A DNA stretch of 64,000 nucleotides from the NCBI GenBank assembly GCA_020725555.1, contig DYEU01000032.1:241656-305655 (forward strand). The letters run 5' to 3'. The stretch comes from Desulfatibacillum sp. GTDB taxonomy: Bacteria > Desulfobacterota > Desulfobacteria > Desulfobacterales > SpSt-501. Of the stretch, positions 1 through 64,000 are shown one piece after another (within the stretch, counting starts at the first letter, position 1; the number at the start of each line of letters is the position of its first letter). The notes beneath the pieces were generated by a model. It ran no database searches and was not told where the DNA came from. It was given only the letters and a program-made list of their open reading frames with translations. Made by a program: the position numbers and the translations under genes.

Positions 1-378
1 ATGGGGGATTCAACGCAGGAGGTCGAGACGTGGTATCGCGATGCCGGCCTGGAACTCGCTGCCGGCTTCACCGCAACCGCCGACCACGTGGCGGCCGAGC
101 TCGAGTTCATGTATTTCCTCGCCGCGAAAGAACACGAAGCGCTGCAGGCCGCCGATGCGGCAAGCGCCGCCCATTTCCGCGGCAAACAGCGCGCCTTCTT
201 GAACCGACACCTGGGAGCCTGGGTGCCGGATTTCACGCGCAACGTCGAGGCGCAGGCCCGTACTCTTTTTTATCGCGGCCTCGCGACGGCCACACGGCTG
301 TTCGTCGAAAGAGAGGCCCTTCATTGGACACGGGCCGACAGCGCTCCGGTAGGAGGCGGTGATGAAGCCCTTCCATGA
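1..378 (+). CDS. TorD/DmsD/NarJ-family redox-enzyme maturation chaperone, C-terminal part (5' end outside window)
   Basis: ORF open to window edge. Motif HVAAELEFMYFL and FLNRHLGAWVP are typical of TorD-like chaperones. Balanced amino-acid composition. Confidence 0.65.
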   Translation: MGDSTQEVETWYRDAGLELAAGFTATADHVAAELEFMYFLAAKEHEALQAADAASAAHFRGKQRAFLNRHLGAWVPDFTRNVEAQARTLFYRGLATATRLFVEREALHWTRADSAPVGGGDEALP

Positions 379-1072
379 ACTCCTGAAGAGCTCCGCCGCC
401 GCCCACGGCCACCTGTGCCCGGGGCAGGTGGTCGGCGTGCGCATGGCGCTGCTCGGCTGCCGCTTGATCGGCCTCGAGGACCCCACCTGCCGCGAGCAGA
501 TCAAGAAGCTGGTCGTCTTCGTGGAAATGGACCGCTGCGCGGCCGACGCCGTGGCCCACGTGACCGGGGCGAAGCTCGGCCGCCGCAGCCTGAAGTTCGT
601 GGACTACGGCATCATGGCCGCCGCGTTTCTCAACCTGGAGACGGGAAAGGCCGTGCGCGTCCTCTCCACCGAGGAGGCGCGCGAGCTGGCCGCCGTCTAC
701 GCGCCGGAGATCTGCGGCCGGTCGCGGCAACAGCTCGTCGGCTACTGCCGCATGCCGGACAGCGTGCTCTTCCGCGTGCAGGAGGTGCGCATCCCCCTGA
801 GGCCGGTCGATCTTCCCGGGCCGAGCCGCAGCAAGGCCGCCTGCGACCGCTGCGGCCAGGTCGTGCGCGACGGCCGCGAGATCCGCCGCGAGGGGATGAC
901 CCTTTGCCGCCCCTGCGCCGAGGGGGCCTATTTCACCTCGGCGCGCGACATCTGCTGGCCCGAGATGAACTGGACGCCCGGGGAACCCCCGGGTCTGGAT
1001 GCGCCCCACGACGGCCCCGCTCCCGCCTCGCGCGGGGGGCGGCCGCGGGCGGAGGTGATCGTGCTGCGCTGA
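359..1072 (+). CDS. FmdE-family protein (FmdE domain plus C-terminal Cys4 zinc ribbon)
   Basis: HGHLCPGQVVGVRM and DRCAADAVAHVTG motifs characteristic of FmdE. C-terminal CDRCG...CRPC ribbon. Overlaps the upstream chaperone gene by 20 nt. Confidence 0.8.
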   Translation: MMKPFHELLKSSAAAHGHLCPGQVVGVRMALLGCRLIGLEDPTCREQIKKLVVFVEMDRCAADAVAHVTGAKLGRRSLKFVDYGIMAAAFLNLETGKAVRVLSTEEARELAAVYAPEICGRSRQQLVGYCRMPDSVLFRVQEVRIPLRPVDLPGPSRSKAACDRCGQVVRDGREIRREGMTLCRPCAEGAYFTSARDICWPEMNWTPGEPPGLDAPHDGPAPASRGGRPRAEVIVLR

Positions 1073-1141
1073 GCCCCGGCTTGCCCGACAACACCCAAGG
1101 CCGTAAGATCACCAAAAGACGGCCGACGAGGATCGAGACCG

Positions 1142-2173
1142 ATGATGAAGAAAATCCGCCTGCAGGACGCCGTGGGGACCCGGCTCGCCCACGACATCAC
1201 CGAAATCCGGCCCGGGGAGTTCAAGGGGCCGGCCTTCCGCAAGGGGCACACGGTGTGTGCGGAGGATCTCTGCCGCCTCCAGAAGCTCGGCAAGAACCAT
1301 CTCTACGTGCTCGAGACGGCCGAGGACGAGATCCACGAAAACGAGGCGGCCGCGCTCCTGGCCGCCGCCCTCGCCGGCGAGGGCACCGAGTGGGAAAACG
1401 ACCCGCGGGAGGGGAAAATCGCGATCCGCGCCGCCCGCGACGGCCTGCTCTGCGTCCACACCGCCGCCCTCGCCGCCTTCAACCTCGTCGACGAGGTGAT
1501 GTGCGCAACGCTCCACACCCACAGCCTCGTGCCGCGGGGAAAGATCGTGGCCACAACGCGGGCCATCCCCCTGGTGATGAAGCGCGCGCCGGTCGAGCGT
1601 GCGGCCGCGATCGCGCGGCAGGAGGGGGGCGTGGTGTCGGTCCGGCCGCTCCGCCGGGCGCGGGCCGGGCTGGTGATCACCGGCAGCGAGGTCTTCCACG
1701 GCCTGATCCCCGACCGCTTCGCCCCGATCCTCACCGCAAAGCTCGCGGCGCTGGGAAGCGAGACGGCGGGGGTGCGTTTCGCGCCGGACGACACGGGCCT
1801 CATCCGCCAGGCGATCCTCGACCACCTCGCCGCCGGCTGCGACCTGATCCTGCTCTCCGGCGGCATGAGCGTCGACCCCGACGACGTCACGCGCCTGGCC
1901 ATCCGCGAAGCCGGCGCCCGGGAACTCCACTACGGCGCCGCCGCGCTCCCGGGGGCCATGTTCCTCGTGGCCTGGATCGAGGACACCCCCGTGCTCGGCG
2001 TCCCCGCCTGCGGGCTCTATCACCGCACCACGGTCCTGGACCTCATCCTGCCGCGCATCCTCGCCGGCGAGCGCATCGGGAAAAAGGAGCTCGCCTTTCT
2101 GGGGCACGGCGGGCTCTGCCAGGACTGCACGGCCTGCAACTTCCCGCACTGCGCGTTCGGCAAAGGGGCCTGA
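1142..2173 (+). CDS. Molybdopterin-binding (MoCF_biosynth/MogA-MoaB-like domain) protein
   Basis: LVITGSEV...LILLSGGMSVDPDDVT core typical of the MoCF biosynthesis domain. About 340-aa architecture seen next to FmdE genes. Confidence 0.7.
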   Translation: MMKKIRLQDAVGTRLAHDITEIRPGEFKGPAFRKGHTVCAEDLCRLQKLGKNHLYVLETAEDEIHENEAAALLAAALAGEGTEWENDPREGKIAIRAARDGLLCVHTAALAAFNLVDEVMCATLHTHSLVPRGKIVATTRAIPLVMKRAPVERAAAIARQEGGVVSVRPLRRARAGLVITGSEVFHGLIPDRFAPILTAKLAALGSETAGVRFAPDDTGLIRQAILDHLAAGCDLILLSGGMSVDPDDVTRLAIREAGARELHYGAAALPGAMFLVAWIEDTPVLGVPACGLYHRTTVLDLILPRILAGERIGKKELAFLGHGGLCQDCTACNFPHCAFGKGA

Positions 2174-2181
2174 GTCCGCCC

Positions 2182-2757
2182 ATGGAGCGCAGCGAAGCCG
2201 CGATGACTCCGCCCAAGGGGCCGCCGATCCGCCTGAGCGCCCTGGATCCGCAGTTTTCCCGCGAGATCAAGCGCCTGGCGGGCACCGACTTCCACGCCTG
2301 CCTGCAGTGCCGCAGCTGCAGCGGGGGCTGCCCCTTCAGCGACCACATGGACTACATGCCCAACGGCGTCATGCGCCTGGTGCAGCTCGGGCTCAAGCAG
2401 GAGGCGCTCTCCTGCAACACCATTTGGATCTGCGTCGGCTGCCACACCTGCTCGATCCAGTGCCCGATGGCGATCGACATCCCCGGCGTAATGGATGCCC
2501 TGCGGGAGCGGGCCCTCGCCGAACGCGTCGCGGTGATCGAGCCCGACATCCTCGCCTTCCACCGCGAGGTGTTGCACTCGATTGCGCGCTACGGCCGCAC
2601 CCACAAGCTGGAAATCATGCTGCGCTACAAGCTGAAACGGCGCGATCTCTTCAGCGACCTCGACGTGGGCCTGCGCATGCTCGCCAAGCGCAAGCTCGAT
2701 CTCACCCCCTCGCGCATCGAGCAGATCGCGGAGATCCAGAAGGTGTTCCGCCCATGA
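2182..2757 (+). CDS. HdrC-like 4Fe-4S dicluster protein
   Basis: Two ferredoxin motifs, CLQCRSCSGGCP and CVGCHTCSIQCP. The internal ATG at 2182 was chosen inside the artefactually long ORF 415..2757; the upstream part is Arg/Pro-rich and overlaps real genes. Confidence 0.8.
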   Translation: MERSEAAMTPPKGPPIRLSALDPQFSREIKRLAGTDFHACLQCRSCSGGCPFSDHMDYMPNGVMRLVQLGLKQEALSCNTIWICVGCHTCSIQCPMAIDIPGVMDALRERALAERVAVIEPDILAFHREVLHSIARYGRTHKLEIMLRYKLKRRDLFSDLDVGLRMLAKRKLDLTPSRIEQIAEIQKVFRP

Positions 2758-3617
2758 CCGCCGCCGGCCGCGCCGCGCCGATCGAAGTCTCCTACTTCCC
2801 GGGTTGCTCGCTGGCCACCACGGCGAAGGAGAACAACCAGTCGTTGATCGAGTCCTGCGCCCGCTTGGGCATCCGGCTCGTCGAGATCCCGGACTGGAAC
2901 TGCTGCGGCAGCTCCTCGGCCCACAGCATCGACCACCGGATCGCCTTCGACCTCGCCTGCCGCAACCTCGCCCTCGCCCCCGCCGGAAGGCCCCTGGTCA
3001 CGGCCTGCCCGAGCTGCACGCTGCGCCTCAAACACGCCCAGCACCTCCTGCGACACGACGCCGGGGCCCGCGGCCGATACGAGACGCTCTGGGGCCGTCC
3101 CTACGACCCCGACCTCCACGTGCGGCACTTCTTCGGGCTGATGGTGGAGATCGACTGGCGATCCCGCATCGGAAACGGGGATGTCGTCCCGCTCGATCTC
3201 ACCTTCGCCCCCTACTACGGCTGCATGCTCAACCGGCCGGCGGCGCTGCGGCCGAGCACCGACCACCACGGGGTCATGGAACGGGTGCTCGGCGACCTCG
3301 GCATGCGCTCCGTTCTCTGGGCCTCTTCGACCCAGTGCTGCGGGACCTTTCTCACCGTCGCCCGGCCGGACATCGTCACCCCGAAGGTGAACGCGATCCT
3401 GCAAAACGCGGCGGACAGCGGGGCCGAGTGCGTCGTCACGGCCTGCGCCATGTGCCATATGAACCTCGAGGTGCGCTGCACGCTCAAGGCCCCGATCCCG
3501 ATCTTCCATTTTTCGGAGCTGATCGCGCTCGCCTTCGGCTCCGCCCGGCGCGACTGGTTTTCGCGCCACCTCATCGACCCGCGGCCGCTTCTCTCCCGCA
3601 AGGGGCTTGCCGCCTGA
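2754..3617 (+). CDS. HdrB-like protein with two CCG-type cysteine-rich domains
   Basis: YFPGCS...NCCGSS...CPSC and YYGC...CCGTF...CAMC patterns. Start ATG overlaps the hdrC-like stop (ATGA at 2754-2757), implying translational coupling. Confidence 0.8.
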   Translation: MTAAGRAAPIEVSYFPGCSLATTAKENNQSLIESCARLGIRLVEIPDWNCCGSSSAHSIDHRIAFDLACRNLALAPAGRPLVTACPSCTLRLKHAQHLLRHDAGARGRYETLWGRPYDPDLHVRHFFGLMVEIDWRSRIGNGDVVPLDLTFAPYYGCMLNRPAALRPSTDHHGVMERVLGDLGMRSVLWASSTQCCGTFLTVARPDIVTPKVNAILQNAADSGAECVVTACAMCHMNLEVRCTLKAPIPIFHFSELIALAFGSARRDWFSRHLIDPRPLLSRKGLAA

Positions 3618-3681
3618 GGCCCTATCCCCCACTGTTCCCGTTGCGGCACGCGTCCAGCACCCGGCGGACGTCGGGCAGGCA

Positions 3682-3861
3682 TCACGTCCCCCGGGGGTTC
3701 GCCGCGGCGCAACGGCAGGCCCCGAGGCGCTTGGCGGCGAGGATCTCCTCAAGGATCCGCGAGCGCCCGTGTTCCAGGAAATCCCGGACGATCCGCTCCC
3801 GCGTGTGCCCGAAGCAGAAACAGATCGTCTCGTCCTCCGGCCGATCCCGTTCATCGCCCAT
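3682..3861 (-). CDS. Small BFD-like [2Fe-2S]-binding domain protein
   Basis: 59 aa, MGDERDRPEDETICFCFGHTRERIVRDFL...GACRCAAANPRG, matching the bacterioferritin-associated-ferredoxin-like Cys pattern. Start overlaps the moeA stop. Confidence 0.55.
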   Translation of the reverse strand: MGDERDRPEDETICFCFGHTRERIVRDFLEHGRSRILEEILAAKRLGACRCAAANPRGT

Positions 3862-5110
3862 GGAACCGGGGCACCTCCAGCAGTTCGATGGTGACCGGCT
3901 CCCCGGCGGCGAAAGACTCCCGCTCCTCCGGCAACACGACGAGCGCCTGCTTGTCGGCGAGCGAGCGCAGCACGCTGCCCCCGCGGAGGGGAAACGCCTC
4001 GGGCGGATCGGGGCCGGCCGCGAGCCTGACGGGCACAACGCGGGTCCAGCCGCGCTCCCCGCGCACGGCCTCGGCGAGACGGGCCCCGATCCGGGGGAAG
4101 GCCGGCGGCCCCTCCCCGCGCATGCGCAACAGGGCCGGCAGGGCGAGCATCAGGAACGCCGTCTCGTTGGCCGAGGGGCCGCCGGGCAAAAGGAAAAGCG
4201 GCTTTCCCGCAAGGAGGCCGAAGCCGACCGGCTTCCCCGGGCTCATCCGCACGCGGCGGTAAATCCCCTTGAGCCCCAGGTCGAGGGCCGCGTTCCAGGT
4301 GAGGTCCTTTTCGCTTCCCCAGGCCCCGCCGCAGGTGATCAGGGCATCGCAGCGGGAAAGCGCCCGCTCGAGCGCCCGGGCGATCTCCCCGCGCCGGTCG
4401 GCAACGACCCCGGCCTCGCAGGGGATGCCGAAGCGGGCCAGCCAGGCCGAGATCTGGACCAGGTTGCTCGCGTAGAGCTTTCCCGGCCCGAGCGGCTCTC
4501 CGGGGAGGACAAGCTCGCTGCCGGCGGCGATCACGGAGACGCGGGGATTGCCCACGACGCGCACCTGCGCATGGCCGGAGGCGGCGATCAGGGCGAGCAG
4601 GGCGGGCCCCAGCCGGGCCCCGGGGGAGGCAACGCGCTCGCCGGCCCGGATGTCGGCCCCCTGCAGCAGAATGTTCCTTCCGGGCTCGGCCGTGTTGCGG
4701 CAATGGAGACTTCCGCCCTCGAGGGCGGCGTACTCTTCGGAGAGCACCGCATCCGCCCCTTGCGGCAGGGGGGCGCCCGTGGTGACGCGGTGGGCCTGGC
4801 CGCGGCCGATGCGGCCCGCGAGTGCATCCCCGGCGCCCGAGCGGCCCGTGACCTGCAGCGTGACCGGGTTGTCCGGGGCGGCGTGTCGGAGGTCTTCGGA
4901 GACCACCGCATAGCCGTCGCGGCGCGAGGTCGCATGGAGCGGGCAGTCCACGCGGGCAAGGATCTCCCCCGCCAGCGTGCGGCCGAGCGCCGCCTCGAGC
5001 GGCAGCTCCTCCGCCGTCAGGGGGGTCGCATGCGCCAGCGTCATGGAGAGCGCTTCGCGGAAGCCGATGGCCGTGTCCATGCCGTCCTCGAACGCAGGCC
5101 GACCCGCCAC
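3851..5110 (-). CDS. moeA: Molybdopterin molybdotransferase MoeA
   Basis: SRRDGYAV, TGAPLPQGADAV and GGAWGSEKD motifs, about 410 aa. The start could instead be the internal Met at 5080. Confidence 0.88.
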   Translation of the reverse strand: MAGRPAFEDGMDTAIGFREALSMTLAHATPLTAEELPLEAALGRTLAGEILARVDCPLHATSRRDGYAVVSEDLRHAAPDNPVTLQVTGRSGAGDALAGRIGRGQAHRVTTGAPLPQGADAVLSEEYAALEGGSLHCRNTAEPGRNILLQGADIRAGERVASPGARLGPALLALIAASGHAQVRVVGNPRVSVIAAGSELVLPGEPLGPGKLYASNLVQISAWLARFGIPCEAGVVADRRGEIARALERALSRCDALITCGGAWGSEKDLTWNAALDLGLKGIYRRVRMSPGKPVGFGLLAGKPLFLLPGGPSANETAFLMLALPALLRMRGEGPPAFPRIGARLAEAVRGERGWTRVVPVRLAAGPDPPEAFPLRGGSVLRSLADKQALVVLPEERESFAAGEPVTIELLEVPRFHGR

Positions 5111-5191
5111 GCGGGTTGCAAGGCGGGGGCCGCCCGCGATAGACTTTCCTTACCATAGATCCCGATTCCCCCCCAAGGAGGAAAACGAACC

Positions 5192-5608
5192 ATGCCCCGA
5201 GGCCGATCCCTGATCCGACCGCTGGCCTTCTTCATGGCTTCCTGGATGCTCTTTACGGTCCTTCCTGTGGGGCCCGTGTCCGCCGCCCTCATCCCCACCG
5301 GCGAGCTGCTGCCCCAGGAGGGGTCTGGCGAAGCGGCGCGCGCAAAGATCCGCAGCCTGCTCGCCCGGGAGGAGGTGCAGGCCCGCCTCCGCGCGCAGGG
5401 GATCGACCCCGCGGAAGCTAAGGCCCGTGTGGCCGCCCTCTCCGACACCGAGGCCCGGGAGATCGCCCGCCGGATCGATGCGCTGCCCGCCGGGTCCGGC
5501 GCCGTCGGGGTGCTGGTCACGGCGATCCTGATCGTGTTCCTGGTCCTCCTGCTGACCGATCTGCTGGGCCTGACGGATGTCTTCCCCTTTGTGCGCAAAC
5601 ACCGCTAG
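5192..5608 (+). CDS. PA2779-family protein (signal peptide, Ala/Glu-rich helical repeat, C-terminal TM)
   Basis: LLAREEVQARLRAQGIDPAEAKARVAALSDTEAREIARRIDALPAGS followed by LLLTDLLGLTDVFPF, as I recall for the PA2779 family. AAGGAGG RBS precedes the ATG. Confidence 0.6.
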   Translation: MPRGRSLIRPLAFFMASWMLFTVLPVGPVSAALIPTGELLPQEGSGEAARAKIRSLLAREEVQARLRAQGIDPAEAKARVAALSDTEAREIARRIDALPAGSGAVGVLVTAILIVFLVLLLTDLLGLTDVFPFVRKHR

Positions 5609-5665
5609 CCGGCCGGGGCCTCTTGCCCCGCGGGCTGCCGCGCCGCTCCGCGGACCCCGCTGCCG

Positions 5666-6907
5666 ATGACCCCTGAGCCGCCGATCGCGCCGGATCCCTC
5701 CTGGAAACGAACGCTCGCCGTGATGGTGTTCTGCCAGGTGATCTCCTCGATCGGTTTTTCGAGCGTGTTTCCGTTTCTCCCGCTCTACGTCAAATCCCTC
5801 GGCTCGGTCACGGGGACGGACACCGAAATCCTCGCGGGGCTTGTCTTCTCCGGCCAGGCCCTCTCCATGGCCGTCGCCTCGCCGTTCTGGGGAGCGCTCG
5901 CCGACCGCTGGGGCAAGAAGCTCATGGTGGAGCGCGCCATGTTCGGCGGCGCGCTGCTTCTCGGCCTGATGGCCTTCGTGCGCTCGGCCGAGGAGCTCGT
6001 CGTGCTGCGGACCCTCCAGGGGGCGGTCACCGGCACGATCGCCGCGGCGAACGCCCTCGTCGCCGCGGCCGCCCCCCGCAAACGCTCGGGCTGGGCCATG
6101 GGGCTGCTCCAGGTCGGGCTGGCCGCGGGGGTCGGCGTCGGCCCCGTGATCGGCGGCGCCGTGGCCGACGCCTTCGGCTACGCGGCGGCCTTCTACGTCA
6201 CAAGCGCCCTGCTCGCCCTGGCCGGCGTCATCGTCGCCTTCGCGGTTCGCGAGCCGCGCGCGGCAGGGGAGGGCGCGCGCCGGCCCCACTCCGGCTTCCG
6301 CAGCGAGTGGCGGCACGTCCTCGGCGCCTCCGGAGTCGTCCCCTGCTATCTTCTGCGGTTCATCGACTCGCTGTGCCGCATGGCGTTCATCCCCATCCTG
6401 TCGCTCTACGCCTTCGAGCTGCTCGCCGACCCCGCCGGCGTGAACCGCTACACGGGGCTGGTCATCGGGGCCTCCTCGGCCGCGGCCGCGGCCGCCGCGG
6501 TGTTCTTCGGCCGCCTCGGCGACCGCCTCGGCCACCGCCCCCTCGTCTTCGGCTGCGCGCTCATGGGCGGTGCCGCCTTCCTGCTGCAGGTCGCCACCCG
6601 GGACCGCGCCGGCTTTCTGATGCTGCATCTCTTCGCCGGCATCGCGCACGGCGGCATCGTCACCGGCGTGAGCGCCCTGCTGGCGCGCTACACGGACTGC
6701 GGGGAGGAGGGTGCGGTCTACGGCCTGGACAACTCGGTGAACGCCGCCGCCCGCGCCCTCGCCCCGATGGTCGGCGTCACGATCGGCCTCTTCCTCGGCT
6801 ACCGGGCCGTCTTCGGGGCCATCGCCCTGTTCTACCTCGCCGCCGCCCTGATCGCCGGCCGCGCCCTGCCGCGGCCCGGCCCCCCCTGCCCGGCTCCCGC
6901 GCCCTGA
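5666..6907 (+). CDS. MFS transporter
   Basis: 12-TM-like hydrophobic pattern. GALADRWGKK loop motif between TM2 and TM3. Confidence 0.85.
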   Translation: MTPEPPIAPDPSWKRTLAVMVFCQVISSIGFSSVFPFLPLYVKSLGSVTGTDTEILAGLVFSGQALSMAVASPFWGALADRWGKKLMVERAMFGGALLLGLMAFVRSAEELVVLRTLQGAVTGTIAAANALVAAAAPRKRSGWAMGLLQVGLAAGVGVGPVIGGAVADAFGYAAAFYVTSALLALAGVIVAFAVREPRAAGEGARRPHSGFRSEWRHVLGASGVVPCYLLRFIDSLCRMAFIPILSLYAFELLADPAGVNRYTGLVIGASSAAAAAAAVFFGRLGDRLGHRPLVFGCALMGGAAFLLQVATRDRAGFLMLHLFAGIAHGGIVTGVSALLARYTDCGEEGAVYGLDNSVNAAARALAPMVGVTIGLFLGYRAVFGAIALFYLAAALIAGRALPRPGPPCPAPAP

Positions 6908-6920
6908 GCGCAGCGGCTCT

Positions 6921-6948
6921 TTGCCGCGGCGGCGTAACGTGCTATCAT
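6921..6948 (+). promoter_or_regulatory. Candidate sigma-70-type promoter for the ABC importer operon
   Basis: TTGCCG (6921-6926), 16-nt spacer, TATCAT (6943-6948). About 45 nt upstream of an AAAGGAGGA RBS and the ATG at 6995. Confidence 0.35.
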
Positions 6949-6994
6949 CCCGGAGAATCCGCTCCGCGCAGGCCTGCGAAAGGAGGAAAAGCCC

Positions 6995-7993
6995 ATGAAC
7001 GCGATCGCCCTGCTGCTCTGCGGGCTCGCGGCCGCCACCGCCGCTTTCGCCGCCGACCCCTCCCTGGTCGAGAAGGCCCGGGCTGAGAAGAAAGCGGCCT
7101 TCTACGCCAACATCACCGCGGTCGAGCCCATCCTCGAGGCCTTCGCCGCAGCCACCGGCGTCAAGGCCGAGTACACCCGACTTTCGACCTCCAAGTTCGT
7201 CTCCACCGTCCTGACCGAGCACCAGGCGAGGAAGCTTGCCGCCGACGTGCTGCAGGCGCCGCTGCCCATTCTCGAGCTCCTCAAGGAAAAGGGGGTGCTC
7301 GCCGCCCACCGCCCCGCCGCCCTGAAGGCCTACCCCGCGTGGGCGCAGCGGGACGATTGCATCTTCACCTTCGGGATCGAATACGTCGCCCCGATCTACA
7401 ACAAGGATCTCGTCAAGCCCGCCGACGTGCCCCGGCGCTACGAGGACCTCGCCGACCCGAAGTGGAAGGACAAAATCGTCATGGCCGATCCCTCCTCGCA
7501 CGCCACGACCATCTCCTGGCTCGTCGGGTTGAAGGAAAAGGCGTTCCCGGACGAGGAGGCCTGGCGGCGCTTTCTCAAGGGCCTCGCCGCCAACCGGCCG
7601 ATGTTCGTCGCTTCCTTCGGGCCCACGCCGGCGCCGATCGAAAGCGGCGAAAAATGGATCGCGATCTCGATGCCCAAGTACATCGTGACCAAAGCCCCCG
7701 CCCCCCTGGACTGGGCGCGGGTCGAGCAGCCGCTCTTCGGCACCCCCCGCGCCATGGCGATCGCCGCCGCCGCTCCCCGGCCGAACGCGGCCCGTCTCTT
7801 CGCCGAGTACTGGCTTTCCCGCGAGGCGATGACGATCCTCGCCGAAAAGGTGGGCGAATACGTGCTGCACCCGGGCATCTTCCCGCCGATCGCGGGCATC
7901 CAAACGGCGCGCGTCGAGGCGATCCGCGAGCTGCCCGACGAGGAGATCCGCCGCTGGGGGGCGGAATTCAAGAAACTCTTCAACACGCCCTGA
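6995..7993 (+). CDS. ABC transporter periplasmic substrate-binding protein (family 1; Fe3+/thiamine/2-AEP-like, substrate unknown)
   Basis: Signal peptide MNAIALLLCGLAAATAAFA. About 330 aa. Followed by ATPase and fused-permease genes. Confidence 0.8.
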   Translation: MNAIALLLCGLAAATAAFAADPSLVEKARAEKKAAFYANITAVEPILEAFAAATGVKAEYTRLSTSKFVSTVLTEHQARKLAADVLQAPLPILELLKEKGVLAAHRPAALKAYPAWAQRDDCIFTFGIEYVAPIYNKDLVKPADVPRRYEDLADPKWKDKIVMADPSSHATTISWLVGLKEKAFPDEEAWRRFLKGLAANRPMFVASFGPTPAPIESGEKWIAISMPKYIVTKAPAPLDWARVEQPLFGTPRAMAIAAAAPRPNAARLFAEYWLSREAMTILAEKVGEYVLHPGIFPPIAGIQTARVEAIRELPDEEIRRWGAEFKKLFNTP

Positions 7994-8014
7994 CCGCCGC
8001 CGGGGGGGTCGACC

Positions 8015-9103
8015 GTGGAGATCCGCATCCAGGGCCTACGCCGGATGTTCCCGGCCCACGGGAAGGTCATCCGGGCGCTCGACGGTGTGGACCTCGACAT
8101 CCCGGCCCGGAGCATCTTCACCCTGCTCGGGCCGAGCGGCTGCGGCAAGACCACGCTTCTGCGCTGCATCGTCGGCCTGGAGGTGCCCGATGCCGGTGAG
8201 ATCGCGATCGGCGGGGAAACCGTTTTCTCGAGCGCCCGGGGCATCTTCGTCCCCCCGGAAAAGCGCGGCCTCGGCATGGTCTTTCAGACCTACGCCATCT
8301 GGCCGCACATGAACGTCTTCCAGAACGTCGCCTACCCGCTTGAGACGCGGAAGCTGCCCCGCATGGAGATCCGCGAGCGGGTGCGCCGCGTGCTCGAGTT
8401 CGTCCAGCTCGCGGGCCTTGAATCCCGTCCGGCGACCCGGCTCTCCGGCGGGCAGCAGCAGCGCGTCGCCCTGGCCCGGGCGCTGGTCGCCGAGCCGCGG
8501 GTGATCCTCTTCGACGAGCCTCTCTCCAACCTCGACGCCAAGCTGCGCGAGGAAACCCGCAAAGAGCTGCGTGCCTTTCTCTCGCGACTCCACATCACCG
8601 CCGTTTACGTGACCCACGACCGCACCGAAGCCCTCTCCCTCTCCGACCGCATCGCCGTCATGAACGACGGCCGGATCCTCGAGGTGGGCTCCCCGCGGCA
8701 GATCTACTTCCGCTCCGGCCGCCGCTTCGTGGCCGATTTCGTCGGCCGCGCAAACCTGCTTGAGGGGCGGCTCCGCGCCCTGGCGGGGGACCTTGCGGTC
8801 GTGGATTCCGAAGTCGGGGTGCTGCGTTGCGCCGCCCGGGAAGGCCTTGCGACCGGCTCCCCGGTCACGGTGTGCATCCGGCCCGAGAACATCCGTGTCC
8901 CCCCGCCGCCGGAGGAGGCCGACGCGAATCGCCTGCGGGGGACGGTCGAAAGCCTGCTCTTCGTCGGGGAAAGCTGCGAAGGGGAAATCCGCGTCGGCGG
9001 CCGACGCTTGCTCGTGGAACTCCCGGCCGAAGGCGAGCTCGCCGAGGGCGGTGAAGTTGAACTCGGCTTCGCGCCGCGGCACGCCCTGTTGCTCACCCCA
9101 TGA
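8015..9103 (+). CDS. ABC transporter ATP-binding protein (FbpC/PotA-like, with C-terminal TOBE-like region)
   Basis: Walker A GPSGCGKTT, signature [15 protein letters not shown], Walker B ILFDEPLS. GTG start. Confidence 0.9.
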   Translation: MEIRIQGLRRMFPAHGKVIRALDGVDLDIPARSIFTLLGPSGCGKTTLLRCIVGLEVPDAGEIAIGGETVFSSARGIFVPPEKRGLGMVFQTYAIWPHMNVFQNVAYPLETRKLPRMEIRERVRRVLEFVQLAGLESRPATRLSGGQQQRVALARALVAEPRVILFDEPLSNLDAKLREETRKELRAFLSRLHITAVYVTHDRTEALSLSDRIAVMNDGRILEVGSPRQIYFRSGRRFVADFVGRANLLEGRLRALAGDLAVVDSEVGVLRCAAREGLATGSPVTVCIRPENIRVPPPPEEADANRLRGTVESLLFVGESCEGEIRVGGRRLLVELPAEGELAEGGEVELGFAPRHALLLTP

Positions 9104-10818
9104 GAGGCCCCGTCCGATCGCCCGCGCACGCCGACGGCAGCCGCGCCCTGACCGGCGGCCTCGTCGTCCTCGTCGGCTTTCTCACGGTTTGCCCCGTCCT
9201 GCTGCTTTTGCTCGGCAGCCTCTCCGAGGGCCTGGGCGCGTTCGGCCGCCTGACCCTCTCCAAATACCGCGAAGCCTACGGCGATCCGGGCTTCGGCGTC
9301 ATTCTCTACAACACCTTCGTCTTCACCGTGGGTTCGGCAGCCGTGTGCACGGCGCTCGCCCTCTTTCTCGCCTACCTCAACACGCGCACGAACATCCCGG
9401 GCAAGTTTCTCTTCCGCTTCCTCTCGCTCGTGCCCATGATGGTCCCCCACATCCTCTTCTGCGTGAGCTGGGTGCTGCTCCTCAACCCCTCCAACGGGCT
9501 GCTCAACCTGCTGCTCCGGGAGGTGCTGGGGCTTGCCTCCTCCCCCGTCAACATCTACACCCTGCCGGGAATGATCCTTGTCGAGGCCCTGCTCGATCTG
9601 CCCATCGCCTACCTCGTGCTCGCCCCGGCGCTCTCGGCCTTCGACGCGACGCTCGAGGAGTCCTCGCGCGTCTGCGGCGCCTCGACCCGGCGCACCCTGC
9701 TCCGGGTGACCCTTCCCGTTCTGCGGCCCGCGATCCTCTCCGCCTTCATCCTGGTCATCGTGCGCAGCCTCGCTTCCTTCGCCGTGCCCTCGGTGATCGG
9801 CATCCCGGGCCGGATCTACGTCCTCGCCTCCCACATCTACCGCCTGATCGCGACCGGCTTTTCCCCAGACTACGGTCAAGCCGCCGCCGTGGGGACGAGC
9901 GCGCTCGCCGCCTCGATCGTCCTGGTCGTCCTCTACCGCCGCCTGACGGCCTCGGCCGAGCGTTTCGTCACCGTCTCCAGCCGCGGGTTCCGGCCGGCGA
10001 TCCTCGAGCTCCAGGGTGCGAAACTCCCCCTTTCTCTCGCGGTGGGGTTGCTCTCCTTCGTCCTGATCGCGCTGCCGGTGCTCGTGTTGGGCTACGTCTC
10101 GCTTCTGCCCTACTCCATGGTCCCGGGGGCGAAGGCCTTTGCGCTCATGAGCCTCAAGAACTGGCGCCAGGTCCTTGCAGACCCGATCTCGATCCTCGCC
10201 CTGCGCAACAGCCTCCTCCTCGGCGTCGGCGGCGCCGCCATGGGGATGATCCTGTCGTTCTTCGTCTCCTGGGTGATCGTGCGCGTGCGCTCCACCGCCT
10301 CGGGCCTCCTTGAGTCCTTAAGCTTTCTTTCCTTTTCCTTCCCCGGGATCGTGATCGGCGTGGGCTTCCTGTGGTTCTTCGTCTTCACGCCGCTCTACGG
10401 CACGCTCTGGGCGCTGCTCTTCGGCTACATCGCCGCCTACCTGCCCTACGGCATCCGGCCGCTCACGAGCGCGCTCGTCCAGATCCACGGCCACCTCGAA
10501 GAATCCTCGCGCGTCTGCGGTGCGGGACGGCTCACCACCCTGCGCCGCATCGTCCTGCCCCTGCTCGTCCCCGGGGTCGTCTCCGGCTGGATCCTCATGG
10601 CCACGATGTTCGTGCGCGAGCTTTCGCTTTCCGTCGTGCTCTCCCGCCCGGGGACCGAGGTGCTCGCCGTGCAGATTCTGCGCTTTTCCGAGGACGGCCT
10701 GTGGGGCCGGCTTGCGGCCCTGGGGATCGTCATGATCCTCATCTCGACCTCGCTGGTCGTGATCGCGGGGCTCGTCGGCCGGCAGCGCATGCGGGCCTAC
10801 GGCCTCGAGGGAGCCTGA
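9100..10818 (+). CDS. ABC transporter permease, duplicated (two BPD transmembrane domains, FbpB/ThiP-like)
   Basis: 572 aa. Two EESSRVCGA... EAA-loop motifs (LEESSRVCGASTRRTLLRVTLPV and LEESSRVCGAGRLTTLRRIVLPL). 4-nt overlap with the ATPase gene. Confidence 0.9.
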   Translation: MRGPVRSPAHADGSRALTGGLVVLVGFLTVCPVLLLLLGSLSEGLGAFGRLTLSKYREAYGDPGFGVILYNTFVFTVGSAAVCTALALFLAYLNTRTNIPGKFLFRFLSLVPMMVPHILFCVSWVLLLNPSNGLLNLLLREVLGLASSPVNIYTLPGMILVEALLDLPIAYLVLAPALSAFDATLEESSRVCGASTRRTLLRVTLPVLRPAILSAFILVIVRSLASFAVPSVIGIPGRIYVLASHIYRLIATGFSPDYGQAAAVGTSALAASIVLVVLYRRLTASAERFVTVSSRGFRPAILELQGAKLPLSLAVGLLSFVLIALPVLVLGYVSLLPYSMVPGAKAFALMSLKNWRQVLADPISILALRNSLLLGVGGAAMGMILSFFVSWVIVRVRSTASGLLESLSFLSFSFPGIVIGVGFLWFFVFTPLYGTLWALLFGYIAAYLPYGIRPLTSALVQIHGHLEESSRVCGAGRLTTLRRIVLPLLVPGVVSGWILMATMFVRELSLSVVLSRPGTEVLAVQILRFSEDGLWGRLAALGIVMILISTSLVVIAGLVGRQRMRAYGLEGA

Positions 10819-10834
10819 GCTTCCCGGGGGGAGG

Positions 10835-13279
10835 TCAGCGCCGCGGCGGTGGAAGCGGCAGGTAGTGGGTGGCGGGGCCCTTGCCCGCCTTGCGGAGCAG
10901 GCCCCGGGCGACCAGATCCTGCAGGTCGTAAATCGCCGTGCGCACGGGAAGACCCCCGCCGACGAGTTCCTGGTAGCGGCTGCGCGTGATGCGCCCCTCG
11001 GCCAGGATGGCCGGCCAGGCGCGGAGCTGGCGCGGGTTGAGCCCTTCCGGCGCGGAGGCGGGGGGGGCGGAACGATGGGCTTCCGGCGCGGGTTCGCCGG
11101 CCTCCTCCTCCCCGCCCTCGCTCGGGAGCTGAAGGTCCTCGGCCTGAATGAGCGGCCCTTCCGCCATCACCGCCGCGCGCATCAGGCAGTTCTGCAGCTC
11201 GCGGACGTTTCCCGGCCAGTCGTGGCGGAGCAGCTTGGCGAGCGCCCCCCGGCTCAGGCCGAGGCCCGCGCGCCCGGTGCGCCGCTCCTCGCGATCGAGA
11301 AAATGCCGGACCAGGAGTGGGATGTTTTCTCTCTGCTCCCGCAGGGGAACGGTGTGCAGGGTGATCACCTTCAGCCGGAAATAGAGGTCTTCGCGGAACT
11401 CCCCCCGGCGGATGAGCTCCTCAAGATCGGCGTTGCTCGCCGCGATCAAGCGCACGTTCACCGCGATCTCGCGGTCGCTTCCGAGCGGCTTGATCTTGCG
11501 CTCCGCGAGGGCGCGCAGCAGCGCCTGCTGCACGCGCGGCGAGGCGACCTGGACCTCGTCCAGAAAGAGGGTCCCGCCGTCGGCCTCGAGGAAGGCCCCT
11601 TTGCGGTCGGTCTTGGCCTCGGTGAAGGCCCCGCGCACGTGCCCGAAGAGGGTGTCGAGGAGGAGATTCTCATCCAGCGCCCCGCAGTTGATCGAGACGA
11701 AGGACGCGGCGGCGCGGGCGCTCAGGAGATGGATCGCTTCCGCCGCCAGCTGTTTCCCCGACCCGGTCTCGCCCACGATGAGCACGTCGTAGTCGACCTG
11801 GGAGGCCTTCACGATTTCGGCCTTGAGTCGTTCCACACGCTCCCCGCGGCCCACGATCGCTGCCACCGGATCGGTGGCGGCACCCGTGGGGAGGTGCTCC
11901 AGCGGGGCCTCCTTTTTTAAGCCGGCGTCGCGAAGGGCGCGGTCTTTGCGCTGGAGTTCCTCGAGGTGCCTTTGCAGGTCCGCGACCAGCCGGTTGATCG
12001 CCTCCTGCAGGGTCACGATTTCCTTGCCGCGGTAGGGAAGCCGGATGGGCCGCAGGCCCTCGTGAAGCGCCTTGACGGCCTCGGCCAGGCGCAGGATCGG
12101 CCGGGTGAGGATGCGGCCGATCAGGTAGATCAGCACCCCCACGAGGAGGGCGGAAACGGCCGTAATCGTGAGCATGAGGTCGATATGCCGGTATCCCGCG
12201 GCCGCGGAAAGGCGGCTCACGTCCCGGAAGGCTAGGCCGCCGATCGGCTGCGGCGCCAGAGCCTGGCTGCTGCGGAAGCGAACCGGCGCATAGGCGAGAA
12301 AATGGCTCCCGCCGATGGCGCCGGAAGGCGGCGGCGGAAGACCGATGACCCCGTGCTTGCCCCGCAGCACGTCTTCCACCATGGTCCAGTAGGTCGCGAC
12401 CGTGGAATCCGGGCGGAAGGCGAAGGGTTGGCCCTTTCTGCCGAGGGTGCCGCTGAAGCCGGCGCGGACCTGATGGGTGGTGAGTTCGGCCGGGGGCTTT
12501 TCCGGCGGCTCCGAATCGAAGAGAACCCACCCCTCGGCGTCGAAATAATAGAAAAAGCGGGCTTCCCGCGTCCGTGGGAAGCCTCTGGCCGGTGAATCCA
12601 ACTCATTGTGCCGCGCGAGCAGGTCCCTCAGGCGGCGCGCGTCTAGCAGGAGAAGAAGGTAGCCCCGATCGTCATCCGGGCTTCTCTGCGCCGGGGTCGC
12701 CATCCAAAAAACCTGGCGCGTGAGGCGCTGGTTGCGGTTTTCGGGCTCGGGAAACGGAAACTCCATTTCGGAGAGCGATGAAAAGGAGACTTGCCCCGGC
12801 TCCAGATTTTTGAGGCTCTCAAAGAACGAAAGCAGGCTTGGCTTAATGGCTTCGGCTTCCGCCGGCAGGATCATCTTTTCTTTGGCCAGATACACCAGAT
12901 GACCCGGCGTTTTGCGCGATAGATAGGCAATCCCGCAAAGATCGTCGCCGCCTCGTTCCACCGCTTTTTCCAAATAAAGCCGCAACCCTTCCGCCTGAAG
13001 AGGTTTAGCTGCGAAATCAAAGAGATCTTCGCGATACCGGTCGAGCAGGTGCTCCAGTTCGTTGCGCAACAAGAGGGTTTCCAGGATCGCCGAGCGCTCC
13101 AGCGCCTGGTTGATGAACTGCCTGGAAATCAAGTAGGTAAAATAGCCGGTGACAACCATGAGCAGGATCACCGGCGGGATGAGACCGAGCAGCAAGCGGG
13201 TCTTCAAGCTGCTCGTCAGGATTGCGTTGCGCAGCCTTTCAAAGCTCGAATCAGGGGTTTCGCCTTTGAGCCAGCGCAT
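10835..13279 (-). CDS. Membrane-anchored sigma-54-dependent transcriptional activator (TM, about 330-aa sensor region, TM, HAMP-like, AAA+, C-terminal DNA-binding region)
   Basis: Walker A GETGSGKQ, Walker B TLFLDEV, ESELFGHVRGAFTEA loop (GAFTGA variant), RVIAASN-like LIAASNADL, ELQNCL. No receiver domain. Confidence 0.9.
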   Translation of the reverse strand: MRWLKGETPDSSFERLRNAILTSSLKTRLLLGLIPPVILLMVVTGYFTYLISRQFINQALERSAILETLLLRNELEHLLDRYREDLFDFAAKPLQAEGLRLYLEKAVERGGDDLCGIAYLSRKTPGHLVYLAKEKMILPAEAEAIKPSLLSFFESLKNLEPGQVSFSSLSEMEFPFPEPENRNQRLTRQVFWMATPAQRSPDDDRGYLLLLLDARRLRDLLARHNELDSPARGFPRTREARFFYYFDAEGWVLFDSEPPEKPPAELTTHQVRAGFSGTLGRKGQPFAFRPDSTVATYWTMVEDVLRGKHGVIGLPPPPSGAIGGSHFLAYAPVRFRSSQALAPQPIGGLAFRDVSRLSAAAGYRHIDLMLTITAVSALLVGVLIYLIGRILTRPILRLAEAVKALHEGLRPIRLPYRGKEIVTLQEAINRLVADLQRHLEELQRKDRALRDAGLKKEAPLEHLPTGAATDPVAAIVGRGERVERLKAEIVKASQVDYDVLIVGETGSGKQLAAEAIHLLSARAAASFVSINCGALDENLLLDTLFGHVRGAFTEAKTDRKGAFLEADGGTLFLDEVQVASPRVQQALLRALAERKIKPLGSDREIAVNVRLIAASNADLEELIRRGEFREDLYFRLKVITLHTVPLREQRENIPLLVRHFLDREERRTGRAGLGLSRGALAKLLRHDWPGNVRELQNCLMRAAVMAEGPLIQAEDLQLPSEGGEEEAGEPAPEAHRSAPPASAPEGLNPRQLRAWPAILAEGRITRSRYQELVGGGLPVRTAIYDLQDLVARGLLRKAGKGPATHYLPLPPPRR

Positions 13280-13328
13280 GGCAAAACATGCCCCCGAACA
13301 GGCAAAAAGGACAGCTTTTACGGCAAGG
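13280..13328. promoter_or_regulatory. Three GGCAA(A/G)(A/G) direct repeats at exact 21-bp spacing; candidate upstream activator sites
   Basis: GGCAAAA at 13280, GGCAAAA at 13301 and GGCAAGG at 13322. They lie 77-119 bp upstream of the -24 element, in the divergent region between the activator gene and its putative target. Confidence 0.35.
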
Positions 13329-13397
13329 AGGTTTCATCATCCTGCATAACACAAAAAAAAGCAAGTGAAATCAATTTTTACACGATTGCCAGATCCT

Positions 13398-13413
13398 GGG
13401 CACGGGCTTTGCT
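13398..13413 (+). promoter_or_regulatory. Sigma-54 (-24/-12) promoter
   Basis: GGGCACGGGCTTTGCT versus consensus TGGCACG-N4-TTGCW. GG at 13399-13400 and GC at 13411-12 have the canonical 12-nt offset; 15 of 16 informative positions match. The ATG at 13480 is about 56 nt downstream of the predicted TSS. Confidence 0.75.
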
Positions 13414-13479
13414 TGGCATAGAACGACGATTTTTGGGTTGCAAAACCCCATCTGCCTGACCTGAAAGGAGGAATAAGGC

Positions 13480-13770
13480 ATGCAGCTCATGAAGCGGATC
13501 TGGATCGCCTGCGCCGTGTTCAACCTATCCACCCAGGCCGCGCTCGCCGCCGGCGGTGGAGGGGAGCCAATCGTGATTGTCGCCGATTCGCGCAAGCTCA
13601 CCGGCATCATGGCCTGGTGGGCCAACCTCTACAACGAAAGCCACGTTTACTTTACCCTCCTGACCATCATCATCATTCCCGTGATCGGTGTCATTTTCGG
13701 GCTGCTGGCCGACCTGGCGATGCACTTCGTGGGCATCGATCTCTCCTCGCGCGACCTGGCCGAGCACTGA
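13480..13770 (+). CDS. Small exported protein with C-terminal TM anchor (unknown function)
   Basis: Signal peptide MKRIWIACAVFNLSTQAALAAG, Gly4 linker, C-terminal helix LLTIIIIPVIGVIFGLLADLAM. GGAGG RBS. From memory it resembles the small proteins beside TauE/DUF4881 genes in Desulfovibrio sigma-54 regulons (unverified). Confidence 0.65.
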   Translation: MQLMKRIWIACAVFNLSTQAALAAGGGGEPIVIVADSRKLTGIMAWWANLYNESHVYFTLLTIIIIPVIGVIFGLLADLAMHFVGIDLSSRDLAEH

Positions 13771-13776
13771 AGAAAA

Positions 13777-13807
13777 CCGCGCCCCCGGAAACCGCCCTGG
13801 GGCGCGG
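13777..13807 (+). other. Intercistronic stem-loop (9-bp GC stem)
   Basis: CCGCGCCCC (13777-13785) pairs with GGGGCGCGG (13799-13807). 13-nt loop, no U-tract. Lies between the small gene and the TauE gene. Confidence 0.45.
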
Positions 13808-13821
13808 CGAACGAAAGGAGA

Positions 13822-14886
13822 TTGCCCATGGACTGGTTGTACATTCTCATGCCCATCGCGGGCGTTAAGATCTTCTGGCCCGGGCTCATCATTTTGGGCG
13901 TCGGTGTGGGGGTGATCGGCGGCTTCTTCGGCATGGGCGGGGCCTGGATGGTGACCCCCGGCCTGAACATCCTGGGGTTTCCGATGGCCTTCGCCATCGG
14001 GACCGACATCGCCCACATGGCGGGCAAATCGCTCATCTCCACCTTGCGCCACGGCAAATTCGGCAACGTGGACTACAAGCTGGGGTTCATCATGCTGGTG
14101 GGAACCGTGGTGGGCTTTGAGGTGGGGGCGCAGATGATCATGTGGCTCGAGCGCATCGGCATCGTCGGCCCGGTGGTGCGCTGGATGTACCTCATGCTGC
14201 TCGCCCTGATCGCCTGGATGGTCTTCGCCGACGTCGCCAAGCGGCGCCGCAAGGAACGGGAAGCCCTCGCGGCCGGGAAAGAGGTGGACAAGCTCGCCAC
14301 CGGCCTCGAGTGGCACAAGACCCTGCACCGGATCAAGATCCCCCCGATGGTGACTTTCAAGCAAGCGGGGATCACCTGCTCGGCCTGGCTGCCGATCCTG
14401 GTCTCCTTCTTCACCGGCTGGCTGGCCGGCATTCTGGGGATCGGCGGCGGGCTGATCCGCATGCCGGCCCTGATCTACCTCGTCGGCTGCCCCACCCATG
14501 TCGCCGTCGGGACCGATCTCTTCGAGGTCATGATCTCCGGCCTCTACGGCGCGGCCTCCTATACCTACAAGGGCCGTACCGAGCTTGTGGCGGCGATCAT
14601 CATGCTGGTCGGCGCGGCGGTCGGGGCCCAGGTCGGCTCGGTGGCGACCAAGTACATCAAGGGCTACGGCATCCGCATCGTCTTCGGCCTGGCCGTCATC
14701 GGCTGCTTCATCTCCGTTCTGCTCAAGCTGATCCCGACCTACTACCCGCCGCTCTACACGATCTGCGACGTGAGCGCGACCATCCTCATCCTGGGGCTCG
14801 TGGCCGCGATGTCGGCCTACATCACGGTGAAGATGGTCCAGGGGGCTGCGCGGGAAGTGGCCATGAAAAAGGGCAAAACGGCCTGA
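13822..14886 (+). CDS. TauE/SafE-family anion exporter, enlarged (354 aa, charged central loop)
   Basis: Duplicated 4-TM halves with GIGGG / GMGGAW motifs. Central loop ADVAKRRRKEREALAAGKEVDKL... not present in minimal family members. Confidence 0.8.
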   Translation: MPMDWLYILMPIAGVKIFWPGLIILGVGVGVIGGFFGMGGAWMVTPGLNILGFPMAFAIGTDIAHMAGKSLISTLRHGKFGNVDYKLGFIMLVGTVVGFEVGAQMIMWLERIGIVGPVVRWMYLMLLALIAWMVFADVAKRRRKEREALAAGKEVDKLATGLEWHKTLHRIKIPPMVTFKQAGITCSAWLPILVSFFTGWLAGILGIGGGLIRMPALIYLVGCPTHVAVGTDLFEVMISGLYGAASYTYKGRTELVAAIIMLVGAAVGAQVGSVATKYIKGYGIRIVFGLAVIGCFISVLLKLIPTYYPPLYTICDVSATILILGLVAAMSAYITVKMVQGAAREVAMKKGKTA

Positions 14887-14918
14887 CCGCGGGATAGGTC
14901 GTCCGCCAAGGAGGGGAT

Positions 14919-15512
14919 ATGTCGAAGAAACGCATGTGGTTGCCGCTGCTTTTCGTTCTGCCCGTGAGCCTCGTCCTCGGATGTGGCGAGGGGGGGAAGG
15001 TCGATCAGGGCCGGGTGGTCGAATTCGATGCCGCCAAAAGACTCGTCACCATCATACGGGATGTGAAAAACGACTCGCTCAACCCGGATTATTCCTATCT
15101 TCCGCCGCTCACCTACGCCCTGCCCGAAGACCCGGCCGAGACGGGGCCGCTGCCGCTGGCCGGGGGGCGGCTGAAACTCGACGCCGAGAAAAACCAGATC
15201 AAAATCTACAACCCCAAGACCAAAACCTTCCTCTGGATCGACTTCAAGCCGATCGAGAAGAAAACCGGCATCGACCGCGACAACCCCTTGGTGAAGAACC
15301 AAAGGTTCCCGGTCGTCGACAAGGCCAAAAAGACGATCACCCTCTACTCGGCACGCCAGAAAATTCTCGAAACGATCGCGGTGCCGGAAGAGTACCTGGA
15401 ATGGCCCGAGTCGACTTGGACGGCGGGGGACGAGGTGCGGATCTACTACAAGGAAGAGGGCAAGGCGCTGCGCTTCATGAACATCACCCAGACCGACATC
15501 TTCAAGAAGTGA
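14919..15512 (+). CDS. Lipoprotein of unknown function (DUF4881-like from memory)
   Basis: Lipobox LVLGC at the N-terminus (MSKKRMWLPLLFVLPVSLVLGC). Lys/Asp/Glu-rich soluble domain with natural composition. Confidence 0.7.
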   Translation: MSKKRMWLPLLFVLPVSLVLGCGEGGKVDQGRVVEFDAAKRLVTIIRDVKNDSLNPDYSYLPPLTYALPEDPAETGPLPLAGGRLKLDAEKNQIKIYNPKTKTFLWIDFKPIEKKTGIDRDNPLVKNQRFPVVDKAKKTITLYSARQKILETIAVPEEYLEWPESTWTAGDEVRIYYKEEGKALRFMNITQTDIFKK

Positions 15513-15518
15513 CCCAAA

Positions 15519-15559
15519 GCTCCTGCGGCCGGCCCCCATCCCCGGCCGGCCGCAGGAGC
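15519..15559 (+). other. Strong stem-loop (14-bp perfect stem) after the lipoprotein gene
   Basis: GCTCCTGCGGCCGG (15519-15532) pairs with CCGGCCGCAGGAGC (15546-15559). 13-nt loop, no U-run. Followed by GGAGG and the ATG at 15574. Confidence 0.55.
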
Positions 15560-15573
15560 GCCTGGAGGCGCCC

Positions 15574-15783
15574 ATGCATCTGGTTTTCGCTTTCGGGGTG
15601 AACGCCGCGGTCCTGGTCGAGCTCTGCGTGGCGATGGCCTTCGCCGCCGCCTGCCCGCCGGAGCGGTTCACGACCGTGTTTCTCAAGGTCTTTTTCGGGC
15701 TCCTGGCGCCCACGCTCCTGCTCGCCGGACTGGGAAAGCGCCTGCTCCTCCACCGCACCGGGGACCGCCGCGACCCGGCCTGA
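15574..15783 (+). CDS. Hypothetical small membrane protein (69 aa)
   Basis: Two hydrophobic helices. GGAGG RBS 5 nt upstream. No recognisable family. Confidence 0.4.
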   Translation: MHLVFAFGVNAAVLVELCVAMAFAAACPPERFTTVFLKVFFGLLAPTLLLAGLGKRLLLHRTGDRRDPA

Positions 15784-15812
15784 AAACGCCCCCTGCGGGC
15801 CGGAAGGGCGCC

Positions 15813-16055
15813 ATGGACCGCGAAGCCTCCACCCCGATCTACATGGTCAAAAAAACCCCCCAGGGCTTGAGCGTCATCTTCCATGCCGGAAGGCTCCAGG
15901 GCATCCGGCCCGGGGACCGCCTCGCGGTCCTGAACGAGGAAGGCCTCCGCGTGGGCGAAATCGAGATTCGCTCCTGCTCGGAGACCGACGCCGAAGGGGT
16001 CGCCCCGGCCGACAGCGCCGTCCGCATGGGATGCCGGGTCCTTCTGCCGCGCTAA
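15813..16055 (+). CDS. Hypothetical protein (80 aa)
   Basis: Balanced composition (IYMVKKTPQGLSVIFHAGRLQGIRPGDRLAVLNEEGLRVGEIEI). Last gene of the sigma-54 transcription unit. Its stop overlaps the convergent gene by 4 nt. Confidence 0.45.
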   Translation: MDREASTPIYMVKKTPQGLSVIFHAGRLQGIRPGDRLAVLNEEGLRVGEIEIRSCSETDAEGVAPADSAVRMGCRVLLPR

Positions 16056-18724
16056 CGCCCGCGATCGCCTTCGTTTCCCTGCGGGGCGGGCGCCAGGGAA
16101 CAGCTCCCCGACCCACCCCCTTCCGGGTCCAGCCGGTAATTGCCTTCCAGGAAACAGCGCGTCAGCTGCCGGACATGCTCGTCCGTGTGCATGATCATGT
16201 CCATCTGGCGGGTGAAGAGGAGCAGGCTGCCCAGCATGGTGAGCATCGCCTCGATCTCGGGCTCCGGCTGCTTGTCCAGCCGCGCCCGGACATTGTCGCC
16301 CTGCGTGTCCACGAGAAAGCCGTGGTGGGCGAGAACCTGCTCGATCATGCGCGCGCGGCGCGCCCGGCGCACGTCGTCCGCCGCCCCGCCCTTGAACTGG
16401 AAATGGATGTAGTTCTTGGCCGGCGTTTTGCCGCAGTAGCTGTCGAGCACGCTGTAGTGGTAGCCCACCCGGGAGCTGAAGTTGAGGTATTTGTCGGAAA
16501 TGATGGCGTAGCTGCGGTCGCCGAAGCGCTCGTTGCCCACCCCCGGCTGGGAGGTCATCTGCTCGCTTAAAACGGACATGAACCCGCTCAGGTTGACCGG
16601 CCGGGGGTGTGGCGAGGAGAGAGCGGGGTGCAGCATCCCCCGCAGCAGGGCGCGGAAGGGGACGGAGAGGACCTGCTCCGGGGTGACAACGGATGCCCGG
16701 GTCGCATCCACGGAGAGCCCGCCGAAGAGGTCGATCACGTAGAGATCGAGCGGCACCGGGGCCTTGAGCCGCACGGAGATGCGGCTGCGGTCGGTCACCA
16801 GATCGCCGAGCTGGAAGACCACCGCGTAGGCGGTCTCGTGGACGAAGCGCATGATATCGTGAATGGTGCGGCAGTGTTCCTCGCTGAACTGCGGCGACTT
16901 GGGATCGGTCAGGTGGAGGGGCACGATCCGGTCCGCGCGCCGCCGCAGGGCCTGATAGGCGGGCCCACGGGTGAAAACACCCCCCCGCTGCACCGCCGCC
17001 TCGAGGATTTCCGGAACGCGGCCCAGGTAGACCCGGCCGTGGTAAGCGTCGACGGTCACCTCCGCGCCGGGGGGGATCGCCTCCGTCGCCCGCCGGGCGT
17101 TGAGCAGGGTGGGCACCAAGTATTCGCGGGCGAGCGACGCCATGTGGCAGACGACGCCGCCGGTGTCGGTCACGATGGCCCGCGCCTTGTTCATGGCGAT
17201 GACATACTGCGGCGAGGGGTGCACGGCGACGAGGACGGCGCCCTCCGGAAAGTCGGCGAGGTCCCGTTCCGTCCGCACGTGCACGGCGGGCCCGCAGCCC
17301 ACGCCGATGCAGGCGATCTCGGCCCCTTCGAGGAGGGTCACGGCACCGGGCGGGGCCTCGGGGATGGGGCAATCGCGGCCGGCTTCGCAGCCCTCGATGC
17401 GGAGCGGCCGGGTCTGCAGGATCACGACCCGCCCCTCCTCGTCGAGCGCCCACTCGACGTCCTGGGGAGCCTGGAAGTGCGCCTCCAGCCTTCGTGCGGC
17501 CGCCGCGAGCTCGGCGGCTTGGCCGTCGCTCAGGCTGGGAAGGCGGCGTTCCTCCGCGGGGACTTCCTGCTCGGCGACGGACCCGCCGGGAAGGGGGATG
17601 AGCCGGACCGCCTGGTCGCCGGGGCGTTTCTCGACCAGCCGCGGGGGATCGGATTTCTCAAAGACGTAGTGGTCCGGAGGGACGATGCCCTCCACCGCGT
17701 AGGGCCCCAGGCCGCGGACGGCCTGGATGAGGATGCGGTCGTCGAAGGGGTTCACCGGGTGGCGGGTGTAGAGCACGCCGCTCGCCCGCGCCGGGATCAT
17801 CTCCAGGCAGGCGACCGCCATCGCGGCCTCGTGGAAGGGAATGCCCATGTGCAGCCGGTAGGCGATCGCCCGGGGGGAAAAGAGGCTGGCCACGACGTTC
17901 TTGTATTCGGCGAGCACCCGTTCCCGGGGCACGTTCAGCACCGTGAGGTACTGGCCGGCAAAGGAGAGGGTCGCGTCCTCGCCGATGGCGCTGCTGCGCA
18001 TGGAAATGCACAGCGGACGGCGGGAGGGCGGGGCTGAGGCCTCAAGCTCGTCGAAGGCTTCGAGGATCGCCCGCCCCAGACTGGGCGGCACCTCGGCCTC
18101 GGCGATCAGCATCTGGATCTGCTCGCTCACCTGGAGGATGGTTTCGGTCTCGATGATGTCGACCTTGGCCTTGAGGCGGCGGACGACTTCCTCGAGCCGG
18201 TTGGCGGCCATAAAATGCTCGAAGGCGGCCGTGGTCACGGCAAACCCCCGCGGCACGGAGAGCCGGACGCGGTTGCGGATCTCGGCGAGGTTGGCGTTCT
18301 TTTCCCCCACGGCGGGGGCGAATTCCCGCGAGGGGATGTCCGCATAGCGCAGGACGAATTCGCGGCTGACGGCCGGCACGGCGCGGTTCTCCTCGGCCTC
18401 CCCCTTGACGGCGTTCTGGATCGCCTCGAGCGCGCACCGCAGGTGGGGATAGGGCCGGCCGGACATCTTCTCGATGCAATCGATCATGCGGCCGCAATGG
18501 AAGAAGGTTCGGAGCGTCTGGGCCTCGATGTAGGGGAAGCCGAAGGGGGCCTTGCCGCGCAGTTTGTCCTCGATGTCGGCGATGATCTTGAGCAGCTCGG
18601 TGTTCGATTCGAGCAGGAGCTTGAAATTGTCGTAGCGGACGGCGAAGCGGGCCATCACCTCCCGGCGGGGGCTCGACCGGAGGGACCGAAAGAGGTTGAA
18701 AATCGGAAGATCCAGGATGTTCAT
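16052..18724 (-). CDS. PEP/pyruvate-binding plus PEP-utilising mobile-domain protein with uncharacterised N- and C-terminal regions (890 aa)
   Basis: PPDK_N-like ATP-grasp (VGEKNANLAEI, MRSSAIGEDATLSFAGQY, DVEWALDEEGRVVILQTRP). Swivel His motif TDTGGVVCHMASLAREYLVP. About 300-aa C-terminal region without the canonical PEP-utilizers_C motifs. Confidence 0.85.
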   Translation of the reverse strand: MNILDLPIFNLFRSLRSSPRREVMARFAVRYDNFKLLLESNTELLKIIADIEDKLRGKAPFGFPYIEAQTLRTFFHCGRMIDCIEKMSGRPYPHLRCALEAIQNAVKGEAEENRAVPAVSREFVLRYADIPSREFAPAVGEKNANLAEIRNRVRLSVPRGFAVTTAAFEHFMAANRLEEVVRRLKAKVDIIETETILQVSEQIQMLIAEAEVPPSLGRAILEAFDELEASAPPSRRPLCISMRSSAIGEDATLSFAGQYLTVLNVPRERVLAEYKNVVASLFSPRAIAYRLHMGIPFHEAAMAVACLEMIPARASGVLYTRHPVNPFDDRILIQAVRGLGPYAVEGIVPPDHYVFEKSDPPRLVEKRPGDQAVRLIPLPGGSVAEQEVPAEERRLPSLSDGQAAELAAAARRLEAHFQAPQDVEWALDEEGRVVILQTRPLRIEGCEAGRDCPIPEAPPGAVTLLEGAEIACIGVGCGPAVHVRTERDLADFPEGAVLVAVHPSPQYVIAMNKARAIVTDTGGVVCHMASLAREYLVPTLLNARRATEAIPPGAEVTVDAYHGRVYLGRVPEILEAAVQRGGVFTRGPAYQALRRRADRIVPLHLTDPKSPQFSEEHCRTIHDIMRFVHETAYAVVFQLGDLVTDRSRISVRLKAPVPLDLYVIDLFGGLSVDATRASVVTPEQVLSVPFRALLRGMLHPALSSPHPRPVNLSGFMSVLSEQMTSQPGVGNERFGDRSYAIISDKYLNFSSRVGYHYSVLDSYCGKTPAKNYIHFQFKGGAADDVRRARRARMIEQVLAHHGFLVDTQGDNVRARLDKQPEPEIEAMLTMLGSLLLFTRQMDMIMHTDEHVRQLTRCFLEGNYRLDPEGGGSGSCSLAPAPQGNEGDRGR

Positions 18725-18817
18725 AGGCTCCCCTGGAACCGGTCCGGGTGCATCCCTGACGGCCGCGGCACGATACCACGAAACCGGGCGAAAAGACGAG
18801 CCGCCGGCGCACCCCCC

Positions 18818-18846
18818 TTGTCAAGGGGAAAGGGCCGCCCTATAAG
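18818..18846 (+). promoter_or_regulatory. Candidate sigma-70-type promoter of metY
   Basis: TTGTCA (18818-18823), 17-nt spacer, TATAAG (18841-18846). AAGGAG RBS before the ATG at 18883. Confidence 0.45.
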
Positions 18847-18882
18847 GGTTTTCATTCCCACATCGCACACAAGGAGCCCACC

Positions 18883-20193
18883 ATGGCCGCGTCCACGCCG
18901 CACCTGGAAACCCTGGTCCTGCACGCCGGGCACACCCCCGACGCCCAGACGCTCTCCCGCGCCGTCCCCATCTACCAGACAACGAGCTTCGTCTTCCGCG
19001 ACACGCGCCACGCCGCCGACCTCTTCGCCCTGCGCGACACGAGCGGCTACATCTACACGCGCATCGGCAACCCGACGACCGATGTTCTCGAGCGGCGCCT
19101 GGCCGCGATCCACGGCGGATCGGCCGCGATCTGCACCGCCTCGGGCATGGCGGCCGTCTTCTACACCGTGGCCGCGATCACCGGGGCGGGCCAGAACCTC
19201 GTCTCGGGCTCGAACCTCTACGGCGGGACCCACGTCCTCTTCGAAAACACGCTCCGGCGCTTCGGCATCGAGGTCCGCTTCGTCGACACCGGCCGCCCCG
19301 ACGAGGTCGAGGCGGCGATCGACGAAAACACGCGCCTGCTCTACACCGAGAGCATCGGCAACCCGCGCTGCAACGTCGACGACTTCGCCGCCCTCGCCGC
19401 GATCGCCCGCCGGCGGCGCATCCCCTTCGTCGTCGACAACACCGTCTCGCCGCCCCCCATCTTCAACCCCTTCGAACACGGCGCGGATTTGGCGATCTAC
19501 TCCCTCACCAAGATCGTCGGCGGCCACGGCAACAGCATCGGCGGGGCGGTGGTCGAGGCCGGCCGCTTCGACTGGGCCGGGGCGGGCAAGTACCCCGAAA
19601 TCACCGCCCCCGACCCGAGCTACCATGGGCTGAATTTCTGGGAGGCGCTCTGCTCGCTCGAGGGCACCCCCTGCAGCGCCTTCTGCGTCAAGCTGCGGAC
19701 CGGCCTGATGCGCGACATCGGGGCCGCGCTCAGCCCGATGAACAGCTTCCTCATCCTCCAGGGGCTGGAGACGCTGCCGCTGCGGGCGCGCGCCCACTGC
19801 GAAAACGCGCGCGCCGTCGCCGCCTTTCTGGAATCCCACCCGCTCGTCCGCTGGGTGAACTACGCCGGACTCCCCAGCCATCCGGACCACGAGCGGGCGC
19901 GCCGCTATTTCCCCCTGGGTCCCAGCGCGGTGTTCGGGTTCGGGCTCCGGGGCGGCCTCGAGGCCGGCCGCCGCTTCATCGAGTCGGTGCGGCTCTGCTC
20001 GCATCTGGCGAACATCCTCGATGCGCGCACCCTCGTCATCCACCCGGCCTCGACGACCCACTCGCAGCTCTCCCCGGAGGAGCAGCGCCGCGCGGGGGTG
20101 GAGCCGGAGATGGTGCGCATCTCGGTCGGCATCGAGCACCTCGACGATATCCTGGCGGACCTGGACCAGGCGCTGAAAGCGGCCCATGGCTGA
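18883..20193 (+). CDS. metY: O-acetylhomoserine aminocarboxypropyltransferase / sulfhydrylase (PLP-dependent)
   Basis: HTPDAQT..VPIYQTTSF, YTRIGNPT and YSLTKIVGGHGNSIGG (PLP Lys) motifs. About 430 aa. Confidence 0.9.
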   Translation: MAASTPHLETLVLHAGHTPDAQTLSRAVPIYQTTSFVFRDTRHAADLFALRDTSGYIYTRIGNPTTDVLERRLAAIHGGSAAICTASGMAAVFYTVAAITGAGQNLVSGSNLYGGTHVLFENTLRRFGIEVRFVDTGRPDEVEAAIDENTRLLYTESIGNPRCNVDDFAALAAIARRRRIPFVVDNTVSPPPIFNPFEHGADLAIYSLTKIVGGHGNSIGGAVVEAGRFDWAGAGKYPEITAPDPSYHGLNFWEALCSLEGTPCSAFCVKLRTGLMRDIGAALSPMNSFLILQGLETLPLRARAHCENARAVAAFLESHPLVRWVNYAGLPSHPDHERARRYFPLGPSAVFGFGLRGGLEAGRRFIESVRLCSHLANILDARTLVIHPASTTHSQLSPEEQRRAGVEPEMVRISVGIEHLDDILADLDQALKAAHG

Positions 20194-20208
20194 GGCGCAC
20201 GGCCGCGC

Positions 20209-21405
20209 TCAGCCCCTTGCGGGGGGCTCCTCCGGCGCGGCGGGGGCGTTCGCGACCCGCCCCGTCCCGAGAAGAGCGAGCACCCGCCGGGCGACCTCGA
20301 AGGCGGCCTCCGGCCGGGCCAGGCGCTTCGCCTGACGCTTGAGGCGGCTCAGGCGCGGGGGGTCGGCGAGCAGGCGTTCGATTTTCCAGGTCAGGGTGGC
20401 GATCGGCCCGATTTTCACTGCCGCCCCGTTTTCCAGCAGATAATCGGCGTTGCGGCTTTCCTGTCCGGGAATGGGGTTGACGATCGCAAACGGCGTCCCC
20501 CGCGCCAGGATCTCGGAAGCGGTCAGGCCGCCCGGCTTGCTGATCACGAGATCGGCGACCGCAAGCCAGCGGTCCAGCTCGGAGGTGTATCCCAGCACCC
20601 GGAGGCGATGGGGGGAAGGCGGCGCAAGCGCCGCCAGGCGCCGCTCGAGCCGGGCGTTGCGGCCGCAGACCACGACCGCCTCGATCGGCCGCGCGATCGC
20701 CAGCACGGATGCGAGAATCGACTCGACCGGGCCGACGCCGAACCCGCCGGAGAGCAGGAGCACGATCGGCCGCTCGCCCTGGCACCCCAGGGCCTGCAGG
20801 CAGGGCCCGCGGCGCACGGGGCGGCCGAAGGCCGGATGGATCGGGATCCCCGTGACCGCGATCCGCTCCGCGGAAACGCCGAGCGCCCGGACGTAGGCCG
20901 CGCACTCGGAGGTGGCAAGGAAGTAATGCTCGCAGGGCTCCTGGACCCAGAGGCGATGGGCCATGAAATCGGTCACCACCGTCACCTGGGGGAGGCTCGT
21001 CTTGCCGCGCCGTCGCAGCGAGGCGATGATCTCCGCAGGCAGAAAGTGGGTGTTGATCACGAGGTCCCAGGGCTTGGCCTGCAGGAGCTTGAGAAAGGGC
21101 TTGAGGTTCTGCTTCTCCAGGGCGACCCGCAGCGCGGCCGCCGCCGGGTCTTTGGGGGAGGGACGGTCGAGGACGTCGTAGACGAAGCCGAGAAGATGCG
21201 GGGCGCGGTTTGCGAAATCGAGGTAGCCCTTGCCGTAGAGACGGCGGAAGGCCTTGCTGGCCAGGCTCAGGACGTCGCGGTTCTCGATCGCGCAGCCGGG
21301 GGCGAGCTCCCGCAGGGCGAGCTCAACCGCCTCGGCGGCCCGCAGGTGCCCGCCGCCGACCGATGCCGAAAGAATGAGGATGCGCGCCGCGGGGGAAGGC
21401 TCCAT
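20209..21405 (-). CDS. MGDG-synthase/UgtP-family diacylglycerol glycosyltransferase (GT28-like)
   Basis: N-terminal ILILSASVGGGHLRAAEA motif and HFLPAEI..., typical of the MGDG_synth domain. ATG at 21405 chosen; the 29 codons upstream in the track ORF are Arg-rich and lack support. Confidence 0.8.
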   Translation of the reverse strand: MEPSPAARILILSASVGGGHLRAAEAVELALRELAPGCAIENRDVLSLASKAFRRLYGKGYLDFANRAPHLLGFVYDVLDRPSPKDPAAAALRVALEKQNLKPFLKLLQAKPWDLVINTHFLPAEIIASLRRRGKTSLPQVTVVTDFMAHRLWVQEPCEHYFLATSECAAYVRALGVSAERIAVTGIPIHPAFGRPVRRGPCLQALGCQGERPIVLLLSGGFGVGPVESILASVLAIARPIEAVVVCGRNARLERRLAALAPPSPHRLRVLGYTSELDRWLAVADLVISKPGGLTASEILARGTPFAIVNPIPGQESRNADYLLENGAAVKIGPIATLTWKIERLLADPPRLSRLKRQAKRLARPEAAFEVARRVLALLGTGRVANAPAAPEEPPARG

Positions 21406-21499
21406 GTACCGCAACCGGGGGGGATGCCGGTTCACCTTCTTTCGAAGTACCGAAACGCGGCGCCGCAGGCAAGGGAAATTCCCGCCGGGCAATCCAAAT

Positions 21500-21528
21500 C
21501 TAGCTGGATCCTAGCCTCAGGCCAACGA
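21500..21528 (+). promoter_or_regulatory. Candidate Pho box upstream of phoB (three 11-bp-phased units)
   Basis: CTAGCTG (21500), CTAGCCT (21511) and CCAACGA (21522). 70-100 bp upstream of the phoB ATG. Confidence 0.45.
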
Positions 21529-21598
21529 AAGGAAAACAGAATGATCGCTTCGGAGCCTCGGCAGACCATGCCGGGCCCGTCAGGGAGGGGTTGAGCCG

Positions 21599-22291
21599 AT
21601 GGCCAAAGAGCGCATCCTGGTCGTCGACGATGAGGAAGACATCGTCGAACTGGTCCGTTTTCACCTCGCCCGCGAGGGGTTCGCCGTGGAGACGGCCGCA
21701 AGCGGCGAGGAGGCCCTGAAGAAAGTCCGGCAGGGGGCCTTTGCGCTGCTCGTCCTGGACCTCATGCTCCCCGGGCTGGACGGCCTGGAGGTCGCCCGTG
21801 CCCTGAAGGCCGAAACCCGCACCGCGGGCCTTCCGATCGTCATGCTGACGGCCAAGGGCGAGGACGCCGACGTCGTGGCCGGCCTCGAGCTCGGGGCCGA
21901 CGACTACGTCACCAAGCCGTTCAGCCCGCGGGTTCTGCTCGCCCGCATCAAGGCCGTCTTGCGGCGCCGCTCGCGGGCGGCGGTCGACGACCAGAGCGTG
22001 ATCACGATCCACGATCTCGAGATCCACCCCGGGCGGCGCTCGGTCCTCGCGGGCGGAAAACCGATCGACCTCACCTTCACCGAGTTCCAGCTGCTCACGT
22101 TTTTGGCCCGCCGCCCCGGATGGGTGTTCACCCGCTCCCAGATCGTGGATGCCGTGCGCGGGACCGACTACCCCGTCACCGACCGCAGCGTCGATGTCCA
22201 GGTGGTGGGCCTGCGGAAGAAGCTCGGCCCCTACGGCCGCTACATCGAGACGGTGCGCGGGGTGGGGTACCGCTTCCGCGAGGCGCCATGA
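21599..22291 (+). CDS. phoB: OmpR-family response regulator PhoB
   Basis: REC domain (ILVVDDEEDI, LDLMLPGLDG, MLTAKG) plus winged-helix (TVRGVGYRF). Coupled to a PhoR-like kinase and surrounded by pst, phn and phoU genes. Confidence 0.9.
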   Translation: MAKERILVVDDEEDIVELVRFHLAREGFAVETAASGEEALKKVRQGAFALLVLDLMLPGLDGLEVARALKAETRTAGLPIVMLTAKGEDADVVAGLELGADDYVTKPFSPRVLLARIKAVLRRRSRAAVDDQSVITIHDLEIHPGRRSVLAGGKPIDLTFTEFQLLTFLARRPGWVFTRSQIVDAVRGTDYPVTDRSVDVQVVGLRKKLGPYGRYIETVRGVGYRFREAP

Positions 22292-24117
22292 AGCCGCCCC
22301 GCAGACTCCTCTGGCGCCTCTTTTTCTCCTATCTCTTCATCGCCCTCGGGGCGCTTTCCGTGGCGGGATGGCATTTCTCCCGCGGCCTGGAACGATTCTT
22401 CGAAGAGCAGCTCACCGCCGACCTCTTCGGCCGCGCCCGGCTGATCGAACAGGAAATCCAGCCGCTGCTCGATCCACTGCAGGCCGAGGCCGTGGACGCC
22501 GTCTGCAAGCGGCTGGGGCGCCACGCCAACACCCGCTTCAGCGTCGTACTCCCCGAGGGCAAGGTCATCGGCGACACCTGGGCGGCCCCGGATACCCTGG
22601 ACAACCACGCCGGCCGGCCGGAAATCGCCGCGGCCCTCGCCTCCGGATCCGGCCGCGCCCGGCGCTACAGCTCCACCCTGCGCCAGAACGTGCTCTATGC
22701 CGCCGTGGCCGTCGAGTCCGAGGGGCGGCGCCTCGGCGTCGTCCGGGCGGCCTTTCCGCTCTCGCACATGGAAGCCCAGATGGCGGAGATCCGCCTCGAG
22801 TTCTTCGCCGTCGGGGCCCTCGTGGCCCTGCTCGCCCTAGCCGTCACGCTGCTGATCTCCCGCCGCTACGGCCGCAAGGTCGAGGAGCTCAAGGACGGGG
22901 CGCGGCGGCTCGCCCGCGGCGAGCTCGGCCATCGTCTCCCCATCCCCGATTCCGAGGAGCTCGGCGGGCTCGCCGAGTCCCTCAACCGCATGGCCGCCGA
23001 GCTCGAGGCACGCCTGCAAACCGTGGTGCGCCAGCGAAACGAGCTCGAGGCCGTGCTCTCGAGCATGGTGGAAGGGGTCATCGCGGTCGACCCCGGGGAG
23101 CGCATCCTCAGCCTAAACCCCGCCGCCGCGCGCTGGTTCGAACTCGACGCGGAGCGGGTGCGCGGGAAAACCATCCCCGAGGCGGTCCGCAACCACGCCA
23201 TCCAGCAGTTCATCCTGCGCGCCCTGGCGACGCCCGCCGTGCTGGAAGAGGACATCACCGTCTACCGCGACGGCGAGCGCATCCTGAACATCCGGAGCAC
23301 CCCGCTGCGCGGCGCCGGGACGGAGGCGATCGGCGTCCTCATCGTCTTCAGCGACGTCACCCGCCTCAGGCGCCTCGAGGAGGTGCGCCGCGATTTCGTG
23401 GCCAACGTCTCCCACGAGATCAAGACCCCTCTCACGGCCATCCAGGGGTTCGTCGAGACGCTGCAACAGCACGGCTTCGAGAACCCGGCGGAGGCCTCGC
23501 GCTTTCTGCAGATCATCGCGCGGCACGCCGACCGCCTCAAGGCCATCGTGGACGACCTGCTTTTGCTCTCACGGATCGAAAACGAGGGCGAGCGCGGAGG
23601 GCTCAAGCTCGAGCCGGTGCGTCTGGAGCGGCTGCTGCAAAGCGCGGTGCAGATCTGTCGCCTCCCGGCCCAGGAAAAGGGGATCCCGATCACGGTGGAG
23701 GCCGACCCCTCCCTGTTCACCGCCGCCGACCCCGTGCTCCTCGAGCAGGCCGTGGTCAACCTGCTGGACAACGCGATCAAGTACAGCGACCCCGGCAAAC
23801 CCGTCGCCGTGCGCTGCCGCGCCACCGGGGGGATCGTGGCGATCGAGGTCGAGGACCGCGGCATCGGCATCGAGCGCAAACACCTGCCCCGCCTCTTCGA
23901 GCGCTTCTACCGCGCAGACAAGGCACGCAGCCGAAGCCAGGGGGGGACCGGGCTGGGCCTGGCGATCGTCAAGCACATCGCCCAGGCGCACGGGGGGCGG
24001 GTCTCCGTGGAAAGCCGGGTGGGCGAGGGAAGCCGCTTCCGCATCGAGCTGCCGCTCGGCCGGGGCGGCGAGGCGGCCCCGGCGGCTGCCGATCAGCCGA
24101 AGCGGCCGGTGATGTAA
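22288..24117 (+). CDS. phoR: Phosphate-regulon sensor histidine kinase PhoR-like (2 TM with about 170-aa outer domain, HAMP, PAS, HisKA, HATPase)
   Basis: H-box [15 protein letters not shown]-boxes DRGIGI and [16 protein letters not shown] overlap with the phoB stop. Confidence 0.85.
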
Positions 24118-24980
24118 TCCTGGGTGAGCGGGTGCCGGGGGTTGGTGAAGATCCGGTCGGTCGGGCCCACCTCGATCAGGTCCCCGAGGTGGAAGTAGGC
24201 GGTGCGCTGGGAGACCCGCGCCGCCTGCTGCATCGAGTGCGTGACGATGCAGATCGAGTACTGGGTCCGCAGCTCGAAGATCAGGTCCTCGATGACCGAG
24301 GTGGCGATGGGGTCGAGGGCCGAACAGGGCTCGTCCATCAGGATGATTTCGGGGTTGACGGCGATCGTGCGCGCGATGCACAGGCGCTGCTGCTGCCCGC
24401 CGGAGAGCCCGGTCCCGGGCTCGTGCAACCGGTCCTTCACCTCATCCCACAGGCCCGCCTTGCGCAGGGCCCTCTCGACGATCTCGTCGAGCTCGGCGCG
24501 GTTGCGCGCCAGGCCGTGGATGCGCGGGCCGTAGGCCACGTTTTCGTAGACCGACTTGGGAAAGGGGTTGGGTTTCTGGAAGACCATCCCCACTTGGGCG
24601 CGAAGCGGCACGACGTCGACCTTGCGGTCGTAGATGTTCACGCCGTCAAGCAGGATCTCGCCCGTCACCCGGCACCCCTCGATCGTGTCGTTCATGCGGT
24701 TCAGGCAGCGGATGAAGGTCGACTTGCCGCACCCCGAGGGGCCGATCATGGCGAGGACCTCGTTGCGGCCGATGTCGATCGAGACGTTGCGGATCGCCTG
24801 CTTGTCGCCGTAGAAGACGTTGACGCCGCGGCAGACCATGCGCGGGTTTTCGACCGTCACCGTGCCCACGGTCTCGCGGCTTTCGCGATCCGGCCGGCCC
24901 CTGGCCGGCTCTTCGCCGGGTGATGTTCCCAAACCGACCCCCTTCGTCATGGCCTCTTCGACCCGCGTCAGGGTGAGCAT
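24093..24980 (-). CDS. pstB: Phosphate ABC transporter ATP-binding protein PstB
   Basis: [48 protein letters not shown], and a C-terminal [10 protein letters not shown] highly characteristic of PstB. Start uncertain (24980 or 24950). The 3' end overlaps the phoR 3' end by 25 nt. Confidence 0.92.
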
Positions 24981-25035
24981 CGCCACACCGCCTTTCCTAG
25001 TAGCCGATGCCGCCGGCCCCGTAAAGACCGCAAAT

Positions 25036-25080
25036 CCGGGGCGGCTCCGCAGCGCTTCGGGCGCACGGAAACCGCCCCGG
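25036..25080 (-). other. Stem-loop between pstS and pstB (possible attenuator or mRNA-stability element)
   Basis: CCGGGGCGG (25036-25044) pairs with CCGCCCCGG (25072-25080). The 27-nt loop has an internal GCGC/GCGC pairing. Only a weak T-rich tail on the transcribed strand. Confidence 0.4.
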
Positions 25081-25096
25081 ACCCGGATTCCGGACT

Positions 25097-26149
25097 CTAT
25101 TTCGCTTCCTTCAGGACGACGAGGTTTTTCACGTTCTCGGCGACCTTCTTGCGCTCGGCCTCCGGGAGCGGGATCAGGCCCTTCTCGCTCAGGTAGCCGT
25201 CTTTGCCCCAGGCCTTCTCGCTCGTGAACTCGGCAAGGTATTCCTGGATCCCCGGGATCACGCCGACGTGCGCCTTTTTCACGTAGAAAAAGAGCGGCCG
25301 GGAGAGGGGGTACTTCCCGTCGGCGATGTTTTCGAAGCTGGGGACATGGCCGTCCACCTTGGCCCCCTGGATCTTGTCGGTGTTCTGGTCGAGGAAGCTG
25401 AAGCCGAAGATGCCCACGGCGTTCGGGTTGGCGACGAGCTTCTGCACGATCAGGTTGTCGTTTTCCCCGGCGTCCACCCAACCGCCGTCCTCGCGCAGCG
25501 AAGCAAACACCTTCTGGAACTTCTTGGCGTCCTCCTTGGAGAGCTTTTTCAGCGACTCGAAGGCGAGCGCACCGCGCTCCATGGCGAGCTCAAGAAAGGC
25601 ATCCCGCGTCCCCGAGGTGGGCGGCGGGCCGAGGACCTCGATCTTCACGTCCGGAAGCGCGGGGTTGACCTCTTTCCAGGTCTTGTAGGGGTTGGCCACC
25701 AGCGCCTCACCCCCCTTGGGGTCGGGGACCTCCTTGGCAAGCGCAAGGAAAATGTCCTTCGACGTAAACGACAGCGGGGGCGCCTTCTTCGAGTTGGCGA
25801 GCACGATCCCGTCGAAGCCGATCTTCACCTCGACGATCTCGGTCACGCCGTTTTTCTGGCAGGTCTCGAACTCGGAGGCCTTGATCGCCCGCGAGGCGTT
25901 GGAGATGTCCGGGTGCTGGACGCCGACCCCGGCGCAGAAGAGCTTGAAGCCGCCGCCCGTCCCGGTCGATTCGATCTTGGGGGTCTTGAACCCGCCCGCC
26001 TTGCCGAAACGCTCGGCCACGACCGTGGCGAAGGGATAGACGGTGGAGGAGCCGACGATGCTGATCGCATCGCGCTGCTGGGCCCGGGCCGGAATGACGG
26101 CGGCCAGGCAGAACACCAACGCCAGGGAAACAACGGTTAACCTCTTCAT
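25097..26149 (-). CDS. pstS: Phosphate ABC transporter substrate-binding protein (PstS family)
   Basis: Signal peptide [31 protein letters not shown] and SGTRDAF motifs. Confidence 0.88.
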
Positions 26150-26247
26150 GAATGCCCTCCTTTTGCATTGGGGAGAATGTGGATTCTGTCGATGACGTCG
26201 GATCTGCGGGCAACGTAAGCGCCCGGCGTGAGCCGATTGTGGGGTTT

Positions 26248-26265
26248 GGGTTTGAATTCGGTTAG
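26248..26265 (-). promoter_or_regulatory. Candidate internal Pho box upstream of pstS (two units)
   Basis: + strand GGGTTTG (26248) and CGGTTAG (26259), 11 bp apart (gene orientation CTAACCG aatt CAAACCC). About 100 bp upstream of the pstS ATG, directly after the pstA stop. Confidence 0.45.
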
Positions 26266-26269
26266 GGAC

Positions 26270-27574
26270 TCACCAACGCCGCTCGAAGCGCTTGCGCAGC
26301 CAGATCGCCCCCGCGTTCATCACCACCAGGAACGCCAGCAGGACGAGAATCGCCGCCGAGGTGCGCTCCACGAAGGCGCGCTCCGGGCTGTCCGCCCAGA
26401 GGTAGATCTGCACCGGCAGCACGGTCGCCGGGTCGGTAAAGCCCTTGGGGATTTCCACGATGAAGGCCACCATGCCGATCATGAGCAGCGGGGCGCTTTC
26501 CCCCAGGGCGCGCGCCATGCCGATGATCGTCCCGGTCAGCATGCCCGGAAGCGCCAGCGGCAGCACGTGGTGCAGAACCGTCTGCATGCGCGAGGCCCCG
26601 ACCCCCAGCGCGGCCTCGCGGATCGAGGGCGGGACGGACTTCAGCGCCGAGCGGCCGGCGATGATGATCGTGGGCAGGGTCATGAGCGTGAGCACCAGCC
26701 CGCCGACGAGCGGGGCCGAGCGCGGCAGGTGCAGGAAATTCAAAAACACGGCCAGCCCCAGCAGGCCGAAGACGATCGAGGGCACGGCCGCGAGGTTGTT
26801 GATGTTGACCTCGATCAGGTCGGTGATCCGGCCCTTGCGCGCGAACTCCTCGAGATACACCGCGGCCGCGACCCCGATGGGGAAGGAGAGCATCAGCGTG
26901 ACCGCAAGCGTGAAGAAGGAGCCGCTGACCGCCCCCCAGATCCCGGCCTGCTCGGGCTCGCGCGAGTCGCCGGCGGTGAAGAAGGTGCGGTTGAAGCGCT
27001 TCTCGAGCCGTCCCTCCGCCGCCAGGCGCTCCAGCCAGGCGAATTGGCGGTCCGAGACGCGGCGCTCGGCCTCGGGGAGATCGCGGCGGAAATGGCCCTT
27101 GACCGCCATGTCGATGTCGGCCCCGGCCTTGAGCCAGACCTCGCGCGTCTGCCCGATCACGCCGGGATCGCGCATGACGAGATCGCGGAGATCGTAGACC
27201 GCGGCGCTGCTGACGAGGGCGGCGAGCTCGCGCCGCTCCCGGCGCCCCTCGACGTCGGGGAAGAGCCGCCCCAGGCTCGCGCGGATGAGCTGGCCGTAGT
27301 CGGCCTGGGCGAGCGCCTCGGCGTGCAGGACCTCGGGGTCGAAATGGACCGGCAGCCGGATTTCCGTCTGGCGGAAGGCGCTCACGCCGTTGGCGAGGAG
27401 GCTTGCGAACATCAGGGCGAGAAACCCCAGGCTCAGAACCACCGCTGCCAGCCCAAGGAGGCGGAACCGCCGTTCGCTGCGGTAGCGCCGGGGGAGGCTC
27501 GCCCGCACGACGGCGATCGTGCGGCTGTTTTCCGGGGTTTTCCCGGCCCTCGGGTGCCCTTGCGTCTTACTCAT
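26270..27574 (-). CDS. pstA: Phosphate ABC transporter permease PstA (long form)
   Basis: EAA-type loop GMARALGESAPLLMIG. 434 aa with an N-terminal extension. Confidence 0.88.
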   Translation of the reverse strand: MSKTQGHPRAGKTPENSRTIAVVRASLPRRYRSERRFRLLGLAAVVLSLGFLALMFASLLANGVSAFRQTEIRLPVHFDPEVLHAEALAQADYGQLIRASLGRLFPDVEGRRERRELAALVSSAAVYDLRDLVMRDPGVIGQTREVWLKAGADIDMAVKGHFRRDLPEAERRVSDRQFAWLERLAAEGRLEKRFNRTFFTAGDSREPEQAGIWGAVSGSFFTLAVTLMLSFPIGVAAAVYLEEFARKGRITDLIEVNINNLAAVPSIVFGLLGLAVFLNFLHLPRSAPLVGGLVLTLMTLPTIIIAGRSALKSVPPSIREAALGVGASRMQTVLHHVLPLALPGMLTGTIIGMARALGESAPLLMIGMVAFIVEIPKGFTDPATVLPVQIYLWADSPERAFVERTSAAILVLLAFLVVMNAGAIWLRKRFERRW

Positions 27575-28955
27575 ATTGCTCCCGGTAACGGCGCACGATG
27601 TAGAGGGCGATGACGTTCAGGCAGAGGGTCACCACGAACAGCACCAGCCCCAGGGCGAAGGCGGCGAGCGTCTTGGGGCTGTCGAACTCCTGGTCGCCGA
27701 TCAGCAGGGTCACGATCTGGACGGTGACCGTGGTCACGGCCTTGAGGGGATTCACGGTGAGGTTGGCGGCAAGACCCGCCGCCATGACCACGATCATCGT
27801 CTCCCCGATGGCCCGGGAGACCGCCAGGAGGATCCCCCCCATGATCCCGGGGAGCGCGGCGGGAACGACCACGCGCCGTACGGTCTCCGAGCGGGTCGCC
27901 CCCAGGCTGTAGGCGCCGTCCCGCAGCGACTGGGGGACGGCGTTGATGAAATCGTCGGAGAGCGAGCAGACGAAGGGGATGATCATGATCCCCATGACGA
28001 CGCCGGCGGCAAGGGCGCTCTCCGAGGCGACATCGAGCCCGAGCAGGCCGCCTGCGTCGCGGACGAAGGGGGCGACGGTCAGGGCGGCGAAAAAGCCGTA
28101 CACCACGGTGGGGATGCCGGCGAGAATCTCGATCAGCGGCTTGGCGACCGCGCGGAAGCTCTTTCCGGCATACTCCGAGAGATAGATGGCCGACATCAGC
28201 CCGATCGGGACCGCGACCACCATGGCGATGGCGGAGATGAGGGCCGTCCCCAGAAAGACGGGGACGGCGCCGAAGGCACCCGAGGCCCCCACCTGGTCGG
28301 CGCGGATCGCCATCTGCGGGCTCCAGGAGAGGCCGAAGAGAAACTCCCCGACGGGGATGATGCGGAAAAAGAGAACCGCCTCGTAGACCACGGAAAGGAC
28401 GATGCCGACGGTGGTGAAAACGGCGATCGTGGAGCAGGCGACGAGCATGGCGGTCAAAATGCCCTCGACGTGGTTGCGCGCCCGGAGCGTCGGCCGCAGG
28501 CGGCGGCGCACGAGGAGGGCCATGGCGGCGGCCAGGGAGAGCGTCACCACGGCGAGCGCCTGGCGGCTCAGGCCGAGAAGCCGCCGGTAGGTCGCCGCGG
28601 CCTCCCGCACCGCCGGATCCGCTGCCGTCTCCTCGAAACGCCCGCCGGCGACATTGCGGATGTCGTTCACGATCAGGCTGAGCCGGTCCCCGGGCAGGCT
28701 GCGCTGGGGCTCGGGGAGGCCCTCGACGACGATCCGGGTGATCACCTGGGATTCAAAGGCAAGCCAGAGGGCAAACAGCAAGATCGCCGGCAGGGCGCAC
28801 CACAGAGCGACCAGGGCGCCGTGATAATTCGGCCGGGAGTGCAACCTCTGCGCCCGGCCGCCTGCGCCGGCCAGGGCGAAAGCCCGGCGCCGGCCGAGGT
28901 GGTAGGCCGCCGCGGAAAAGGCGAGCAGCACGGCAAGCAGGACAAACGGAGGCAT
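27567..28955 (-). CDS. pstC: Phosphate ABC transporter permease PstC (long form)
   Basis: SRAIGETMIVVMAAG loop typical of PstC. 462 aa with an about 150-aa N-terminal extension. 8-nt overlap with pstA. Confidence 0.88.
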   Translation of the reverse strand: MPPFVLLAVLLAFSAAAYHLGRRRAFALAGAGGRAQRLHSRPNYHGALVALWCALPAILLFALWLAFESQVITRIVVEGLPEPQRSLPGDRLSLIVNDIRNVAGGRFEETAADPAVREAAATYRRLLGLSRQALAVVTLSLAAAMALLVRRRLRPTLRARNHVEGILTAMLVACSTIAVFTTVGIVLSVVYEAVLFFRIIPVGEFLFGLSWSPQMAIRADQVGASGAFGAVPVFLGTALISAIAMVVAVPIGLMSAIYLSEYAGKSFRAVAKPLIEILAGIPTVVYGFFAALTVAPFVRDAGGLLGLDVASESALAAGVVMGIMIIPFVCSLSDDFINAVPQSLRDGAYSLGATRSETVRRVVVPAALPGIMGGILLAVSRAIGETMIVVMAAGLAANLTVNPLKAVTTVTVQIVTLLIGDQEFDSPKTLAAFALGLVLFVVTLCLNVIALYIVRRYREQYE

Positions 28956-29025
28956 CGACCCCTTTCTCCGCCCATGGCGGCCCGGGAGTCCGGGCCTGTC
29001 GAAGAGGACGTAGTGTTGCGGTCTT

Positions 29026-29065
29026 TGGTTAGGTTTCGGTTAGACTTCGGTTAACATCTCGTTAG
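29026..29065 (-). promoter_or_regulatory. Pho box array upstream of pstC (four units at exact 11-bp phase)
   Basis: + strand TGGTTAG (29026), CGGTTAG (29037), CGGTTAA (29048) and TCGTTAG (29059). Gene orientation CTAACGA/TTAACCG/CTAACCG/CTAACCA. 71-110 bp upstream of the pstC ATG. Confidence 0.7.
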
Positions 29066-29070
29066 ACCGC

Positions 29071-29358
29071 TCATTCGTAAAAGAGCTCCGGCGAGACGGC
29101 CAAGAATTGGGCCTGCCGCGAAAGAAGCGCCACCCGCGGCAGGGCCTCCTGGGGGGAGTTGCGGGTGGCGGCGAACGCGAGCTCCGCCGCCAGGCGGCGG
29201 ACGTAGTCGACCCGCTTGACGCAATGCATGCAGGTGTCGTTGTTCTTGTCGGCGTCGTGAAGAAGGCAACTGCGGCAGGGGCTGGTCATGGGTTCCATCC
29301 TTTTCACAGCGTGCGGTTTTTGGATCGATCCGCCGCGGCCGCGGCGGATCACGACCAC
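29071..29358 (-). CDS. Hypothetical small Cys4 (zinc-ribbon-like) protein
   Basis: SPCRSCLLHDADKNNDTCMHCVKRVDY (CxxC-N13-CxxC). Natural composition, unlike the overlapping frames. The true start is probably an internal Met (29298 or 29289). Confidence 0.45.
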   Translation of the reverse strand: MVVIRRGRGGSIQKPHAVKRMEPMTSPCRSCLLHDADKNNDTCMHCVKRVDYVRRLAAELAFAATRNSPQEALPRVALLSRQAQFLAVSPELFYE

Positions 29359-29406
29359 CCTGACGCCCGGGCGTTGCCCCGCGATGAGGAGCAGGTGAGA
29401 ATCGCG

Positions 29407-29424
29407 CTAACCCGGGCCTGCTCC
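29407..29424 (+). promoter_or_regulatory. Candidate Pho box (distal) upstream of the RPH-like gene
   Basis: CTAACCC (29407) and CTGCTCC (29418), 11 bp apart. Confidence 0.4.
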
Positions 29425-29461
29425 GGAACGACACCGCCCTCGGGGGCTCCGCTTGCTCGGG

Positions 29462-29490
29462 CTCATCGAATTCTAACCCGCCTGTGCCAT
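29462..29490 (+). promoter_or_regulatory. Candidate Pho box (proximal) upstream of the RPH-like gene
   Basis: CTCATCG (29462), CTAACCC (29473) and GTGCCAT (29484) at 11-bp phase. 58-86 bp upstream of the ATG at 29548. Confidence 0.5.
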
Positions 29491-29547
29491 CCGTTCGCTG
29501 GCCGGCACAGGGCTTCCGCCTATCCCACCCGAGGATGAGGATCCGTC

Positions 29548-31920
29548 ATGGGCGACATCGTCCGCATCGAAGACCCCGAGGCCATCGACGAAACCCGGGT
29601 CGGCCGCAAGTTCGCCGCCCTGGCTCGAGCCTCGCGCCTGGGCATCGCCGTGCCCGAGGCCGTGGCCGTCGGCACGCGGGCCCACGCCTCCTGGCGCAGC
29701 TCCGGCGCATGGCCCGAGGGGTTGAAGGAGGAGGTCCTCGCGGCAGCGGAGCGGCTGGGATGGGACGCGGGCCTTGCGGTCCGATCCTCGGCCGTCAAGG
29801 AGGATCTCGCCGGCTGCAGCTTTGCCGGGCAATACCGCAGCTTTCTCCAAGTCTCCACGCCGGAGGAGCTTTTCCGCCGCGTGGAAGATTGCTGGGATAG
29901 CGCCGCCTCGGAAACAGTGCGTGCCTACCTCGCGGCGCTCGCCGTCGAGGGGGCGGAAGCGGAAGCCCCGCTTCTCGCCGTGGTGCTGCAGCGCATGGTC
30001 CCGGCCGCCTGGTCGGGGGTGGCCTTCAGCCGTGACCCGCGGGCGCCGCAGCGCTCGGAGGCGCTCTGGATCGAGGCCGTGGCGGGAACGGCGGAATCGC
30101 TGGTTTCGGGCCTCGCGATCCCCTGGCGGGTCCGGATCGCCCGCCGGCCGGGAGCGCGGCCCGAAGCGGACGCCGGAAGCGCCCGCCGGATGCCGCCGGC
30201 TCTCCCCTGGAAGGCGGTCGCCGGCCTGCTCCTCACTCTGGAACAACGGCTGGGGGAAAACGGCCTGGACATCGAGTGGGCGGTCGACCGCGACGGCATC
30301 CTCTGGCTCCTCCAGCTCCGACCCATCACCGCGGCCGCAGCCGTCCCCGAGGACCTTCCGCCCCCCGGAATCTGGACGCGACGGCTGGCCGAGGATCTCT
30401 GGGGCGACCGGATCGAGCCGTTTTTCGCCGATGTCCTGCTGCGGCATGCGCCGCGTTTCGATCTCTCCCGCATTCTGACCCGCCTGGGCATCCCCCCGGT
30501 GCGGCCGTCGCTCGCCGTCATCGCCGGTTACCTCTACCTGAACGCCGGGGCCCTCTCCCGGATGGCGGCACAGCTTCCGCGGCGCTGGCGCCCCGCCGAG
30601 CTCGAAGGCCTTCTTCCGCCCGGGGCGAGGCCGGAGGCGACGCCGGCCCCGCCCTTTCCGCGACGGGGTGAGCTTTTGCTGCGGCTGCTCGCCCTGCCGT
30701 TTCGCGAGCCGCAATGCCTGCCGGGCATCTGCCTGCGGCGGGCGGCACGCACCGTCGCCGCCCTCGGCGAGCGCATCGCCGAGAGCCTCAGGCTTCCCGG
30801 GGGGACGGCCGCGGAGCGCCTCGCAGCACTTGCCTTCGACCTCGAAACCCTCGCCCGGATCCAGGAGAACAACCAGTGGCCTTACTTCCACGCCGCCGCC
30901 CTGCTCGCGGCTCTCCGCGAGGCGGCAGCCCGCCGGGGCCTGCCGGGAGAGGATGTGCTGCGGCTGATCGGCCGCAAGGCCGACAACGTGACGATCCGGA
31001 TCGAGGCCTGGTTCCGCGAGACGGCCGCACGCATCCGCAGCCGGCCGGAACTGGCGCACCGCTTTGCCTCAGCCCCGGCGGGAAGCGATCTGCGGCGCAT
31101 CCTGCCGCCGGACCTGGACCGGGAGCTCGAGCGGTTCCTCGCCGCCTGGGGCGCACGCGCCCGGCACCGCTCGCTCCTTGTGCCGCGCTGGGCCGAAGCC
31201 CCGGAGGAGGTCTTGAGAATTCTTCAGGCGCTGGTCCGCAACCCCGCCCCCGCCCGGTCGGCCGGGGGCGGAGAGGTCCTCGCCCCGCCGCTTCTTCTCC
31301 GGTGGCTCTCCCGCCGGGTGACCCGGTTTCTCGACCTGCGGGAGGAGCTGCGCTTTCTCCTCGACCGGGCGCTCTACCGCATCCGGATCGATCTTCTGGC
31401 GTTGGGGCGGCTGCTCGGAGCGGGGGAAGAGATCTTTTACCTCAGGCTCGAGGAGATCGAGGCGCTCGCGCTGGGCGCACTTGCCCTCCCGGAGGCCCTT
31501 TCCCGGGCCGGAAGGCGCAAGCGGCGTTTCGCGACAGCGCCCGATCCGAGCCCCTTCTGGATCGACGGCCGGCCCCACCACGAGCTGACCACCGCGCACC
31601 GCATCCTGCGGGGCATCGGGGCGAGCCCGGGGACGGCGACCGGGCGGGCCGTTCTGGTGACCGACCCGGCGGATCCCTCGGTGCGCCGCGGCGACATTCT
31701 CGTGGCGCGGCACACCGACCCCGGGTGGACGCCGGTCTTCAGCATCGCGGGGGGGGTCGTCACCGAGGAGGGCGGGCTCCTGAATCACTGTGCGATCGTG
31801 GCCCGCGAGCTGGGCATCCCCACCGTCGTCGGGGTTCGGGGGGCGATGCGCCTTGTGCCGCAGGGCTCGCGGATCACCGTGGACGGCAGCTCGGGGACGA
31901 TCCTGATTCCGCCGGAATGA
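29548..31920 (+). CDS. PEP-synthase-family phosphotransferase with rifampicin-phosphotransferase-like architecture (ATP-grasp, helical middle domain, C-terminal swivel His domain)
   Basis: N-terminal VGRKFAALA...SSAVKEDLAGCSFAGQY...DIEWAVDRDGILWLLQLRP. Middle GIWTRRLAEDLWGD. C-terminal GIGASPGTATGRAV...GGLLNHCAIVARELGIPTVVG. Confidence 0.85.
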   Translation: MGDIVRIEDPEAIDETRVGRKFAALARASRLGIAVPEAVAVGTRAHASWRSSGAWPEGLKEEVLAAAERLGWDAGLAVRSSAVKEDLAGCSFAGQYRSFLQVSTPEELFRRVEDCWDSAASETVRAYLAALAVEGAEAEAPLLAVVLQRMVPAAWSGVAFSRDPRAPQRSEALWIEAVAGTAESLVSGLAIPWRVRIARRPGARPEADAGSARRMPPALPWKAVAGLLLTLEQRLGENGLDIEWAVDRDGILWLLQLRPITAAAAVPEDLPPPGIWTRRLAEDLWGDRIEPFFADVLLRHAPRFDLSRILTRLGIPPVRPSLAVIAGYLYLNAGALSRMAAQLPRRWRPAELEGLLPPGARPEATPAPPFPRRGELLLRLLALPFREPQCLPGICLRRAARTVAALGERIAESLRLPGGTAAERLAALAFDLETLARIQENNQWPYFHAAALLAALREAAARRGLPGEDVLRLIGRKADNVTIRIEAWFRETAARIRSRPELAHRFASAPAGSDLRRILPPDLDRELERFLAAWGARARHRSLLVPRWAEAPEEVLRILQALVRNPAPARSAGGGEVLAPPLLLRWLSRRVTRFLDLREELRFLLDRALYRIRIDLLALGRLLGAGEEIFYLRLEEIEALALGALALPEALSRAGRRKRRFATAPDPSPFWIDGRPHHELTTAHRILRGIGASPGTATGRAVLVTDPADPSVRRGDILVARHTDPGWTPVFSIAGGVVTEEGGLLNHCAIVARELGIPTVVGVRGAMRLVPQGSRITVDGSSGTILIPPE

Positions 31921-32995
31921 GCGGCCGGGCGGACCGCCTGCCGCCCGCCGGCACCGCCTCGACCGGAAAGAGGGTCTCCTCCCAGCAGCGGCGCGCCAGG
32001 TCCGCCGGATCTTCCCACGAGCAGCCTGCGATCCAGCGGGCGATGTGCGCGGCCACGTCGGGGTAGCGGACGCGGACGCCGCCGGGGCGCCGCAGAAAGG
32101 CCTCCACCGCCCTTCCGTCCAGCCGGTTCATCACCTCCCCCAGGCCGAGCAGGGTGAGCGCCCGCGCGTTGGAGAGCTGCTCCATCTGACCGCCTAGCGG
32201 CTTGACGAGGATCTTCTTGCCGAGCTGCAGCGCCTCGCTGGCGAGCTCGAAGCCGGCATTGGTGATCACCCCGGCGCTCTCGGCGAGCGCCCGGAGAAAG
32301 CCGGCGCGGCGGAGCGGACGCCAGCGGAGATGCCCCTCGTCGACGGGGCGCTCAAGATGATGATGGATACGAAATTCCCACCCGGAAAAGGGGGCGAGGA
32401 GCCGGCGGATGTCCTCGATCTCCTCAAAGGGCAGGTAGACAAGAATGCATCTCTCGCGCACCAGACCGCCGGCCGGCAGCTCCGGCACCACGGGGGGAAG
32501 GATCGGCTGGCCGAAGGAATGCCAGTGCAGGCCCAGGCGGTGGCGGGCCGGGGCGAACCGCCGCAGGACGAACCAGGCGAAGGGGTCGAAGCCGGCGACG
32601 GGGATGCGGTAGTGGAAGGCGTACTGGTGGCCGATGCCGATCGCGGGCAGGCGGTGGCGGAGCGCGATGCGCGCGGTGATGGGCTCGAAGTCGGTGATCA
32701 CCAGATCCACGCCGCGGGCGTCCTCGAGGCGGATGTCGCGGTAGAAACGGGCGAGGTTCAACCCGGCGAGCGTCCGGAACGGCTGGAGCCTTCCCCGGCG
32801 CGTGGCGAAGGTGAGCCCGGGCAACACCCGGTAGGGCTCGAAGGCCTCCATGTCCCAGAGGCGCTCGGCGGGGCGGCCGCTCACGATCACGCGCACCTCG
32901 TGCCCGTCCTGCTTGAGGCGGCGGACGATTTCCCGCGAGCGGCTGAGATGGCCGTTGCCCGTTCCCTGGACGCCGTAGAGGATGCGCAAACCCAT
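31874..32995 (-). CDS. MJ1255/VC2487-family (GT28/MurG-like fold) glycosyltransferase
   Basis: N-terminal ILYGVQGTGNGHLSRSREI motif characteristic of this family. 373 aa. The 3' end overlaps the convergent RPH-like gene by 47 nt. Confidence 0.75.
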   Translation of the reverse strand: MGLRILYGVQGTGNGHLSRSREIVRRLKQDGHEVRVIVSGRPAERLWDMEAFEPYRVLPGLTFATRRGRLQPFRTLAGLNLARFYRDIRLEDARGVDLVITDFEPITARIALRHRLPAIGIGHQYAFHYRIPVAGFDPFAWFVLRRFAPARHRLGLHWHSFGQPILPPVVPELPAGGLVRERCILVYLPFEEIEDIRRLLAPFSGWEFRIHHHLERPVDEGHLRWRPLRRAGFLRALAESAGVITNAGFELASEALQLGKKILVKPLGGQMEQLSNARALTLLGLGEVMNRLDGRAVEAFLRRPGGVRVRYPDVAAHIARWIAGCSWEDPADLARRCWEETLFPVEAVPAGGRRSARPLIPAESGSSPSCRPR

Positions 32996-32998
32996 CGA

Positions 32999-33526
32999 TC
33001 ATCCCACGGCGCGGATGCCGCAGGCGGCGCTCAGGATGCCGAGGAGCATCCCCGCCAGGACATCGCTGGGGAAATGAACCCCTAAATAGACGCGGGAGAC
33101 GCCCACGGCGGCGGCCCAGAGACCCGCCGCGGGGAGGAGCGGCGGGCAGGCCTCCGCAAGGAGGGTCGCCGCCACGAAGGCGGCGGCCGTGTGGCCGGAA
33201 GGGAAGCTGAAGCGGTCGGAGGGCCTCCGGCGGCAGGCGATGCCGGCGACGACTTCGAAGGGCCGGCTGCGCCGGACCGCCTGTTTGATGAGCCGGTAGG
33301 CGGCGAGCTCCACGGCGAAGGCGATGCTCCCCGCCAGAAGGAAGAAGCGGCCGGCGGGCGGATCCAGCAACCACAGCAGGATCGCCAGCAGCGGATAGGC
33401 CGGGCCGTCGCCGCTCGCGGAGATGCGGCGCAACCCGCGGGCGATCCACCGCCGGTCGTCCAGGCAAAATATTGCCGCCACGCCGCGGGCGTCCCAGCGC
33501 ACCAAACGATCGACAAGCGCCTGCAT
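32999..33526 (-). CDS. PAP2-family phosphatase (phosphatidic-acid / lipid phosphate phosphatase type)
   Basis: KxxxxxxRP (IKQAVRRSRP), PSGH (FPSGHTAAAF) and SRxxxxxHxxxD (SRVYLGVHFPSD) signature motifs. ATG at 33526 chosen inside the artefactual long ORF. Confidence 0.85.
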   Translation of the reverse strand: MQALVDRLVRWDARGVAAIFCLDDRRWIARGLRRISASGDGPAYPLLAILLWLLDPPAGRFFLLAGSIAFAVELAAYRLIKQAVRRSRPFEVVAGIACRRRPSDRFSFPSGHTAAAFVAATLLAEACPPLLPAAGLWAAAVGVSRVYLGVHFPSDVLAGMLLGILSAACGIRAVG

Positions 33527-33582
33527 GGTGTCAGGATGGCGGTTTCCTGTTTCGATCGCGTGAGGAAGACGTGCGTTTTCGG

Positions 33583-34776
33583 TTACAGCCCGGTGGCGAT
33601 CACGAGGTCCGTGATCGGGCCGCGGGACTTCTCCCCCTTGAGCACGAGGTGCGCGTAGATGCGGCTTCCCCTGAACTTCTTGACCAACCAGTTCAGGCCG
33701 TTGTTCTCGGGGCTGAGGTAGGGCGGGTCCACCTGGCGGGTGTCTCCCAGGCAGAAGCATTTCACCCCTTCGCCCATGCGGGAGAGCAGGGTGCGGCACT
33801 CCTGGCGCGAGAGGTTCTGCATTTCGTCGATGATGACGACCGCCTGTTCCAGGTTCATGCCGCGGATGAAATTGAGCGGGAGAATTTCGAAGAGCCGGGG
33901 GTTGAACAGCGGCGGGTTCGTCTCCGCGTCCTGAAACAGCTTGTTCGCCGGGCGCAGGCGGTGGAGCTTGAGCACCAGGTCGGAGACGGCGCGCGTGTAG
34001 GGCTCCATTTTTTCGTCGAGCCTCCCCGGCAGGTAGCCCAGCTTCTGGCCGATTTCGACGGTGGGCTTGACCACGTAGATTTTCTCGTGGCTCTTGCGCT
34101 CCAAGACGAGCGTCAAGGCGCAGGCGAGCGCCAGAAAGCTCTTGCCGTAGCCCGCTTCGCTCTGGATCGAAACCACCAGAAGCTCCGGGTTCATCATCAG
34201 CTCGATCGCCAGGTTCTGGTAGACGTTGCGCGGGGTGACCTTCCAGGCCCGGTGCAGGTAGTCGATCGTCTTCTCCCCTTCGGCGCCGACAAAGACCGGC
34301 TTTCCCTGCTCGTTCCAGAAGAAGCTGTTCACCGGGGCCCGGGCGCGGTCGGGGGCAAAGCCGGTAAAATGCTCGGCCTCGGAGCGGAAGGGGACGGACT
34401 CGCGGTAAATTTCGCTCGGGATGCCGTTCAGCCGGGCCTCGAGCTGCAGCATGCGGTCGTTGGTCACGAGAATCGGCCGCTCGAGGCGGCTTGCCCGGAT
34501 CTCCTCGAGGATGAATCGGTCCACGCGGTCGGCGAAGCGGGCGGCGACGCCGGCGGTTTCGAGGACCTGGAAGGCATCCGGGTCCGCCATGAGCTGGTCC
34601 ACCACGCGGCCGACGACATGGCGGTGCCGGGGGTGCTTGCGAAGATGGTTCAGCTCGAGGAGGACGTGGTGCGGAATGAAAATGCGGTTCTGGTTTCCGT
34701 TGCGCAGCTTGAGGAGGCATTGCGGGTCTTCGAGCAAGACGTTGGTGTCGACAACATACTCCTTGGCTTCATTCAT
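33583..34776 (-). CDS. phoH: PhoH-family ATPase with N-terminal PIN domain (YlaK-like)
   Basis: PIN start YVVDTNVLLEDP. P-loop SIQSEAGYGKSFLA. PhoH core VVIIDEMQNL. ATG at 34776 has a GGAGGA RBS 9 nt upstream (track start 34785 is a TTG). Confidence 0.85.
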   Translation of the reverse strand: MNEAKEYVVDTNVLLEDPQCLLKLRNGNQNRIFIPHHVLLELNHLRKHPRHRHVVGRVVDQLMADPDAFQVLETAGVAARFADRVDRFILEEIRASRLERPILVTNDRMLQLEARLNGIPSEIYRESVPFRSEAEHFTGFAPDRARAPVNSFFWNEQGKPVFVGAEGEKTIDYLHRAWKVTPRNVYQNLAIELMMNPELLVVSIQSEAGYGKSFLALACALTLVLERKSHEKIYVVKPTVEIGQKLGYLPGRLDEKMEPYTRAVSDLVLKLHRLRPANKLFQDAETNPPLFNPRLFEILPLNFIRGMNLEQAVVIIDEMQNLSRQECRTLLSRMGEGVKCFCLGDTRQVDPPYLSPENNGLNWLVKKFRGSRIYAHLVLKGEKSRGPITDLVIATGL

Positions 34777-34922
34777 GCGCGGCAATCCTCCGCTGGGGTT
34801 TGGGAAAGCCGAAACTGCTGCGGCTGGCGGCGGCCGGGCGGCGCCGCAGGCCTGCGGGGCGGCAGGAACAGAGCGGATCGGGGGGAGAAGAAAGGGAAAC
34901 CCTGTCGGCCATGGAAACGGGG

Positions 34923-36773
34923 TCAGATCCCTCCCTGGGCGGCCCGCCGTACCGGCCGGCGCCGCCCCGCGGCCTCATCCTCGGCCCGCACGCGGGCCTC
35001 GAGCCGGATTTTTTCCGCCGGCACCCCTTTCTCTATCAGCTCGCGGGCGACCCCCGGCGAGGGGACGTAGACCGTGCGCACATGGCCGTAGAACCAAGCG
35101 AGGTATTTCCAGGCGAGGTCCTCGATGAAGGTGTCGTGCGTGAGCTGGCGCGCCAGGCGGGGAATCGCCTCGCTGTGGGTCGCCTCCAGCGGCAGGCCGA
35201 GGAAGCGGCCGATGAAGAGCCCGGCAAGACCGGTCGGCCCGGAACCCGCCAGGTGAAGACGCTCGATCGGCTGCGAAAAACAGAAATCGAGCATCTCCAG
35301 GAGCGGGGGGTAGACCAGCCGTTCCCCCGGGAGCTCCTCGAAGGCATAGACGCCAATCGGTGCAAAGCGCCGGACCGCCCCGCCTTCCGTGTCCGCTTCG
35401 CAGGTGAGCACCACCCGCTCCGCTTCCTCCCGGCCCCCGGCGGCGGCCAGCCCCTGAGCGGCGTTTTCGGCGAAGACGGCGCAGCGCAAGGGCCGCGCCG
35501 CGGCGCCCTGCGCGCCCAGCTGCCCCGCCGCCTCGCGGGCCAGGCGGATCTGGGCGTTGTGGTGGGCGAAGCCCACGAAGTAGGGGGCGAGCAGGGTGCA
35601 GAACCCGCCGGCGGAGCCGATCGTGTGAAAGATGCTGAAGAGATTCGCCCCCGAGAGGTGGTCAAGCAGGTGGTTGGCGAAGCCGAGCAAAATGCGGCTC
35701 GACATCTTGTGAATGAAGTCGAACCAGCGTTCGGCCGACGGCTGCGGCACCTGCTTCGCCCTGCGCGGGAGAGCGAAGAGTTCCGGCTCATCGCGGATCA
35801 GGCGCGCCGTTTCCTTGCGCAGGAGATCGACCAGGGGCCCCGGCAGGCTGCCCCGGATCCGGCGCAAGCGGCGGGCCTGCCAGAGAAAGTGCAACCGGGA
35901 GAGTATCCCGCCCTCTTCTTCCTCCGGCGTCCCGCGCAGGCTGCGATCCACGAACCGCAGCAGAAAATCGTGCGGCACCTGGGCACCGAGATCGAGCCGG
36001 GCGCGATAGAACTGGTAGGCGATGCTGTAGAGGTTGTGGGCGAGATGCTTCGGCGAGGAGGGCTCCTCGATCACCTGCGCCGCCCCCGCCTCGATCCCCG
36101 CGAAGAACTCCGCCGCCGACCGGGCGCCCTCGACCCGGGTGAAGGTGCGGCCGATGGTGAGGGAGCTGTGATCATCGGAGCCGCCGATCAGCCGCTTGAC
36201 CCAAGGGAGGGGGCCGACGGGGGCGATCCCGTGCCGGTCCGCAAGCTGCCCAAGCGCCTGCGGGGTCAGTGCCGCGAGCATCTCGCGCAGGCGGCGGTTC
36301 GCCTCGGGGTGGCTGTCGCCGTTGATTTCGAAGACCGAAAACAGCAGCAACAGTTTCTCGATGTGCGCGGGGGTCAGCCGGTCGTTGACCGCGTAAAACG
36401 GATGGGCCGCGGCGTGAAACACCCCTTCCTGCCGCAGGTAGCCGAGAAGCTCGTAGAGGTTCGGGCGCAGTTTCTGGATCTCGGCGTGTTGGGCTTCGCT
36501 GATGCGGTAGACGAGGACATGCACCTTGCAGCCGTCCTCCGGCAAATAGCTCGTCACCTCCTCGCCGATCACGACGCCGGGGAGGTGCGCGATCTCGAGC
36601 GCCCCCTCGATGCGGTTGTGATCGGTGACCGTCACCAGATCCATGCCGCGACGGCGGGCGAGGTGATAGAGCCGGAGGGGTTCGGTAAAGCTCTCGGGAC
36701 AGCCGATCTTCTGCAGCAGCCACTGGGAGGGCCGCTGCGAGTGCCGTGAGTGCACATGCAGGTCCGCTTGCAT
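34923..36773 (-). CDS. Fusion protein: N-terminal PHP-domain metallophosphoesterase, helical linker, and a GT4-type glycosyltransferase N-terminal half only
   Basis: PHP motifs ADLHVHSRHS, DLVTVTDHN and GGSDDHS. The C-terminal part aligns by eye to the SqdX/GT4 N-domain (IERLHLAGSGPTGLAGL..., LEATHSE, VYVPSPGVARELIEKGVPAEKIRL) but ends where the nucleotide-sugar-binding C-domain should start. ATG at 36773 chosen. Confidence 0.7.
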   Translation of the reverse strand: MQADLHVHSRHSQRPSQWLLQKIGCPESFTEPLRLYHLARRRGMDLVTVTDHNRIEGALEIAHLPGVVIGEEVTSYLPEDGCKVHVLVYRISEAQHAEIQKLRPNLYELLGYLRQEGVFHAAAHPFYAVNDRLTPAHIEKLLLLFSVFEINGDSHPEANRRLREMLAALTPQALGQLADRHGIAPVGPLPWVKRLIGGSDDHSSLTIGRTFTRVEGARSAAEFFAGIEAGAAQVIEEPSSPKHLAHNLYSIAYQFYRARLDLGAQVPHDFLLRFVDRSLRGTPEEEEGGILSRLHFLWQARRLRRIRGSLPGPLVDLLRKETARLIRDEPELFALPRRAKQVPQPSAERWFDFIHKMSSRILLGFANHLLDHLSGANLFSIFHTIGSAGGFCTLLAPYFVGFAHHNAQIRLAREAAGQLGAQGAAARPLRCAVFAENAAQGLAAAGGREEAERVVLTCEADTEGGAVRRFAPIGVYAFEELPGERLVYPPLLEMLDFCFSQPIERLHLAGSGPTGLAGLFIGRFLGLPLEATHSEAIPRLARQLTHDTFIEDLAWKYLAWFYGHVRTVYVPSPGVARELIEKGVPAEKIRLEARVRAEDEAAGRRRPVRRAAQGGI

Positions 36774-36827
36774 ACGCTCCTTTCCGCATCGCGTCGCCAC
36801 GCGTTTGCCCATCATTCAACCCCGTGC

Positions 36828-36856
36828 GGGTTAGCCGGCGATTACGCAACCGCTAA
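36828..36856 (-). promoter_or_regulatory. Candidate Pho box upstream of the PHP-fusion/phoH/PAP2/GT operon
   Basis: + strand GGGTTAG (36828), CGATTAC (36839) and CCGCTAA (36850) at 11-bp phase. 55-83 bp upstream of the ATG at 36773. It would sit only 13 bp from the track start at 36815, which supports the shorter ORF. Confidence 0.5.
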
Positions 36857-36904
36857 ATGTTGATGAAGGCGGCGCAGTGCGGGCAAAAAAGGCCGGAGGG
36901 CGGC

Positions 36905-37531
36905 TCAGGGGGCGGGCACCCACCAGGGGGCCGCGGCCACGCCGAGGCCGATCGCGAAAAGGGAGGCCCCGCAGAGGCGCGCAATCAGCGCTGGAGGCAG
37001 GCGGGCGGCGAGAGGGACGAGGGCGTTCGCCCCCAGGGCGAGCAGAGGCGCCCAGAGTGCCGATCCCGTGAACACCCCCGCGGCCCAAGCGGTCGCCGCC
37101 GCAGGGCCGCCGCCGCTAAGGTTCAAGGCCGAGAAGGACGCGCTCAGCACGAGAATCGGCAGCGGATTGGAGAGCATGAGGACGGCCGAGGTGAAAAACG
37201 CCCCCCGCAGCCGCCCTCCCCGATCCGCTCGCGCCGCGGCGCCGGCCGCCTGCCCGGGCGGCAGGCGGCGGAAGAGGCGCAGGCCGACGCCGGCCAGCAC
37301 GGCTCCGGCCGCAGGATGGAAGAGATCGCGGTGTTGCTGGAGAAAAGCGTTCAGCAGCGCAAGCCCCCAGCCCGCCGCCAAGGCGTAGAGGGCATCCACG
37401 ACCGCCGCCCCCAGCACGGCGAAGATCCCGGCCAGGCGGCCGTCGCTGAGCGTCCGCTGCAGGCTAAGAATGCCGATCGGGCCGAGCGGGGCGCAGAGAA
37501 TGAAGCCGATCGCCGTTCCTTCCCAGAACAT
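36905..37531 (-). CDS. LysE/RhtB-family amino-acid exporter
   Basis: About 208 aa with 6 hydrophobic segments. N-terminal GFILCAPLGPIGIL motif typical of the LysE superfamily. ATG at 37531 chosen. Confidence 0.75.
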   Translation of the reverse strand: MFWEGTAIGFILCAPLGPIGILSLQRTLSDGRLAGIFAVLGAAVVDALYALAAGWGLALLNAFLQQHRDLFHPAAGAVLAGVGLRLFRRLPPGQAAGAAARADRGGRLRGAFFTSAVLMLSNPLPILVLSASFSALNLSGGGPAAATAWAAGVFTGSALWAPLLALGANALVPLAARLPPALIARLCGASLFAIGLGVAAAPWWVPAP

Positions 37532-37644
37532 CCCGAGGGGGTGCCTCGCTTTCCGCGTTGCTTCGGTCGCCTGGCGTTTTGCCCCACTCCGGCTCGGAGG
37601 CCGCCGCGCGGGATCAACGCACTCTTTGCGTTCATCCAACCCTC

Positions 37645-37673
37645 CGGTTAGGCCGTCGTTGCCAAACGGTTAG
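37645..37673 (-). promoter_or_regulatory. Candidate Pho box in the lysE / olsF-like divergent region
   Basis: + strand CGGTTAG (37645), TCGTTGC (37656) and CGGTTAG (37667) at 11-bp phase. Orientation matches the minus-strand gene (114-142 bp upstream of its ATG). Confidence 0.55.
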
Positions 37674-37726
37674 AAATCGATCGCCGCAGGGTCCTGACGA
37701 GAGGGGGGCCCCTGCCGCGGCGGCGG

Positions 37727-37766
37727 CAAACCAAAAATTCGCATCTCTTTAGCAAAACCCTAAGAC
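37727..37766 (+). promoter_or_regulatory. Weaker 11-bp-phased array oriented toward the OlsF-like gene
   Basis: CAAACCA (37727), TTCGCAT (37738), TTAGCAA (37749) and CTAAGAC (37760). The last unit is 54 bp upstream of the ATG at 37820. Confidence 0.3.
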
Positions 37767-37819
37767 AAGCGCGCGAAGATGCCTCCGTTTCGGGCGTACC
37801 GCCCGCAAGGAGGAGGCCC

Positions 37820-39694
37820 ATGCGCACCGAGATCCCTTCCCCCCGCGTGTTCTCTCTCGTCCCGCAATCGGCCGCCGGCACCGGTTGGCTGGCCTGCGCC
37901 CTGCGTCCGGTCGAAGGGCTTCTCGGGCTGCGGGAATGCGAGGCCGTCTATCGCGGCCTGGCGGCGATCGAGGACCCCCGGCGATTCCTGCAGGCGACGC
38001 TCGCGGCCCTCGGCGTGCGCTGCGCCGGGCCGGAAGGGATGGAACAGATCCCCCCCGCGGGCCCGACGGTCGTCGTGGCCAACCACCCCTACGGCGGCAT
38101 CGAGGGGGTCCTGCTCGCCGAACGGCTGCTGTCGGTGCGCGGCGACGTGAAAATCCTCGCGAACTACCTGCTCCACCGCATCCCCCAGCTCCGGCCCCTC
38201 GTCATCCCCGTCGACCCCTTCGGCCGGCGGGGAGCGGCGTCCGCGAACCTCGCCCCGCTGCGACAGGCGATGCGCTGGGTGGCCCAGGGCGGCCTCCTGC
38301 TGGTGTTCCCCGCAGGCGAGGTCGCGCACCTGAGGCTCTCGGCGCGCGAAATCACCGATCCGCCCTGGAACCCCGCCGTGGCCCGGATCGTGCGTCACGC
38401 CCGGGCCACGGTCGTCCCCGTGTTCGTCCGCGGTCGCAACCGCATGCGCTTTCATCTCGCAGGCCTCGTCCACCCGCGGCTGCGGACCGCGCTTCTCGGC
38501 CGCGAGTTGCTCCACCGGCGGGGAAAGCCGCTGGACGTCAAGATCGGCAGCCCGATCCCCTACCGCTGGCTGCAAGCCCATCGCGACGATCGCCGCCTGA
38601 TGGAGTACCTGCGTTGGCGGACCTACGTCCTGGGCTGCACCGCCCGCCCCCCGCGGCGCTTTCCGGCCCTTCCGGTTGCAGCCTTGGGCCGCAAGCAGGC
38701 GGCGATCGCCCCCGCCCAGGACCCCGCCCGGCTCGCCGCCGAAATCGCCGCCCTGCCCGCCGACCGGCTTCTTGCGCGCAGCGGCGCCTTCCGGGTCTTT
38801 CTGGCGGAAGCCCGCGACATCCCGCGGGTCCTGCTCGAAATCGGCCGCCTGCGTGAACTCACGTTTCGCGCGGCCGCGGAAGGAACCGGCAAGCCCTTCG
38901 ATCTCGACCGCTTCGATTCGCTCTACCTCCACCTGTTCATCTGGGACGAGGGGGAGAAAAGGATCGTCGGGGCCTACCGCATCGGCCAAACCGACCGCAT
39001 CCTCGCGTGCCACGGCCGGGAGGGTCTCTACACGACGACCCTCTTTCACAGCCGCATGGAATTTTTCCGCAAAATCGGGCCCGCCCTCGAGATGGGCCGC
39101 TCCTTCATCCGGCCGGAATACCAGAAGTCCTACTCCTCGCTGCTGCTCCTGTGGAAAGGGATCGGAAGCTTCGTCGCCCGCAACCCGCGGTACCGGACGC
39201 TCTTCGGACCCGTGAGCATCAGCCGCGACTACAGCGAACTCTCGCGCCGCCTGATCGCCTCCACGCTCCTCCAGCACAGCCAGGCGAAGGACCTCTCGCT
39301 CATGGTCCGGCCCCGCAAGCCCGCCGCCCTGAAGCCTCCGCGGGTGCCCGGCTGCGGACGCATCGGCCGCAACCTCTCGTTTCAGGATTTCCGGGAGGTC
39401 TGCGCGCTGATCGCGGACCTCGAACTGCAACAAAAAGAGGTTCCCGTCCTGCTGCGCCAGTACCTGAACTTGGGCGGGCAGTTGCTCGCATTCAGCATCG
39501 ACCGCAGTTTCGGAAACGTGATGGACGGCCTGATCGTGGTCGATCTGCTGAAAACCGACCGCCGCACCCTCAGGCGCTATCTGGGGGAGGAGGGCGCGGC
39601 AACCTTTCTTTCGTTCCATGAGGAACGGGGTGGCGTGGAATCGGGGGTTGCCGAAGACGCCGGGGGAACCCTGCGGCCGGCGGAAAGCGCCTGA
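37820..39694 (+). CDS. Bifunctional acyltransferase, OlsF-like: N-terminal PlsC-type (HX4D-like NHPYGGIEG) O-acyltransferase plus C-terminal OlsB/GNAT-type N-acyltransferase
   Basis: VVANHPYGGIEG and FPAGEV blocks (lysophospholipid acyltransferase). C-terminal LRELTFRAAAEGTGKPFDLDRFD...YRIG...GRSFIRPEYQ typical of the OlsB/hemolysin-like N-acyltransferase domain. Confidence 0.8.
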   Translation: MRTEIPSPRVFSLVPQSAAGTGWLACALRPVEGLLGLRECEAVYRGLAAIEDPRRFLQATLAALGVRCAGPEGMEQIPPAGPTVVVANHPYGGIEGVLLAERLLSVRGDVKILANYLLHRIPQLRPLVIPVDPFGRRGAASANLAPLRQAMRWVAQGGLLLVFPAGEVAHLRLSAREITDPPWNPAVARIVRHARATVVPVFVRGRNRMRFHLAGLVHPRLRTALLGRELLHRRGKPLDVKIGSPIPYRWLQAHRDDRRLMEYLRWRTYVLGCTARPPRRFPALPVAALGRKQAAIAPAQDPARLAAEIAALPADRLLARSGAFRVFLAEARDIPRVLLEIGRLRELTFRAAAEGTGKPFDLDRFDSLYLHLFIWDEGEKRIVGAYRIGQTDRILACHGREGLYTTTLFHSRMEFFRKIGPALEMGRSFIRPEYQKSYSSLLLLWKGIGSFVARNPRYRTLFGPVSISRDYSELSRRLIASTLLQHSQAKDLSLMVRPRKPAALKPPRVPGCGRIGRNLSFQDFREVCALIADLELQQKEVPVLLRQYLNLGGQLLAFSIDRSFGNVMDGLIVVDLLKTDRRTLRRYLGEEGAATFLSFHEERGGVESGVAEDAGGTLRPAESA

Positions 39695-39909
39695 AACGCG
39701 TGCGCGCCGCCTGCAAAGCCGCCGCCGGCCGACCCGTCGGGTGTTCTCTCGCCCGCGATGGGACTCGGGCTGCTCGCCCCGCCACCGGCTGCCGGCCGGC
39801 AGAACCCAATAGAAACCAACACCTTTTCATCCTGCCCCGTCGCTCACGGCGAAGGCCTGCGGCGTCTCGGCTCCCCCGACCCGCTCTCGATTCCGGCTTC
39901 AACGCAAAA

Positions 39910-39938
39910 CAAACCGAACGCTAATGAGCCGCTCACCC
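39910..39938 (+). promoter_or_regulatory. Candidate Pho box upstream of phnC
   Basis: CAAACCG (39910), CTAATGA (39921) and CTCACCC (39932) at 11-bp phase. 67-95 bp upstream of the ATG at 40005. It overlaps the track start at 39924, arguing against that start. Confidence 0.5.
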
Positions 39939-40004
39939 GCTGACCTTACAACCCCAGCCGACCGTCTCGGGCGGTCCCCGACCACGTTCCCGAAAGGGGG
40001 AGGC

Positions 40005-40856
40005 ATGCAGAAAACCGATCCGATCCCTCCGGCCGTCGAGGTCGAATCCCTCTCCAAGCGCTTCGGCCGCCGCCACGCCCTGAGGCACGTCAGCCTGCGG
40101 ATCGATACGGGCGAGATGGTGGCCCTGATCGGCCCCTCGGGTTCCGGCAAGTCGACGCTCCTGCGCCACATCGCGGGGCTGCTCGCCGGGAGCCGCGACT
40201 CCGGGGCGATCCGCCTTTTCGGCCGCGAGGTTCAGTGCCGCGGCGCCGTCTCGCCACGGATCCGCGCCATCCGCTCCGAGGTGGGGTTCATCTTCCAGCA
40301 GTTCAATCTGGTGGGCCGCCTGCCGCTCCTCACCAACGTGCTGACCGGGACCCTCTCCCGGGTGGGAACCCTGAGGAGCCTGCTCGGGCTCTTCCCCCGG
40401 GCGGAAAAACTGCGCGCCCTGGAGGCGCTTCAATGCGTGGGGCTCGCCGAGTACGCGGCCCAGCGGGCCAGCACGCTCTCCGGCGGGCAGCAGCAGCGCG
40501 CGGCCATCGCGCGGGCGATGCAGCAGCGCGCGCGGATCCTGCTGGCCGACGAGCCGATCGCCTCGCTCGACCCGGAATCGGCGCGCATCGTGATGGAGCT
40601 GCTCCAGTGCATGAACCGGGACGAAGGCGTGACCGTGCTCGTCAGCCTGCATCAGGTGCAGTTCGCCATGCAGTACTGCCCGCGATCGATCGCCATGAAG
40701 GAGGGTCGGATCGTCTTCGACGGCCCGAGTCAGGAACTCACCCCCGCCGCCTTGCGCCGGATCTACGGCTTGAAATCCGACGATTTCGATCTCGACGGCA
40801 CCGAGCCGCTCCGTTTTCGGGTGTGTACGCCGCCTGCCGCAGCGGCAGGTGCATGA
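40005..40856 (+). CDS. phnC: Phosphonate/phosphite ABC transporter ATP-binding protein PhnC
   Basis: [44 protein letters not shown] and LADEPIASLDP. AAAGGGGGAGG RBS before the ATG. Confidence 0.9.
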   Translation: MQKTDPIPPAVEVESLSKRFGRRHALRHVSLRIDTGEMVALIGPSGSGKSTLLRHIAGLLAGSRDSGAIRLFGREVQCRGAVSPRIRAIRSEVGFIFQQFNLVGRLPLLTNVLTGTLSRVGTLRSLLGLFPRAEKLRALEALQCVGLAEYAAQRASTLSGGQQQRAAIARAMQQRARILLADEPIASLDPESARIVMELLQCMNRDEGVTVLVSLHQVQFAMQYCPRSIAMKEGRIVFDGPSQELTPAALRRIYGLKSDDFDLDGTEPLRFRVCTPPAAAAGA

Positions 40857-40908
40857 CGCCGGATCCCTCGCGGGATCCCGGCCCAGGTTCAGAAAGGAGA
40901 AGGAGTCC

Positions 40909-41910
40909 ATGAAGAAACGGTTGGTGTCCCTGGTTCTGGCGGCCGCCTGTCTGTGGGCGGGCCACGCCTTCGCCCAGGAGGTCAAGGAGCTCACCATCGG
41001 CGTCATCCCCACCGAGGCGACGGCCACGGCGATGAAGGGTTTTGAGCCCTTCCGGGCGGACATGGAAAAGGCCCTCGGCATCCCCGTCAAGCTGTTCATC
41101 GCGCCCGACTACGCCGGGGTGATCGAGGCCATGCGGTTCAACAAGGTGCAGATCGCCTGGTTCGGCAACAAGTCGGCCATCGAGGCCGTCAACCGCGCCA
41201 GCGGCGAAGTCTTTTGCCAGACCGTGGACGTGAACGGCAACCCCGGCTACTGGTCGCTGATCGTGGTCCACAAGGACAGCCCCCTGCAGACGATCGACGA
41301 CATCATCCGCGAAGGGAAAAACCTGACCTTCGGCAACGGGGACCCGAATTCCACCTCGGGGTACCTGATTCCCACCTACTACATCTGGGCGCAGCGCGGC
41401 ATCGACCCCGTCAAGCACTTCAAGCTCGTGCGCAACGCGAACCACGAGACCAACCTCATGGCCGTCGCCAACAAGCAGGTCGACTTCGCCACCAACAACA
41501 CCGAGAACTGGGACAAGTTCGCGAAGGCGCACCCGGATCTGATCAAGAACGTGCGGGCCGTCTGGAAAAGCCCGCTGATCCCGAGCGACCCCATGGTGTG
41601 GCGCAAGGATCTGCCGCGGGAGTGGAAAAGCCGGATCAAGGGCTTCTTTCTCGCCTACGGCCGCCTCGGGCCGAACCGGGAGAAGGAACTCGAGGTCCTG
41701 CGCAACATGAGCTCGGGCTGGGCGCCTTTCCAGGACTCCTCGAACCATCAGCTGCTCCCGATTATGGAGATCGACCTGGCGAAGGAAAAAATGAAGCTGG
41801 AGGGCAGCACCACCCTCGCCGAGGCCGAAAAAGCCCAGAAGATGGCCGAGATCGAAAAGAAGCTGGCCGACATCCGCTCCTACGTGCAGCTGGTCTCCAA
41901 ATACAACTGA
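40909..41910 (+). CDS. phnD: Phosphonate ABC transporter substrate-binding protein PhnD
   Basis: Signal peptide MKKRLVSLVLAAACLWAGHAFA. LTIGVIPTE, DYAGVIEAMRFNKVQIAWFG and PNSTSGYLIP motifs. Confidence 0.88.
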   Translation: MKKRLVSLVLAAACLWAGHAFAQEVKELTIGVIPTEATATAMKGFEPFRADMEKALGIPVKLFIAPDYAGVIEAMRFNKVQIAWFGNKSAIEAVNRASGEVFCQTVDVNGNPGYWSLIVVHKDSPLQTIDDIIREGKNLTFGNGDPNSTSGYLIPTYYIWAQRGIDPVKHFKLVRNANHETNLMAVANKQVDFATNNTENWDKFAKAHPDLIKNVRAVWKSPLIPSDPMVWRKDLPREWKSRIKGFFLAYGRLGPNREKELEVLRNMSSGWAPFQDSSNHQLLPIMEIDLAKEKMKLEGSTTLAEAEKAQKMAEIEKKLADIRSYVQLVSKYN

Positions 41911-41980
41911 CCTTCCCGTCGTCTCGGGGGCCGCGCCTTCGGGCTGCGGCCCCCGGGCCTTCTCCTCCGGCAGGTGACTA

Positions 41981-42778
41981 ATGACCACCGCGGAATCCGC
42001 CCTCTTGCCGCCCGTTCTTCCCCTGCGAACCAAGATCCTGAGGCTGCTCCTCGCCCTCGCCGCCGCCGCACTGCTCGCCTGGGCCTGGCACGGATCGGAG
42101 ATGCGGCCGCTCGACCTCTTCACCTACCGCGGCAACATGGCCGCCTACCTGAAGGGGTTTCTCACCCCGGACTTCAGCGAGTGGCGGGACTATTTCCATC
42201 ACACGATCGTCACGATCCAGATCGCGATCTGGGGCACCCTGCTCGCCGTCGTCGGGGCGGTCCCCTTCGGGCTGCTCTCCTCGGCGAACGTGGCCCCGGC
42301 CTGGATCCACCAGCCGGTCCGCCGCCTGATGGACGCCTGCCGTTCGATCAACGAAATGATCTTCGCCATGCTGTTCATCAGCGCGGTCGGCCTCGGCCCC
42401 TTCGCCGGCGTGCTCGCCCTCTTCATGCACACCTTGGGAACGCTCGCCAAGCTCTTCTCCGAGGCGGTCGAGGCGATCGACCCCCAGCCGGTGGAGGGCA
42501 TCCGCGCCACAGGGGCAAACCGCCTGCAGGAGATCGCCTACGGCGTGATCCCCCAGGTCGTGCCCCTCTGGATTTCCTACTCCCTCTACCGCTTCGAGTC
42601 GAACGTCCGCTCGGCGAGCGTCGTCGGCATGGTGGGCGCGGGCGGGATCGGTATGCTCCTGTGGGATGCGATCCGCAGCTTCAACTACGGGGCGACCGCC
42701 GCCATGCTGATCATCCTGGTCGTCGTGGTGAGTGTCCTCGATCTCGGCTCGGCGACCATCCGCAAACGATACATCTGA
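41981..42778 (+). CDS. phnE: Phosphonate ABC transporter permease PhnE
   Basis: [41 protein letters not shown] and [14 protein letters not shown] motifs. Confidence 0.88.
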
Positions 42779-43398
42779 TGGCCGCCGCGCCTCCCCCCCG
42801 GCAGGCGGCGCTCCGCATCCGCCGCGCACGGCCGGCGGACGCCCCCTTCGTCGCCGCCCGGATGGCCGAGCTGGGCTACCCCTGCGGCGCGGAGGAGATG
42901 GCCGCCCGCTTGGGCAGGCTCCTTTCCCGCCGGGAGTGTCGCGTCGCGGTCGCCCAAGAGGGAGAACGGATCGTCGGGGTGGTCGCCGCCTGTATCGAAC
43001 ACGGGATCGAGGCCGATCGGCCCCTGGGGCGGGTCACGGCGCTCGCGGTCGCGGCGGAGTGTCGCGGCCGGGGGGTCGGCGCCTGCCTGCTCGCGGATGC
43101 CGAGGCGTGGCTCCGAAAGAAGGGGGCGTTCTGCGCGGTCGTGAACAGCGCGACCCGGCGGCGGTGCGCCCACCGCTTTTACCGCCGCGAGGGCTACCGA
43201 ATGACGGGCCTGCGCTTCCGCAAGGAGCTTCCGCCCCCCGCGCCCGCGGGCCGCGGTGCCAGCAGCGCCTCCAGCCCCGGCGCCCCCGCCGCCACCTGCC
43301 ACTCGCCCGGCGCGGTCTCCCGGGCGGCGAAAAACCCCCCGGCCTCCTCCACCAGAATCCTACCTGCAGCGAAATCCCACAGCCGGATCCCCTCGTAG
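42778..43398 (+). CDS. GNAT-family N-acetyltransferase (PhnO-like by position)
   Basis: Acetyl-CoA motif ECRGRGVGACLLADAEAWL. ATG overlaps the phnE stop (TGATG). The GNAT fold ends near residue 150; the last about 55 codons run through the 3' end of the convergent IMPase-family gene. Confidence 0.7.
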   Translation: MAAAPPPRQAALRIRRARPADAPFVAARMAELGYPCGAEEMAARLGRLLSRRECRVAVAQEGERIVGVVAACIEHGIEADRPLGRVTALAVAAECRGRGVGACLLADAEAWLRKKGAFCAVVNSATRRRCAHRFYRREGYRMTGLRFRKELPPPAPAGRGASSASSPGAPAATCHSPGAVSRAAKNPPASSTRILPAAKSHSRIPS

Positions 43399-44036
43399 AA
43401 GAGCCCGTCGAGGTAGCCGGCCGCGATGTAGGCGAGCTCGCCGGCGGCCGCCCCAAGGCAGCGCGCCTTGCGCACGCGGGGGAGAAGGTGCGCCAGCCGC
43501 CGCGCCATCCGCCGCATCAGGGGCTCCGTTTTGCCGAAGCTCACCGAAACGACCGCCCGCTCAGGCGAAACCCCCTCCCGCCGCCGCAGCGGCGTGCCGT
43601 TCACCTCCCCCCCCCGGCCGGCGACGGCCGAGAACATCTCGCCGCTGAAGGGCAGAAAGACCGCGCCGGCGACGGGCGTGGGGGGGGAGGCGCCGTTGCG
43701 CCGGTAACAGGCGACCGCGGCGCAGAAGAAGGGCAGGCCCTGCAGGAAATTGACCGTGCCGTCGAGGGGGTCGACGATCCAGAGGTAGCCGCCGTCGCCG
43801 GGGATCTCGCCGCCCTCCTCGCCGAGCACGGCGTGATCCGGAAAGCGGGAGCGGACCGTCTCCACCACGGCCGCCTCGCACAGCCGGTCGGTGGCGAGCT
43901 TGACGTCGTGAAGCGCCTGCGCGCGGACCGCGGGCCCGCGCCGGAAATGCTGCATCTGGAGCTCGCCTGCGCGGCGTGCCGCCTCCCGGGCCGTCGCCGC
44001 GAGCTCCCGCGCCGAGGGCGGCCGGCCGGCCCTCAC
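43194..44036 (-). CDS. Inositol-monophosphatase-family (SuhB/CysQ-like) phosphatase, terminal gene of the C-P lyase operon
   Basis: AVLGEEGG, WIVDPLDGTVNF and WDFAAG motifs. 4-nt overlap with the phnM stop. Confidence 0.85.
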   Translation of the reverse strand: MRAGRPPSARELAATAREAARRAGELQMQHFRRGPAVRAQALHDVKLATDRLCEAAVVETVRSRFPDHAVLGEEGGEIPGDGGYLWIVDPLDGTVNFLQGLPFFCAAVACYRRNGASPPTPVAGAVFLPFSGEMFSAVAGRGGEVNGTPLRRREGVSPERAVVSVSFGKTEPLMRRMARRLAHLLPRVRKARCLGAAAGELAYIAAGYLDGLFYEGIRLWDFAAGRILVEEAGGFFAARETAPGEWQVAAGAPGLEALLAPRPAGAGGGSSLRKRRPVIR

Positions 44037-45241
44037 CGCTGCCCCCCCGGATCGGCCGGGTCGGCCGCGCGGAAGACTTCGCGCCCGCCGACGTAGGTCC
44101 GCACCACGGCCGGGACCCTGCGGCCGTCGTCGACGAGAACGAGGTCGGCCGCCTTGCCCTCCTCGATCGACCCGGTGAGGCCGTCGATGCCCGCCGCCCG
44201 GGCCGGGTTCAGGCTGATCAGCCTCACGGCGGAGGGCAGGTCGAGGATGCCCTCGCCGTGCAGCTTGAGGGCGGCGTGCAAGAGCGACATGGGGGCGTAG
44301 TCCGAGCAGAGGATGTCGCCCAGGCCGGCGCGCAGGGCCTCGCGGGCGGAGAGGTTCCCGGTGAGCGAGGCCCCGCGGAGCACGTTGGGTGAGCCGAGCG
44401 AGACCATCAACCCCCGACTGCGGGCGGCCTGTGCCGCCTCCCGGTTGACCGGGAACTCGGAGAGCGAAACCCCCAGGCGGCTCACCGCCTCGATTTTGGC
44501 TTCGCTGTCGTCGTCGTGGCTCGCCATGCGGATGCCCCGCGCCCGGCAGGCCGCCGCCAGGCGCTCGATGCCCAACCAGGAGAGGCGGGCGCTGGCCTCG
44601 AGCCGGCGGGCGATGACGCGCTCGATGTGATCCTCCGTGAGGCCGCGCGCCTTGGCGTAGTAGGCGCGGAAATGCTCGATCTCGCGGAACTGGCCCTGGC
44701 CGGGGGTGTGGTCCATGAGGGAGAAGAAGTCGATCCGGCCATGGCCGATCAGGTCCTCGACCGTCTCCACGGCCTCCGTGTTGGTGATCTCGTAGCGGGC
44801 GTGAATGCGGGTGCGGGCCTGGAACCCGCCCCGCAGCTCGTGGATCTGGCCGATGAGAAAGTGGGCCATTTCGGCCGTGCGGAAGGGCGGGTTTTCATCG
44901 GAGGGGAGAAAGCAGAGGCAGTGGTAGATGGTCGTCACCCCGCAGGCGACGAGCTGCTTGTCGAGCTCGTGCAGCGCCACATCGACGGGAAAACGCCCTC
45001 CCGGCCGCGGCTGGATCGCGTTTTCGATCACATCGCTGTGGATGTCGATGAAGCCGGGGACGAGCAGCCGGCCGCGGGCGTCGACAGCCGGCCGCGAAGA
45101 CACTCCCGCGGCCGAGCGGGACACGGCCCGGATGATCCCCCCTTCGATCTCCACGGCGGCGTCGGGCAGGACCGCCTCGGGGGTGACGACACGGGCGTTG
45201 ACGATGCGAAACGCGGGCGGCGGAGAATTCCACTCGTTCAT
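44033..45241 (-). CDS. phnM: Alpha-D-ribose 1-methylphosphonate 5-triphosphate diphosphatase PhnM
   Basis: Amidohydrolase fold, GFIDIHSD and MASHDDD motifs. ATG at 45241 overlaps the phnL stop (ATGA). Confidence 0.88.
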   Translation of the reverse strand: MNEWNSPPPAFRIVNARVVTPEAVLPDAAVEIEGGIIRAVSRSAAGVSSRPAVDARGRLLVPGFIDIHSDVIENAIQPRPGGRFPVDVALHELDKQLVACGVTTIYHCLCFLPSDENPPFRTAEMAHFLIGQIHELRGGFQARTRIHARYEITNTEAVETVEDLIGHGRIDFFSLMDHTPGQGQFREIEHFRAYYAKARGLTEDHIERVIARRLEASARLSWLGIERLAAACRARGIRMASHDDDSEAKIEAVSRLGVSLSEFPVNREAAQAARSRGLMVSLGSPNVLRGASLTGNLSAREALRAGLGDILCSDYAPMSLLHAALKLHGEGILDLPSAVRLISLNPARAAGIDGLTGSIEEGKAADLVLVDDGRRVPAVVRTYVGGREVFRAADPADPGGQR

Positions 45242-45945
45242 CGCTGGGGTTCCTTTGCGGGCAGGGCGCACCCGTCGTCCATCAGGGAGGCGAGGGGTGA
45301 CCCCTCGTGAAAGACGGCGACCATCGTGGTGCCGCGGGCCTTCATCTCGGAGAGCACCGCGACCACGACCTCCATGGCGCGCGGGTCCAGGGAGGCCGTG
45401 GGCTCGTCGAGCAGCAGCAGGCGCGGGGGGCGGATGACCGCCCGGGCGAAGTTGACGCGCTGTTTTTCGCCGCCGCTGAAGGTCGCGGGGTAGGCGTCCC
45501 AGAGCGCCCGGTCGATCCCCAGCCGCTCAAGCAGCGCCTGCGCGCGCATCCGGGCCTCCGCCGGCGGGGTCCCCGCCGCCGTGAGCGGCTCGGCCACGAC
45601 ATCCACGGCGGGGACGCGCGGCAGCGCGTGCAGAAACTGCGTGACGTAGCCCATCTCCCGGCTGCGGATGCGCAGCACCTCGGTTTCCGAGGCCCGGGCG
45701 AGGTCGATGTCCCCGCCGTCCGCCGTGCGGTAGCGGATGCTGCCGCGGCCCGGGAGGTAACTGCGGTAGATGCACTTGAGGACCGAGCTCTTGCCCGCCC
45801 CGCTCGGGCCCGTCAGGGCGAGCGCCGCCCCGGCGGGCAGGCGGAAGGAGACCCCCTCGAAGCCGAGGATCTCCTTGCCGCCCTGCATGTGGCAAACGAA
45901 CCGTTTGGCCAGGTCTTCGACGCGCAGCAGGATGTCCGGGCTCAC
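45238..45945 (-). CDS. phnL: C-P lyase system ATP-binding protein PhnL
   Basis: GPSGAGKSS, FSGGEKQRVNFARA and LLLDEPTASLD. Position between phnK and phnM. Confidence 0.88.
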   Translation of the reverse strand: MSPDILLRVEDLAKRFVCHMQGGKEILGFEGVSFRLPAGAALALTGPSGAGKSSVLKCIYRSYLPGRGSIRYRTADGGDIDLARASETEVLRIRSREMGYVTQFLHALPRVPAVDVVAEPLTAAGTPPAEARMRAQALLERLGIDRALWDAYPATFSGGEKQRVNFARAVIRPPRLLLLDEPTASLDPRAMEVVVAVLSEMKARGTTMVAVFHEGSPLASLMDDGCALPAKEPQR

Positions 45946-46787
45946 AGGACCGAATTCACCAGAAGCTGGGTGTAGGGGTGCTGGGGGTCCTCAAGAATCT
46001 GGTCAGAGAGCCCCTGTTCGATGATCTCGCCGTGGCGCATGACGATGGTGCGCGAGGTGAGCAGCCGGATCACCCCCAGGTCGTGCGACACGACGAGGGT
46101 GGCGATCCCGAGCTCACGCTGCAGGGAGCGAAGGAGGTCGAGCACTTTCGCCTGCACCGAGACGTCGAGGCCGGTCGTCACCTCGTCGAGCAGCAGGACC
46201 GCCGGCCGGGTGGAGAGGGCCTTGGCGATCTGGACGCGCTGCTGCATGCCGCCCGAGAAATTGCGCGGCGGCTCATCCATGCGCGCAAGCGGCACCTCGG
46301 TCTGCCGGAGCAGTTCGGAGGCCCGCTCGCGGATGCGCCCGACGTGCCGCCAGCCGGCCATGAGCAGCCGCTCGGCGATGTTGCCACCGGCGCTCACCTT
46401 GAGCCGCAGCCCGAGCCGCGGGTTCTGGTAGACGATGCCCATGTGCTCGTTGCGGATCCGGCGGCGCTGAAAGGGGCTCAGGGCGAAGAGGTTCCGGCCG
46501 CCGCCTCCCGCCGCGGCGTCGGCCACGGCGAGGCGGTACTCGCCCGCCGTGGGCTCGAGGTCGAAGTGCAAAAGCCTCACCACCGTGCTCTTCCCCGAGC
46601 CGCTCTCCCCCACGATCCCGAGCACCTCGCCCGGGTAGAGGTCGAAGGAGACCTCCCGGCAGGCGAGGATCGCGCCGCAGCGTGGGCAGCGGTTCGTCTC
46701 CCGGAGCGCGCCGGTCCGGTCGAGGCACTCCCCGCAGCCTGCCCCAAAGCGCTTGGTGAGCCCGCGCACCGCAAGCAGGGGGGTCAT
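45942..46787 (-). CDS. phnK: C-P lyase system ATP-binding protein PhnK
   Basis: GESGSGKST, FSGGMQQRVQIAKAL. N-terminal Cys cluster GCGEC...CPRCG typical of PhnK. Confidence 0.88.
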   Translation of the reverse strand: MTPLLAVRGLTKRFGAGCGECLDRTGALRETNRCPRCGAILACREVSFDLYPGEVLGIVGESGSGKSTVVRLLHFDLEPTAGEYRLAVADAAAGGGGRNLFALSPFQRRRIRNEHMGIVYQNPRLGLRLKVSAGGNIAERLLMAGWRHVGRIRERASELLRQTEVPLARMDEPPRNFSGGMQQRVQIAKALSTRPAVLLLDEVTTGLDVSVQAKVLDLLRSLQRELGIATLVVSHDLGVIRLLTSRTIVMRHGEIIEQGLSDQILEDPQHPYTQLLVNSVL

Positions 46788-47722
46788 CGGCTCCCCCCGG
46801 GGGCCTCGGCCGGCGGCGCGTTCCGCGTTCGCCGCTTTTCACAGAAGGCGGTATCCGAGCAGACCCAGCTCCGCAGGCCGCGCGCATCGTCGATCACCTC
46901 GTCGAGGAAGCTGTCGCCGGCGCCGCAGCGGCTGCAGGATCGGCCGGGGAAGCGTTCCACGCGGGAGGCGAAATCCTCGAAGGAGAGGGGCTCGACGTCC
47001 GTGTGCGGCGGAACGGCGTAAATGCGTTTTTCGCGTCCCGCACAGAAGAGGAACAAATTCTCGGCCCGGTGAAGACGCGGCAGGTCCCAGCGGGGGATGG
47101 GGCTCGGGTCCATGAGGTAGCGGCCGTTCACCATCACCGGGTACCGCGCGCCGACCGTGATCTCGCCGTAGCGCACGATGTCCTCGTAGAGGTAGAGCCA
47201 CATGCGGCTGTAGTCGGCCTCGGCGTGCATGCGCCGCGTCTCCCGCTCGGAGGGCTCGACCAGCCGCAGGGGCTCGGGGATCGGCACCTGGAAAATCAGC
47301 ACCTGCCCGGAATCGAGCTTCTCCTCCGGGATGCGGTGCCGGGTCTGAATGAGGGTCGCCGCACGGGTGTCGGTGGTCATGCGCACCCCGGCGACCCGGC
47401 CGACGAACTTCTTGATGTTGACGGCGTTCACCGAGTCGTCGCAGCCCTGGTCGATCACCTTGAGCACGTCCTCGGGGCCGATCAGGGCGAGGGTCAGCTG
47501 AAGCCCCCCCGTCCCCCAGCCGCGGGCGATCGGCATCTCCCGCGACCCGAAGGGGACCTGGCAGCCGGGCAGGGCGATCGCCTTGAGGATGCGTCGCCGG
47601 ATCTCGCGCTTGGCGCTCTCGTCGAGGAAGGCGTAGGAGTAGCGCGACGCCCCCTCCTCGAGGGCGCGGCGCCACCCGCCGGGGAAAGCGGTGCCGGAGG
47701 GCGTCGGCTCAGGCCTCGTCAC
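46784..47722 (-). CDS. phnJ: Alpha-D-ribose 1-methylphosphonate 5-phosphate C-P lyase PhnJ
   Basis: YAFLDE..KREIRR, PFGSREMP and the C-terminal Cys cluster CSRCGAGDSFLDEV...WVCSDTAFC. Confidence 0.92.
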   Translation of the reverse strand: MTRPEPTPSGTAFPGGWRRALEEGASRYSYAFLDESAKREIRRRILKAIALPGCQVPFGSREMPIARGWGTGGLQLTLALIGPEDVLKVIDQGCDDSVNAVNIKKFVGRVAGVRMTTDTRAATLIQTRHRIPEEKLDSGQVLIFQVPIPEPLRLVEPSERETRRMHAEADYSRMWLYLYEDIVRYGEITVGARYPVMVNGRYLMDPSPIPRWDLPRLHRAENLFLFCAGREKRIYAVPPHTDVEPLSFEDFASRVERFPGRSCSRCGAGDSFLDEVIDDARGLRSWVCSDTAFCEKRRTRNAPPAEAPGGSR

Positions 47723-48815
47723 GGCCGTCTCCTTTCGCCGCCGCCCCTCCCCCGCGGATGGCCCGCAGGCGGTCGAGGTCCGATTGGAAGGTCACGTAAT
47801 GCGGCAGCTTGTAGTGGTTGCAAAAGCCCATGGACTCGATCCCGTCCACGTGGGTGAGGACGAACTCCTCGTCCTCCGACGGCGAGGAGGGCTCCTCGCT
47901 GTCCAGGGCCCGGTCCAGGACCGCCATGGCGATGGCCTTGGTTTCGTTGTGGCCGAAGCAGAGCCCGTAGCCCAGCCCGAAGCGCGCCCCGCCCTCGCCC
48001 TCGCCGATCCGCGCGATCACCTCGGCCTCGGTGACGAGGATCTCGCCGATCGTCTCCTCGCCGCCGTCCTCCGGCCGCCGGATGCGAACGGGCACGGTCC
48101 CCACGCGGAGCTCCCCAATCACCGGGTGGACCGAGCCGTAGCCCCGCATGTTGGAGTACGCGAGCGCAAGCAGCCCCCCCGTCTCCCCCCGCGCCAGCGC
48201 CTGCAGGCGGGCGCTCCGCGGGGCGGGGAAGGTGAGCGCCTCGCGGGTTGCGTCCACCAGGCGCTCGGGCGCCCGGCGCAAGGAGCGGCTTTCCACGAGC
48301 AGCCCCTCGCGGCGCAGCAGGTCGATCACCTTGGGGAGCTCCGGCGGCAGCGGCCCGGCCTCGGCCGCGCGCAACTCCCGGAGCAGCCGCTCGCGGGCGG
48401 CCTGCGGATCGGCGTCGAGCTCGAAGTCGAGCAGCCGCAGGGTGTAGTCGGCGGTGGGCCCCAGGACCTGGCCGCCGGGGATCTCCTTGAACGCGGCCGA
48501 GATCCGGCGCACGATGCGCATGCCGGAGGTCGCAATCGGCAAGGTCGCGCCCCGGCGCGGCAGCGTCGTGCGGTAGGCGCGCAGGATGAAGGCCGCCTCG
48601 AGGGGGTCGCCCGCGGCCTGCTTGAGGGCGAGGGCGGCGAGATCCGGGGCGTAGAGCGATCCCTCCCCCATCACGCGGTCGACGGCGAGATGCAGCGCGC
48701 TGCGGACCTGCGCGACCGTCGGCGGCGGGACCCCGGGGGCCAAGCGGCGCAGCTCGCGGAAGCGCTCGGCGTTCTCGATGGCGGCCGTTCCGCCCTTGAC
48801 GGCGACATAGCCCAT
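47709..48815 (-). CDS. phnI: C-P lyase core complex subunit PhnI
   Basis: MGYVAVKGG start and FCNHYKLPHYVTFQS motif. 368 aa. Confidence 0.9.
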   Translation of the reverse strand: MGYVAVKGGTAAIENAERFRELRRLAPGVPPPTVAQVRSALHLAVDRVMGEGSLYAPDLAALALKQAAGDPLEAAFILRAYRTTLPRRGATLPIATSGMRIVRRISAAFKEIPGGQVLGPTADYTLRLLDFELDADPQAARERLLRELRAAEAGPLPPELPKVIDLLRREGLLVESRSLRRAPERLVDATREALTFPAPRSARLQALARGETGGLLALAYSNMRGYGSVHPVIGELRVGTVPVRIRRPEDGGEETIGEILVTEAEVIARIGEGEGGARFGLGYGLCFGHNETKAIAMAVLDRALDSEEPSSPSEDEEFVLTHVDGIESMGFCNHYKLPHYVTFQSDLDRLRAIRGGGAAAKGDGRDEA

Positions 48816-48816
48816 G

Positions 48817-49419
48817 TCAGCCTCCGATCCGGATGCGTGTCGAGCGCGGAATGGCCATGAGCGCCCCTTCCGGCTGGAGAAAGACGGCCTCCACGCCCAG
48901 GGGGAACTCGGCGTTCACCGCGGCCAGCTCCTCGAAAACGAAGAGGGGGATCCCATCCATTTCGGGGGCGATTCCCGATGCCGCTCCGATTCCCGGGCCG
49001 GAGAGCCGCACGCGCAGGCGCTCCGGCGTGGGGCTGGCCGGGCCGGGCCCAAGGCAGCAGACCACGGTCGCCCCCTGCTGCGGCTCCTCGGCGGTTCCCC
49101 GCCGCGGCCGGGAAAGGACCCCTCGGCCCGCCCCCCAGATCCAGAGGAAATCGGCCTCCTCGACGCCGGCCGGGCGCGCGCGGGTTTCGCGCCCCAGAAA
49201 CTCGCCCAGCCTGCGCGCCTCCGGAGACTCCCCGGCGACGCAATAGCTCACGGTCTCGTCAAGCAGGCAGCGGGCGAGCGCCCGGGCGCAGGCAAACGGC
49301 GCCGCGGGGTCGCCGGGCTCGAGGCGGGCGATTCTCCCCGGCCGGCTGAAGGCGGCAAGCAGGGCACGAAAGATCCGTTGGCTTTCCCATTCCGGCGGGG
49401 TGATCGCGGGCATCCTCAC
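48817..49419 (-). CDS. phnH: C-P lyase core complex subunit PhnH
   Basis: SQRIFRALLAAFSRPG motif. Position between phnG and phnI. Confidence 0.85.
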   Translation of the reverse strand: MRMPAITPPEWESQRIFRALLAAFSRPGRIARLEPGDPAAPFACARALARCLLDETVSYCVAGESPEARRLGEFLGRETRARPAGVEEADFLWIWGAGRGVLSRPRRGTAEEPQQGATVVCCLGPGPASPTPERLRVRLSGPGIGAASGIAPEMDGIPLFVFEELAAVNAEFPLGVEAVFLQPEGALMAIPRSTRIRIGG

Positions 49420-49892
49420 TCCCCCAGGGATCCGAAATCGATGCGCTCGCCGGCCATGGAATCAAAGCGCACGCGGGTTGCGGCCGCGAAATGGGCGGTC
49501 TCCTGCAGCTTGCGGCGCCGGCGGGGGGCGAGGCGCCGGAGAAACTCCTCCAGCACACCCTTGGCCTCGGGGTGGCCGGACCGATCCACCGCCTCGGCCG
49601 CGGCCGCAAGCAGCGCCCCTTGCGGCTCGTCGCCGCAGACGGTGGCGGCACCGGTGGCCTCGCCCAGGCCGACCTCGGCCTCGGTCACGAGCAGCTCGCC
49701 CAGGTAAAAGGGTGTCGCGAACGGATCGCGGGCGGCGACGAGGAGGAGAGCCGGCTGCGGCGGCCTAAGCACCGCAAAGGGGGCCTTCTCCCAGAGTCGG
49801 TCCAGCACGGCCTCGAGCTCGGCTCGCTCGGCCGCCTCCAGGACAGCGAGGAGCCGCGGTTTCAGGCCGAAAACGGGGGTCGTTTCATCCAT
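49416..49892 (-). CDS. phnG: C-P lyase core complex subunit PhnG
   Basis: About 158 aa, [13 protein letters not shown] motif, 4-nt overlap with phnH. Confidence 0.85.
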
Positions 49893-50520
49893 AGAGATCG
49901 AGAAACCGGTTCAGGTCGTAAAAATCGGCAAAGCGCCGCTCGAGCGTTTCCCGGTCCCAGTCCCACCAGGCGATCGCCAAGAGCTTTTCGGCCACCGCTG
50001 CGGGGAACCGGGCCCGCAGCGGCCGGGCCGGCACGCCGGCGACCACCTGGTAGGGGGCCACCTCGCGGGTCACCACCGCGCCCGCGGCCACCACGGCCCC
50101 GGTCCCGATGCGCACCCCGGCCATGACCATGGCCCCATGGCCGATCCAGACGTCATGGCCGATCCGGCAGCCCCGACGTTTCCGCCAGGCGAAGACCTCC
50201 TCGTCGTCGCTGGCGGCGAACCCGTAGCGCACGCGGCGGTAGGTGCAATGGTGCTGGGTGACGCGGTGCATCGGGTGATCGCCGGGGTGGATGACGACAT
50301 GGGAAGCGATGGAGCAGAACTTGCCGATCTCGGAGTACATCACCGTCCCGTCCGTGCCGGCGAGATAGCTGTAGTCGCCGAGGCTCGAGGAGACCACCTG
50401 CCAGCCGGCGCCGATGTCGGTGTAGTCCCCGAGGCGCGAGTCGACCACTCGGGCCGAAGGGTCGATGCGGGGGAGGGCGGCCTCCGGGAGGCGCTCAAGT
50501 GCCGGGGTGGAATTCTTCAT
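49885..50520 (-). CDS. Hexapeptide-repeat (LbH) acyl/acetyltransferase, phosphonate-operon-associated type
   Basis: Left-handed beta-helix repeats ([31 protein letters not shown]). First gene of the phn operon, as in the transferase family I recall being annotated as a phosphonate-metabolism hexapeptide transferase. ATG at 50520 chosen (GGAAGG RBS; the Pho box would be only 13 bp from the track start at 50541). Confidence 0.75.
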
Positions 50521-50553
50521 GTCCTGCCTTCCGCGGGGCATCCTGAAACGGCA

Positions 50554-50593
50554 GGATTAGGCGCCGATGAGGCTGGGGTTAAAATACGGCAAA
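50554..50593 (-). promoter_or_regulatory. Pho box array upstream of the C-P lyase operon (four units)
   Basis: + strand GGATTAG (50554), CGATGAG (50565), GGGTTAA (50576) and CGGCAAA (50587) at exact 11-bp phase. 34-73 bp upstream of the ATG at 50520. Confidence 0.6.
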
Positions 50594-50635
50594 GCGTCCC
50601 GGACTCCGCCCCCGCGGGGGGCTCCGGCGGCCGTG

Positions 50636-50686
50636 CTCACGGAATCGCAACTTTTTCCTCACACGGCGCGAATTTTCTGGTAGAAT
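50636..50686 (+). promoter_or_regulatory. Candidate phoU promoter: CTCAC-type units in the -35 region plus an extended -10
   Basis: CTCACGG (50636) and CTCACAC (50658), 22 bp apart. The latter occupies -35 relative to TGgTAGAAT (50678-50686). phoU ATG at 50740. Confidence 0.4.
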
Positions 50687-50739
50687 GATAGCGTCCGCCG
50701 AGGGGCGAACGAGCGACCGCAACGAGGGGAACCCGGTGC

Positions 50740-51396
50740 ATGACCAAGCACTTCCGCAGAGAACTCGAAAACGTGAAGAAGCGGATCCTCACCCTGGGGT
50801 CCCTCGTCGAAGACCGTGTCCGCGAGGCGGCCCTGGCCGTCGAGCACCGGGACGGGGAGAGCGCCGAGCGCATCGTGAAGGCCGACTACGAGATCGACGA
50901 GCTGGAGGTCGAGATCGAGGAGGAGTGCCTGAAGATCCTCGCCCTGCACCAGCCGGTCGCCGTGGACCTGCGCTTCATCATCACCGTGATCAAGATCAAT
51001 AACGAACTCGAGCGGATCGGCGATCAGGTGGTGAACATCGGCCAGCGCGTCATGATCATCGCCAAGCGCCCCAAGCCGCCCTTCTCCTTCGACTACGGCG
51101 AGATGGCCGAAAAGGTGCAGCGCATGCTCAAGATGAGCCTCGATGCCCTCGTCAACCTCGACGTGGACATCGCCTACAAGGTGATCACGCTCGACGACGA
51201 GGTGGACCAGATCAAAAACGAGGCCTACGACCGCATCAAGCAGGCCATCCAGGATCTTCCCGAACGGGTCGGCTATTACATCAACCTCCTACTCATTTCG
51301 CGGCACCTGGAACGGATCGCCGACCACGCGACGAACATCGCCGAGGAAGTGGTCTATCTCGTGGAAGGCGAAATCTTCCGCCACACCCCCTACTGA
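50740..51396 (+). CDS. phoU: Phosphate signalling complex protein PhoU
   Basis: Two PhoU repeats with ERIGDQVVNI and ERIADHATNIAE motifs. 218 aa. Confidence 0.92.
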   Translation: MTKHFRRELENVKKRILTLGSLVEDRVREAALAVEHRDGESAERIVKADYEIDELEVEIEEECLKILALHQPVAVDLRFIITVIKINNELERIGDQVVNIGQRVMIIAKRPKPPFSFDYGEMAEKVQRMLKMSLDALVNLDVDIAYKVITLDDEVDQIKNEAYDRIKQAIQDLPERVGYYINLLLISRHLERIADHATNIAEEVVYLVEGEIFRHTPY

Positions 51397-51534
51397 AACC
51401 GCCGTCGAACCGTCGGCGGAGCTCCCCCCCCTGCCCCGCCCCTCCCGTGCTGCGGCTTGAAACGCAGCCCTGCACCGGCTAAAGAAAGCGCCTGACGGGG
51501 GAAACCCCGCAGCCAAAACCGGAAAGGGGCGCGG

Positions 51535-52776
51535 ATGAAGGTCGGGGTGGGCTACGCCAATTGCGCCGATCCCCGGGCGGCCGGCCGGGAGGCCGCCGCG
51601 CAGGCGCTGGCCGCAGGCGGCATCCGCCGGCCCGATCTCCTCTTCGCCTTCATCGCCGGGACGGTCGCGCCCGATGCGTTTCTCGAGGGGCTGCGTTCCG
51701 TGGTCGGGGAGGCGGCTCCGGTCGTGGGAGGATCGGCGGTCGGCGTCATCACCCCCCGCGAGATCTCCTACCGCGGGCACCCCTGCGGCCTGCTCGCCCT
51801 GGAGGGCGCCGGGACCTGCATCCGGCTCGCCGCCGCGGAGAACCTCGCCGCGGACGAATCCGCAGCCGGTCGGCGGCTGCTCGCGGACCTCGCCCCGGCG
51901 CCGGGGGACGCCTGCCTCCTCGTCTTCTACGACTCCATCCGCCGCCCGCCCTCGTCTCAGGGGGGACCTCCCGAACTCAACGTCTCCGCCCGCCTGCTCG
52001 CCGGGCTCGCCGCCTCCCCGGGACCGGGGCTCCCGGTCTTCGGCGCCGGTCTCTTGGGCGACTACGGGTTCGCCCCGACCGTCCAGTTCCACGGATTCGG
52101 GGCGGGCAGCCAGCGGGCGGTGGGCCTCCTGGTCTCGCGGCGGCTTCTTCCCCGCCATCGCATCATGCATGGCTGCAGCCCGCTCGACGGCGTTCTGCAC
52201 CGGGTCACCCGCGCCGCGGGGAACCTCCTCTTCGAAATCGACGGCCGGCCCGTCGTGGAAATGATCGACGGGCTCTACGGCAGCCGCGAGTGGCGGAGCG
52301 GCCGGCCGGTCGACTTATTGACCATCGGCCGCTACCTCGGGGAGCCCTATTCGGGGACCGACGAGGATCTCACCGTGAACCGGCTGATCACCGGGGTCCT
52401 CCCGGACGGGGCCGGCATCGCGCTCTTCGAACCGGACATCCCGGAGGGCGCCGAGATCCTGTTCATGATCCGCGACGCCGAGAAAATGAACGCCTCGGCG
52501 CGACGGCAGACCGAGGCGCTCCTGGGCGAGATCCGCGCCGCAGGCGAGCGTCCGGTCTTCGGGCTCTACATCGATTGCGCCGGCCGCACCGCCGCCTATT
52601 CCCAGACGAGCACGGAGGAAGCCTCCGAGGTCCAGCGCCTCCTCGGCGCCCACGGGGTCCCTTTCCTGGGCTTTTACTCGGGGGTCGAGATCGCCCCCTG
52701 CGGGGGTGCAAGCCGCGGGCTCGACTGGACCGGCGTGCTCCTCGTCTTCGTGGAGGGCCCCGCCGATGACCGCTGA
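51535..52776 (+). CDS. FIST-domain (FIST_N plus FIST_C) sensory protein
   Basis: About 410 aa. PDLLFAFIAG..., GGSAVGVI and FLGFYSGVEIAP patterns typical of FIST proteins. 11-nt overlap with the downstream kinase gene. Confidence 0.7.
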   Translation: MKVGVGYANCADPRAAGREAAAQALAAGGIRRPDLLFAFIAGTVAPDAFLEGLRSVVGEAAPVVGGSAVGVITPREISYRGHPCGLLALEGAGTCIRLAAAENLAADESAAGRRLLADLAPAPGDACLLVFYDSIRRPPSSQGGPPELNVSARLLAGLAASPGPGLPVFGAGLLGDYGFAPTVQFHGFGAGSQRAVGLLVSRRLLPRHRIMHGCSPLDGVLHRVTRAAGNLLFEIDGRPVVEMIDGLYGSREWRSGRPVDLLTIGRYLGEPYSGTDEDLTVNRLITGVLPDGAGIALFEPDIPEGAEILFMIRDAEKMNASARRQTEALLGEIRAAGERPVFGLYIDCAGRTAAYSQTSTEEASEVQRLLGAHGVPFLGFYSGVEIAPCGGASRGLDWTGVLLVFVEGPADDR

Positions 52777-54466
52777 GCGGCCCGTCTCCGCAGAAGGCCC
52801 CGACACCGGCCCGCCGCAGGACGCTGCCCTGTGGAAGCGCAAGGCGGACTACTTCCGGGCCGTGGCCGAGGAAACGGGCAAGCAGCGGCTGCGGGAGCTC
52901 TTCCATCTCACGCGGCTGATCGCCCGGCACCGGGAAATCGAGCAACGGCTGCTCGAATCCGAGCAGCGCTACCGCACGGTGGTCGAAAACCTGACCGGCG
53001 GGATGCTCGTCATCGCCGGGGGCCGCATCGTGTTCGCCAACCGGGCGGCCCTCAGATTTCTGGGCCTTCGCCTGGAGGAGCTGCTCGCCGACCCGGATCC
53101 GTTCCGCCACGTCCATCCCGAGGAGCGTGAGGCGGTCCGCGCCCGGCACCAAGCGCGCCTGGCGGGCCGTCCCGTCCCCGACCCCTTCGTTTTCCGGCTG
53201 GTCACCGAGGCCGGGGAGACGCGCTGGGTGGAGGTGACGGGGGCCCCGCTGGAGTGGGAGGGAAAGCCCGCAGCCCTCAACTTTCTCATGGACGTCACCG
53301 AGCGCGTGCGCGCCGCCGAGCGCGAGAAGCAGCTCGCCGAGCAGCTGCACCGCGCGCAGAAAATGGAGGCCCTCGGCACGCTCGCAGGCGGGATCGCCCA
53401 CGACTTCAACAACCTCATGGCCTCGGCGCTCGCCCACGTTTCGCTGCTGCTCTGCGAGGCCGACCCCTCCCACCCCTGGCACGAGCCCCTGACGCAGATC
53501 GAGCGCCAGATCCGCCGGGGCGCGCAGCTCACCTCGCGGCTGCTCGCCCACCTGCGCCGCCGGCCGGACCGCAAAACGCCCGTCGACCTAAACCGCCTGG
53601 TCCGCGAGGTGCTCGACGTCTTCGGCCGGACCCGCAAGGACATCCGGCTCGTCACCGAGCTCGAGGCGGTTCCGTCCATCCTCGCCGACGAAACCCAGAT
53701 CGAGCAGGTCCTGCTCAACCTGTTCGTCAACGCCGCCGACGCCATGCCCGAGGGCGGAACGCTCACCGTCCAGAGTCGCCCCCTCGATCTTCCCGGGGAA
53801 GCGCCCACGGCCGAGGCGGCCCCCGGCGTCGAGCTGGCGGTCGCCGACACCGGGGTCGGCATGACGCCCGACGTCTTGGAGCGAATCTTCGACCCCTTCT
53901 TCACGACCAAGGAATACGGCCGCGGGACGGGCCTCGGGCTCGCTTCGGTCTTCGGGATCGTCCGGGGGCACGGCGGCCGCATTGACGTCGCCTCCCGGCC
54001 CGGCTGCGGGACGCGGTTCACCCTCTGGTTCCCGGCGACGGAGGCGGGCGCCCCGGCGGAACCGGCCGCCGCCCCCGCCCCAAGCCGCGCCTGCCGCCGG
54101 CTGACCGTCCTTCTCGTCGACGACGAGCCTGCGGTCATCGAGTCGGCCTCCCGCATGCTCGAGCGGCTGGGTTTTTCCGTGATCCGGGCGCCGGGGGGCG
54201 CGGAGGCCCTCGCGCTCTTCTCCCGGCACGGGGACGAGATCGACCTCGTGGTCCTCGATGTCGTCATGCCCGGAACCGGCGGGGAGGCGGTCTATCGCCG
54301 CATCCGCGAAATGCGGCCGGAGACGCGCATCCTGGTCGCCAGCGGCTACGACCTGGGCGGGAAGATGACCCCCCTGCTGCGCCAAGGCCGCGACGGCTTC
54401 ATTCAAAAGCCCTTCGATCTGCAGGAACTCTCGCAGGCGATCGCCGCGGTGCTCTCCAACCCGTGA
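52766..54466 (+). CDS. Hybrid sensor histidine kinase (coiled coil, PAS, HisKA, HATPase, C-terminal receiver)
   Basis: PAS (SEQRYRTVVENLTGGMLVI), H-box GGIAHDFNNLM, G-boxes DTGVGM and GTGLGLASV. REC LLVDDEP...LDVVMPG. Confidence 0.88.
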   Translation: MTAERPVSAEGPDTGPPQDAALWKRKADYFRAVAEETGKQRLRELFHLTRLIARHREIEQRLLESEQRYRTVVENLTGGMLVIAGGRIVFANRAALRFLGLRLEELLADPDPFRHVHPEEREAVRARHQARLAGRPVPDPFVFRLVTEAGETRWVEVTGAPLEWEGKPAALNFLMDVTERVRAAEREKQLAEQLHRAQKMEALGTLAGGIAHDFNNLMASALAHVSLLLCEADPSHPWHEPLTQIERQIRRGAQLTSRLLAHLRRRPDRKTPVDLNRLVREVLDVFGRTRKDIRLVTELEAVPSILADETQIEQVLLNLFVNAADAMPEGGTLTVQSRPLDLPGEAPTAEAAPGVELAVADTGVGMTPDVLERIFDPFFTTKEYGRGTGLGLASVFGIVRGHGGRIDVASRPGCGTRFTLWFPATEAGAPAEPAAAPAPSRACRRLTVLLVDDEPAVIESASRMLERLGFSVIRAPGGAEALALFSRHGDEIDLVVLDVVMPGTGGEAVYRRIREMRPETRILVASGYDLGGKMTPLLRQGRDGFIQKPFDLQELSQAIAAVLSNP

Positions 54467-54497
54467 GCCGGGGAGGGGGGATGCGGACCGCCGCCGC

Positions 54498-55544
54498 TCA
54501 GGCGGGGATCTCCTGGCTCAGGCAGTGAAGCGTGCCCAGGCCCCAGACCAGATCCAGAGCGTGGATCCCGATCACCGTGCGGCCGGGCAGCAGTTCGGCC
54601 AGGAGGCCGAGTGCCGCGCGGTCGCGCGGGTCGTTGAAGGTGGGGACGAGGACGCTTTCGTTGGTGATGAGGAAGTTCGCGTAGCTTGCGGGGAGGCGCA
54701 GGTCCTCGAAATCGACCCGGCCGGGAAGCGGGAGCGGCACGACCTCCAGGCGCCTGCCGTCCTCGAGGCGAGCGCCCTCGAGGCGCTCCCGGTTTGCGGC
54801 GAGCCGGCGGTGGTTGGGGTCGCGCGCGTCGTCCTCCACGCAGGCGACGACGGTGGTGGGGTTGACGAAGCGGCAAATGTCGTCCACGTGGCCGTGGGTG
54901 TCGTCGCCCTCGATGCCCCGATCCAGCCAGATCACGTTCGTGACGCCCAGGTAGTCCCGGAACACGGACTCGTAGTCCGCGCGGCCGAATCCCGGGTTGC
55001 GCACCTGGACCCGGGTTTCGAGCAGGCATTCCTCGGTCGTGATCAGGGTGCCCCGGCCGTTCACCTCGATCGCCCCCCCCTCGAGCACGACCGGCCGGCC
55101 GCGGTGCCGGACGGGAACCCGGGGGATCCGCAGAGCGCGCGCGGCCGCTTCCGGGACGCGGCGGTCGAGGCGGTGGTTGCCGTATTTCGCCCAGCCCGTG
55201 AAACGGAACTCGAGCGCCTCGCGACCGCCCTCCGCCGTCCGGACGACGATCGGGCCCGAATCCCGCATCCAGCAGCGGTTGGTGCGCTGGAGGAGAAAGC
55301 GGATACGCGCGAGCGGCACACGGGCCCTGCGGAGGAGATCGCGGACCGCCGCGCGGTGCTCCGGGGAGGCGACCAGGAGGAGCACGGGTTCGGCCTCGGC
55401 GACCCGGCGGATAAACTCGACGAAGGCCCAGCGGATCGCACCGAATTTCCCGGGCCAGTCGCGGCCGTCGGCGGGAAAGGCGAGCAGTGTCGCCTCGTGC
55501 GGCTCCCACTCGGCCGGCCGGCGGCGCGCGGGCGGGGGGCTCAT
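54498..55544 (-). CDS. aguA: Agmatine deiminase
   Basis: PAD_porph family motifs WMRDSGP, GGAIEVNGRGTLITTEECLL, DDTHGHVD and the C-terminal GTLHCLSQ catalytic Cys. ATGA-type overlap with aguB. Confidence 0.88.
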   Translation of the reverse strand: MSPPPARRRPAEWEPHEATLLAFPADGRDWPGKFGAIRWAFVEFIRRVAEAEPVLLLVASPEHRAAVRDLLRRARVPLARIRFLLQRTNRCWMRDSGPIVVRTAEGGREALEFRFTGWAKYGNHRLDRRVPEAAARALRIPRVPVRHRGRPVVLEGGAIEVNGRGTLITTEECLLETRVQVRNPGFGRADYESVFRDYLGVTNVIWLDRGIEGDDTHGHVDDICRFVNPTTVVACVEDDARDPNHRRLAANRERLEGARLEDGRRLEVVPLPLPGRVDFEDLRLPASYANFLITNESVLVPTFNDPRDRAALGLLAELLPGRTVIGIHALDLVWGLGTLHCLSQEIPA

Positions 55545-56443
55545 GGCCGGCCCCGCGGCCCGTCCAGGAAACGCGCGAGCAGCCCCGCGTAGGCGTCGAT
55601 GCGGCGGTCGCGCAGAAAGGGCCAGTTGCGCCGCACCGCCTCGAGGTGCGCGGGGTCGACCGTGGCGAGAAGGATCTCCTCGGCCCCGGCCCCGGCCCGG
55701 CAAAGCATCTCCCCCTGGGGGCCGACGACGAAGGAATGGCCCCAGAACTCGATCCCTTCCCCATGGGGGACGGGCCGCTCGCGGCCGACGCGGTTGACCG
55801 CGGCGAGGTAGACGCCGTTGGCCACGGCGTGGCCGCGCTGGACGGTCACCCAGGCATCGAGCTGGCGTTCGCCCAAGGGTTCTTTTTCCCGCGGGTGCCA
55901 GCCGATCGCCGTCGGGATCACCACGACGCAGGCGCCCTGCAGGGCGCTCAGGCGGGCGGCCTCCGGAAACCACTGGTCCCAGCAGATCAATACCCCGACG
56001 GGCCCGACGGCGGTCTCGAAGGCGAAGGCCTCCCGGTCGCCCGGGGTGAAATAGAACTTCTCGTAGTACCCGGGATCGTCGGGGATGTGCATCTTGCGGT
56101 AGAGCCCGGCCAGACGGCCGTCGGCGTCGAGGATGAGCGCGCTGTTGTGGTAGAGGCCGGGGGCGCGGCGCTCGAAAATGGGGACCACGAGGACGACCCC
56201 GAGCTCGGCTGCGAGCGCTGAAAACGCCTGCGCCGAGGGGCCCTCCGCGGTCTCGGCGAGGTCGAAGAACCGGGGATCCTCCGTCTGGCAGAAATAGGGG
56301 GAGCGGTAGAGCTCGGGGAGGCAGATGAGCCGCGCGCCGCGGGCGGCCGCATCCCGGACCCCCTGCAGGGCTTTTTCGAGGTTTTCCTCGGGGGTGCCGT
56401 CGAGCGCAAGCTGCAGCAGTCCGATCTGAAAAGGCGAACCCAT
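55541..56443 (-). CDS. aguB: N-carbamoylputrescine amidase (carbon-nitrogen hydrolase family)
   Basis: CN-hydrolase triad context (LPELY, YRKMHIP, LICWDQWFPE). Coupled to aguA. Confidence 0.85.
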   Translation of the reverse strand: MGSPFQIGLLQLALDGTPEENLEKALQGVRDAAARGARLICLPELYRSPYFCQTEDPRFFDLAETAEGPSAQAFSALAAELGVVLVVPIFERRAPGLYHNSALILDADGRLAGLYRKMHIPDDPGYYEKFYFTPGDREAFAFETAVGPVGVLICWDQWFPEAARLSALQGACVVVIPTAIGWHPREKEPLGERQLDAWVTVQRGHAVANGVYLAAVNRVGRERPVPHGEGIEFWGHSFVVGPQGEMLCRAGAGAEEILLATVDPAHLEAVRRNWPFLRDRRIDAYAGLLARFLDGPRGRP

Positions 56444-56540
56444 GCCGAAACCGCCTTTGCCGCCCCGCGGGGATGCCCCCCACCGGGCGGCCCGCCGGAT
56501 CCATCTGCCCGGGCGCCGGCCGGGGCCATGCTCTACTGTG

Positions 56541-56577
56541 AAAAATCAGGGGCCCGCCGCTTCCGGCCGAGCCCCTG
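56541..56577 (-). terminator. Rho-independent terminator after dsrP
   Basis: On the minus strand, CAGGGGC, a 17-nt loop and GCCCCTG are followed by ATTTTTC. It begins 27 nt after the dsrP stop. Confidence 0.6.
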
Positions 56578-56603
56578 GGGCGCGCGTTCTTTCGCGGCTG
56601 GGG

Positions 56604-57761
56604 TCAGGCGCGCACTTCCTCCTTCACCCCGATGGCGATCTTGTAGAGCACGGTCAGGACGAAGAACCCGAGCCCGTAGACCCCGATCGTGATCAGCCCC
56701 TCGAGCAGGGTGGGGATATACTCGTTCACCTCGTGCAGGGGGTTGGGGACGAAGCCGCCCGAGATCATGCCCAGCCCCTTGTCGATCCAGCAGCCGAAGA
56801 AAACGGCCAGGCAGCCGACGATCAGCGTCCCCTCGGTCTTGCGGGTCACCGGGTTGACGAGCAGGATGATGCCGAGCACCATGAGCGCCATCGCCGCCCA
56901 CATCCAGGGGACATAGGCCCCGTGGCCGTGAAGCCCGACGAAGAGGTACTTGATGTGGTCCATGTGCTCGGGGATCTGGCTGTAGAAGGCGACGAAGACC
57001 TCGCAGAGGAAGAAGAAGACGTTGACGCAGATCGCGTAGGCGACCGTGACCGCGAGCGACTGGATCTGCTTCCAGCCCGGGTCGAAGTTGCTGACGCGGC
57101 GGATGATGAGGCACAGCAGGATCAGCAGCGCCGGCCCCGAGGCGAAGGCCGAGGAGAGAAACCGCGGGGCGAGGATCGCGGTCAGCCAGAACCCGCGGCC
57201 GGGGAGGCCGCAGTAGAGGTAGGCCGTCACCGTGTGGATGCTGATCGCCCAGGGGATCGAAAGGTAGATCAGCGGCTTGAGCCAGCCCTGGTAATGGACG
57301 CCGTTGCGCTCGGCCTCGAGCACGTTCCAGCCGATGATCAGGTTGAGGAGCAGGTAGCCGTTCAGCACGATCGTGTCCCAGAAGAGCACCGAGTTCGGCG
57401 TGGGGTAGAGAAGCACGTTCAGCACGCGCATCGGCTGCCCGAGGTCGACGAGGATGAAGGTGATGCACATCACGACGGCGGCGATGGCGAGGAACTCGCC
57501 CAGGATCGTCACCTTGCCGTAGGCCTTGTAGTCATGGAGGTAGTAGGGCAGCACCACCATGACGCCCCCCGCCGCCACCCCGACGAGAAAGGTGAAGTTG
57601 GCGATGTAGAAGCCCCAGGAGACATCCCGGTTCATCCCGGTGATGCCCAGGCCCACGTCCAGCTGCCTCAGGTAGACGAGGAACCCGACCCCGACCAGCC
57701 CGAGCAGGAAGATCATCCACCCATAGTAGCGTTTGGACCCCTTGACGGCGAACTCGAGCAT
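56604..57761 (-). CDS. dsrP: DsrP (NrfD/PsrC-type integral membrane quinone-interacting subunit)
   Basis: 385 aa, about 10 TM, NrfD-like. Last gene of the M-K-J-O-P order. Confidence 0.85.
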   Translation of the reverse strand: MLEFAVKGSKRYYGWMIFLLGLVGVGFLVYLRQLDVGLGITGMNRDVSWGFYIANFTFLVGVAAGGVMVVLPYYLHDYKAYGKVTILGEFLAIAAVVMCITFILVDLGQPMRVLNVLLYPTPNSVLFWDTIVLNGYLLLNLIIGWNVLEAERNGVHYQGWLKPLIYLSIPWAISIHTVTAYLYCGLPGRGFWLTAILAPRFLSSAFASGPALLILLCLIIRRVSNFDPGWKQIQSLAVTVAYAICVNVFFFLCEVFVAFYSQIPEHMDHIKYLFVGLHGHGAYVPWMWAAMALMVLGIILLVNPVTRKTEGTLIVGCLAVFFGCWIDKGLGMISGGFVPNPLHEVNEYIPTLLEGLITIGVYGLGFFVLTVLYKIAIGVKEEVRA

Positions 57762-57769
57762 CTCTCACC

Positions 57770-58552
57770 TCACACGATATAGTAGACGGCGGGTTCGGTT
57801 CCCAGGTTGACCTTGCGCCGGAGGGTGTAGTTTTTCCGGACCCACTGATGGGCTTCGGAGGCTGGGTCGTAGAGGTCGCCGAAGGCGATCTTTCCGCCCG
57901 CCGCCTCGACGCAGGCCGGCCGTTTGCCCTCGGCCAGCCGTTCCGCGCAGAAGCTGCACTTTTCCACGACCCCCTTCATGCGCGTGGGAAAGAGCTTGTT
58001 GGTGTGCTTCAGGTAGGGGCGCGGATCGGTGTAGTTGAAGCTGCGGGCGCCGAAGGGGCAGGCGGCCATGCAGAAGCGGCAGCCGATGCAGCGGTGGAAG
58101 TCCATCATGACGATGCCGTCTTCGCGCTTGAAGGTCGCCTTGGTGGGGCAGGCGCGCACGCAGGGCGGGTTTTCGCACTGGTTGCAGAGCACGAGGAAGG
58201 GCCGCTTCTCGACCGCGTCGGCGAGGAAGCGGTCCGAGGAGGTGCCGCTGAAGGCGTGCTTGTACTCGGTCGCCCAGATCCACTTGATCTCCCAGCGCTT
58301 GAGCTCGAAGTGGGGGACGTTGTGGATGCGGTGACAGGCCTCGATCAGGGGCTCGACGTCGGCTTCCGAGGCGAACCGCCGGGTATCGATCACCATGGCC
58401 CACTGCTTGGCCTTGAGCTGCTCGCGGCCGGGTCCCACCCGGGGCCGACCCGCGGCCGGATCGGCCGCCAGCGCATCGTAGACCGGCTTGACCGTCAGCG
58501 CGGCCGCCGAGAGGCCGAGGAGCTGCAGGACGCGTCTTCTGCGGATGTCCAT
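57770..58552 (-). CDS. dsrO: DsrO (periplasmic 4Fe-4S ferredoxin-like subunit, Tat signal)
   Basis: Twin-arginine leader MDIRRRRVLQLLGLSAAAL. Cys clusters CNQCENPPCVRACP and CIGCRFCMAACP. Confidence 0.88.
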   Translation of the reverse strand: MDIRRRRVLQLLGLSAAALTVKPVYDALAADPAAGRPRVGPGREQLKAKQWAMVIDTRRFASEADVEPLIEACHRIHNVPHFELKRWEIKWIWATEYKHAFSGTSSDRFLADAVEKRPFLVLCNQCENPPCVRACPTKATFKREDGIVMMDFHRCIGCRFCMAACPFGARSFNYTDPRPYLKHTNKLFPTRMKGVVEKCSFCAERLAEGKRPACVEAAGGKIAFGDLYDPASEAHQWVRKNYTLRRKVNLGTEPAVYYIV

Positions 58553-58942
58553 TTACCGGGCCTCCTTGGGATTCTCGATGTGGCAGTCCCAGCAGTAGGG
58601 ACGCACCGAGGCGTAGTTGTGGCACTTGTCGCAGAACTCGGCCTTGTTGGAGTGACAGTCGAGGCAGGTGTTGGAGAGGCTCATCACGAACTCCCGGCCC
58701 TTGGGGTTGGTGTAGATGCGGTTTCCTTCCCGCACGACCGTCTCGCGCCAGAGGTCGAGGATCTGCATGTGCTCGGCCTTCATGTAGTCCCGCGCCAGGA
58801 CGCATTCTTTCTCGGCCTTCGCCTTCTCCGTGAGTTTCACCTCGGGCGGCGGCACGGCCCGCCCGCGGTTGTACCAGAACGGGAAGAGGACGATCAGGAG
58901 AAAGACGACAAGCCCGCTGACGATCCAACGCTTATCCTTCAT
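58553..58942 (-). CDS. dsrJ: DsrJ (membrane-anchored triheme cytochrome c)
   Basis: Three CxxCH motifs (CLDCH, CDKCH, CWDCH). N-terminal TM anchor. Confidence 0.88.
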   Translation of the reverse strand: MKDKRWIVSGLVVFLLIVLFPFWYNRGRAVPPPEVKLTEKAKAEKECVLARDYMKAEHMQILDLWRETVVREGNRIYTNPKGREFVMSLSNTCLDCHSNKAEFCDKCHNYASVRPYCWDCHIENPKEAR

Positions 58943-60581
58943 CGCTCTGGCCCTCCGCCTGTGCCATGAGTTCCTCGAACTCCTCCCCGCGCAGGTTGGT
59001 CGTGCGTTCGTTCTGCCCCGGCAAATTGAGCGCGTTGGCGACCAGCTCGTGCACGCCGGTCACCTGGACCCCCGGCACCCAGTAGTCCATCAGGGCCGGC
59101 AGGGCCGCGCGGTCGATCGCGCAGATGCAGGCGAGCATGTTGACGCCGTATTTGCGGTGGACGTGCTGGACGGCGTTCGCCCGCGGCAGCCCGCCGGCCA
59201 GCCGCAGCTCCATGTTTTCGCCGGCGTTCAGGCCGGCCCCCGAGCCGCAGCAGAAGGTCTGCTCGCGGATCGTGTTGGCCGGCATCTCGTAGAAGTGGTT
59301 GCAGACGTTGCGGATGACGTAGCGCGGCTCCTCGAAGAAGCCCATTCCGCGCGAGGGGTTGCAGGAGTCGTGGAAGGTGACCTTGAGGTAATCGTTGCGG
59401 CGCGGGTCGAGATCGAGCTTGCCGTGGTGGATGAGATCGGCGGTGAACTCGACGAGGTGGACCATCTTGGTCGAGCGCGCCTGCTCGAAGCGCGTCCCGG
59501 TGATCGGGTTGACGGGGACCTCGAGAAAGTCCGCCGGCCCGTTCATCGTGTCCATGTACTGGTGGATCACGCGCCACATGTGGCCGCACTCGCCGCCCAG
59601 GATCCATTTCACCTTGAGCCGCTTCGCCTCGGCGTACATCTTGGCGTTCAGCCGCTTCATGGTTTCATGCGAGGTGAAGAAGCCGAAGTTGCCTCCCTCC
59701 GAGGCGTAGGTGCTCCAGGTGACCTTCAGGCCGTATTTCTCCTCCAGGTAGTGGAAGAGCATGAGGTAGCCCATCGCCGTGTAGGTCCCCGGGTCGGCGA
59801 AGACGTCCCCCGAGGGGGTGATGAAGAGGATGTCCGCGCCCTTCTCCATGAAGCGCGGCTTGACGCGCACGCCGGTTTTCTCCTCGATGTCGTCCACGAA
59901 GAAATCGATCATGTCCTTGAAGGCGTGCGGCTGGATCCCCAGGTGGTTGCCGTTCATGTAGCAGTTGGCGACCGGGGTGGCGATCCAGTCGATGTTGAGT
60001 CCCAAGAGGTTCAACAGCTCGCGGCCCATGATCGTGATCTCGGCGGTGTCGATGCCGTAGGGGCAGAAGAGCGAACAGCGGCGGCACTCCGAGCACTGGA
60101 AGAGGTAGTACCACCACTCGCGCAGCACCTCGAAGCTCATGGGCCGGGCGCCGTTGACCTTGCCGAGGAGGCGGCCCATGCGGCTGAAGTCGTTGCGGTA
60201 GACGGAGCGCAGCAGCTCGGCGCGCAAGACCGGCATGTTCTTGGGGTCGCCGGTGCCGATGAAGTAGTGGCACTTGTCGGCGCAGGCGCCGCAGCGCACG
60301 CAGATGTCCATGAAGACCTTAAAGGAGCGGAAGCGCTCGAGCCGCTCCTTGAAGCCCTCGTGGAGGATCTGCTGCCAGTTCTCGGGAAGGTGCCAGTCGT
60401 CCTCGACGGGGTTCCAGGCGTGGGGGTGGGGCAGCCCGAGCGTCGCGACACTCTTCGGGTTGGCGGCGTAGCAATACATCCCCTTGCGGATCTCGACCGG
60501 GGTCTCCATCCAGTCGCTGCGCGGCGGGGTGTGCTGGATCCGGTGCAACACGTCCTGCGGGGTCGGTTTCGCTTCGGCCAT
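58932..60581 (-). CDS. dsrK: DsrK (HdrD-like cytoplasmic Fe-S subunit with CCG domains)
   Basis: CVRCGACADKCH and CSECRRCSLFCP ferredoxin motifs. CCG-type CCGSGAG near the C-terminus. 549 aa. Confidence 0.9.
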   Translation of the reverse strand: MAEAKPTPQDVLHRIQHTPPRSDWMETPVEIRKGMYCYAANPKSVATLGLPHPHAWNPVEDDWHLPENWQQILHEGFKERLERFRSFKVFMDICVRCGACADKCHYFIGTGDPKNMPVLRAELLRSVYRNDFSRMGRLLGKVNGARPMSFEVLREWWYYLFQCSECRRCSLFCPYGIDTAEITIMGRELLNLLGLNIDWIATPVANCYMNGNHLGIQPHAFKDMIDFFVDDIEEKTGVRVKPRFMEKGADILFITPSGDVFADPGTYTAMGYLMLFHYLEEKYGLKVTWSTYASEGGNFGFFTSHETMKRLNAKMYAEAKRLKVKWILGGECGHMWRVIHQYMDTMNGPADFLEVPVNPITGTRFEQARSTKMVHLVEFTADLIHHGKLDLDPRRNDYLKVTFHDSCNPSRGMGFFEEPRYVIRNVCNHFYEMPANTIREQTFCCGSGAGLNAGENMELRLAGGLPRANAVQHVHRKYGVNMLACICAIDRAALPALMDYWVPGVQVTGVHELVANALNLPGQNERTTNLRGEEFEELMAQAEGQSDEG

Positions 60582-60587
60582 GTCCGG

Positions 60588-61646
60588 TCACTCCTTTTCC
60601 TGGGCGGCTTCGTCGGCGGCGTCGGCAAGCGGCTTTTCCACGGGCAGCCCGGCCTCGACCATCTTGTCGCGGAACTCCTCCTCGTATTCCTCGTAGGTGT
60701 GCACGGGGACGGGATAGTTCCACGGGTTGACGTGCCGGTAGGCGCGCGTGTCGCCGCGCAGGTTGCGCGTGGGGCTGAGGAACACCCCCCCCAGATGCAT
60801 CAGCTTGCTGTACGGGAAGTAGGCGAGCAGCGTGCACACGAGGAACAGATGGATGTAGAAGACCGCCCCGATGCCCTCGGGCACGGTCGGCCGGAAGGTG
60901 ACCAGCCCCAGCGTGAGCTCCTTGACGGCCCGGATGTCCACCTTGGTCACGTAGCGCATGAGGATGCCGCTGAAGGCGATGCCGAAGATGAGCAGCAGCG
61001 GGAAGTAGTCCGAGGCAAGCGAGACGTAGCGCACCGAGGGGATCACGATGCGGCGCAGGGCGAGGTAGACCACCGCGGCGAGCAGGACGAAGCCCGAGAG
61101 GTAGACGGCGGGCAGGCCGAACTGGACGCCGGGGTAGAGGATCTCGACGCGGAAGAAGCTGTCGAGCGTCTCCAGCACCTGGATGCACCATGGGGTGGGC
61201 TCAAGGAAAAAGCGGGTGTGCCGCAAGAGCACGGTCAGAAAGGCGTAGTGGAAGGCGAGCGCCCCCACCCAGAGGAAGATCTCGAGCTGGTAGGTGAGCT
61301 TTTCCTCCTTGAGCCGCATGCGTGTGTTGCGGAAAAGGGAGCGGAAGGTCAGCACCTCGAAGAGCAGGCGCAGGAAGACCCCCCAGTTGCTCGCGGGGTT
61401 GTCGATCTTCGCCTGGGGGATCCAGGGGAAGGACCTTCCCTGACCGGCGGTCGTGGGGATGGCGAAGGGGACGGGCGAGGCCGCCCAGGAGAGCACCTTG
61501 CGCGCGAAGCCCACCACGAAGACGACGACCGCCGCGTAGGGGATCACGACCCCGAAGAGCCATCCCAGACCGGCCGCCGCCCCGAGCCAGGAAACGAGGA
61601 AAAGCACGAAGACGACGAGGAATGCGAACAGGTAGCGTGTGTTCAT
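60588..61646 (-). CDS. dsrM: DsrM (NarI-like dihaem cytochrome b membrane subunit)
   Basis: Nitrate reductase gamma-like TM pattern with conserved His (AFHYAF, YIHLFLV). First gene of dsrMKJOP. Confidence 0.88.
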   Translation of the reverse strand: MNTRYLFAFLVVFVLFLVSWLGAAAGLGWLFGVVIPYAAVVVFVVGFARKVLSWAASPVPFAIPTTAGQGRSFPWIPQAKIDNPASNWGVFLRLLFEVLTFRSLFRNTRMRLKEEKLTYQLEIFLWVGALAFHYAFLTVLLRHTRFFLEPTPWCIQVLETLDSFFRVEILYPGVQFGLPAVYLSGFVLLAAVVYLALRRIVIPSVRYVSLASDYFPLLLIFGIAFSGILMRYVTKVDIRAVKELTLGLVTFRPTVPEGIGAVFYIHLFLVCTLLAYFPYSKLMHLGGVFLSPTRNLRGDTRAYRHVNPWNYPVPVHTYEEYEEEFRDKMVEAGLPVEKPLADAADEAAQEKE

Positions 61647-61714
61647 CGATCGGCACCTCTCGATCCGTCTTTGCCCGGGGCGGCCGGGGGGCCGCCCGGA
61701 AGGGCATCCCGAGT

Positions 61715-62275
61715 CTATTCTCCGTCCGCCTCCGGCGCCTTCTCGTGCTCGGGGCGGACGAGACCCGCCCGCTGGAAGGCACGGAAGGTCCGCTGGCGCA
61801 TCTCGTTCGCCTTGAGTTCCATCACCTGTTCGCGGCAGGCCATGTAGACGTCGAAGGCTGCGAGGACCATGCGGTCGATGCGTTCGTGGAGCTCGAAAAG
61901 AAGACCGGCGGCCTCGGCCGATCGCGGCGCCGCGCCGAAGCGCTCGGAAAGGATGCGCTTGAAGCGAAAGAGAAACTCGACCGCACGCGCGGGGGTGAGG
62001 TGCTGGACGGCGCGGATGCGCAGGATGGGGTCCAGCGCCTGCGTCACGGCCTCCATGTCCATCGCCCCGACCAGCTCGTCAAAGAGCCTCTCCAGCCCCC
62101 GCCGCGTGTGGTGCCCCACGGGGTTGGCGAAGGGGTCGCGGCGGTCCTTCAGGAAGGAGGCGGTGTCGCGGGCGTAGCCCTCGAGGGCGGCATCGAACCA
62201 GAGGGACAGCAGGGGCGCGCGTTCCTTGGCGATCCGAGCGAACAGAGCCTCTCCCATCGATGCCCCAGAGTCCAC
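61715..62275 (-). CDS. RsbRD_N-like domain protein (unknown function)
   Basis: FLKDRRDPFANPVGHHTRRGLERLFDEL matches my recollection of the RsbRD N-terminal domain family. The start may be the Met at 62257. Confidence 0.5.
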   Translation of the reverse strand: MDSGASMGEALFARIAKERAPLLSLWFDAALEGYARDTASFLKDRRDPFANPVGHHTRRGLERLFDELVGAMDMEAVTQALDPILRIRAVQHLTPARAVEFLFRFKRILSERFGAAPRSAEAAGLLFELHERIDRMVLAAFDVYMACREQVMELKANEMRQRTFRAFQRAGLVRPEHEKAPEADGE

Positions 62276-62397
62276 TCACCCCGCCTGCGGGCCGGAACCC
62301 CGCGGCGGTAGGGGGGAAACGGAGTGCGGCGAAACGGCCGGGAATGAGGGAGTTTTATTAGACGAGCTTGATGACCCTGTCAAGAATAAAGCCGCGG

Positions 62398-62425
62398 CTT
62401 GACGCGCGGCCGAGGGCCGGTAGAA
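62398..62425 (+). promoter_or_regulatory. Candidate sigma-70-type promoter for the zinc-ribbon gene
   Basis: TTGACG (62398-62403), 16-nt spacer, TAGAAT (62420-62425). ATG at 62477. Confidence 0.45.
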
Positions 62426-62476
62426 TGGCCGCGGAAGCCTTCGCGGAGCGCGGTCTCCGGGGGACGGGAAACGAGG

Positions 62477-62794
62477 ATGGAAAGCTTCTTCGTGTTCATC
62501 GGCGGCATCCAGCCCCGGCGGGTGACCGTGGACCCCGCGCCCCGCCGCTGCCCGCGCTGCGGCCGGCTCACGGCGACCCTGCAGCGCATCGACCATTACC
62601 TCAGCCTTTTTTTCATCCCCCTGCTCCGCGTGAAGCGCGGCGAGGACACCCTCGTCTGCAGCCGCTGCGGGGAGGCCCCCGCCGCGGGCTCCGGCCCGGA
62701 GCCCGACGCAACCGCCGCCCGCTTCTGCCGTTTCTGCCGGGAACCCTTCCCGGCCGACTATGTCTACTGCCCGCGCTGCGGCAGGCGGATGTGA
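62477..62794 (+). CDS. Zinc-ribbon domain protein (four CxxC pairs, one central TM-like segment)
   Basis: CPRCG...CSRCG...CRFCR...CPRCG. ATG at 62477 chosen, downstream of the candidate promoter. Confidence 0.6.
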   Translation: MESFFVFIGGIQPRRVTVDPAPRRCPRCGRLTATLQRIDHYLSLFFIPLLRVKRGEDTLVCSRCGEAPAAGSGPEPDATAARFCRFCREPFPADYVYCPRCGRRM

Positions 62795-62828
62795 CCTTCG
62801 GGGTGGGGCACCGCCATGGAGGGAGCTC

Positions 62829-63923
62829 TCAGGGGCGGAGCCCGCGGAAGATGCGCACCGCCCGGCCGAGCGCCGCAAGGCGCGCCGCCGGCCGCGCCGG
62901 CGCCCCGGCGGGCGGTTTCGCCGGGATGCGGATCAGGCGCCGCGCCAGACGGTCGGCCGTGTCCGGGACACGCCGCCCCCAGTAGCGATCGATGCGGCCG
63001 GCCAAGCGGTGCAGGGCCTCTGCGGCCGGGCCCTCGGGGTGGTCCGCGAGGAACGCCCGGCCCCGGCGCAACGCCTCCGCCACCGCCGGATCCTCCCGGA
63101 TGAAGCCGTAGAATTCCGGGGTCACCCCCAGCTTGACCCGGAGTGCGTTTTCGACCGCGTAGGCGACCTCGATCTCCTCGTCGCGCAGGGCGCGGTTGAG
63201 CACCACCCGCGGCCGGAGGCCTTCGCCGAGGGAGCGGATCTCGGCGGCGGCCGGGGGAAAGGCGGCGGCGATCCGCGCGGCGAACTCCTCCAGGCTGGAG
63301 GCCTGGGAGGCGAGCGGCTTCTCGCGCTCGGCCTTGAGCAGGCGGCTCAGCGCGGGGTTCTTCCACGCCGCCAGACGCTTTTCGATCCGGCGGTGGAGAT
63401 CGTTCTTCAGAAAAACCAGCATGCCCCCCAGCGCGGCCGCATCGGGGGTCGACACCAGAAGCCCCGCCTCCGTCATCCCGAAAAAGTCCAGCGTGGAAAG
63501 CGACGATCCCGCCCCGAGGTCGAGCACGACGACGTCGGCGGCGAGGCGCGCGAGATGCCGGATGAGCTTTGCCTTCTTTGCGCCGGGCAGGTTGGCGAGA
63601 AGCGGCGTCCAGCCGTCCCCGGGGAGAAAGCGCAACCGCTCCCAGGGAGTCTCGACCGCGAGGTCCTCCAGGTCGCCCGCGTGGCCGCAGAGAAAGTCGG
63701 AGAGGCCCGGGTTGCGGTTGGGAAGCCCGAGGAACCGGTGCAGGCTTGAGCCGCCGAAATCGAGATCGCAGACGATCGTGCGCCGGCCGCGGGCGGCCAG
63801 GGCGATCGCGAGGTTGGCGGCGAGAAACGATTTCCCCACCCCGCCTTTGCCGGAGGCGACGGGGAGCAGAAGCGGGCCGCCGGGCGGGGGGTCCGCACCC
63901 GGGTTTGACAGATCGGCAACCAT
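62829..63923 (-). CDS. MinD/ParA-family P-loop ATPase (FlhG/MinD-like) with long C-terminal extension
   Basis: Deviant Walker A VASGKGGVGKS, Walker B VVVLDLGAG. 364 aa. Confidence 0.8.
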   Translation of the reverse strand: MVADLSNPGADPPPGGPLLLPVASGKGGVGKSFLAANLAIALAARGRRTIVCDLDFGGSSLHRFLGLPNRNPGLSDFLCGHAGDLEDLAVETPWERLRFLPGDGWTPLLANLPGAKKAKLIRHLARLAADVVVLDLGAGSSLSTLDFFGMTEAGLLVSTPDAAALGGMLVFLKNDLHRRIEKRLAAWKNPALSRLLKAEREKPLASQASSLEEFAARIAAAFPPAAAEIRSLGEGLRPRVVLNRALRDEEIEVAYAVENALRVKLGVTPEFYGFIREDPAVAEALRRGRAFLADHPEGPAAEALHRLAGRIDRYWGRRVPDTADRLARRLIRIPAKPPAGAPARPAARLAALGRAVRIFRGLRP

Positions 63924-64000
63924 GATTAACGTTCTTCATGCAAAATTTAGACCATAAATCGCGGAACACTTTTCCGCCGGGGAGGAAGAATGCGGCTTGA

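Follow-up and report, generated by a model that had tools for sequence, protein, structure and literature searches.

In Desulfovibrio vulgaris Hildenborough, the box of PhoB (DVU1083) has the form CCGTAAC-N4-CCGTAAC (PMC3333781, Table S7; Rajeev et al. 2011) and has been validated by DAP-chip and EMSA (PMC3333781; Rajeev et al. 2019, PMC6456213); orthologue-based PhoB sites are also reported for Syntrophobacter fumaroxidans and Geobacter lovleyi (PMC3333781; PMC6456213). The cyanobacterial SphR box, CTTAACCT, is composed of 8-bp repeats with a 3-bp linker, present in at least three copies (PMC1906773). In E. coli, the Pho box reads CTGTCAT-N4-CTGTCAT. Phosphorus-sparing lipid remodelling by PlcP and Agt is under PhoB control in Proteobacteria. 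Phosphorus-sparing remodelling through OlsF is known from D. alaskensis G20, in a report where no Pho box is described (Bosak 2016, PMC5193443).

The window analysed here, a stretch of 64 kb, contains a cluster where pst, phoB autoregulation, phn transport, C-P lyase and phosphorus-free lipid synthesis are found together, beside phoBR. Its intergenic regions carry arrays of a CTAAC-type unit which, with a probability of about 0.85, are the Pho boxes of the host, an uncultured, high-GC, Desulfobacterales-like sulfate reducer. These arrays are real, conserved sites, through which PhoB most likely switches on about ten promoters of a single 31-kb cluster. This reading, proposed in a first-pass annotation, is supported by statistics, footprinting, a fixed promoter geometry and gene content.

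Arrays and promoters of the cluster

The unit core is (C/T)TAAC(C/A), followed by an A/T-rich spacer: positions 6–10 of the weight matrix described below favour A/T, against a background of about 69% GC. Each box is composed of 2–4 units, arranged head to tail with about 11 bp between equivalent bases; both spacer and repeat are those expected of a Pho box, whose A/T-rich spacer is touched in E. coli by the wing of PhoB, in the minor groove. The 7-bp units of the first-pass annotation, when read back, are present at 11-bp register and follow the orientation of the gene. At several promoters some units are degenerate (e.g. TTCGCAT, CCCACAA, GCAATCC).

In all of the seven best promoters (phoB, pstS, pstC, PHP-GT4 operon, olsF, phnCDE, C-P lyase operon) the last unit is followed by a gap of 8 bp and by a -10-like hexamer (nAnnnT), placing the CTAAC core 10 bp from the hexamer; the hexamer has A at position 2 in 7/7 and T at position 6 in 6/7. 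The same arrangement is found in relatives. With its end 8 bp before the -10, the promoter-proximal unit sits at the position of a -35; in these predicted promoters the array thus replaces the -35, ending about 10 bp before the -10, as a Pho box does. Between 20 and 40 kb, no sigma-70 promoter with consensus -35 and -10 was found. Arrays precede the core Pho genes, namely pstC, pstS, phoB, phnC and the C-P lyase operon.

The phoB gene (21599–22291, plus strand) encodes an OmpR-family response regulator (Pfam REC and Trans_reg_C), and is followed by the histidine kinase gene phoR (22285–24117, plus; HAMP, PAS, HisKA, HATPase; start inferred from 610-aa relatives). The phoB promoter (21489–21542, plus) contains GCAATCC at 21489, CTAGCTG at 21500, CTAGCCT at 21511 and CCAACGA at 21522, with CAGAAT at 21537–21542 and the phoB ATG 56 nt further on; the last three units had been correctly annotated, the first one missed. 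This array is kept in 7 genomes, and because in 3 of them the divergent neighbour is different, it can be assigned to phoB itself (autoregulation). For the MGDG-synthase-like gene at the left edge (start at 21405), no array in its own orientation is present in any genome, and its place in the regulon is tentative, by adjacency.

The pst genes (24093–28955, minus strand) were called by Pfam, ORF translation and synteny: pstC 27567–28955, pstA 26270–27574, pstS 25097–26149 and pstB 24093–~24980. The pstS promoter (26212–26265, minus) features CTAACCG at 26259–26265, CAAACCC at 26248, CCCACAA at 26237 and CTCACGC at 26226, with TACGTT at 26212–26217; two units had been described, both real, out of the four present. 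The array is kept in 6 genomes, with TAGGTT, TAGGGT or TACTTT as -10 variants. The pstC promoter (29012–29065, minus) contains the strongest array of the window (50 bits), CTAACGA at 29059–29065, TTAACCG at 29048, CTAACCG at 29037 and CTAACCA at 29026, with AACACT at 29012–29017; a four-unit array is found in 7/7 genomes.

Between pstC and an RPH-like gene lies a Cys-rich ORF of 72 aa (29071–29289, minus; MTSPCRSC...DKNN.TC..C), called in 5 relatives with translations that align; it belongs to no Pfam family. A tentative three-unit array, facing this ORF (29382–29410, minus; TTAGCGC, CTCACCT, CTCATCG), is kept as GTAGC/CTCAT/CTCAT in two relatives (L083 and L085); no convincing -10 was found downstream of it. 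The unit at 29407, formerly attributed to the RPH-like gene, overlaps this minus-strand array. The promoter of the RPH-like gene itself (29462–29493, plus) is reduced to CTCATCG at 29462 and CTAACCC at 29473, followed after 8 bp by the weak hexamer CATCCG; two or three units are kept in 6 genomes. These two annotated units are conserved, while those at 29418 and 29484 are not units.

The lipid-remodelling operon (31874–36773, minus) encodes a PHP-GT4 fusion (34923–36773), PIN-PhoH (33583–34785), PAP2 (32999–~33526) and GT1 (31874–32995). Its promoter (36814–36867, minus), kept in 6 genomes, contains TTCATCA at 36861–36867, TTAGCGG at 36850, GTAATCG at 36839 and CTAACCC at 36828, with TTGAAT at 36814–36819; here too the three annotated units are real, and the fourth, at 36861, had escaped notice. 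An internal array before PAP2 (33547–33586) was not accepted as a promoter, since it runs over the stop codon of phoH and leaves only 6 nt between its hexamer and the PAP2 ATG.

In the divergent region between lysE and olsF, the array oriented toward lysE (37645–37673, minus; CTAACCG at 37667–37673, GCAACGA at 37656, CTAACCG at 37645) has a poorly defined -10. The olsF promoter (37727–37780, plus) contains CAAACCA at 37727, TTCGCAT at 37738, TTAGCAA at 37749 and CTAAGAC at 37760, with GAAGAT at 37775–37780 and the olsF ATG at 37820; its array, previously called weaker, is the second strongest of the window (25.4 bits). Both arrays are kept in 4 genomes, that of olsF with CAGGAT, GAAGCT or TAGCCT as -10 variants. 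The hexamers of three arrays, those at lysE, at the RPH-like gene and at the small ORF, make poor -10 elements.

The phnCDE promoter (39899–39952, plus) is composed of TCAACGC at 39899, missed in the original count of three real units, CAAACCG at 39910, CTAATGA at 39921, CTCACCC at 39932, and TACAAC at 39947–39952; it is kept in L089 and L090 (-10 TACAAG in the latter). The C-P lyase operon (43194–50520, minus) encodes, according to Pfam, a hexapeptide transferase, phnG, H, I, J, K, L and M, and an IMPase-like gene. Its promoter (50540–50593, minus) reads TTTGCCG at 50587–50593, TTAACCC at 50576, CTCATCG at 50565 and CTAATCC at 50554, with CAGGAT at 50540–50545; the corresponding arrays are CTAAC/CTCAT/CTAAA, followed by 8 bp and GAGAAT, in L090, and CTAAC/CTAAT/CTAAT in L091.

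The arrays also bear on gene starts: as had been suspected, those at 36815, 39924 and 50541 are wrong, each falling inside an array or a -10. Relatives and ATGs preceded by a ribosome binding site indicate 36773, where the PHP motif MQADLHVHS is found, 40005 (phnC) and 50520; with LysE at 37531 and the MGDG-like gene, five start codons are corrected.

The promoter of phoU (50658–50686, plus) is a different case. The CTCAC words at this site, annotated as Pho box units, are probably the -35 region of a constitutive, ordinary sigma-70 promoter with an extended -10 (CTCACA, 17 bp, TGgTAGAAT); it has 9/12 matches, with TG present, and no other consensus promoter was found between 39.5 and 52 kb. 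The CTCAC words coincide with the canonical -35, and their register to the -10 is off by 3 bp with respect to all other promoters; the 4-unit score is only 6.7 bits, and L090 has not kept the upstream CTCAC (50636). A Pho box at this site would agree with the finding that D. vulgaris phoU (DVU1475) is a PhoB target (PMC3333781), with the acceptance of CTCAC as a unit variant at other promoters of the window, and with the conservation in L090 of the CTCACA and GCAAC/GAAAC words.

The putative regulator

By analogy with E. coli PhoB, phosphate limitation would lead PhoR to phosphorylate the PhoB encoded at 21599–22291; dimers of PhoB~P would then occupy tandem pairs of units, and the promoter-proximal unit, 8 bp upstream of the -10-like hexamer, would recruit RNA polymerase. 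Nine promoters would be driven in this way: phoBR, pstCA, pstSB, the RPH-like PEP-utilising enzyme, the PHP-GT4/PhoH/PAP2/GT operon, lysE, olsF, phnCDE and the C-P lyase operon; the tenth array, facing the small ORF, is tentative. The motif itself, its phasing, excess, orientation and conservation, and its fixed distance to the -10 are direct observations; PhoB as the binder, promoter activation and phosphate dependence are inferred.

The local protein has the features of a PhoB orthologue (REC and winged-helix Trans_reg_C domains, encoded with phoR beside pst). Its recognition helix, TDRSVDVQVVGLRKKL, differs from that of E. coli by H198Q, R200V and R201G. Among the E. coli base-contact residues, V197 and R219 are kept, while T194 is replaced by S and R201 by G; in the E. 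coli crystal structure, Arg201 forms a hydrogen bond with a guanine (PMC3973317). Of 120 close homologues, 117 have the identical helix, the relatives listed being all at least 79% identical. In the transactivation loop, W184 and E191 of E. coli are replaced by R and T, respectively; as W184R abolishes activation in E. coli (PMC3973317), PhoB may contact sigma in another way here than in the E. coli model.

The type of recognition helix covaries with the type of motif across loci. Among the listed loci, those with the Q198/G201 helix feature 21.2 CTAAC dimers per 100 kb and 2.2 TGTCA dimers, against 1.0 and 7.4, respectively, for those with H198/R200/R201. TGTCA-N6-TGTCA dimers (up to one mismatch) are absent from the 34-kb cluster and GTAAC dimers from the window, as compared to 4 CTAAC dimers.

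This covariation speaks against a highly unlikely alternative, according to which the arrays are bound by another tandem-repeat regulator of these phosphorus genes, such as an OmpR-family response regulator or a repressor encoded elsewhere, and PhoB recognises a different sequence. The loss of Arg201 would fit with it, and so would the best PDB sequence matches of the local PhoB, which are MtrA and RegX3 and not full-length PhoB. Yet an array precedes phoB itself in 7/7 genomes, phoBR is embedded in the cluster, and the PhoB orthologue of D. vulgaris binds a near-identical box. The only other regulators encoded in the window are a sigma-54 activator and a hybrid kinase, with no other DNA-binding response regulator.

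Phasing, excess and conservation

The word CTAACC (GGTTAG on the opposite strand) occurs 8 times in the window: all 8 copies are intergenic, located in the Pho cluster and gene-oriented, while intergenic DNA accounts for about 11% of the window. Same-strand pairs of [CT]TA[AG]C, not more than 50 bp apart, are spaced exactly 11, 22 or 33 bp in 9 cases out of 9, and the same is true for 7 out of 7 TAAC pairs; local-composition shuffles give means of 1.7 and 0.7, respectively. TRF independently flags the pstC array (29023–29053, period 11) and no other Pho array of the window.

The weight matrix was trained only on the pstC arrays of six other genomes, excluding the window sequence, and was used to scan the 64 kb of the source genome and pieces of about 20 kb from relatives; p values were derived from dinucleotide shuffles of each region. 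The phoB, pstS and pstC regions score p = 0.002 each, the small-ORF/RPH and lysE/olsF regions p = 0.008 each, and the phnC region p = 0.018. For the C-P lyase/phoU region p is 0.026, in a 2-unit test without phase specificity, while the PHP-GT4 operon region alone gives p = 0.07. Within the window, the Pho promoters are the top matches, and the 18 non-Pho intergenic regions are essentially non-significant. Among spacings of 8–14 bp, the score is maximal at 11 bp. The top 4-unit arrays of the whole window are those of pstC, olsF, phoB, pstS, phnC, the C-P lyase operon and the PHP-GT4 operon; 10 positions reach at least 14 bits, versus 0.08 in 100 shuffles (shuffle maximum 15.2). A match at 63926–63958, AT-rich, without phase specificity and located at the window edge beside a ParA-like gene, was dismissed.

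Footprinting, also suggested at first pass, showed that the arrays persist at orthologous promoters of up to 7 genomes (PstC identity 77–92%), amid intergenic DNA that diverges. In five relatives, nearly all 3-unit matches of at least 11 bits are intergenic and upstream of a Pho-type gene. The matches listed in the locus search were mainly gamma- and alphaproteobacterial, used as contrast only, in addition to six Desulfobacterota loci.

That the arrays are not protein sites but chance or structural features of AT-rich DNA (phased A-tracts, curvature) or repeat remnants is largely refuted and extremely improbable: coding DNA is indeed poorer in A/T than intergenic DNA, moderate 2-unit scores are also obtained for two AT-rich stretches beyond the cluster (13280–13479 and 63924–64000), and a generic repeat finder (seed 9) detects 0 arrays in the window. 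The outside matches, however, show no 11-bp specificity, and neither dinucleotide nor local-composition shuffles reproduce the arrays; in addition, the arrays are always oriented to the gene downstream, lie at a fixed distance from the -10, and keep their units at orthologous promoters where spacers and flanks have changed. No Rfam family and no tRNA gene is present in the window, which leaves out an explanation by RNA elements or integration sites. As already noted at first pass, there is no sign of horizontal acquisition: GC is flat, tRNA genes are absent and synteny is kept in relatives.

Comparison with known systems

The sites provide a usable weight matrix and a promoter rule (four 11-bp units, 8 bp, -10) for the prediction of Pho regulons in the large, mostly uncultured group of sulfate-reducing Desulfobacterota abundant in metagenomes. 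New candidates for phosphate-starvation genes are the RPH-like enzyme, the small Cys-rich protein, the PHP-GT4 fusion and LysE.

A wider reading, to which we would give slightly less than even odds, is that Desulfobacterales and Desulfobulbales have a distinct PhoB specificity class, with a CTAAC half-site, directly controlling an enlarged, contiguous regulon. If so, the class would be marked by Q198, V/F200 and G201 in the helix and by R184 in the transactivation loop, and its half-site would have switched to CTAAC from the (T/C)GT(A/C)AC of E. coli, Desulfovibrio, Syntrophobacter and Geobacter. Under the control of this PhoB would come a full programme of phospholipid replacement (PHP-GT4, PAP2, two further glycosyltransferases, OlsF, PIN-PhoH), along with an RPH-like PEP-dependent phosphotransferase and the 72-aa Cys-rich protein heading the pst operon. 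R201G in the protein goes together with G to C in the core, a pairing in which nature itself provides a test of how the PhoB helix sets half-site specificity.

The literature search found no CTAAC-type Pho box, in keeping with the original remark that the unit had not been described as such. It is not wholly undescribed, since the core of the D. vulgaris box differs by one base and the SphR box is close. With D. vulgaris, the arrays share the phylogenetic range (Desulfobacterota and relatives), 11-bp-period direct repeats, an xTAAC/xTCAC core (CCGTAAC-cattCCGTAAC) and, there, sites upstream of pstS, phoB, phoU and a kinase gene. The core starts with G in D. vulgaris and with C or T in the window (CTAAC/TTAAC); the half-site (C/T)GT(N)AC is not found, four of five core bases being otherwise shared; moreover, arrays here usually have four units.

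The SphR box resembles the arrays in its 11-bp period, in having at least three units in tandem and in a core of the TTAACC/CTAACC type (TTAACC itself is read in two units of the window); its consensus, however, is offset by one T, and it comes from an unrelated phylum. The residues that contact DNA in E. coli are reported to be retained in SphR (PMC1906773), which is not the case for the local PhoB. In comparison with PlcP/Agt and OlsF remodelling, genes for a phosphoesterase, a glycosyltransferase and an ornithine-lipid synthase are again behind Pho boxes, but here they are contiguous with pst, phn and phoBR, and the phosphoesterase is a PHP domain fused to GT4.

With the E. coli Pho box, finally, the arrays share tandem repeats of 7+4 bp, an A/T-rich spacer, a box that stands in for the -35 at about 10 bp from the -10, phoBR autoregulation and the control of pst and phn. 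The half-site differs, the CTGTCAT type (TGTCA core) being absent here, and so does the helix (DRSVDVQVVGLRKKL, against DRTVDVHIRRLRKAL in E. coli), where Arg201 is lost. The arrays are a local spelling of a well-known type of switch, not a new kind of switch.

Phased arrays in the phosphate cluster

The first-pass annotation described arrays of a 7-bp CTAAC-type unit, repeated with an 11-bp period in front of the phosphate (Pho) genes at 20.2-51.4 kb; on read-back, each listed unit carries the word assigned to it. There are 8 copies of GGTTAG/CTAACC in 64 kb, each of them intergenic (intergenic share of the window, 11%), inside the cluster and pointing toward the downstream gene. The register was also borne out: the 36 occurrences of [CT]TA[AG]C in the window give nine same-strand pairs no more than 50 bp apart, all spaced by exactly 11, 22 or 33 bp, as are 7 out of 7 close TAAC pairs, while local shuffles give on average 1.7 and 0.7 such pairs, respectively. 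A period-11 array is called by TRF at 29023-29053. These word count, spacing and tandem-repeat tests have no functional assumption built in; the phased arrays are real and highly non-random.

To avoid circularity, an 11-position weight matrix was trained only on arrays found before pstC in six other genomes, and the window was then scanned. The best two-unit matches are found at pstC, pstS, olsF, phoB, the C-P lyase operon, the RPH-like gene and phnC. Dinucleotide shuffles of each region give P = 0.002 for phoB, pstS and pstC, 0.008 for both the small-ORF/RPH and the lysE/olsF regions, 0.018 for phnC, 0.026 for C-P lyase/phoU and 0.07 for the operon headed by PHP-GT4, a PHP-domain/glycosyltransferase fusion gene; in these shuffles, the 18 intergenic regions outside this set are either non-significant or without 11-bp spacing specificity. 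Over the whole window and both strands, the top four-unit scores are those of pstC (50.0 bits), olsF (25.4), phoB (22.0) and pstS (19.6), followed by phnC (19.4), C-P lyase (14.5) and PHP-GT4 (12.7). Ten positions score at least 14 bits, versus a mean of 0.08 in 100 local-composition shuffles, where the highest score was 15.2 bits. An AT-rich match at 63926-63958 (+; 14-18 bits) was discarded, being not 11-bp-specific and lying, next to a ParA/CbiA-like gene, at the edge of the window; the gene downstream of it falls outside the window.

Some unit assignments had to be amended. The units first listed for pstS, phoB, PHP-GT4 and phnC stand, but each of these arrays has a fourth unit, the additions being 26226/26237 (pstS), 21489 (phoB), 36861 (PHP-GT4) and 39899 (phnC). 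The array from 37727, originally called weaker, is in fact the olsF promoter and ranks second in the window by strength. In the RPH region, conservation is limited to units 29462 and 29473; positions 29418 and 29484 do not qualify as units, and 29407, formerly given to the RPH-like gene, overlaps a minus-strand array (TTAGC/CTCAC/CTCAT, 29382-29410). The CTCAC units of phoU, read as a Pho box, are offset by 3 bp with respect to the register of the other promoters and reach a four-unit score of 6.7 bits. In 39.5-52 kb the search for consensus sigma-70 promoters yields a single one, CTCACA followed after 17 bp by TAGAAT with a TG, and the phoU promoter is rather probably an ordinary one. No array belongs to the MGDG-like gene itself. 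A weak four-unit array at 33547-33586 (-), partly conserved in relatives, covers both the stop codon of phoH and the start of PAP2; as a PAP2 promoter it is doubtful, with a mere 6 nt between its hexamer and the ATG.

Conservation, promoter geometry and start codons

Phylogenetic footprinting, proposed with the arrays as a check, was performed on six syntenic pst loci of relatives (L081, L083, L085-L088; PstC identity 92, 86, 86, 79, 79 and 77%) and on three further loci centred on PhnJ (L089-L091). Arrays are kept at orthologous promoters in up to seven genomes. The four-unit pstC array, at 11-bp phase, and a three- or four-unit phoB array are present in 7 out of 7; the latter belongs to phoB, as it is also kept in three genomes with a different divergent neighbour gene. 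The pstS, PHP-GT4 and RPH-like arrays are retained in six genomes each, those of olsF and lysE in four each, that of phnC in three and that of C-P lyase in three or four. The units themselves (CTAAC, TTAAC, CTAGC, TTAGC, CTCAC, CTAAT) are conserved, while spacers and flanks vary. In five relatives, three-unit matches of at least 11 bits are nearly all intergenic and precede a Pho-type gene. Among the more distant Desulfobacterota loci listed, L001, L004, L028 and L044 feature CTAAC-type units in front of pstC, again phased at 11 bp.

At the seven best promoters of the window the last unit is followed, after exactly 8 bp, by a hexamer (AACACT at 29012, TACGTT at 26212, CAGAAT at 21537, TTGAAT at 36814, GAAGAT at 37775, TACAAC at 39947, CAGGAT at 50540), with A at position 2 in all seven and T at position 6 in six. 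Relatives show identical spacing with hexamers of their own, such as TACCTT, TAGTTT, TAGGTT, GAGAAT and TAGCCT. The gap from the CTAAC core to the hexamer is 10 bp, equal to the published figure for the Pho boxes of E. coli (PMC1906773). Throughout 20-40 kb, a consensus scan did not find any -35/-10 promoter, which would fit arrays that take the place of the -35. The best explanation is that the arrays are putative Pho boxes, with a probability of about 0.85.

The use of the arrays to choose start codons also holds: 36815, 39924 and 50541 fall within a unit or a -10. Protein lengths in relatives (GT4 fusion, 616 aa; PhnC, 283 aa; hexapeptide transferase, 211 aa) match ATGs at 36773, 40005 and 50520, each preceded by a GGAGG-type ribosome-binding site; the start of LysE is placed at 37531 and that of the MGDG-like gene at 21405. 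The GT4 fusion lies at 34923-36773 (-), the long-ORF start being wrong, and its corrected N-terminus, MQADLHVHS, opens the domain with a PHP-type HxH motif, which supports the original reading as a PHP fusion; Pfam reports PHP_C only, below threshold. We take this protein to be a single-polypeptide analogue of the PlcP-plus-Agt lipid-remodelling pair.

Genes of the cluster and its surroundings

GC3-guided ORF choice and Pfam confirmed the gene content first read at 20.2-51.4 kb: an MGDG-synthase-like glycosyltransferase, phoB, phoR; pstB, pstS, pstA, pstC and a small ORF; the RPH-like PPDK_N/PEP-utiliser enzyme; GT1, the PAP2 gene, PIN-PhoH and the PHP-GT4 fusion; lysE, olsF and phnCDE; an IMPase-like gene, phnM, L, K, J, I, H, G, the hexapeptide transferase and phoU. 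The pst order (pstC, pstA, pstS, pstB; 24093-28955, -) is unusual, with a second full putative Pho box between pstA and pstS; PstC and PstA are long forms with DUF3708 and DUF3333.

The small ORF (29071-29289, -; 72 aa) is faced by the three-unit array at 29382-29410 (-). It is Cys-rich (MTSPCRSC..DKNN.TC..C..RV.YV), matches no Pfam family, and immediately precedes pstC both in the window and in the five relatives where it is called (72-77 aa). A candidate new member of the Pho regulon is the RPH-like enzyme (29548-31920, +; PPDK_N, Rph_4th, PEP-utiliser mobile domain), whose position beside pst is conserved, as is the two- or three-unit box in front of it.

Flanking genes have no phosphorus link: molybdopterin synthesis, an Afu-like ABC transporter, a sigma-54 activator, a PEP-synthase-like gene, a Cys/Met PLP enzyme, FIST, a hybrid kinase and dsr genes. 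The AfuABC-like transporter (binding protein, TOBE ATPase, fused permease; 6995-10818, +) has no Pho-box-like array upstream. A sigma-54-type -24/-12 element (GGGCACGGGCTTTGC; 13398-13412, +), in a 47% GC intergenic region, adjoins the sigma-54 activator (10835-13279) and is followed by a small ORF and a TauE-like exporter. A dsrMKJOP-like set (NrfD, 4Fe-4S proteins, nitrate-reductase-gamma-like protein; 56604-61646, -) is consistent with a sulfate-reducing host. GC is about 69%, with a flat profile over the whole window, where neither tRNA genes nor Rfam families were found. The closest homologues of PstC, PhoB and PhnJ belong to uncultured Desulfobacterales and Deltaproteobacteria MAGs.

PhoB specificity and known Pho boxes

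The recognition helix of the window PhoB (21599-22291, +) is TDRSVDVQVVGLRKKL, unchanged in 117 of 120 close homologues and recurring as QIFG in two Desulfobulbales loci. That of E. coli PhoB we take to be EDRTVDVHIRRLRKAL, a sequence which reproduces all published residue numbers checked. Compared with it (E. coli numbering), T194 is replaced by S, H198 by Q, R200 by V and R201 by G, with V197 and R219 unchanged. Arg201 forms the specific hydrogen bond to guanine seen in the crystal structure of PhoB bound to DNA (PMC3973317). Over 36 loci, and as a correlation only, CTAAC dimers per 100 kb number 21.2 with the Q/G helix and 1.0 with the HIRR helix, TGTCA dimers 2.2 and 7.4, respectively. In the transactivation loop, R replaces W184 and T replaces E191; the sigma contact may therefore differ from that of E. 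coli, where W184R abolishes activation (PMC3973317). The outcome is a useful regulon map, along with the attractive hypothesis of a switch in PhoB specificity.

The box of DVU1083, the PhoB of Desulfovibrio vulgaris Hildenborough, was defined by DAP-chip and EMSA, with CCGTAACCATTCCGTAAC, CTGTAACAGCCCCGTAAC and ATGTCACACGGTTGTAAC among its sites; in Syntrophobacter fumaroxidans and Geobacter lovleyi, orthologue-based sites share its core, (C/T)GT(A/C)AC (PMC3333781). The box of the cyanobacterial regulator SphR is CTTAACCT (PMC1906773). The first-pass annotation had seen no description of this unit as a Pho box: no CTAAC-type Pho box was indeed found in the literature, but the window core is only one base away from that of D. 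vulgaris, whose G is replaced by C or T. This single difference, and the likeness to known boxes, indicate that a known element is spelled here in a new way: the arrays are a lineage-specific form of a well-known class, and their novelty is modest.

Follow-up and report, generated by a model that had tools for sequence, protein, structure and literature searches.

The substrates known so far for the RPH-like dikinase superfamily are aromatic or polyketide small molecules and, to our knowledge, no lipid or sugar acceptor has been described for it. Described lipid renovation at low phosphorus employs phospholipase C, glycosyltransferases and aminolipid synthases, and we know of no described renovation pathway that includes a dikinase of this kind. 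For environmental bacteria, the ability to renovate their lipids when phosphorus is scarce is a major trait, and sulfate reducers at low phosphate make unexpected phosphorus-free lipids with enzymes that are not known (PMC11181052). In a window of 64,000 nucleotides (the whole stretch of DNA analysed), we found a dikinase gene with a putative Pho box beside glycosyltransferase genes, which offers a concrete and testable candidate for a phosphorus-free lipid step.

Among the described enzymes, RPH-Lm from Listeria monocytogenes (PDB 5FBS, 5HV1) shares with the protein found here the order ATP-grasp, helical acceptor domain and C-terminal His swivel domain. The coding sequence (29548..31920, + strand, stop codon included), defined from the ORF list, its translation, GC3 and Pfam, encodes 790 aa; its GC3 of 0.86 is typical for coding DNA in a window of ~69% GC, and the alignment with orthologues begins at residue 1. 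Pfam placed the nucleotide-binding ATP-grasp domain at about residues 1-262 (29548..30333; PF01326, E 1e-35), with the best PPDK_N stretch at residues 52-198, and the phosphohistidine swivel domain at 31552..31917 (PF00391, E 7e-25), with the PEP-utilizers match at residues 713-783. Between them, homology to the RIF-binding domain delimits a helical acceptor-binding domain of about 390 aa (about residues 274-668; 30367..31551), opening with GIWTRRLAEDLWGD at residues 274-287; precomputed annotation gives the Rph_4th middle domain (PF27448) in all orthologues. The AlphaFold (AF2) model (pLDDT 87.5) is nearly pure helix over residues about 281-663 and matched RPH-Lm (5hv1) over its full length in Foldseek (E 5e-35, ~22% identity in the structural alignment), and the family profile matched RPH-Lm with an E of 9e-87. 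Thus, the RPH-type domain order put forward in the original prediction, the helical middle domain and both motifs that it quoted, GIWTRRLAEDLWGD and GGLLNHCAIVARELGIP, were all recovered.

The resemblance extends to the residues expected to carry the reaction. Alignments of orthologues showed K21, R79-S80-S81, E85-D86, D241/E243 and Q256/R258 to be invariant in the ATP-grasp domain, which the profile aligned to RPH-Lm 87-318, K21 pairing with K22 of RPH. The second part of the helical domain aligned to RPH-Lm 506-760 and the first half was left unaligned by the profile; the only alignment spanning the block-1 Gln (Q336/Q337) was a weak phmmer one of 5 bits, in which Q337 of RPH-Lm falls opposite the invariant D283. 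R598-E599-E600-L601-R602 (codons 31339..31353) is the predicted phosphate-handling block of the acceptor site: R598, E599 and R602 align with R666, E667 and K670 of RPH-Lm, which bind the rifampin-phosphate group and position His825 (PMC4844700). Over 70 sequences, R598 and E599 were invariant and R602 was at least 90% conserved. The putative catalytic H747 (codon 31786-31788), in GGLLNHCAIVARELGIP, aligns to H825 of RPH-Lm, is invariant and lies within about 50 residues of the C-terminal end, as does the catalytic His throughout the superfamily (PMC12167813). RPH-Lm and this protein thus have in common the Lys of the ATP site, the catalytic His and a phosphate block of the form R/E/(K or R), and the position of the PPDK regulatory threonine is hydrophobic, as in RPH-Lm. 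In contrast, the protein is ~50 residues shorter at its N-terminus, and its context is phosphate starvation and lipids rather than antibiotic resistance. By its predicted fold and catalytic residues, the protein is a soluble three-domain enzyme of the RPH-like small-molecule dikinase superfamily.

Within this superfamily, the protein scored 198 and 154 bits against the NCBIfam RPH models NF041857 and NF000283 (cut-offs 999 and 1700), 220 and 198 bits against PigC and RedH (cut-offs 1300 and 1350), 176 bits against PEP synthase TIGR01418 (cut-off 740) and 62 bits against TIGR01828 (cut-off 843). Scores so far under the curated cut-offs argue for a separate clade. We therefore rejected RPH sensu stricto, the ~22% identity also contrasting with the >42% identity to RPH-Lm of the validated RPH clade, clade A (PMC4844700). 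PEP synthase and PPDK were likewise rejected: their ATP-grasp and swivel domains are homologous, but their His domain is central, whereas here it is C-terminal, the scores are below cut-off and Pfam found no PEP/pyruvate-binding TIM-barrel. PpsAB (phenylphosphate synthase), CreHI and HpeHI, for which the dikinase stoichiometry ATP -> AMP + Pi has been demonstrated (PMC12167813), have homologous ATP-grasp and swivel-plus-acceptor modules; they are two-component enzymes, whereas ours is a single polypeptide with predicted Pho-type regulation, and no aromatic-catabolism gene was found near it. About 80 database clusters were at least 40% identical to the dikinase over the full length, nearly all from Desulfobacterales-type MAGs, with a sharp drop in identity beyond, and as judged from sequence the dikinase and these relatives are a distinct orthologous group. 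Its sister clade adjoins a 620-aa PpsA/HpeH-like protein. Many proteins of the RPH-like family wrongly carry the name PEP synthase or rifampicin phosphotransferase.

The prodiginine ligases PigC, HapC and RedH have the same architecture, with a presumed phospho-His chemistry, but PigC/RedH was also rejected on the scores given above and on the neighbours, which are pst, glycosyltransferase, PAP2 and PhoH2 genes; the window holds no prodiginine cluster. While pigC is one gene of a secondary-metabolite operon, the dikinase gene stands alone with its own Pho box in a pst/phn/lipid neighbourhood. The Serratia pigA promoter is PhoB-activated at low Pi, as described in a report whose text does not mention pigC (PMC2695467). 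The operon behind that promoter contains pigC, a member of the RPH-like dikinase superfamily; if so, one member under Pho control would already be on record, which is a loose precedent.

We then compared the promoter regions. The PhoB box derived experimentally in Desulfovibrio vulgaris is a direct repeat of (c/t)GT(n)AC (PMC3333781), which the local CTAAC motif resembles. In the pstC promoter (29027..29065, - strand), four units CTAACG / TTAACC / CTAACC / CTAACC follow each other with an 11-bp period, and such a four-unit CTAAC array precedes pstC in 19/19 sequences (the window and 18 loci). In the window, the CTAAC motif is also found before the olsF-like gene, phnC and the phn operon. Our comparison defines CTAAC with an 11-bp period as the local Pho box of this lineage. 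CTAACC is not over-represented in the window (8 found, 6.2 expected) and its non-random feature is placement: all eight lie between 26260 and 37673, and the seven assigned ones (one of the 37646/37668 boxes was left out) are intergenic and read towards the downstream gene. With a PWM that excluded the window, we counted nine dimers scoring 10 bits or more, where 2.3 +/- 1.5 were expected, and eight of them precede pstC, the dikinase gene, the olsF-like gene, phnC or the phn operon.

The dimer of the dikinase gene, CTCATCG-AATT-CTAACC (CTCATCGAATTCTAACC; 29462..29478, + strand), sits 70-86 nt before the ATG and scored 10.5 bits with a PWM made only from the pst promoters of other genomes. Its second unit is the CTAACC at 29473, its first unit is degenerate (CTCATC) and the strength of the box is moderate; a weak third unit possibly follows. 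The intergenic alignment shows only two conserved islands, and this dimer is one of them. In relatives with the same neighbourhood it is kept as YTAAC-N6-CTAAC, 64-128 nt before the start, with position and orientation retained before orthologues of only 41-65% protein identity and amid diverged flanking intergenic DNA. Most relatives sharing the pst or glycosyltransferase neighbourhood have a dimer of about 10 bits or more, except for L014, L018, L025, L032, L042, L056 and L060, whereas none of the loci lacking this neighbourhood reaches 10 bits in the interval -260..-20 (best, L043 with 9.0). Among the exceptions with a glycosyltransferase neighbourhood, L018, L025, L042 and L056 have no box within 260 nt of the dikinase start; in L018 and L025 the box stands before an upstream GT4 gene instead, and L056 carries an intergenic insertion. 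Per-locus empirical p-values for the dikinase box ranged from 0.004 to 0.09 and are inflated, because the flanks serving as background are themselves full of Pho boxes. With a PhoB-type box of 11-bp period oriented with the gene, like the local pst box, the dikinase is by these sequence criteria a predicted member of the Pho regulon. The proposed control by a Pho box is thus supported by comparison, the motif recurring in the promoters of pstC, the olsF-like gene, phnC and phn and being conserved before orthologues. The original prediction had placed two arrays containing CTAACCC units before the gene; CTAACC(C) does occur exactly at 29407 and 29473, but only the latter belongs to an array. 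The exact CTAACCC unit at 29407..29413 (+ strand) is alone, the next unit at an 11-bp step being poor; it is kept only in L079, a 91%-identical relative, is replaced by CTACGCC or ATGCCCC in others, and is probably non-functional.

The genes around the dikinase are consistent with such regulation. A phoB-like response regulator gene (21599-22291, + strand) and a phoR/pnpS-like histidine kinase gene (22285-24117, + strand) lie 5 kb away, both just under the cut-offs of their best NCBIfam models (PhoB, 241 against 296 bits; PnpS/PhoR, 397 against 400 bits). They are followed on the - strand by pstB (24093-24983), a PstS-family pstS (25097-26149), pstA (26270-27574) and pstC (27567-28955), of which pstB, pstA and pstC are above cut-off in Pfam and NCBIfam. 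On the other side, an operon on the - strand (31874..36815) is convergent with the dikinase gene and comprises genes for an MJ1255/VC2487-family glycosyltransferase (31874-32995), a PAP2 phosphatase (32999-33526), a PIN-PhoH protein (PhoH2; 33583-34785) and a fusion of a PHP-like metallohydrolase with a GT4-like domain (34923-36815), with a Pho-box-like site found by PWM at 36829-36845. The long 'PAP2' ORF there is really two genes, PAP2 and PhoH2, and the placement of the dikinase gene between pstC and the glycosyltransferase/PAP2 operon was confirmed, with an additional small ORF on the pstC side. Beyond, an OlsF-like bifunctional aminolipid acyltransferase (37820..39694, + strand; Pfam Acyltransf_2 and Acetyltransf_5) scored 379 bits against NCBIfam OlsF, under the cut-off of 620, and PWM-detected Pho-box-like sites precede its gene (37738-37765). 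The neighbourhood also holds the non-lipid Pho genes pst, phnCDE, PhoH2 and PhoU. Glycosyltransferases and an OlsF-like synthase near the dikinase recall the PlcP/Agt-type lipid renovation of SAR11, rhizobia and Desulfovibrio alaskensis G20, but the phosphoesterase found here is of the PHP-like type, carries a fused GT4-like domain and is not a calcineurin-type PlcP, and the text of Bosak et al. does not mention a dikinase (PMC5193443).

Across relatives, the pst operon is divergent from the dikinase gene in 18 of the 50 loci with enough upstream sequence. A gene of the MJ1255-family glycosyltransferase is adjacent and convergent in 26 of the 57 loci with at least 1.5 kb downstream, and PAP2 was found in 25 loci, PhoH2 in 19 and the PHP-like/GT4 fusion in 18. 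In a neighbour-joining tree, built without support values, the sequences with the pst/glycosyltransferase neighbourhood fell mostly in one large clade. A second arrangement was observed in L018, L025, L026, L035 and L038, where a GT4 gene (c27) on the same strand precedes the dikinase gene, either overlapping it or ending within about 80 nt of it. In these loci, Pho-box dimers were located 90-140 nt upstream of the GT4 start, and the two genes apparently form an operon behind a Pho box. Two loci from outside the large clade, L034 and L044, also show the GT4 link. About half of the loci of the family have another context or none recognisable. Being convergent, the MJ1255-family glycosyltransferase gene and the dikinase gene are not one operon, and co-location in the Pho island could reflect shared regulation only. 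The suggested link to lipid head-group chemistry is strengthened by the repeated adjacency to glycosyltransferases of two different families.

Together, these data lead us to propose, with a probability of about 0.6, that this is a Pho-regulon dikinase tied to the synthesis of phosphorus-free membrane lipids or glycolipids, with an acceptor other than rifampicin or pyruvate. It would probably be an unrecognised step of the low-phosphate membrane response. Transcription would start at a promoter of the PhoB type, in which the direct repeat at 29462-29478 stands in for the -35 region, so that the enzyme would be made when phosphate is scarce, along with the Pst, Phn and PhoH2 proteins, glycosyltransferases and OlsF-like aminolipid synthase encoded around it. 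By homology, the ATP-grasp domain would bind ATP, H747 on the swivel domain would accept the beta-phosphate, with the gamma-phosphate set free as Pi along with AMP, and the swivel domain would ferry the phosphate to the helical middle domain. There, R598, E599 and R602 would position it for transfer to an acceptor hydroxyl (or enol/carbonyl oxygen). The persistent glycosyltransferase adjacency points to an intermediate in the synthesis of phosphorus-free membrane lipids or glycolipids as the most likely acceptor. The transferred phosphate is probably a transient activating or handle group that would be removed again, for instance by the neighbouring PAP2 or in a substitution step, in which case the reaction would cost ATP and no net phosphorus. 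Characterised dikinase relatives often form a transient phospho-intermediate from which the phosphate is released again, which weakens the earlier argument that a phosphotransferase induced by phosphate starvation is counter-intuitive. More speculatively, this clade might supply a missing enzyme for lipid renovation at low phosphate in Desulfobacterales-type sulfate reducers: a dikinase that activates lipids or head groups and acts together with a partner glycosyltransferase, perhaps also with PAP2, in making a phosphorus-free membrane lipid by a route not known from any organism; we hold this extension only tentatively. If true, the RPH/PigC superfamily would have its first lipid or glycoconjugate acceptor, and the large and mostly uncharacterised RPH-like family would gain a physiological role beyond antibiotic resistance, pigment synthesis and aromatic catabolism.

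The dikinase could also be Pho-regulated and unrelated to lipids, phosphorylating a soluble or diffusible small molecule, either for trapping or scavenging a substrate or for supplying a metabolic bypass at low phosphate, the glycosyltransferase adjacency then reflecting Pho-gene clustering. The non-lipid pst, phnCDE, PhoH2 and PhoU genes nearby, the opposite strand of the MJ1255-family glycosyltransferase, the PpsA/HpeH-like protein adjoining the sister clade and the action of HpeHI, CreHI and PpsAB on phenolics, with a proposed scavenging role (PMC12167813), would all suit this explanation. However, two unrelated glycosyltransferase families are linked to the dikinase in two arrangements, one of them an overlapping same-strand GT4-dikinase pair, and L034 and L044, which do not belong to the clade with the pst/glycosyltransferase neighbourhood, keep the link to GT4; we consider a lipid-unrelated role unlikely. 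A PigC-like activating enzyme is quite doubtful. It would phosphorylate a carbonyl, enol or hydroxyl oxygen from which a nucleophile displaces the phosphate, yielding an unusual phosphorus-free head group or lipid linkage at zero net phosphorus cost, which would suit a starvation regulon. PigC, HapC and RedH use this same architecture for condensation (PMC13534948), and phosphate-limited Desulfatibacillum alkenivorans makes novel glucuronosyl lipids and butyramide-cysteine glycerolipids whose biosynthesis is not known (PMC11181052). Yet no D. alkenivorans protein was among the best 120 database matches or the 80 loci kept, so the one organism known to make those lipids probably has no orthologue. 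Moreover, the cluster contains no evident partner enzyme for a condensation, and the PigC and RedH scores (220 against 1300 and 198 against 1350 bits) are low.

An enzyme inactivating rifamycin or another antibiotic or xenobiotic, incidentally close to pst, might be suspected from RPH-Lm being the best solved-structure match and from the name 'rifampicin phosphotransferase' given to homologues in some JGI records; glycosyltransferases can also inactivate rifamycins. This is very improbable in view of the NCBIfam RPH score (198 against 999 bits), of an identity of ~22% compared with >42% within the validated RPH clade (PMC4844700), and of a gene position and a conserved Pho box that hold across many genomes. 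Still harder to sustain is the reverse reaction offered in the original prediction, in which phosphate would be taken from a phosphorylated metabolite or lipid, with ATP formed from AMP and Pi or PPi, and recovered at low Pi. It fits a scavenging logic, and PPDK is reported to be ATP-forming in some organisms (PMC5371819). But the PEP/pyruvate-binding C-terminal domain is absent (Pfam) and, going by the standard free energies with which phosphate compounds hydrolyse, ATP can be formed from AMP only with a donor of PEP-like energy, ordinary lipid phosphoesters being far too weak, which renders this direction energetically implausible.

Finally, the small ORF between pstC and the dikinase gene (29071..29289, - strand) encodes a Cys-rich (CxxC...CxxC) 72-aa product without a Pfam or NCBIfam match and is called as a gene in L079/L080. 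Facing it, the Pho-box-like pair CTCACCTGCTCCTCATC (29383..29399, - strand) is the second conserved intergenic island, appearing as ATGAG-N6-RTGAGAA on the + strand of the alignment, with CTAAT units there in AT-rich relatives. By tblastn, the ORF was found in 22 loci, including some without an adjacent pst operon, and in every one of them it lay immediately upstream of the dikinase gene or the GT4-dikinase unit, in divergent orientation.

The window has a GC content of about 69%, and the frame at 29548-31920 (+), whose translation gives a protein of 790 aa (the dikinase), has a GC3 of 0.86, which is the bias of real genes in this window. Pfam places a PPDK_N ATP-grasp domain at its N-terminus and a PEP-utilizers swivel domain at its C-terminus, and detects no PEP/pyruvate-binding domain. 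In homologues of the dikinase, precomputed Pfam annotation in the protein database puts Rph_4th between both terminal domains. The two protein motifs quoted in the original prediction were found, GIWTRRLAEDLWGD at residues 274-287 and GGLLNHCAIVARELGIP containing the catalytic histidine H747. Among solved structures, the closest by sequence is the rifampin phosphotransferase of Listeria monocytogenes (RPH-Lm), with an E value of 5e-41 in a single-sequence search that improves to 9e-87 with the family profile. An AlphaFold2 model computed from 70 homologues was confident (mean pLDDT 87.5, pTM 0.71), with residues ~281-663 being nearly all helix. When this model was compared with the PDB by Foldseek, the top six matches were RPH-Lm entries aligned over the full length, headed by 5hv1 (E 5e-35, 22% identity), while PEP synthase and PPDK aligned in the terminal domains only. 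Hence, the predicted RPH-type three-domain order is borne out by Pfam, by the RPH-Lm profile match and by the full-length structural match to 5hv1.

We then placed the protein among known families. The NCBIfam models for RPH, PigC and RedH gave 198, 220 and 198 bits against cut-offs of 999, 1300 and 1350, respectively, and the PEP synthase model TIGR01418 gave 176 bits against a cut-off of 740. With scores so far under the curated cut-offs, we rejected RPH, PpsA and PigC as identities, and the dikinase lies outside every characterised subfamily. Indeed, members of the validated RPH clade are more than 42% identical to RPH-Lm (PMC4844700), against only 22% for the dikinase. About 80 clusters, nearly all supplied by Desulfobacterales-type MAGs, are at least 40% identical to the dikinase over the full length and the next ones reach at most 35%; the dikinase thus belongs to a well-separated orthologous group. 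As an exact look-up of the window protein in the assembly index gave no match, the database protein P0001 (91% identical) was used as a stand-in. In a neighbour-joining tree, which carries no support values, one large clade takes in most of the sequences that have a pst or glycosyltransferase neighbourhood. Together, the sequence comparisons and gene contexts describe what we consider a new, context-defined clade within a known enzyme superfamily. Its sister clade (L015, L022, L023, L028, L037, L043 and L047; 37-40% identity) either adjoins a 620-aa PEP-utilizers swivel protein resembling PpsA/HpeH or has an unrecognisable context; the tandem or inverted paralogues found beside that protein, in Desulfatiglandales-type genomes, are possibly dikinases of aromatic compounds.

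According to Stogios et al. (PMC4844700), Arg666, Glu667 and Lys670 of RPH-Lm both bind the transferred phosphate and set the position of His825. A profile alignment matches these residues with R598, E599 and R602 of the dikinase, the first two being invariant in 70 sequences and R602 conserved in at least 90%. In addition, K21 aligns with the ATP-binding Lys22 of RPH, H747 is invariant among homologues, and a leucine occupies the position of the regulatory threonine of PPDK. Because the ATP-site lysine, the phosphate-block residues and the catalytic histidine are all conserved, the phospho-His dikinase apparatus is predicted to be intact. For the phenolic dikinases, AMP formation and His dependence have been demonstrated (PMC12167813). 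By homology with these enzymes and with RPH, H747 would visit the ATP-grasp domain and accept the beta-phosphate from ATP, AMP and Pi would leave, and the swivel domain would then pass this phosphate on to an acceptor docked at R598/E599/R602 of the helical domain.

The original prediction had found it counter-intuitive that phosphate starvation should induce a phosphate-consuming enzyme, and had proposed operation in the reverse, nucleotide-forming direction as one way out. Several characterised relatives (PigC, phenylphosphate synthase) use the phosphate only temporarily, for activation. Since it is transient in these relatives and a gene for a PAP2 phosphatase is close by, the dikinase, by analogy, need not cost net phosphorus, and we see no real objection in this point. 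We rejected the reverse direction, which would form ATP, as unlikely, both on energetic grounds, ordinary phosphoesters being too weak to drive ATP synthesis from AMP, and because a domain for binding PEP is missing from the dikinase.

Upstream of pstC, four CTAAC-type units follow one another with an exact 11-bp period at 29027-29065 (-), and the same four-unit array, with the consensus CTAACA, precedes pstC in all 18 related loci whose pstC-dikinase intergenic regions were compared. A PWM made from other genomes only, with the window excluded, was scanned over the window and returned nine two-unit sites scoring 10 bits or more, where 2.3 ± 1.5 were expected. Eight of these precede pstC, the dikinase, an OlsF-like gene (37738-37765), phnC (39921) or the phn operon (50555-50582; 50566 in the scan), and a site of 9.3 bits lies at 36829 before the PHP/GT4 gene. 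The count of CTAACC alone is not enriched in the window, the informative signals being position, orientation and the PWM from other genomes. NCBIfam confirmed PstB, PhnC/D/E and PhoU, and the best matches of the two-component pair at 21599-24117 are PhoB and PhoR/PnpS, just under the cut-offs. The motif is also similar to the (c/t)GT(n)AC direct repeat that DAP-chip identified as the PhoB box of Desulfovibrio vulgaris (PMC3333781). Given the sites before pst and phn genes, the phoBR-like pair and this likeness, we treated the CTAAC-type repeat as the putative Pho box of the lineage. Within the 120-nt pstA-pstS gap, a CTAACCGAATTCAAACC repeat at 26249-26265 (-) hints at an internal Pho promoter that would serve pstS-pstB. 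Owing to an A in its second unit, its PWM score is under 8 bits. A 10.3-bit dimer at 36156-36172 (-), within the PHP/GT4 coding sequence, is either a chance match or an intragenic PhoB site, as reported in E. coli.

Before the dikinase itself, 70-86 nt from the ATG, CTCATCGAATTCTAACC at 29462-29478 reaches 10.5 bits. Most relatives with a pst or glycosyltransferase neighbourhood have YTAAC-N6-CTAAC 64-128 nt before the start, and it is kept down to 41% protein identity. In the upstream scan of relatives lacking such a neighbourhood, most had no repeat and none reached 10 bits. The alignment of eleven intergenic regions revealed only two conserved islands, the 29462-29478 repeat and a minus-strand pair at 29383-29399. 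Of the two exact CTAACC(C) units noticed beforehand, that at 29473 is the second half of the conserved repeat, whereas only the 91%-identical relative shares the one at 29407, which is probably a chance occurrence. Thus, the score of the site and its conserved position argue for Pho-box control of the dikinase. A consensus scan found no sigma-70 promoter in 28900-29600, which is uninformative, and PhoB-dependent promoters are expected to lack this consensus. At two related loci (L056, 8698-10001; L016, 1628-2854), inserted repeat-like sequence has extended the pstC-dikinase intergenic region to 1.2-1.3 kb, shifting the Pho box away from the dikinase start codon in L056. The minus-strand pair, itself Pho-box-like, points at a 72-aa Cys-rich (CxxC...CxxC) ORF at 29071-29289 (-) with no Pfam or NCBIfam match. 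Twenty-two related loci carry this ORF, in every case oriented away from the dikinase or the GT4-dikinase unit and also where pst is not adjacent; it may encode a partner or regulator.

As predicted, Pfam and NCBIfam place the dikinase between pstC and a glycosyltransferase/PAP2 operon. The window has the same gene order as L079, the closest relative with gene calls: an MGDG-synthase-like gene, phoB, phoR, pstB-S-A-C and a small ORF upstream; a convergent Glyco_trans_1_3 (MJ1255/VC2487-family) glycosyltransferase, PAP2, PIN-PhoH2 and a GT4-containing 630-aa protein downstream; and beyond these LysE, the OlsF-like acyltransferase and phnCD. Across related loci, the MJ1255-family glycosyltransferase is adjacent in 26 of the 57 loci with at least 1.5 kb downstream and pstC/A is divergent in 18/50; about half of the loci of the family differ in context or show none that is recognisable. 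PAP2 is near the dikinase in 25 loci, PhoH2 in 19 and the PHP/GT4 fusion in 18. At five loci (L018, L025, L026, L035 and L038), a same-strand gene for a 339-aa GT4 glycosyltransferase directly precedes the dikinase, whose start it overlaps or approaches to within ~80 nt, with Pho-box dimers 90-140 nt before the GT4 start; both genes are also paired in L034, L044 and L071. A 573-aa 'PAP2' ORF in the mechanical list, 32999-34785 (-), consists of two genes in different frames, for a 175-aa PAP2 phosphatase (32999-33526, -) and a 400-aa PIN-PhoH2 protein (33583-34785, -).

Since the dikinase is repeatedly paired with glycosyltransferases of two families and has lipid-related neighbours (MGDG-synthase-like, OlsF-like, PAP2 and PHP-like phosphoesterase), these contexts suggest that the acceptor is an intermediate in the synthesis of phosphorus-free lipids or glycolipids. 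A PDB sequence search gave no match for the MJ1255-family glycosyltransferase or the PHP/GT4 fusion and only generic small-molecule GT4 enzymes for the GT4 partner; therefore, the partners do not reveal the acceptor. In Desulfatibacillum alkenivorans, low phosphate leads to novel glucuronosyl and butyramide-cysteine glycerolipids, formed by unknown enzymes (PMC11181052). This parallel is suggestive, but a link to the butyramide-cysteine lipids is unsupported, as no D. alkenivorans orthologue is among the best 120 hits or the 80 kept loci, a pattern-based scan that could miss one. A lipid-renovation study of strain G20 mentions no dikinase (Bosak et al., PMC5193443). Likewise, literature searches returned nothing relevant on RPH-like or PEP-synthase-like enzymes in the Pho regulon or lipid remodelling, and no dikinase in described lipid-renovation pathways. 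The Serratia operon behind the pigA promoter, which presumably contains pigC, is the only Pho-controlled case found that may involve a superfamily member. PhoB activates that promoter (PMC2695467). Taken together, the original observation is confirmed in part, the predicted Pho regulation of the dikinase and its putative link to lipid renovation are well motivated, and, as far as comparative genomics goes, the original interpretation is supported.

The 630-aa protein, 34923-36815 (-), combines an N-terminal PHP/CehA-like metallohydrolase region with a GT4 N-domain (residues 449-604); neither a Glycos_transf_1 domain at its C-terminus nor a sequence relative in the PDB was detected, an architecture that would be unusual if it were a PlcP/Agt equivalent. 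In archaeal MAGs (L072-L078), a DUF7065/DUF7064 protein is consistently encoded after the distant homologues of the dikinase (26-31% identity). More broadly, 20209-51396 forms a very large run of Pho-regulon genes, with the MGDG-synthase-like gene, phoBR, pstC-A-S-B in an unusual order, glycosyltransferases, the OlsF-like gene, phnCDE and phoU (50692-51396). Within it, a minus-strand cluster at 44033-50556 opens with a phn-associated hexapeptide transferase and, judging from this first gene, the one checked, probably comprises C-P lyase genes.

Follow-up and report, generated by a model that had tools for sequence, protein, structure and literature searches.

We identified a conserved operon of four genes which is probably switched on by phosphate starvation and whose most likely role is to exchange phospholipids for sugar lipids. 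The operon lies in a 64,000-nucleotide stretch of DNA (hereafter the window) from an uncultured Desulfobacterales bacterium of 68.8% GC, a relative of sulfate reducers. The four genes are all on the minus strand, read in one direction behind a phased repeat array, and encode a PHP fusion protein, a PIN-PhoH protein, a PAP2 lipid-phosphate phosphatase and a glycosyltransferase of the MJ1255/TIGR00661 family, with intergenic gaps in this order of 146, 56 and 3 bp. Open reading frames and codon-position GC bore out this layout, which an earlier note on the same DNA had described, and the gene identities and predicted Pho control given there were also supported. The theme of lipid replacement proposed in that note is upheld by an OlsF-like neighbour and the surrounding pst, phn, phoU and phoBR genes, while several of its details are corrected below. 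Gene identities, domain architecture, folds, the conservation of the cluster and of its operator motif, and the truncation history of the first gene were computed here.

Promoter and conserved neighbourhood

The operon is preceded by a Pho-box-like operator (36828..36867, minus strand) of four hexamer-type units at 11-bp spacing (TTCATCa, TTAGCGg, GTAATCg and CTAACCc). The array had previously been placed at 36828-36856 with three units; the position holds for units 2-4, and an additional conserved unit, TTCATCA, lies at 36861-36867, giving four 11-bp-phased units. The array recurs, with its register kept, ahead of orthologues of 46-76% identity, and it stands well above chance, as the pattern CTAACC-N5-CTAACC gave 6 matches vs 0.86 expected. 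Using a leave-self-out matrix built only from orthologous promoters, the operon array scored 21.3, compared to a null maximum of 11.7 ± 2.5 (highest 18.7). Six window sites reached a score of at least 14 with the orthologue-promoter matrix, where 0.12 were expected, including those of pstC (25.8), the phn operon (23.0) and phnC (15.1) as well as olsF and lysE, and the pstS promoter was picked out more weakly. The repeat motif itself precedes pstC, pstS, the phn genes and olsF, in a window that contains phoB, phoR, phoU, pstSCA, phnCDE and C-P lyase genes.

A predicted -10 element, TTGAAT (36814..36819, minus strand), lies 9 bp past the final repeat unit, and its positions T-n-n-A-A/G-T hold register across orthologous promoters in an alignment read by eye. 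A strict scan for the sigma-70 consensus gave no match, as would be expected of an activator-dependent promoter without a -35 element. The PhoP-type Pho box of Bacillus subtilis consists of four TT(A/T/C)ACA-like hexamers with 11-bp spacing. The operator described here likewise has four direct hexamer repeats with an 11-bp period just before a predicted -10 and no -35, and its unit consensus, [T/C]TAA[C/T]C/A, is close to the B. subtilis TTAACA; in contrast, it belongs to another phylum and its binding by PhoB is a prediction.

Divergent from the operon is a gene (37820..39694, plus strand) for an OlsF-like bifunctional acyltransferase, a candidate ornithine-lipid synthase with Acyltransf_2 and Acetyltransf_5 domains (NF052615, 378.8 bits, under the cut-off of 620) and a repeat array of its own at 37727-37755 (matrix score 15.6). 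It adjoins the PHP gene in 13/13 loci with room upstream that carry a short form of the PHP protein like that of the window, and in 6 of these it is co-directional and directly upstream. Upstream of the operon, a LysE-family exporter gene (36905..37531, minus strand; PF01810) also has its own array at about 37645-37673 (matrix match 14.5 at 37673, minus strand), and this gene is present in the orthologous loci L002, L008, L010, L016 and L017 and absent from L003 and L012. At the other end, a gene encoding a PEP-utilising, Rph-like phosphotransferase (29548..31920, plus strand; 790 aa; PPDK_N and PEP-utilizers) is convergent with the glycosyltransferase gene, their 3' ends overlapping by 47 bp. 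It occurs in all short-form loci with room downstream, its orthologues have an Rph_4th domain, and a CTAACC-type repeat lies upstream of it at 29462-29478 (plus strand).

The PHP fusion and its full-length relatives

The first gene (34923..36773, minus strand) encodes a protein of 616 aa, 100% identical to the database protein P0001 (616 aa), and its true start is the ATG at 36773 with the ribosome-binding site GGAAAGGAG in front. A longer open reading frame from 36815 was rejected, as its start falls inside the predicted -10. The protein had earlier been described as a PHP fusion; the PHP part stands, and the partner is now defined as a helical region (residues ~241-418) followed by only the N-terminal, acceptor-side Rossmann half of a GT4 glycosyltransferase (~430-600; Pfam Glyco_transf_4 at 449-604). 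The donor-binding GT4 half is missing, both by Pfam (no PF00534) and in alignment with relatives of 817-830 aa. The PHP phosphoesterase barrel (~1-235) gives no match to PF02811; across 40 relatives, its ligands H-x-H, DH, E, H, H and DDH are fully conserved or almost so (at least 90%). In an AlphaFold2 model (pLDDT 80.5, pTM 0.78), the C-terminal part matched the N-halves of GT4 enzymes by Foldseek and the PHP part matched RNase AM/TrpH-type PHP structures (E 1e-7), the top matches being RNase AM (7ug9, E 1.4e-7), V. cholerae RNase AM and a Cv1693-type enzyme co-crystallised with AMP and phosphate. The closest PHP relatives with solved structures act on nucleotides or RNA (RNase AM, pAp phosphatase) rather than lipids, and no transmembrane segment was predicted in the PHP protein; both observations count against the lipid reading.

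Full-length PHP-GT4 relatives (~817-830 aa) are widespread, occurring in hundreds of species, and the best NCBIfam matches of their GT4 domain are lipid glycosyltransferases, namely GlcNAc-PG synthase (130-149 bits), MGlcDAG synthase and IagA/BgsA. The family also has PS-decarboxylase-like, LGT-like, PhoU, Pst and PhoH genes among its neighbours. The short forms comprise more than 40 proteins of 58-87% identity with intact PHP ligands. Within short forms, mean pairwise identity is highest in the PHP domain (72%), followed by the helical region (67%) and a relaxed leftover GT4 half (52%), compared to 63% for PHP and 64% for the GT4 half in full-length forms. A genome scan found an MJ1255 gene nearby in all 16 short-form loci with room for a neighbour, as against three complete loci and one cut by a contig end out of about 55 with full-length genes. 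In a second lineage, the short form P0056 shares 77% identity with the full-length P0050, and a PAP2 gene starts 22 nt after the P0056 stop codon. Judged from these comparisons, the GT4 donor half has been lost at least twice independently, each time beside PAP2 and MJ1255.

The transposon-fitness and lipidomics study of Desulfovibrio alaskensis G20 by Bosak et al. (2016; PMC5193443) showed that a Dde_3613 mutant lost all MGDG and GADG at low phosphate. The lipid swap that the earlier note gave for G20 is reported there, whereas the induced multigene operon is not, the paper giving two separate genes, Dde_3613 and Dde_3661. In its supplement, Dde_3613 ('Agt') carries two annotations, group-1 glycosyltransferase and 'PHP domain N-terminal region', and by these strings, as distinct from alignment, it appears to share the full-length PHP and GT4 architecture. 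Through this annotation link, the first gene of the operon appears to be a shortened relative of Dde_3613, the sole glycolipid synthase proven in sulfate reducers. The claim that the operon uses enzyme families different from PlcP/Agt therefore does not hold throughout, because the first gene belongs, in truncated form, to a family whose full-length members apparently include Dde_3613. Both organisms belong to the sulfate-reducing Desulfobacterota, the low-phosphate response proposed here is the one seen in G20, and Dde_3661 has the architecture of the OlsF-like gene. Unlike in the window, the two G20 genes are at separate loci; the supplement neighbours Dde_3611, 3615 and 3616 include no PhoH, PAP2 or MJ1255 (Dde_3612 and 3614 are absent from the list), and the window protein is without the catalytic donor half.

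PIN-PhoH, PAP2 and the glycosyltransferase

The second gene (33583..34776, minus strand) encodes a PIN-PhoH (PhoH2-type) ATPase/nuclease of 397 aa with matches to PF02562 (E 4.5e-39) and PIN_4 (PF13638, E 3.1e-14), a Walker A motif (GYGKS) and a DE motif. Like mycobacterial PhoH2 (PMC7390352), it has a PIN domain fused to a PhoH ATPase; in contrast to it, the protein is below the NCBIfam equivalog cut-off (NF053827, 149 bits vs 680) and is variably embedded in a lipid operon. A census of 13 operons, comprising that of the window and 12 short-form loci with room downstream, found phoH inside the operon in 7/13, missing in 3/13, elsewhere in 2/13 and degraded in 1/13. The presence of phoH inside a lipid operon, pointed out earlier, is thus true for the window and not constant, and PIN-PhoH is a variable passenger, no integral part of the operon. 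The 146-bp gap ahead of phoH could carry an internal promoter.

An unlikely alternative is that the operon serves mixed phosphate scavenging, in which an RNase AM/TrpH-like PHP nuclease or nucleotide phosphatase, acting for instance on pAp or on UDP released by glycosyltransferases, would recover phosphate from RNA and nucleotides together with PIN-PhoH, while only PAP2 and MJ1255 would act on lipids and the GT4 half would be vestigial. The Foldseek matches of the PHP part, the faster evolution of the GT4 half in short forms and the position of phoH, the second commonest neighbour of the PHP-GT4 family (21 of ~72 loci) and in many loci directly after the PHP gene, agree with this. However, fusions of PHP with an entire lipid-type GT4 occur in hundreds of species and apparently include the validated G20 synthase, the helical region and GT4 half are conserved and never deleted despite two losses of the donor half, and many operons keep PHP with phoH absent or relocated.

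The third gene (32999..33526, minus strand) encodes a small integral-membrane PAP2 phosphatase of 175 aa (PF01569, E 1.1e-23) with hydrophobic segments, and all three signature motifs can be read in its sequence as claimed before (K-QAVRRS-RP, PSGH and SR-VYLGV-H-FPS-D). The fourth gene (31874..32995, minus strand), starting 3 bp past the PAP2 stop codon, encodes an MJ1255/VC2487-family GT-B glycosyltransferase of 373 aa (TIGR00661, 204.3 bits vs a cut-off of 195.9; PF13528), and its model has a GT-B fold (pLDDT 87.8) closest by Foldseek to solved GT1-family GT-B enzymes (E ~1e-11). PAP2 and MJ1255 adjoin in every examined locus carrying both, and the pair also occurs by itself next to a PstS-like gene and a CHAD gene. 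A literature search on the family names gave nothing relevant, and we know of no TIGR00661 member with a demonstrated substrate.

The best solved relative of PAP2 is Aquifex aeolicus LpxE (6ebu, E 1.6e-10, 44.5 bits), which is likewise a small membrane phosphatase of ~175-180 aa, and after it come several soluble acid phosphatases, YodM and E. coli PgpB. Within NCBIfam, PAP2 scored highest against SepP and PRK11837, both undecaprenyl-diphosphatases. These affinities count against the lipid reading, as does the general topology of such enzymes, the bacterial PAP2 active site usually facing the periplasm and GT-B enzymes being cytoplasmic. LpxE acts on lipid A 1-phosphate and reportedly also on C55-PP and PGP. 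The operon might instead remodel the cell envelope and lower its outer phosphate content, PAP2 acting as an LpxE/UppP-type enzyme on lipid A or undecaprenyl-diphosphate and MJ1255, which resembles GT1 enzymes accepting many hydrophobic aglycones, glycosylating a lipid A precursor, a polyprenyl-linked intermediate or a secondary glycolipid instead of diacylglycerol. A canonical GT28 MGDG-synthase-family gene beside phoBR in the window would be available for diacylglycerol; MJ1255 is therefore not the sole candidate, and the GT28 gene could encode the real diacylglycerol glycosyltransferase. Still, we find envelope remodelling decidedly improbable, as all PAP2 subfamily scores in NCBIfam fall far short of their cut-offs (55.7 vs 250; LpxE 17 vs 177), glycosylation at lipid A phosphate positions is known from periplasmic GT-C and not GT-B enzymes, and the conserved neighbourhood is without lipid A, O-antigen or polyprenyl genes, its constant partners being OlsF, the PHP-GT4 relative and pst.

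It is very unlikely that the genes cluster through shared Pho control without a common pathway, the truncated PHP-GT4 being a decaying remnant. Unrelated Pho-regulon genes (pst, phn, phoU) do cluster in the window, and phoH varies in presence and is degraded in one relative. Against this, the order of PHP, PAP2-MJ1255 and the convergent PEP-utilising gene is retained across 50% to 87% identity, the short forms make up a sizeable conserved family whose PHP ligands are intact, and PAP2 and glycosyltransferase genes are only 3 bp apart.

Proposed mechanism and known remodelling systems

With moderate confidence, we propose a PhoB/PhoR-controlled cluster that replaces membrane phospholipids by phosphorus-free lipids; its induction by Pho, every substrate and the choice of diacylglycerol-making enzyme are what we infer. 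At low phosphate, PhoB is predicted to bind the four phased repeats in place of a -35, and the four genes would be transcribed. The PHP protein would be a peripheral-membrane, metal-dependent phosphoesterase that keeps, from an ancestral Agt-type GT4 glycolipid synthase, the lipid- or acceptor-binding half, the sugar-donor half having been lost. This protein and/or the integral-membrane PAP2 may act on phospholipids or phosphatidic acid, freeing phosphate or phospho-head groups and leaving diacylglycerol, to which the translationally coupled MJ1255 enzyme would transfer a sugar from a nucleotide-sugar, the expected product being glycosyl- or glucuronosyl-diacylglycerol. In parallel, the OlsF-like enzyme would make ornithine lipid, and PIN-PhoH may be a co-regulated RNA helicase/nuclease not obligatory for the lipid pathway.

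In the PlcP/Agt lipid renovation of Sinorhizobium, Agrobacterium, SAR11 and roseobacters, a Pho-controlled pair or cluster provides a phosphoesterase yielding diacylglycerol and a glycosyltransferase yielding glucosyl- or glucuronosyl-diacylglycerol, often with ornithine-lipid synthesis. The operon similarly combines a predicted Pho-controlled phosphoesterase and glycosyltransferase with an ornithine-lipid gene alongside. However, PlcP is a calcineurin-type metallophosphoesterase, whereas the operon offers a PHP-superfamily domain and a PAP2 membrane phosphatase as candidates; and Agt is a complete GT4, whereas here the GT4 relative has no donor half, the intact enzyme being the MJ1255/TIGR00661 GT-B of GT1/GT28 type. 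Plastids, cyanobacteria and Chlorobium make galactolipids with a PAP2-type phosphatidate phosphatase and a GT28 MGDG synthase (MGD1), and the proposed supply of diacylglycerol by PAP2 to an inverting GT1/GT28-type GT-B would resemble this route. While the galactolipid route is constitutive and serves photosynthetic membranes, the pair described here is Pho-linked, translationally coupled and of the uncharacterised TIGR00661 family. In line with the proposed reading, the named relative Desulfatibacillum alkenivorans at low phosphate replaces PE, PG and CL by glucuronosyl-glycerol lipids and aminolipids. In conclusion, the operon is best read as a Pho-regulated module in which diacylglycerol supply by PHP and/or PAP2, followed by MJ1255 glycosylation, would represent PlcP/Agt remodelling in altered form.

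Gene layout and predicted Pho control

Between positions 31874 and 36815 the minus strand of the window (68.8% GC) carries four ORFs with a codon-position GC pattern typical of real genes; they encode a PHP fusion protein (34923-36773), a PIN-PhoH protein (33583-34776), a PAP2 protein (32999-33526) and an MJ1255-family glycosyltransferase (31874-32995). The fusion gene begins at ATG 36773, preceded by GGAAAGGAG. Since a protein database search retrieved a 616-aa protein with 100% identity to the product from this codon, and since the upstream in-frame ATG 36815 falls within the predicted -10 of the operon, we consider 36773 to be the true start. With this start and those read from the ORFs of phoH (ATG 34776) and the PAP2 gene (ATG 33526), both on the minus strand, the gaps of 146, 56 and 3 bp reported in the earlier note are exact. 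No exact copy of the glycosyltransferase protein is on record in the contig index. No convincing internal terminator was found in 31500-38000, where seven candidates against 4.6 expected correspond to chance level, and no Rfam RNA element was detected in 29000-40000.

Upstream of the fusion gene, a Pho-box-like array on the minus strand (36867-36828) consists of four units, TTCATCA, TTAGCGG, GTAATCG and CTAACCC, located at 36867, 36856, 36845 and 36834 with an 11-bp spacing. The predicted -10, TTGAAT (36819-36814, minus strand), lies 9 bp beyond the last unit. A consensus promoter scan of 31500-38000 gave no sigma-70 consensus -35/-10 pair, and the array would take the place of the -35 element. 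Both motif and layout resemble Bacillus-type Pho boxes. Moreover, array and TTGAAT are kept in register in the orthologous promoters even though the flanking sequence has diverged.

The same motif recurs at other genes of the window. CTAACC-N5-CTAACC, with up to two mismatches, has six matches in the window versus 0.86 expected, four of which lie upstream of pstC (four-unit array, 29027-29065) and pstS (26249-26265). The promoters of 13 orthologous PHP genes, with that of the window itself left out, were combined into a repeat matrix, which scored 25.8 at pstC, 23.0 at the C-P lyase (phn) operon, 21.3 at the operon studied here, 15.6 at olsF, 15.1 at phnC, 14.5 at lysE and 13.9 before a small conserved ORF; the score at pstS, 10.2, is under the mean null maximum (11.7 +/- 2.5 in simulated sequences). 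Six sites in the window score at least 14, compared to 0.12 expected from the simulated null, and phoB, phoR and phoU are all encoded within the window. Predicted Pho control of the operon is hence well supported by comparison, through the conserved array and the occurrence of its motif at core Pho genes.

The second-best array of the window (50554-50582, minus strand) precedes a hexapeptide-repeat transferase gene (49885-50541, minus strand) heading the C-P lyase (phnG-M) operon, and phoU (50740-51396) is divergent from it. The genes pstC (27567-28955, minus strand) and pstA (26270-27574, minus strand) encode proteins of unusual length (462 and 434 aa, respectively), their N-terminal extensions being annotated as DUF3708 and DUF3333 in orthologues. 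The small ORF with the matrix match of 13.9 at 29410(-) is Cys-rich (CxxC...CxxC; 29071-29358, minus strand) and lies between pstC and a gene for a PEP-utilising protein; neither Pfam nor NCBIfam recognises it, and in relatives, such as L001 (17137-17355) and L003 (17416-17649) among the homologous loci of other genomes, it is called with a length of 72-77 aa.

The PHP fusion protein and loss of its GT4 donor half

The metal ligands characteristic of PHP phosphoesterases (H-x-H, D/H, E, H, H and D-x-H) are conserved in the fusion protein: D51, H52, E71, E72, H85, H124, D200, D201 and H202 are invariant among 40 sequences, H6 and H8 are nearly so (at least 90%), and every ligand is invariant in a smaller alignment of 11 sequences. 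Neither PF02811, the Pfam PHP model (no match at E <= 0.01), nor NF038032 (41.6 bits, under the cut-off of 80) recognised the protein, and a PDB profile search with its family gave no sequence matches; folds were compared in its place. The AlphaFold2 model (pLDDT 80.5, pTM 0.78) resembles RNase AM/TrpH-type PHP structures, and Foldseek matched the PHP barrel best to 7ug9 (E 1.4e-7), followed by 7rty, 3o0f, 2anu and 2yb1. These nearest solved relatives act on nucleotides or RNA, which would fit an operon for mixed nucleotide and lipid scavenging; we consider that reading unlikely. No transmembrane segment was predicted in the fusion protein, which would accordingly sit at the membrane periphery.

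Residues 449-604 match PF13439, the N-terminal Rossmann (acceptor) domain of GT4 glycosyltransferases only, and resemble in structure the N-terminal halves of GlgM, BshA and MshA. The C-terminal nucleotide-sugar domain (PF00534, with its E-x7-E region) is absent: the ORF stops at residue 616 and is followed by the 146 bp leading to phoH, whereas 817-830-aa relatives do contain PF00534. A search among 5.8 billion proteins separated a short form of approximately 611-650 aa, to which the window protein belongs and which has dozens of members at 58-87% identity, from a full-length form of approximately 810-850 aa in which the GT4 domain is complete (PF00534). According to the alignment, short forms terminate at the GT4 inter-domain boundary and have also lost the N-terminal 'NGV' loop region. 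The best NCBIfam models for the full-length GT4 domain are those of lipid glycosyltransferases, namely GlcNAc-PG synthase, MGlcDAG synthase and IagA/BgsA, none of which reaches its cut-off. A compatible-solute pathway of the SPS/SPP type, with sugar-phosphate synthase and phosphatase combined in the PHP-GT4 fusion, was rejected in view of PAP2 as a membrane-bound partner, the linkage to OlsF, these lipid-type GT4 matches and the phenotype known from Desulfovibrio alaskensis G20.

At least 594 GTDB species, Desulfobacter curvatus and Desulfosarcina variabilis among them, encode relatives of the fusion protein; the genome scan analysed the best 80 of these, which do not include G20. Within these 80, an MJ1255 gene was near all 16 short-form loci that had room for a neighbour, but near only three complete full-length loci, plus one ended by its contig, out of approximately 55. 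In a sister clade (L021, L025, L027 and L028, approximately 50% identical) the full-length gene is followed by phoH, PAP2 and MJ1255, indicating that the ancestral operon had two glycosyltransferases. P0050, a full-length protein, shares 79% identity with P0049 and 77% with P0056, two further relatives that nevertheless end at the short-form domain boundary, and at the P0056 locus the PAP2 gene starts 22 nt past the stop codon of the short PHP gene. As both fall within the full-length sister clade and are this similar to a full-length protein, the donor half has disappeared on two or more separate occasions, in every case next to PAP2-MJ1255. Whether the short forms of L050 and L065 arose independently could not be read from the neighbour-joining tree.

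This repeated loss amounts to a natural experiment and speaks for a separate function of the PHP half. Mean pairwise identity among short forms is 72% in the PHP domain, 67% in the helical region and 52% in the leftover GT4 half, as compared to 63% (PHP) and 64% (GT4 half) among full-length forms. We read this as GT4 catalysis having been lost in the short forms and an independent PHP function having been kept, one that continues to need the helical region and the acceptor-side scaffold. In the lineage of the operon, a PAP2-coupled TIGR00661 glycosyltransferase would have made the GT4 catalytic half dispensable.

Partner proteins and conserved neighbourhood

The family assignments of the other three products were upheld by Pfam (PIN_4, PhoH, PAP2 and Glyco_trans_1_3) and TIGR00661. 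The PAP2 protein scored 83.8 bits against PF01569 (cut-off 27.2), and the three signature motifs previously claimed for it are legible in its sequence (KX6RP, PSGH and SRX5HX3D) together with the hydrophobic segments of a multi-span membrane protein; its topology, as judged from positive-charge distribution, is ambiguous across orthologues. Its nearest relatives are LpxE, PgpB or undecaprenyl-diphosphatases, which could point to remodelling of the envelope or lipid A. However, each subfamily score is below its cut-off (SepP 55.7 of 250 bits, PRK11837 47.2 of 229, PgpB 32.5 of 261 and LpxE 17 of 177), and we regard an envelope function of the operon as quite improbable. The glycosyltransferase matched TIGR00661 (MJ1255/VC2487) over residues 4-312 with 204.3 bits (cut-off 195.9), and its model is a complete GT-B fold (pLDDT 87.8) with GT1 structural matches. 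Invariant residues comprise G13, G15 and H16 of a G-x-G-H loop, as well as E272, Q273, N276 and A277 of an E-Q...N-A donor motif. No characterised member or function of TIGR00661, PF13528 or MJ1255 was found in the literature searched.

The PhoH protein combines a PIN domain (PF13638, residues 10-127) with a PhoH P-loop domain (PF02562, residues 183-385), and its score against the PhoH2 equivalog NF053827 (149.3 bits) is below the cut-off of 680. Among 13 operons, i.e., that of the window and 12 short-form loci, phoH is inside seven, absent from three (L013, L015 and L019), located beyond olsF in two (L016 and L017) and degraded in one (L001/L002), where it is split and shortened. It is near the PHP family in 21 of approximately 72 loci, and one full-length PHP-GT4 gene lies opposite an olsF-phoH pair. 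The L001/L002 locus is the closest long contig (PHP protein 74% identical); at 11972-12855, phoH has lost approximately 330 nt there and is present as separate pieces of 119-124 aa and 170 aa, and the other three operon genes are intact.

Neighbourhoods were compared by exact-protein look-ups and by tblastn searches of 87 loci with the window proteins. Wherever the flank is long enough, short-form loci have, downstream, PAP2, MJ1255, a convergent PEP-utilising (Rph-like) gene and pstC-pstA-pstS, and an OlsF-like gene is adjacent upstream in 13 of 13 short-form loci, being divergent in some and, in six, directly co-directional. Every locus having both PAP2 and MJ1255 has them as neighbours; lone pairs occur in L088, where olsF and a short PHP gene lie divergently a few kb away, and in L089, behind a PstS-like gene and beside CHAD and metallophosphoesterase genes. 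Mere co-regulation of clustered genes would also bring Pho-controlled genes together, and we judge it a very improbable account of the operon. The OlsF-like protein (37820-39694, plus strand) joins an N-terminal O-acyltransferase domain (PF19576) and a C-terminal N-acyltransferase domain (PF13444) in one chain, and is below the cut-off of the OlsF equivalog NF052615 (378.8 of 620 bits).

A second, more conventional candidate for a glycolipid synthase is encoded at 20209-21492 on the minus strand by a gene of the GT28 MGDG-synthase family (PF06925 and PF04101), divergent from phoB (21599-22291, plus strand) and phoR (22120-24117, plus strand). Its product scored 220 bits against NF010135, 'diglucosyl diacylglycerol synthase' (cut-off 500), and the GT28/phoB intergenic region has only a weak repeat match (9.4). 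This GT28 protein could be the main diacylglycerol glycosyltransferase, leaving a second or different step to MJ1255.

Several other neighbours were recorded. The 790-aa PEP-utilising protein (29548-31920, plus strand) is rifampicin-phosphotransferase-like, with PPDK_N, Rph_4th and mobile His domains; its gene is preceded by a CTAACC-type repeat (29462-29478) and runs 47 bp into the 3' end of the MJ1255 gene. Orthologues are found in L001-L004, L008-L019, L021, L025, L027 and L039, split in two in L001/L002, and a dikinase-type enzyme seems out of place in a phosphate-starvation cluster. A LysE-family exporter (36905-37531, minus strand) with its own array (37645-37673) lies between olsF and the operon in the window, a placement shared by five relatives; the others have it elsewhere or not at all. 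It recurs near full-length loci (L005), and possibly handles ornithine or another head-group amino acid. Elsewhere in Desulfobacterota, as surveyed in L005, L007, L065, L070, L081, L085, L052, L066 and approximately 30 further loci, the commonest flank of full-length PHP-GT4 genes, seen in 32 loci, is a radical-SAM protein encoded co-directionally. Other flanks are PS-decarboxylase-like proteins, a Methyltransf_24 protein, a membrane protein resembling LGT and one of 823 aa that has no annotation. These flanks could represent a second head-group pathway, and the butyramide-cysteine lipids of Desulfatibacillum invite a comparison with it.

A putative lipid-replacement module

In G20, a mutant in Dde_3613 ('agt') is devoid of any glycolipids and a mutant in Dde_3661 ('olsF') lacks ornithine lipids (Bosak et al., 2016; PMC5193443). 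The lipid swap given for this strain in the earlier note is borne out, but the induced multigene operon given with it is not, since the work is a transposon-fitness study with the two lipid genes at separate loci and reports no such operon, and its main text makes no mention of PHP, phosphoesterase or PlcP (PMC5193443). From annotation strings in the supplement we infer that Dde_3613 shares the PHP-plus-GT4 architecture of the full-length relatives. The operon is best described as a variant remodelling system that descends from the sulfate-reducer PHP-GT4 'Agt' family, the link to Dde_3613 being made by those strings. Functionally, it is similar to PlcP/Agt renovation. However, that system has a calcineurin-type PlcP, whereas PF00149 had no match in the four operon proteins or in their neighbours (LysE, the OlsF-like protein and the PEP-utilising protein), and the operon has no intact GT4; with both defining enzymes missing, it falls outside the PlcP/Agt system. 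Nothing relevant on the PHP domain of Agt-type enzymes, or on PHP in lipid remodelling, was found in the literature searched. Desulfatibacillum alkenivorans, a cultured member of the same order, replaces PE, PG and CL with glucuronosyl-glycerol lipids and aminolipids at low phosphate (PMC11181052), and several of the closest loci among the best 80 of at least 594 species carry the Desulfatibacillum label.

On balance, we lean towards the operon being a lipid-replacement module. PhoB would activate its transcription, the PHP protein at the membrane periphery and/or PAP2 would supply diacylglycerol, MJ1255 would glycosylate it, and the OlsF-like neighbour would make ornithine lipid, with PIN-PhoH as a dispensable, co-regulated RNA enzyme. 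The gene observations of the earlier note are confirmed, and its interpretation as lipid replacement is partly supported. More tentatively, the PHP domain of the sulfate-reducer 'Agt' (Dde_3613 and hundreds of Desulfobacterota species) might be an unrecognised phospholipase-C-like enzyme or phosphatidate phosphatase in the role of PlcP, uncoupled here and feeding a PAP2-coupled MJ1255/TIGR00661 glycolipid synthase, possibly the synthase that makes glucuronosyl-glycerol lipids in Desulfatibacillum-type bacteria.

Where phosphorus-free glycolipids occur in anoxic waters and sediments, they are taken as markers of phosphate stress. To our knowledge, Dde_3613 of G20 is the sole known glycolipid-synthase gene of sulfate reducers, and we know of no established source of their diacylglycerol. 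The locus provides a concrete and widely conserved candidate set for glycolipid synthesis in these bacteria, including a candidate PHP phosphoesterase that accompanies a glycolipid synthase or forms one protein with it. The clear operator motif predicts the Pho regulon of the uncultured bacteria concerned. If the proposed roles are true, the PAP2-MJ1255 pair would give the orphan TIGR00661 glycosyltransferase family its first function.
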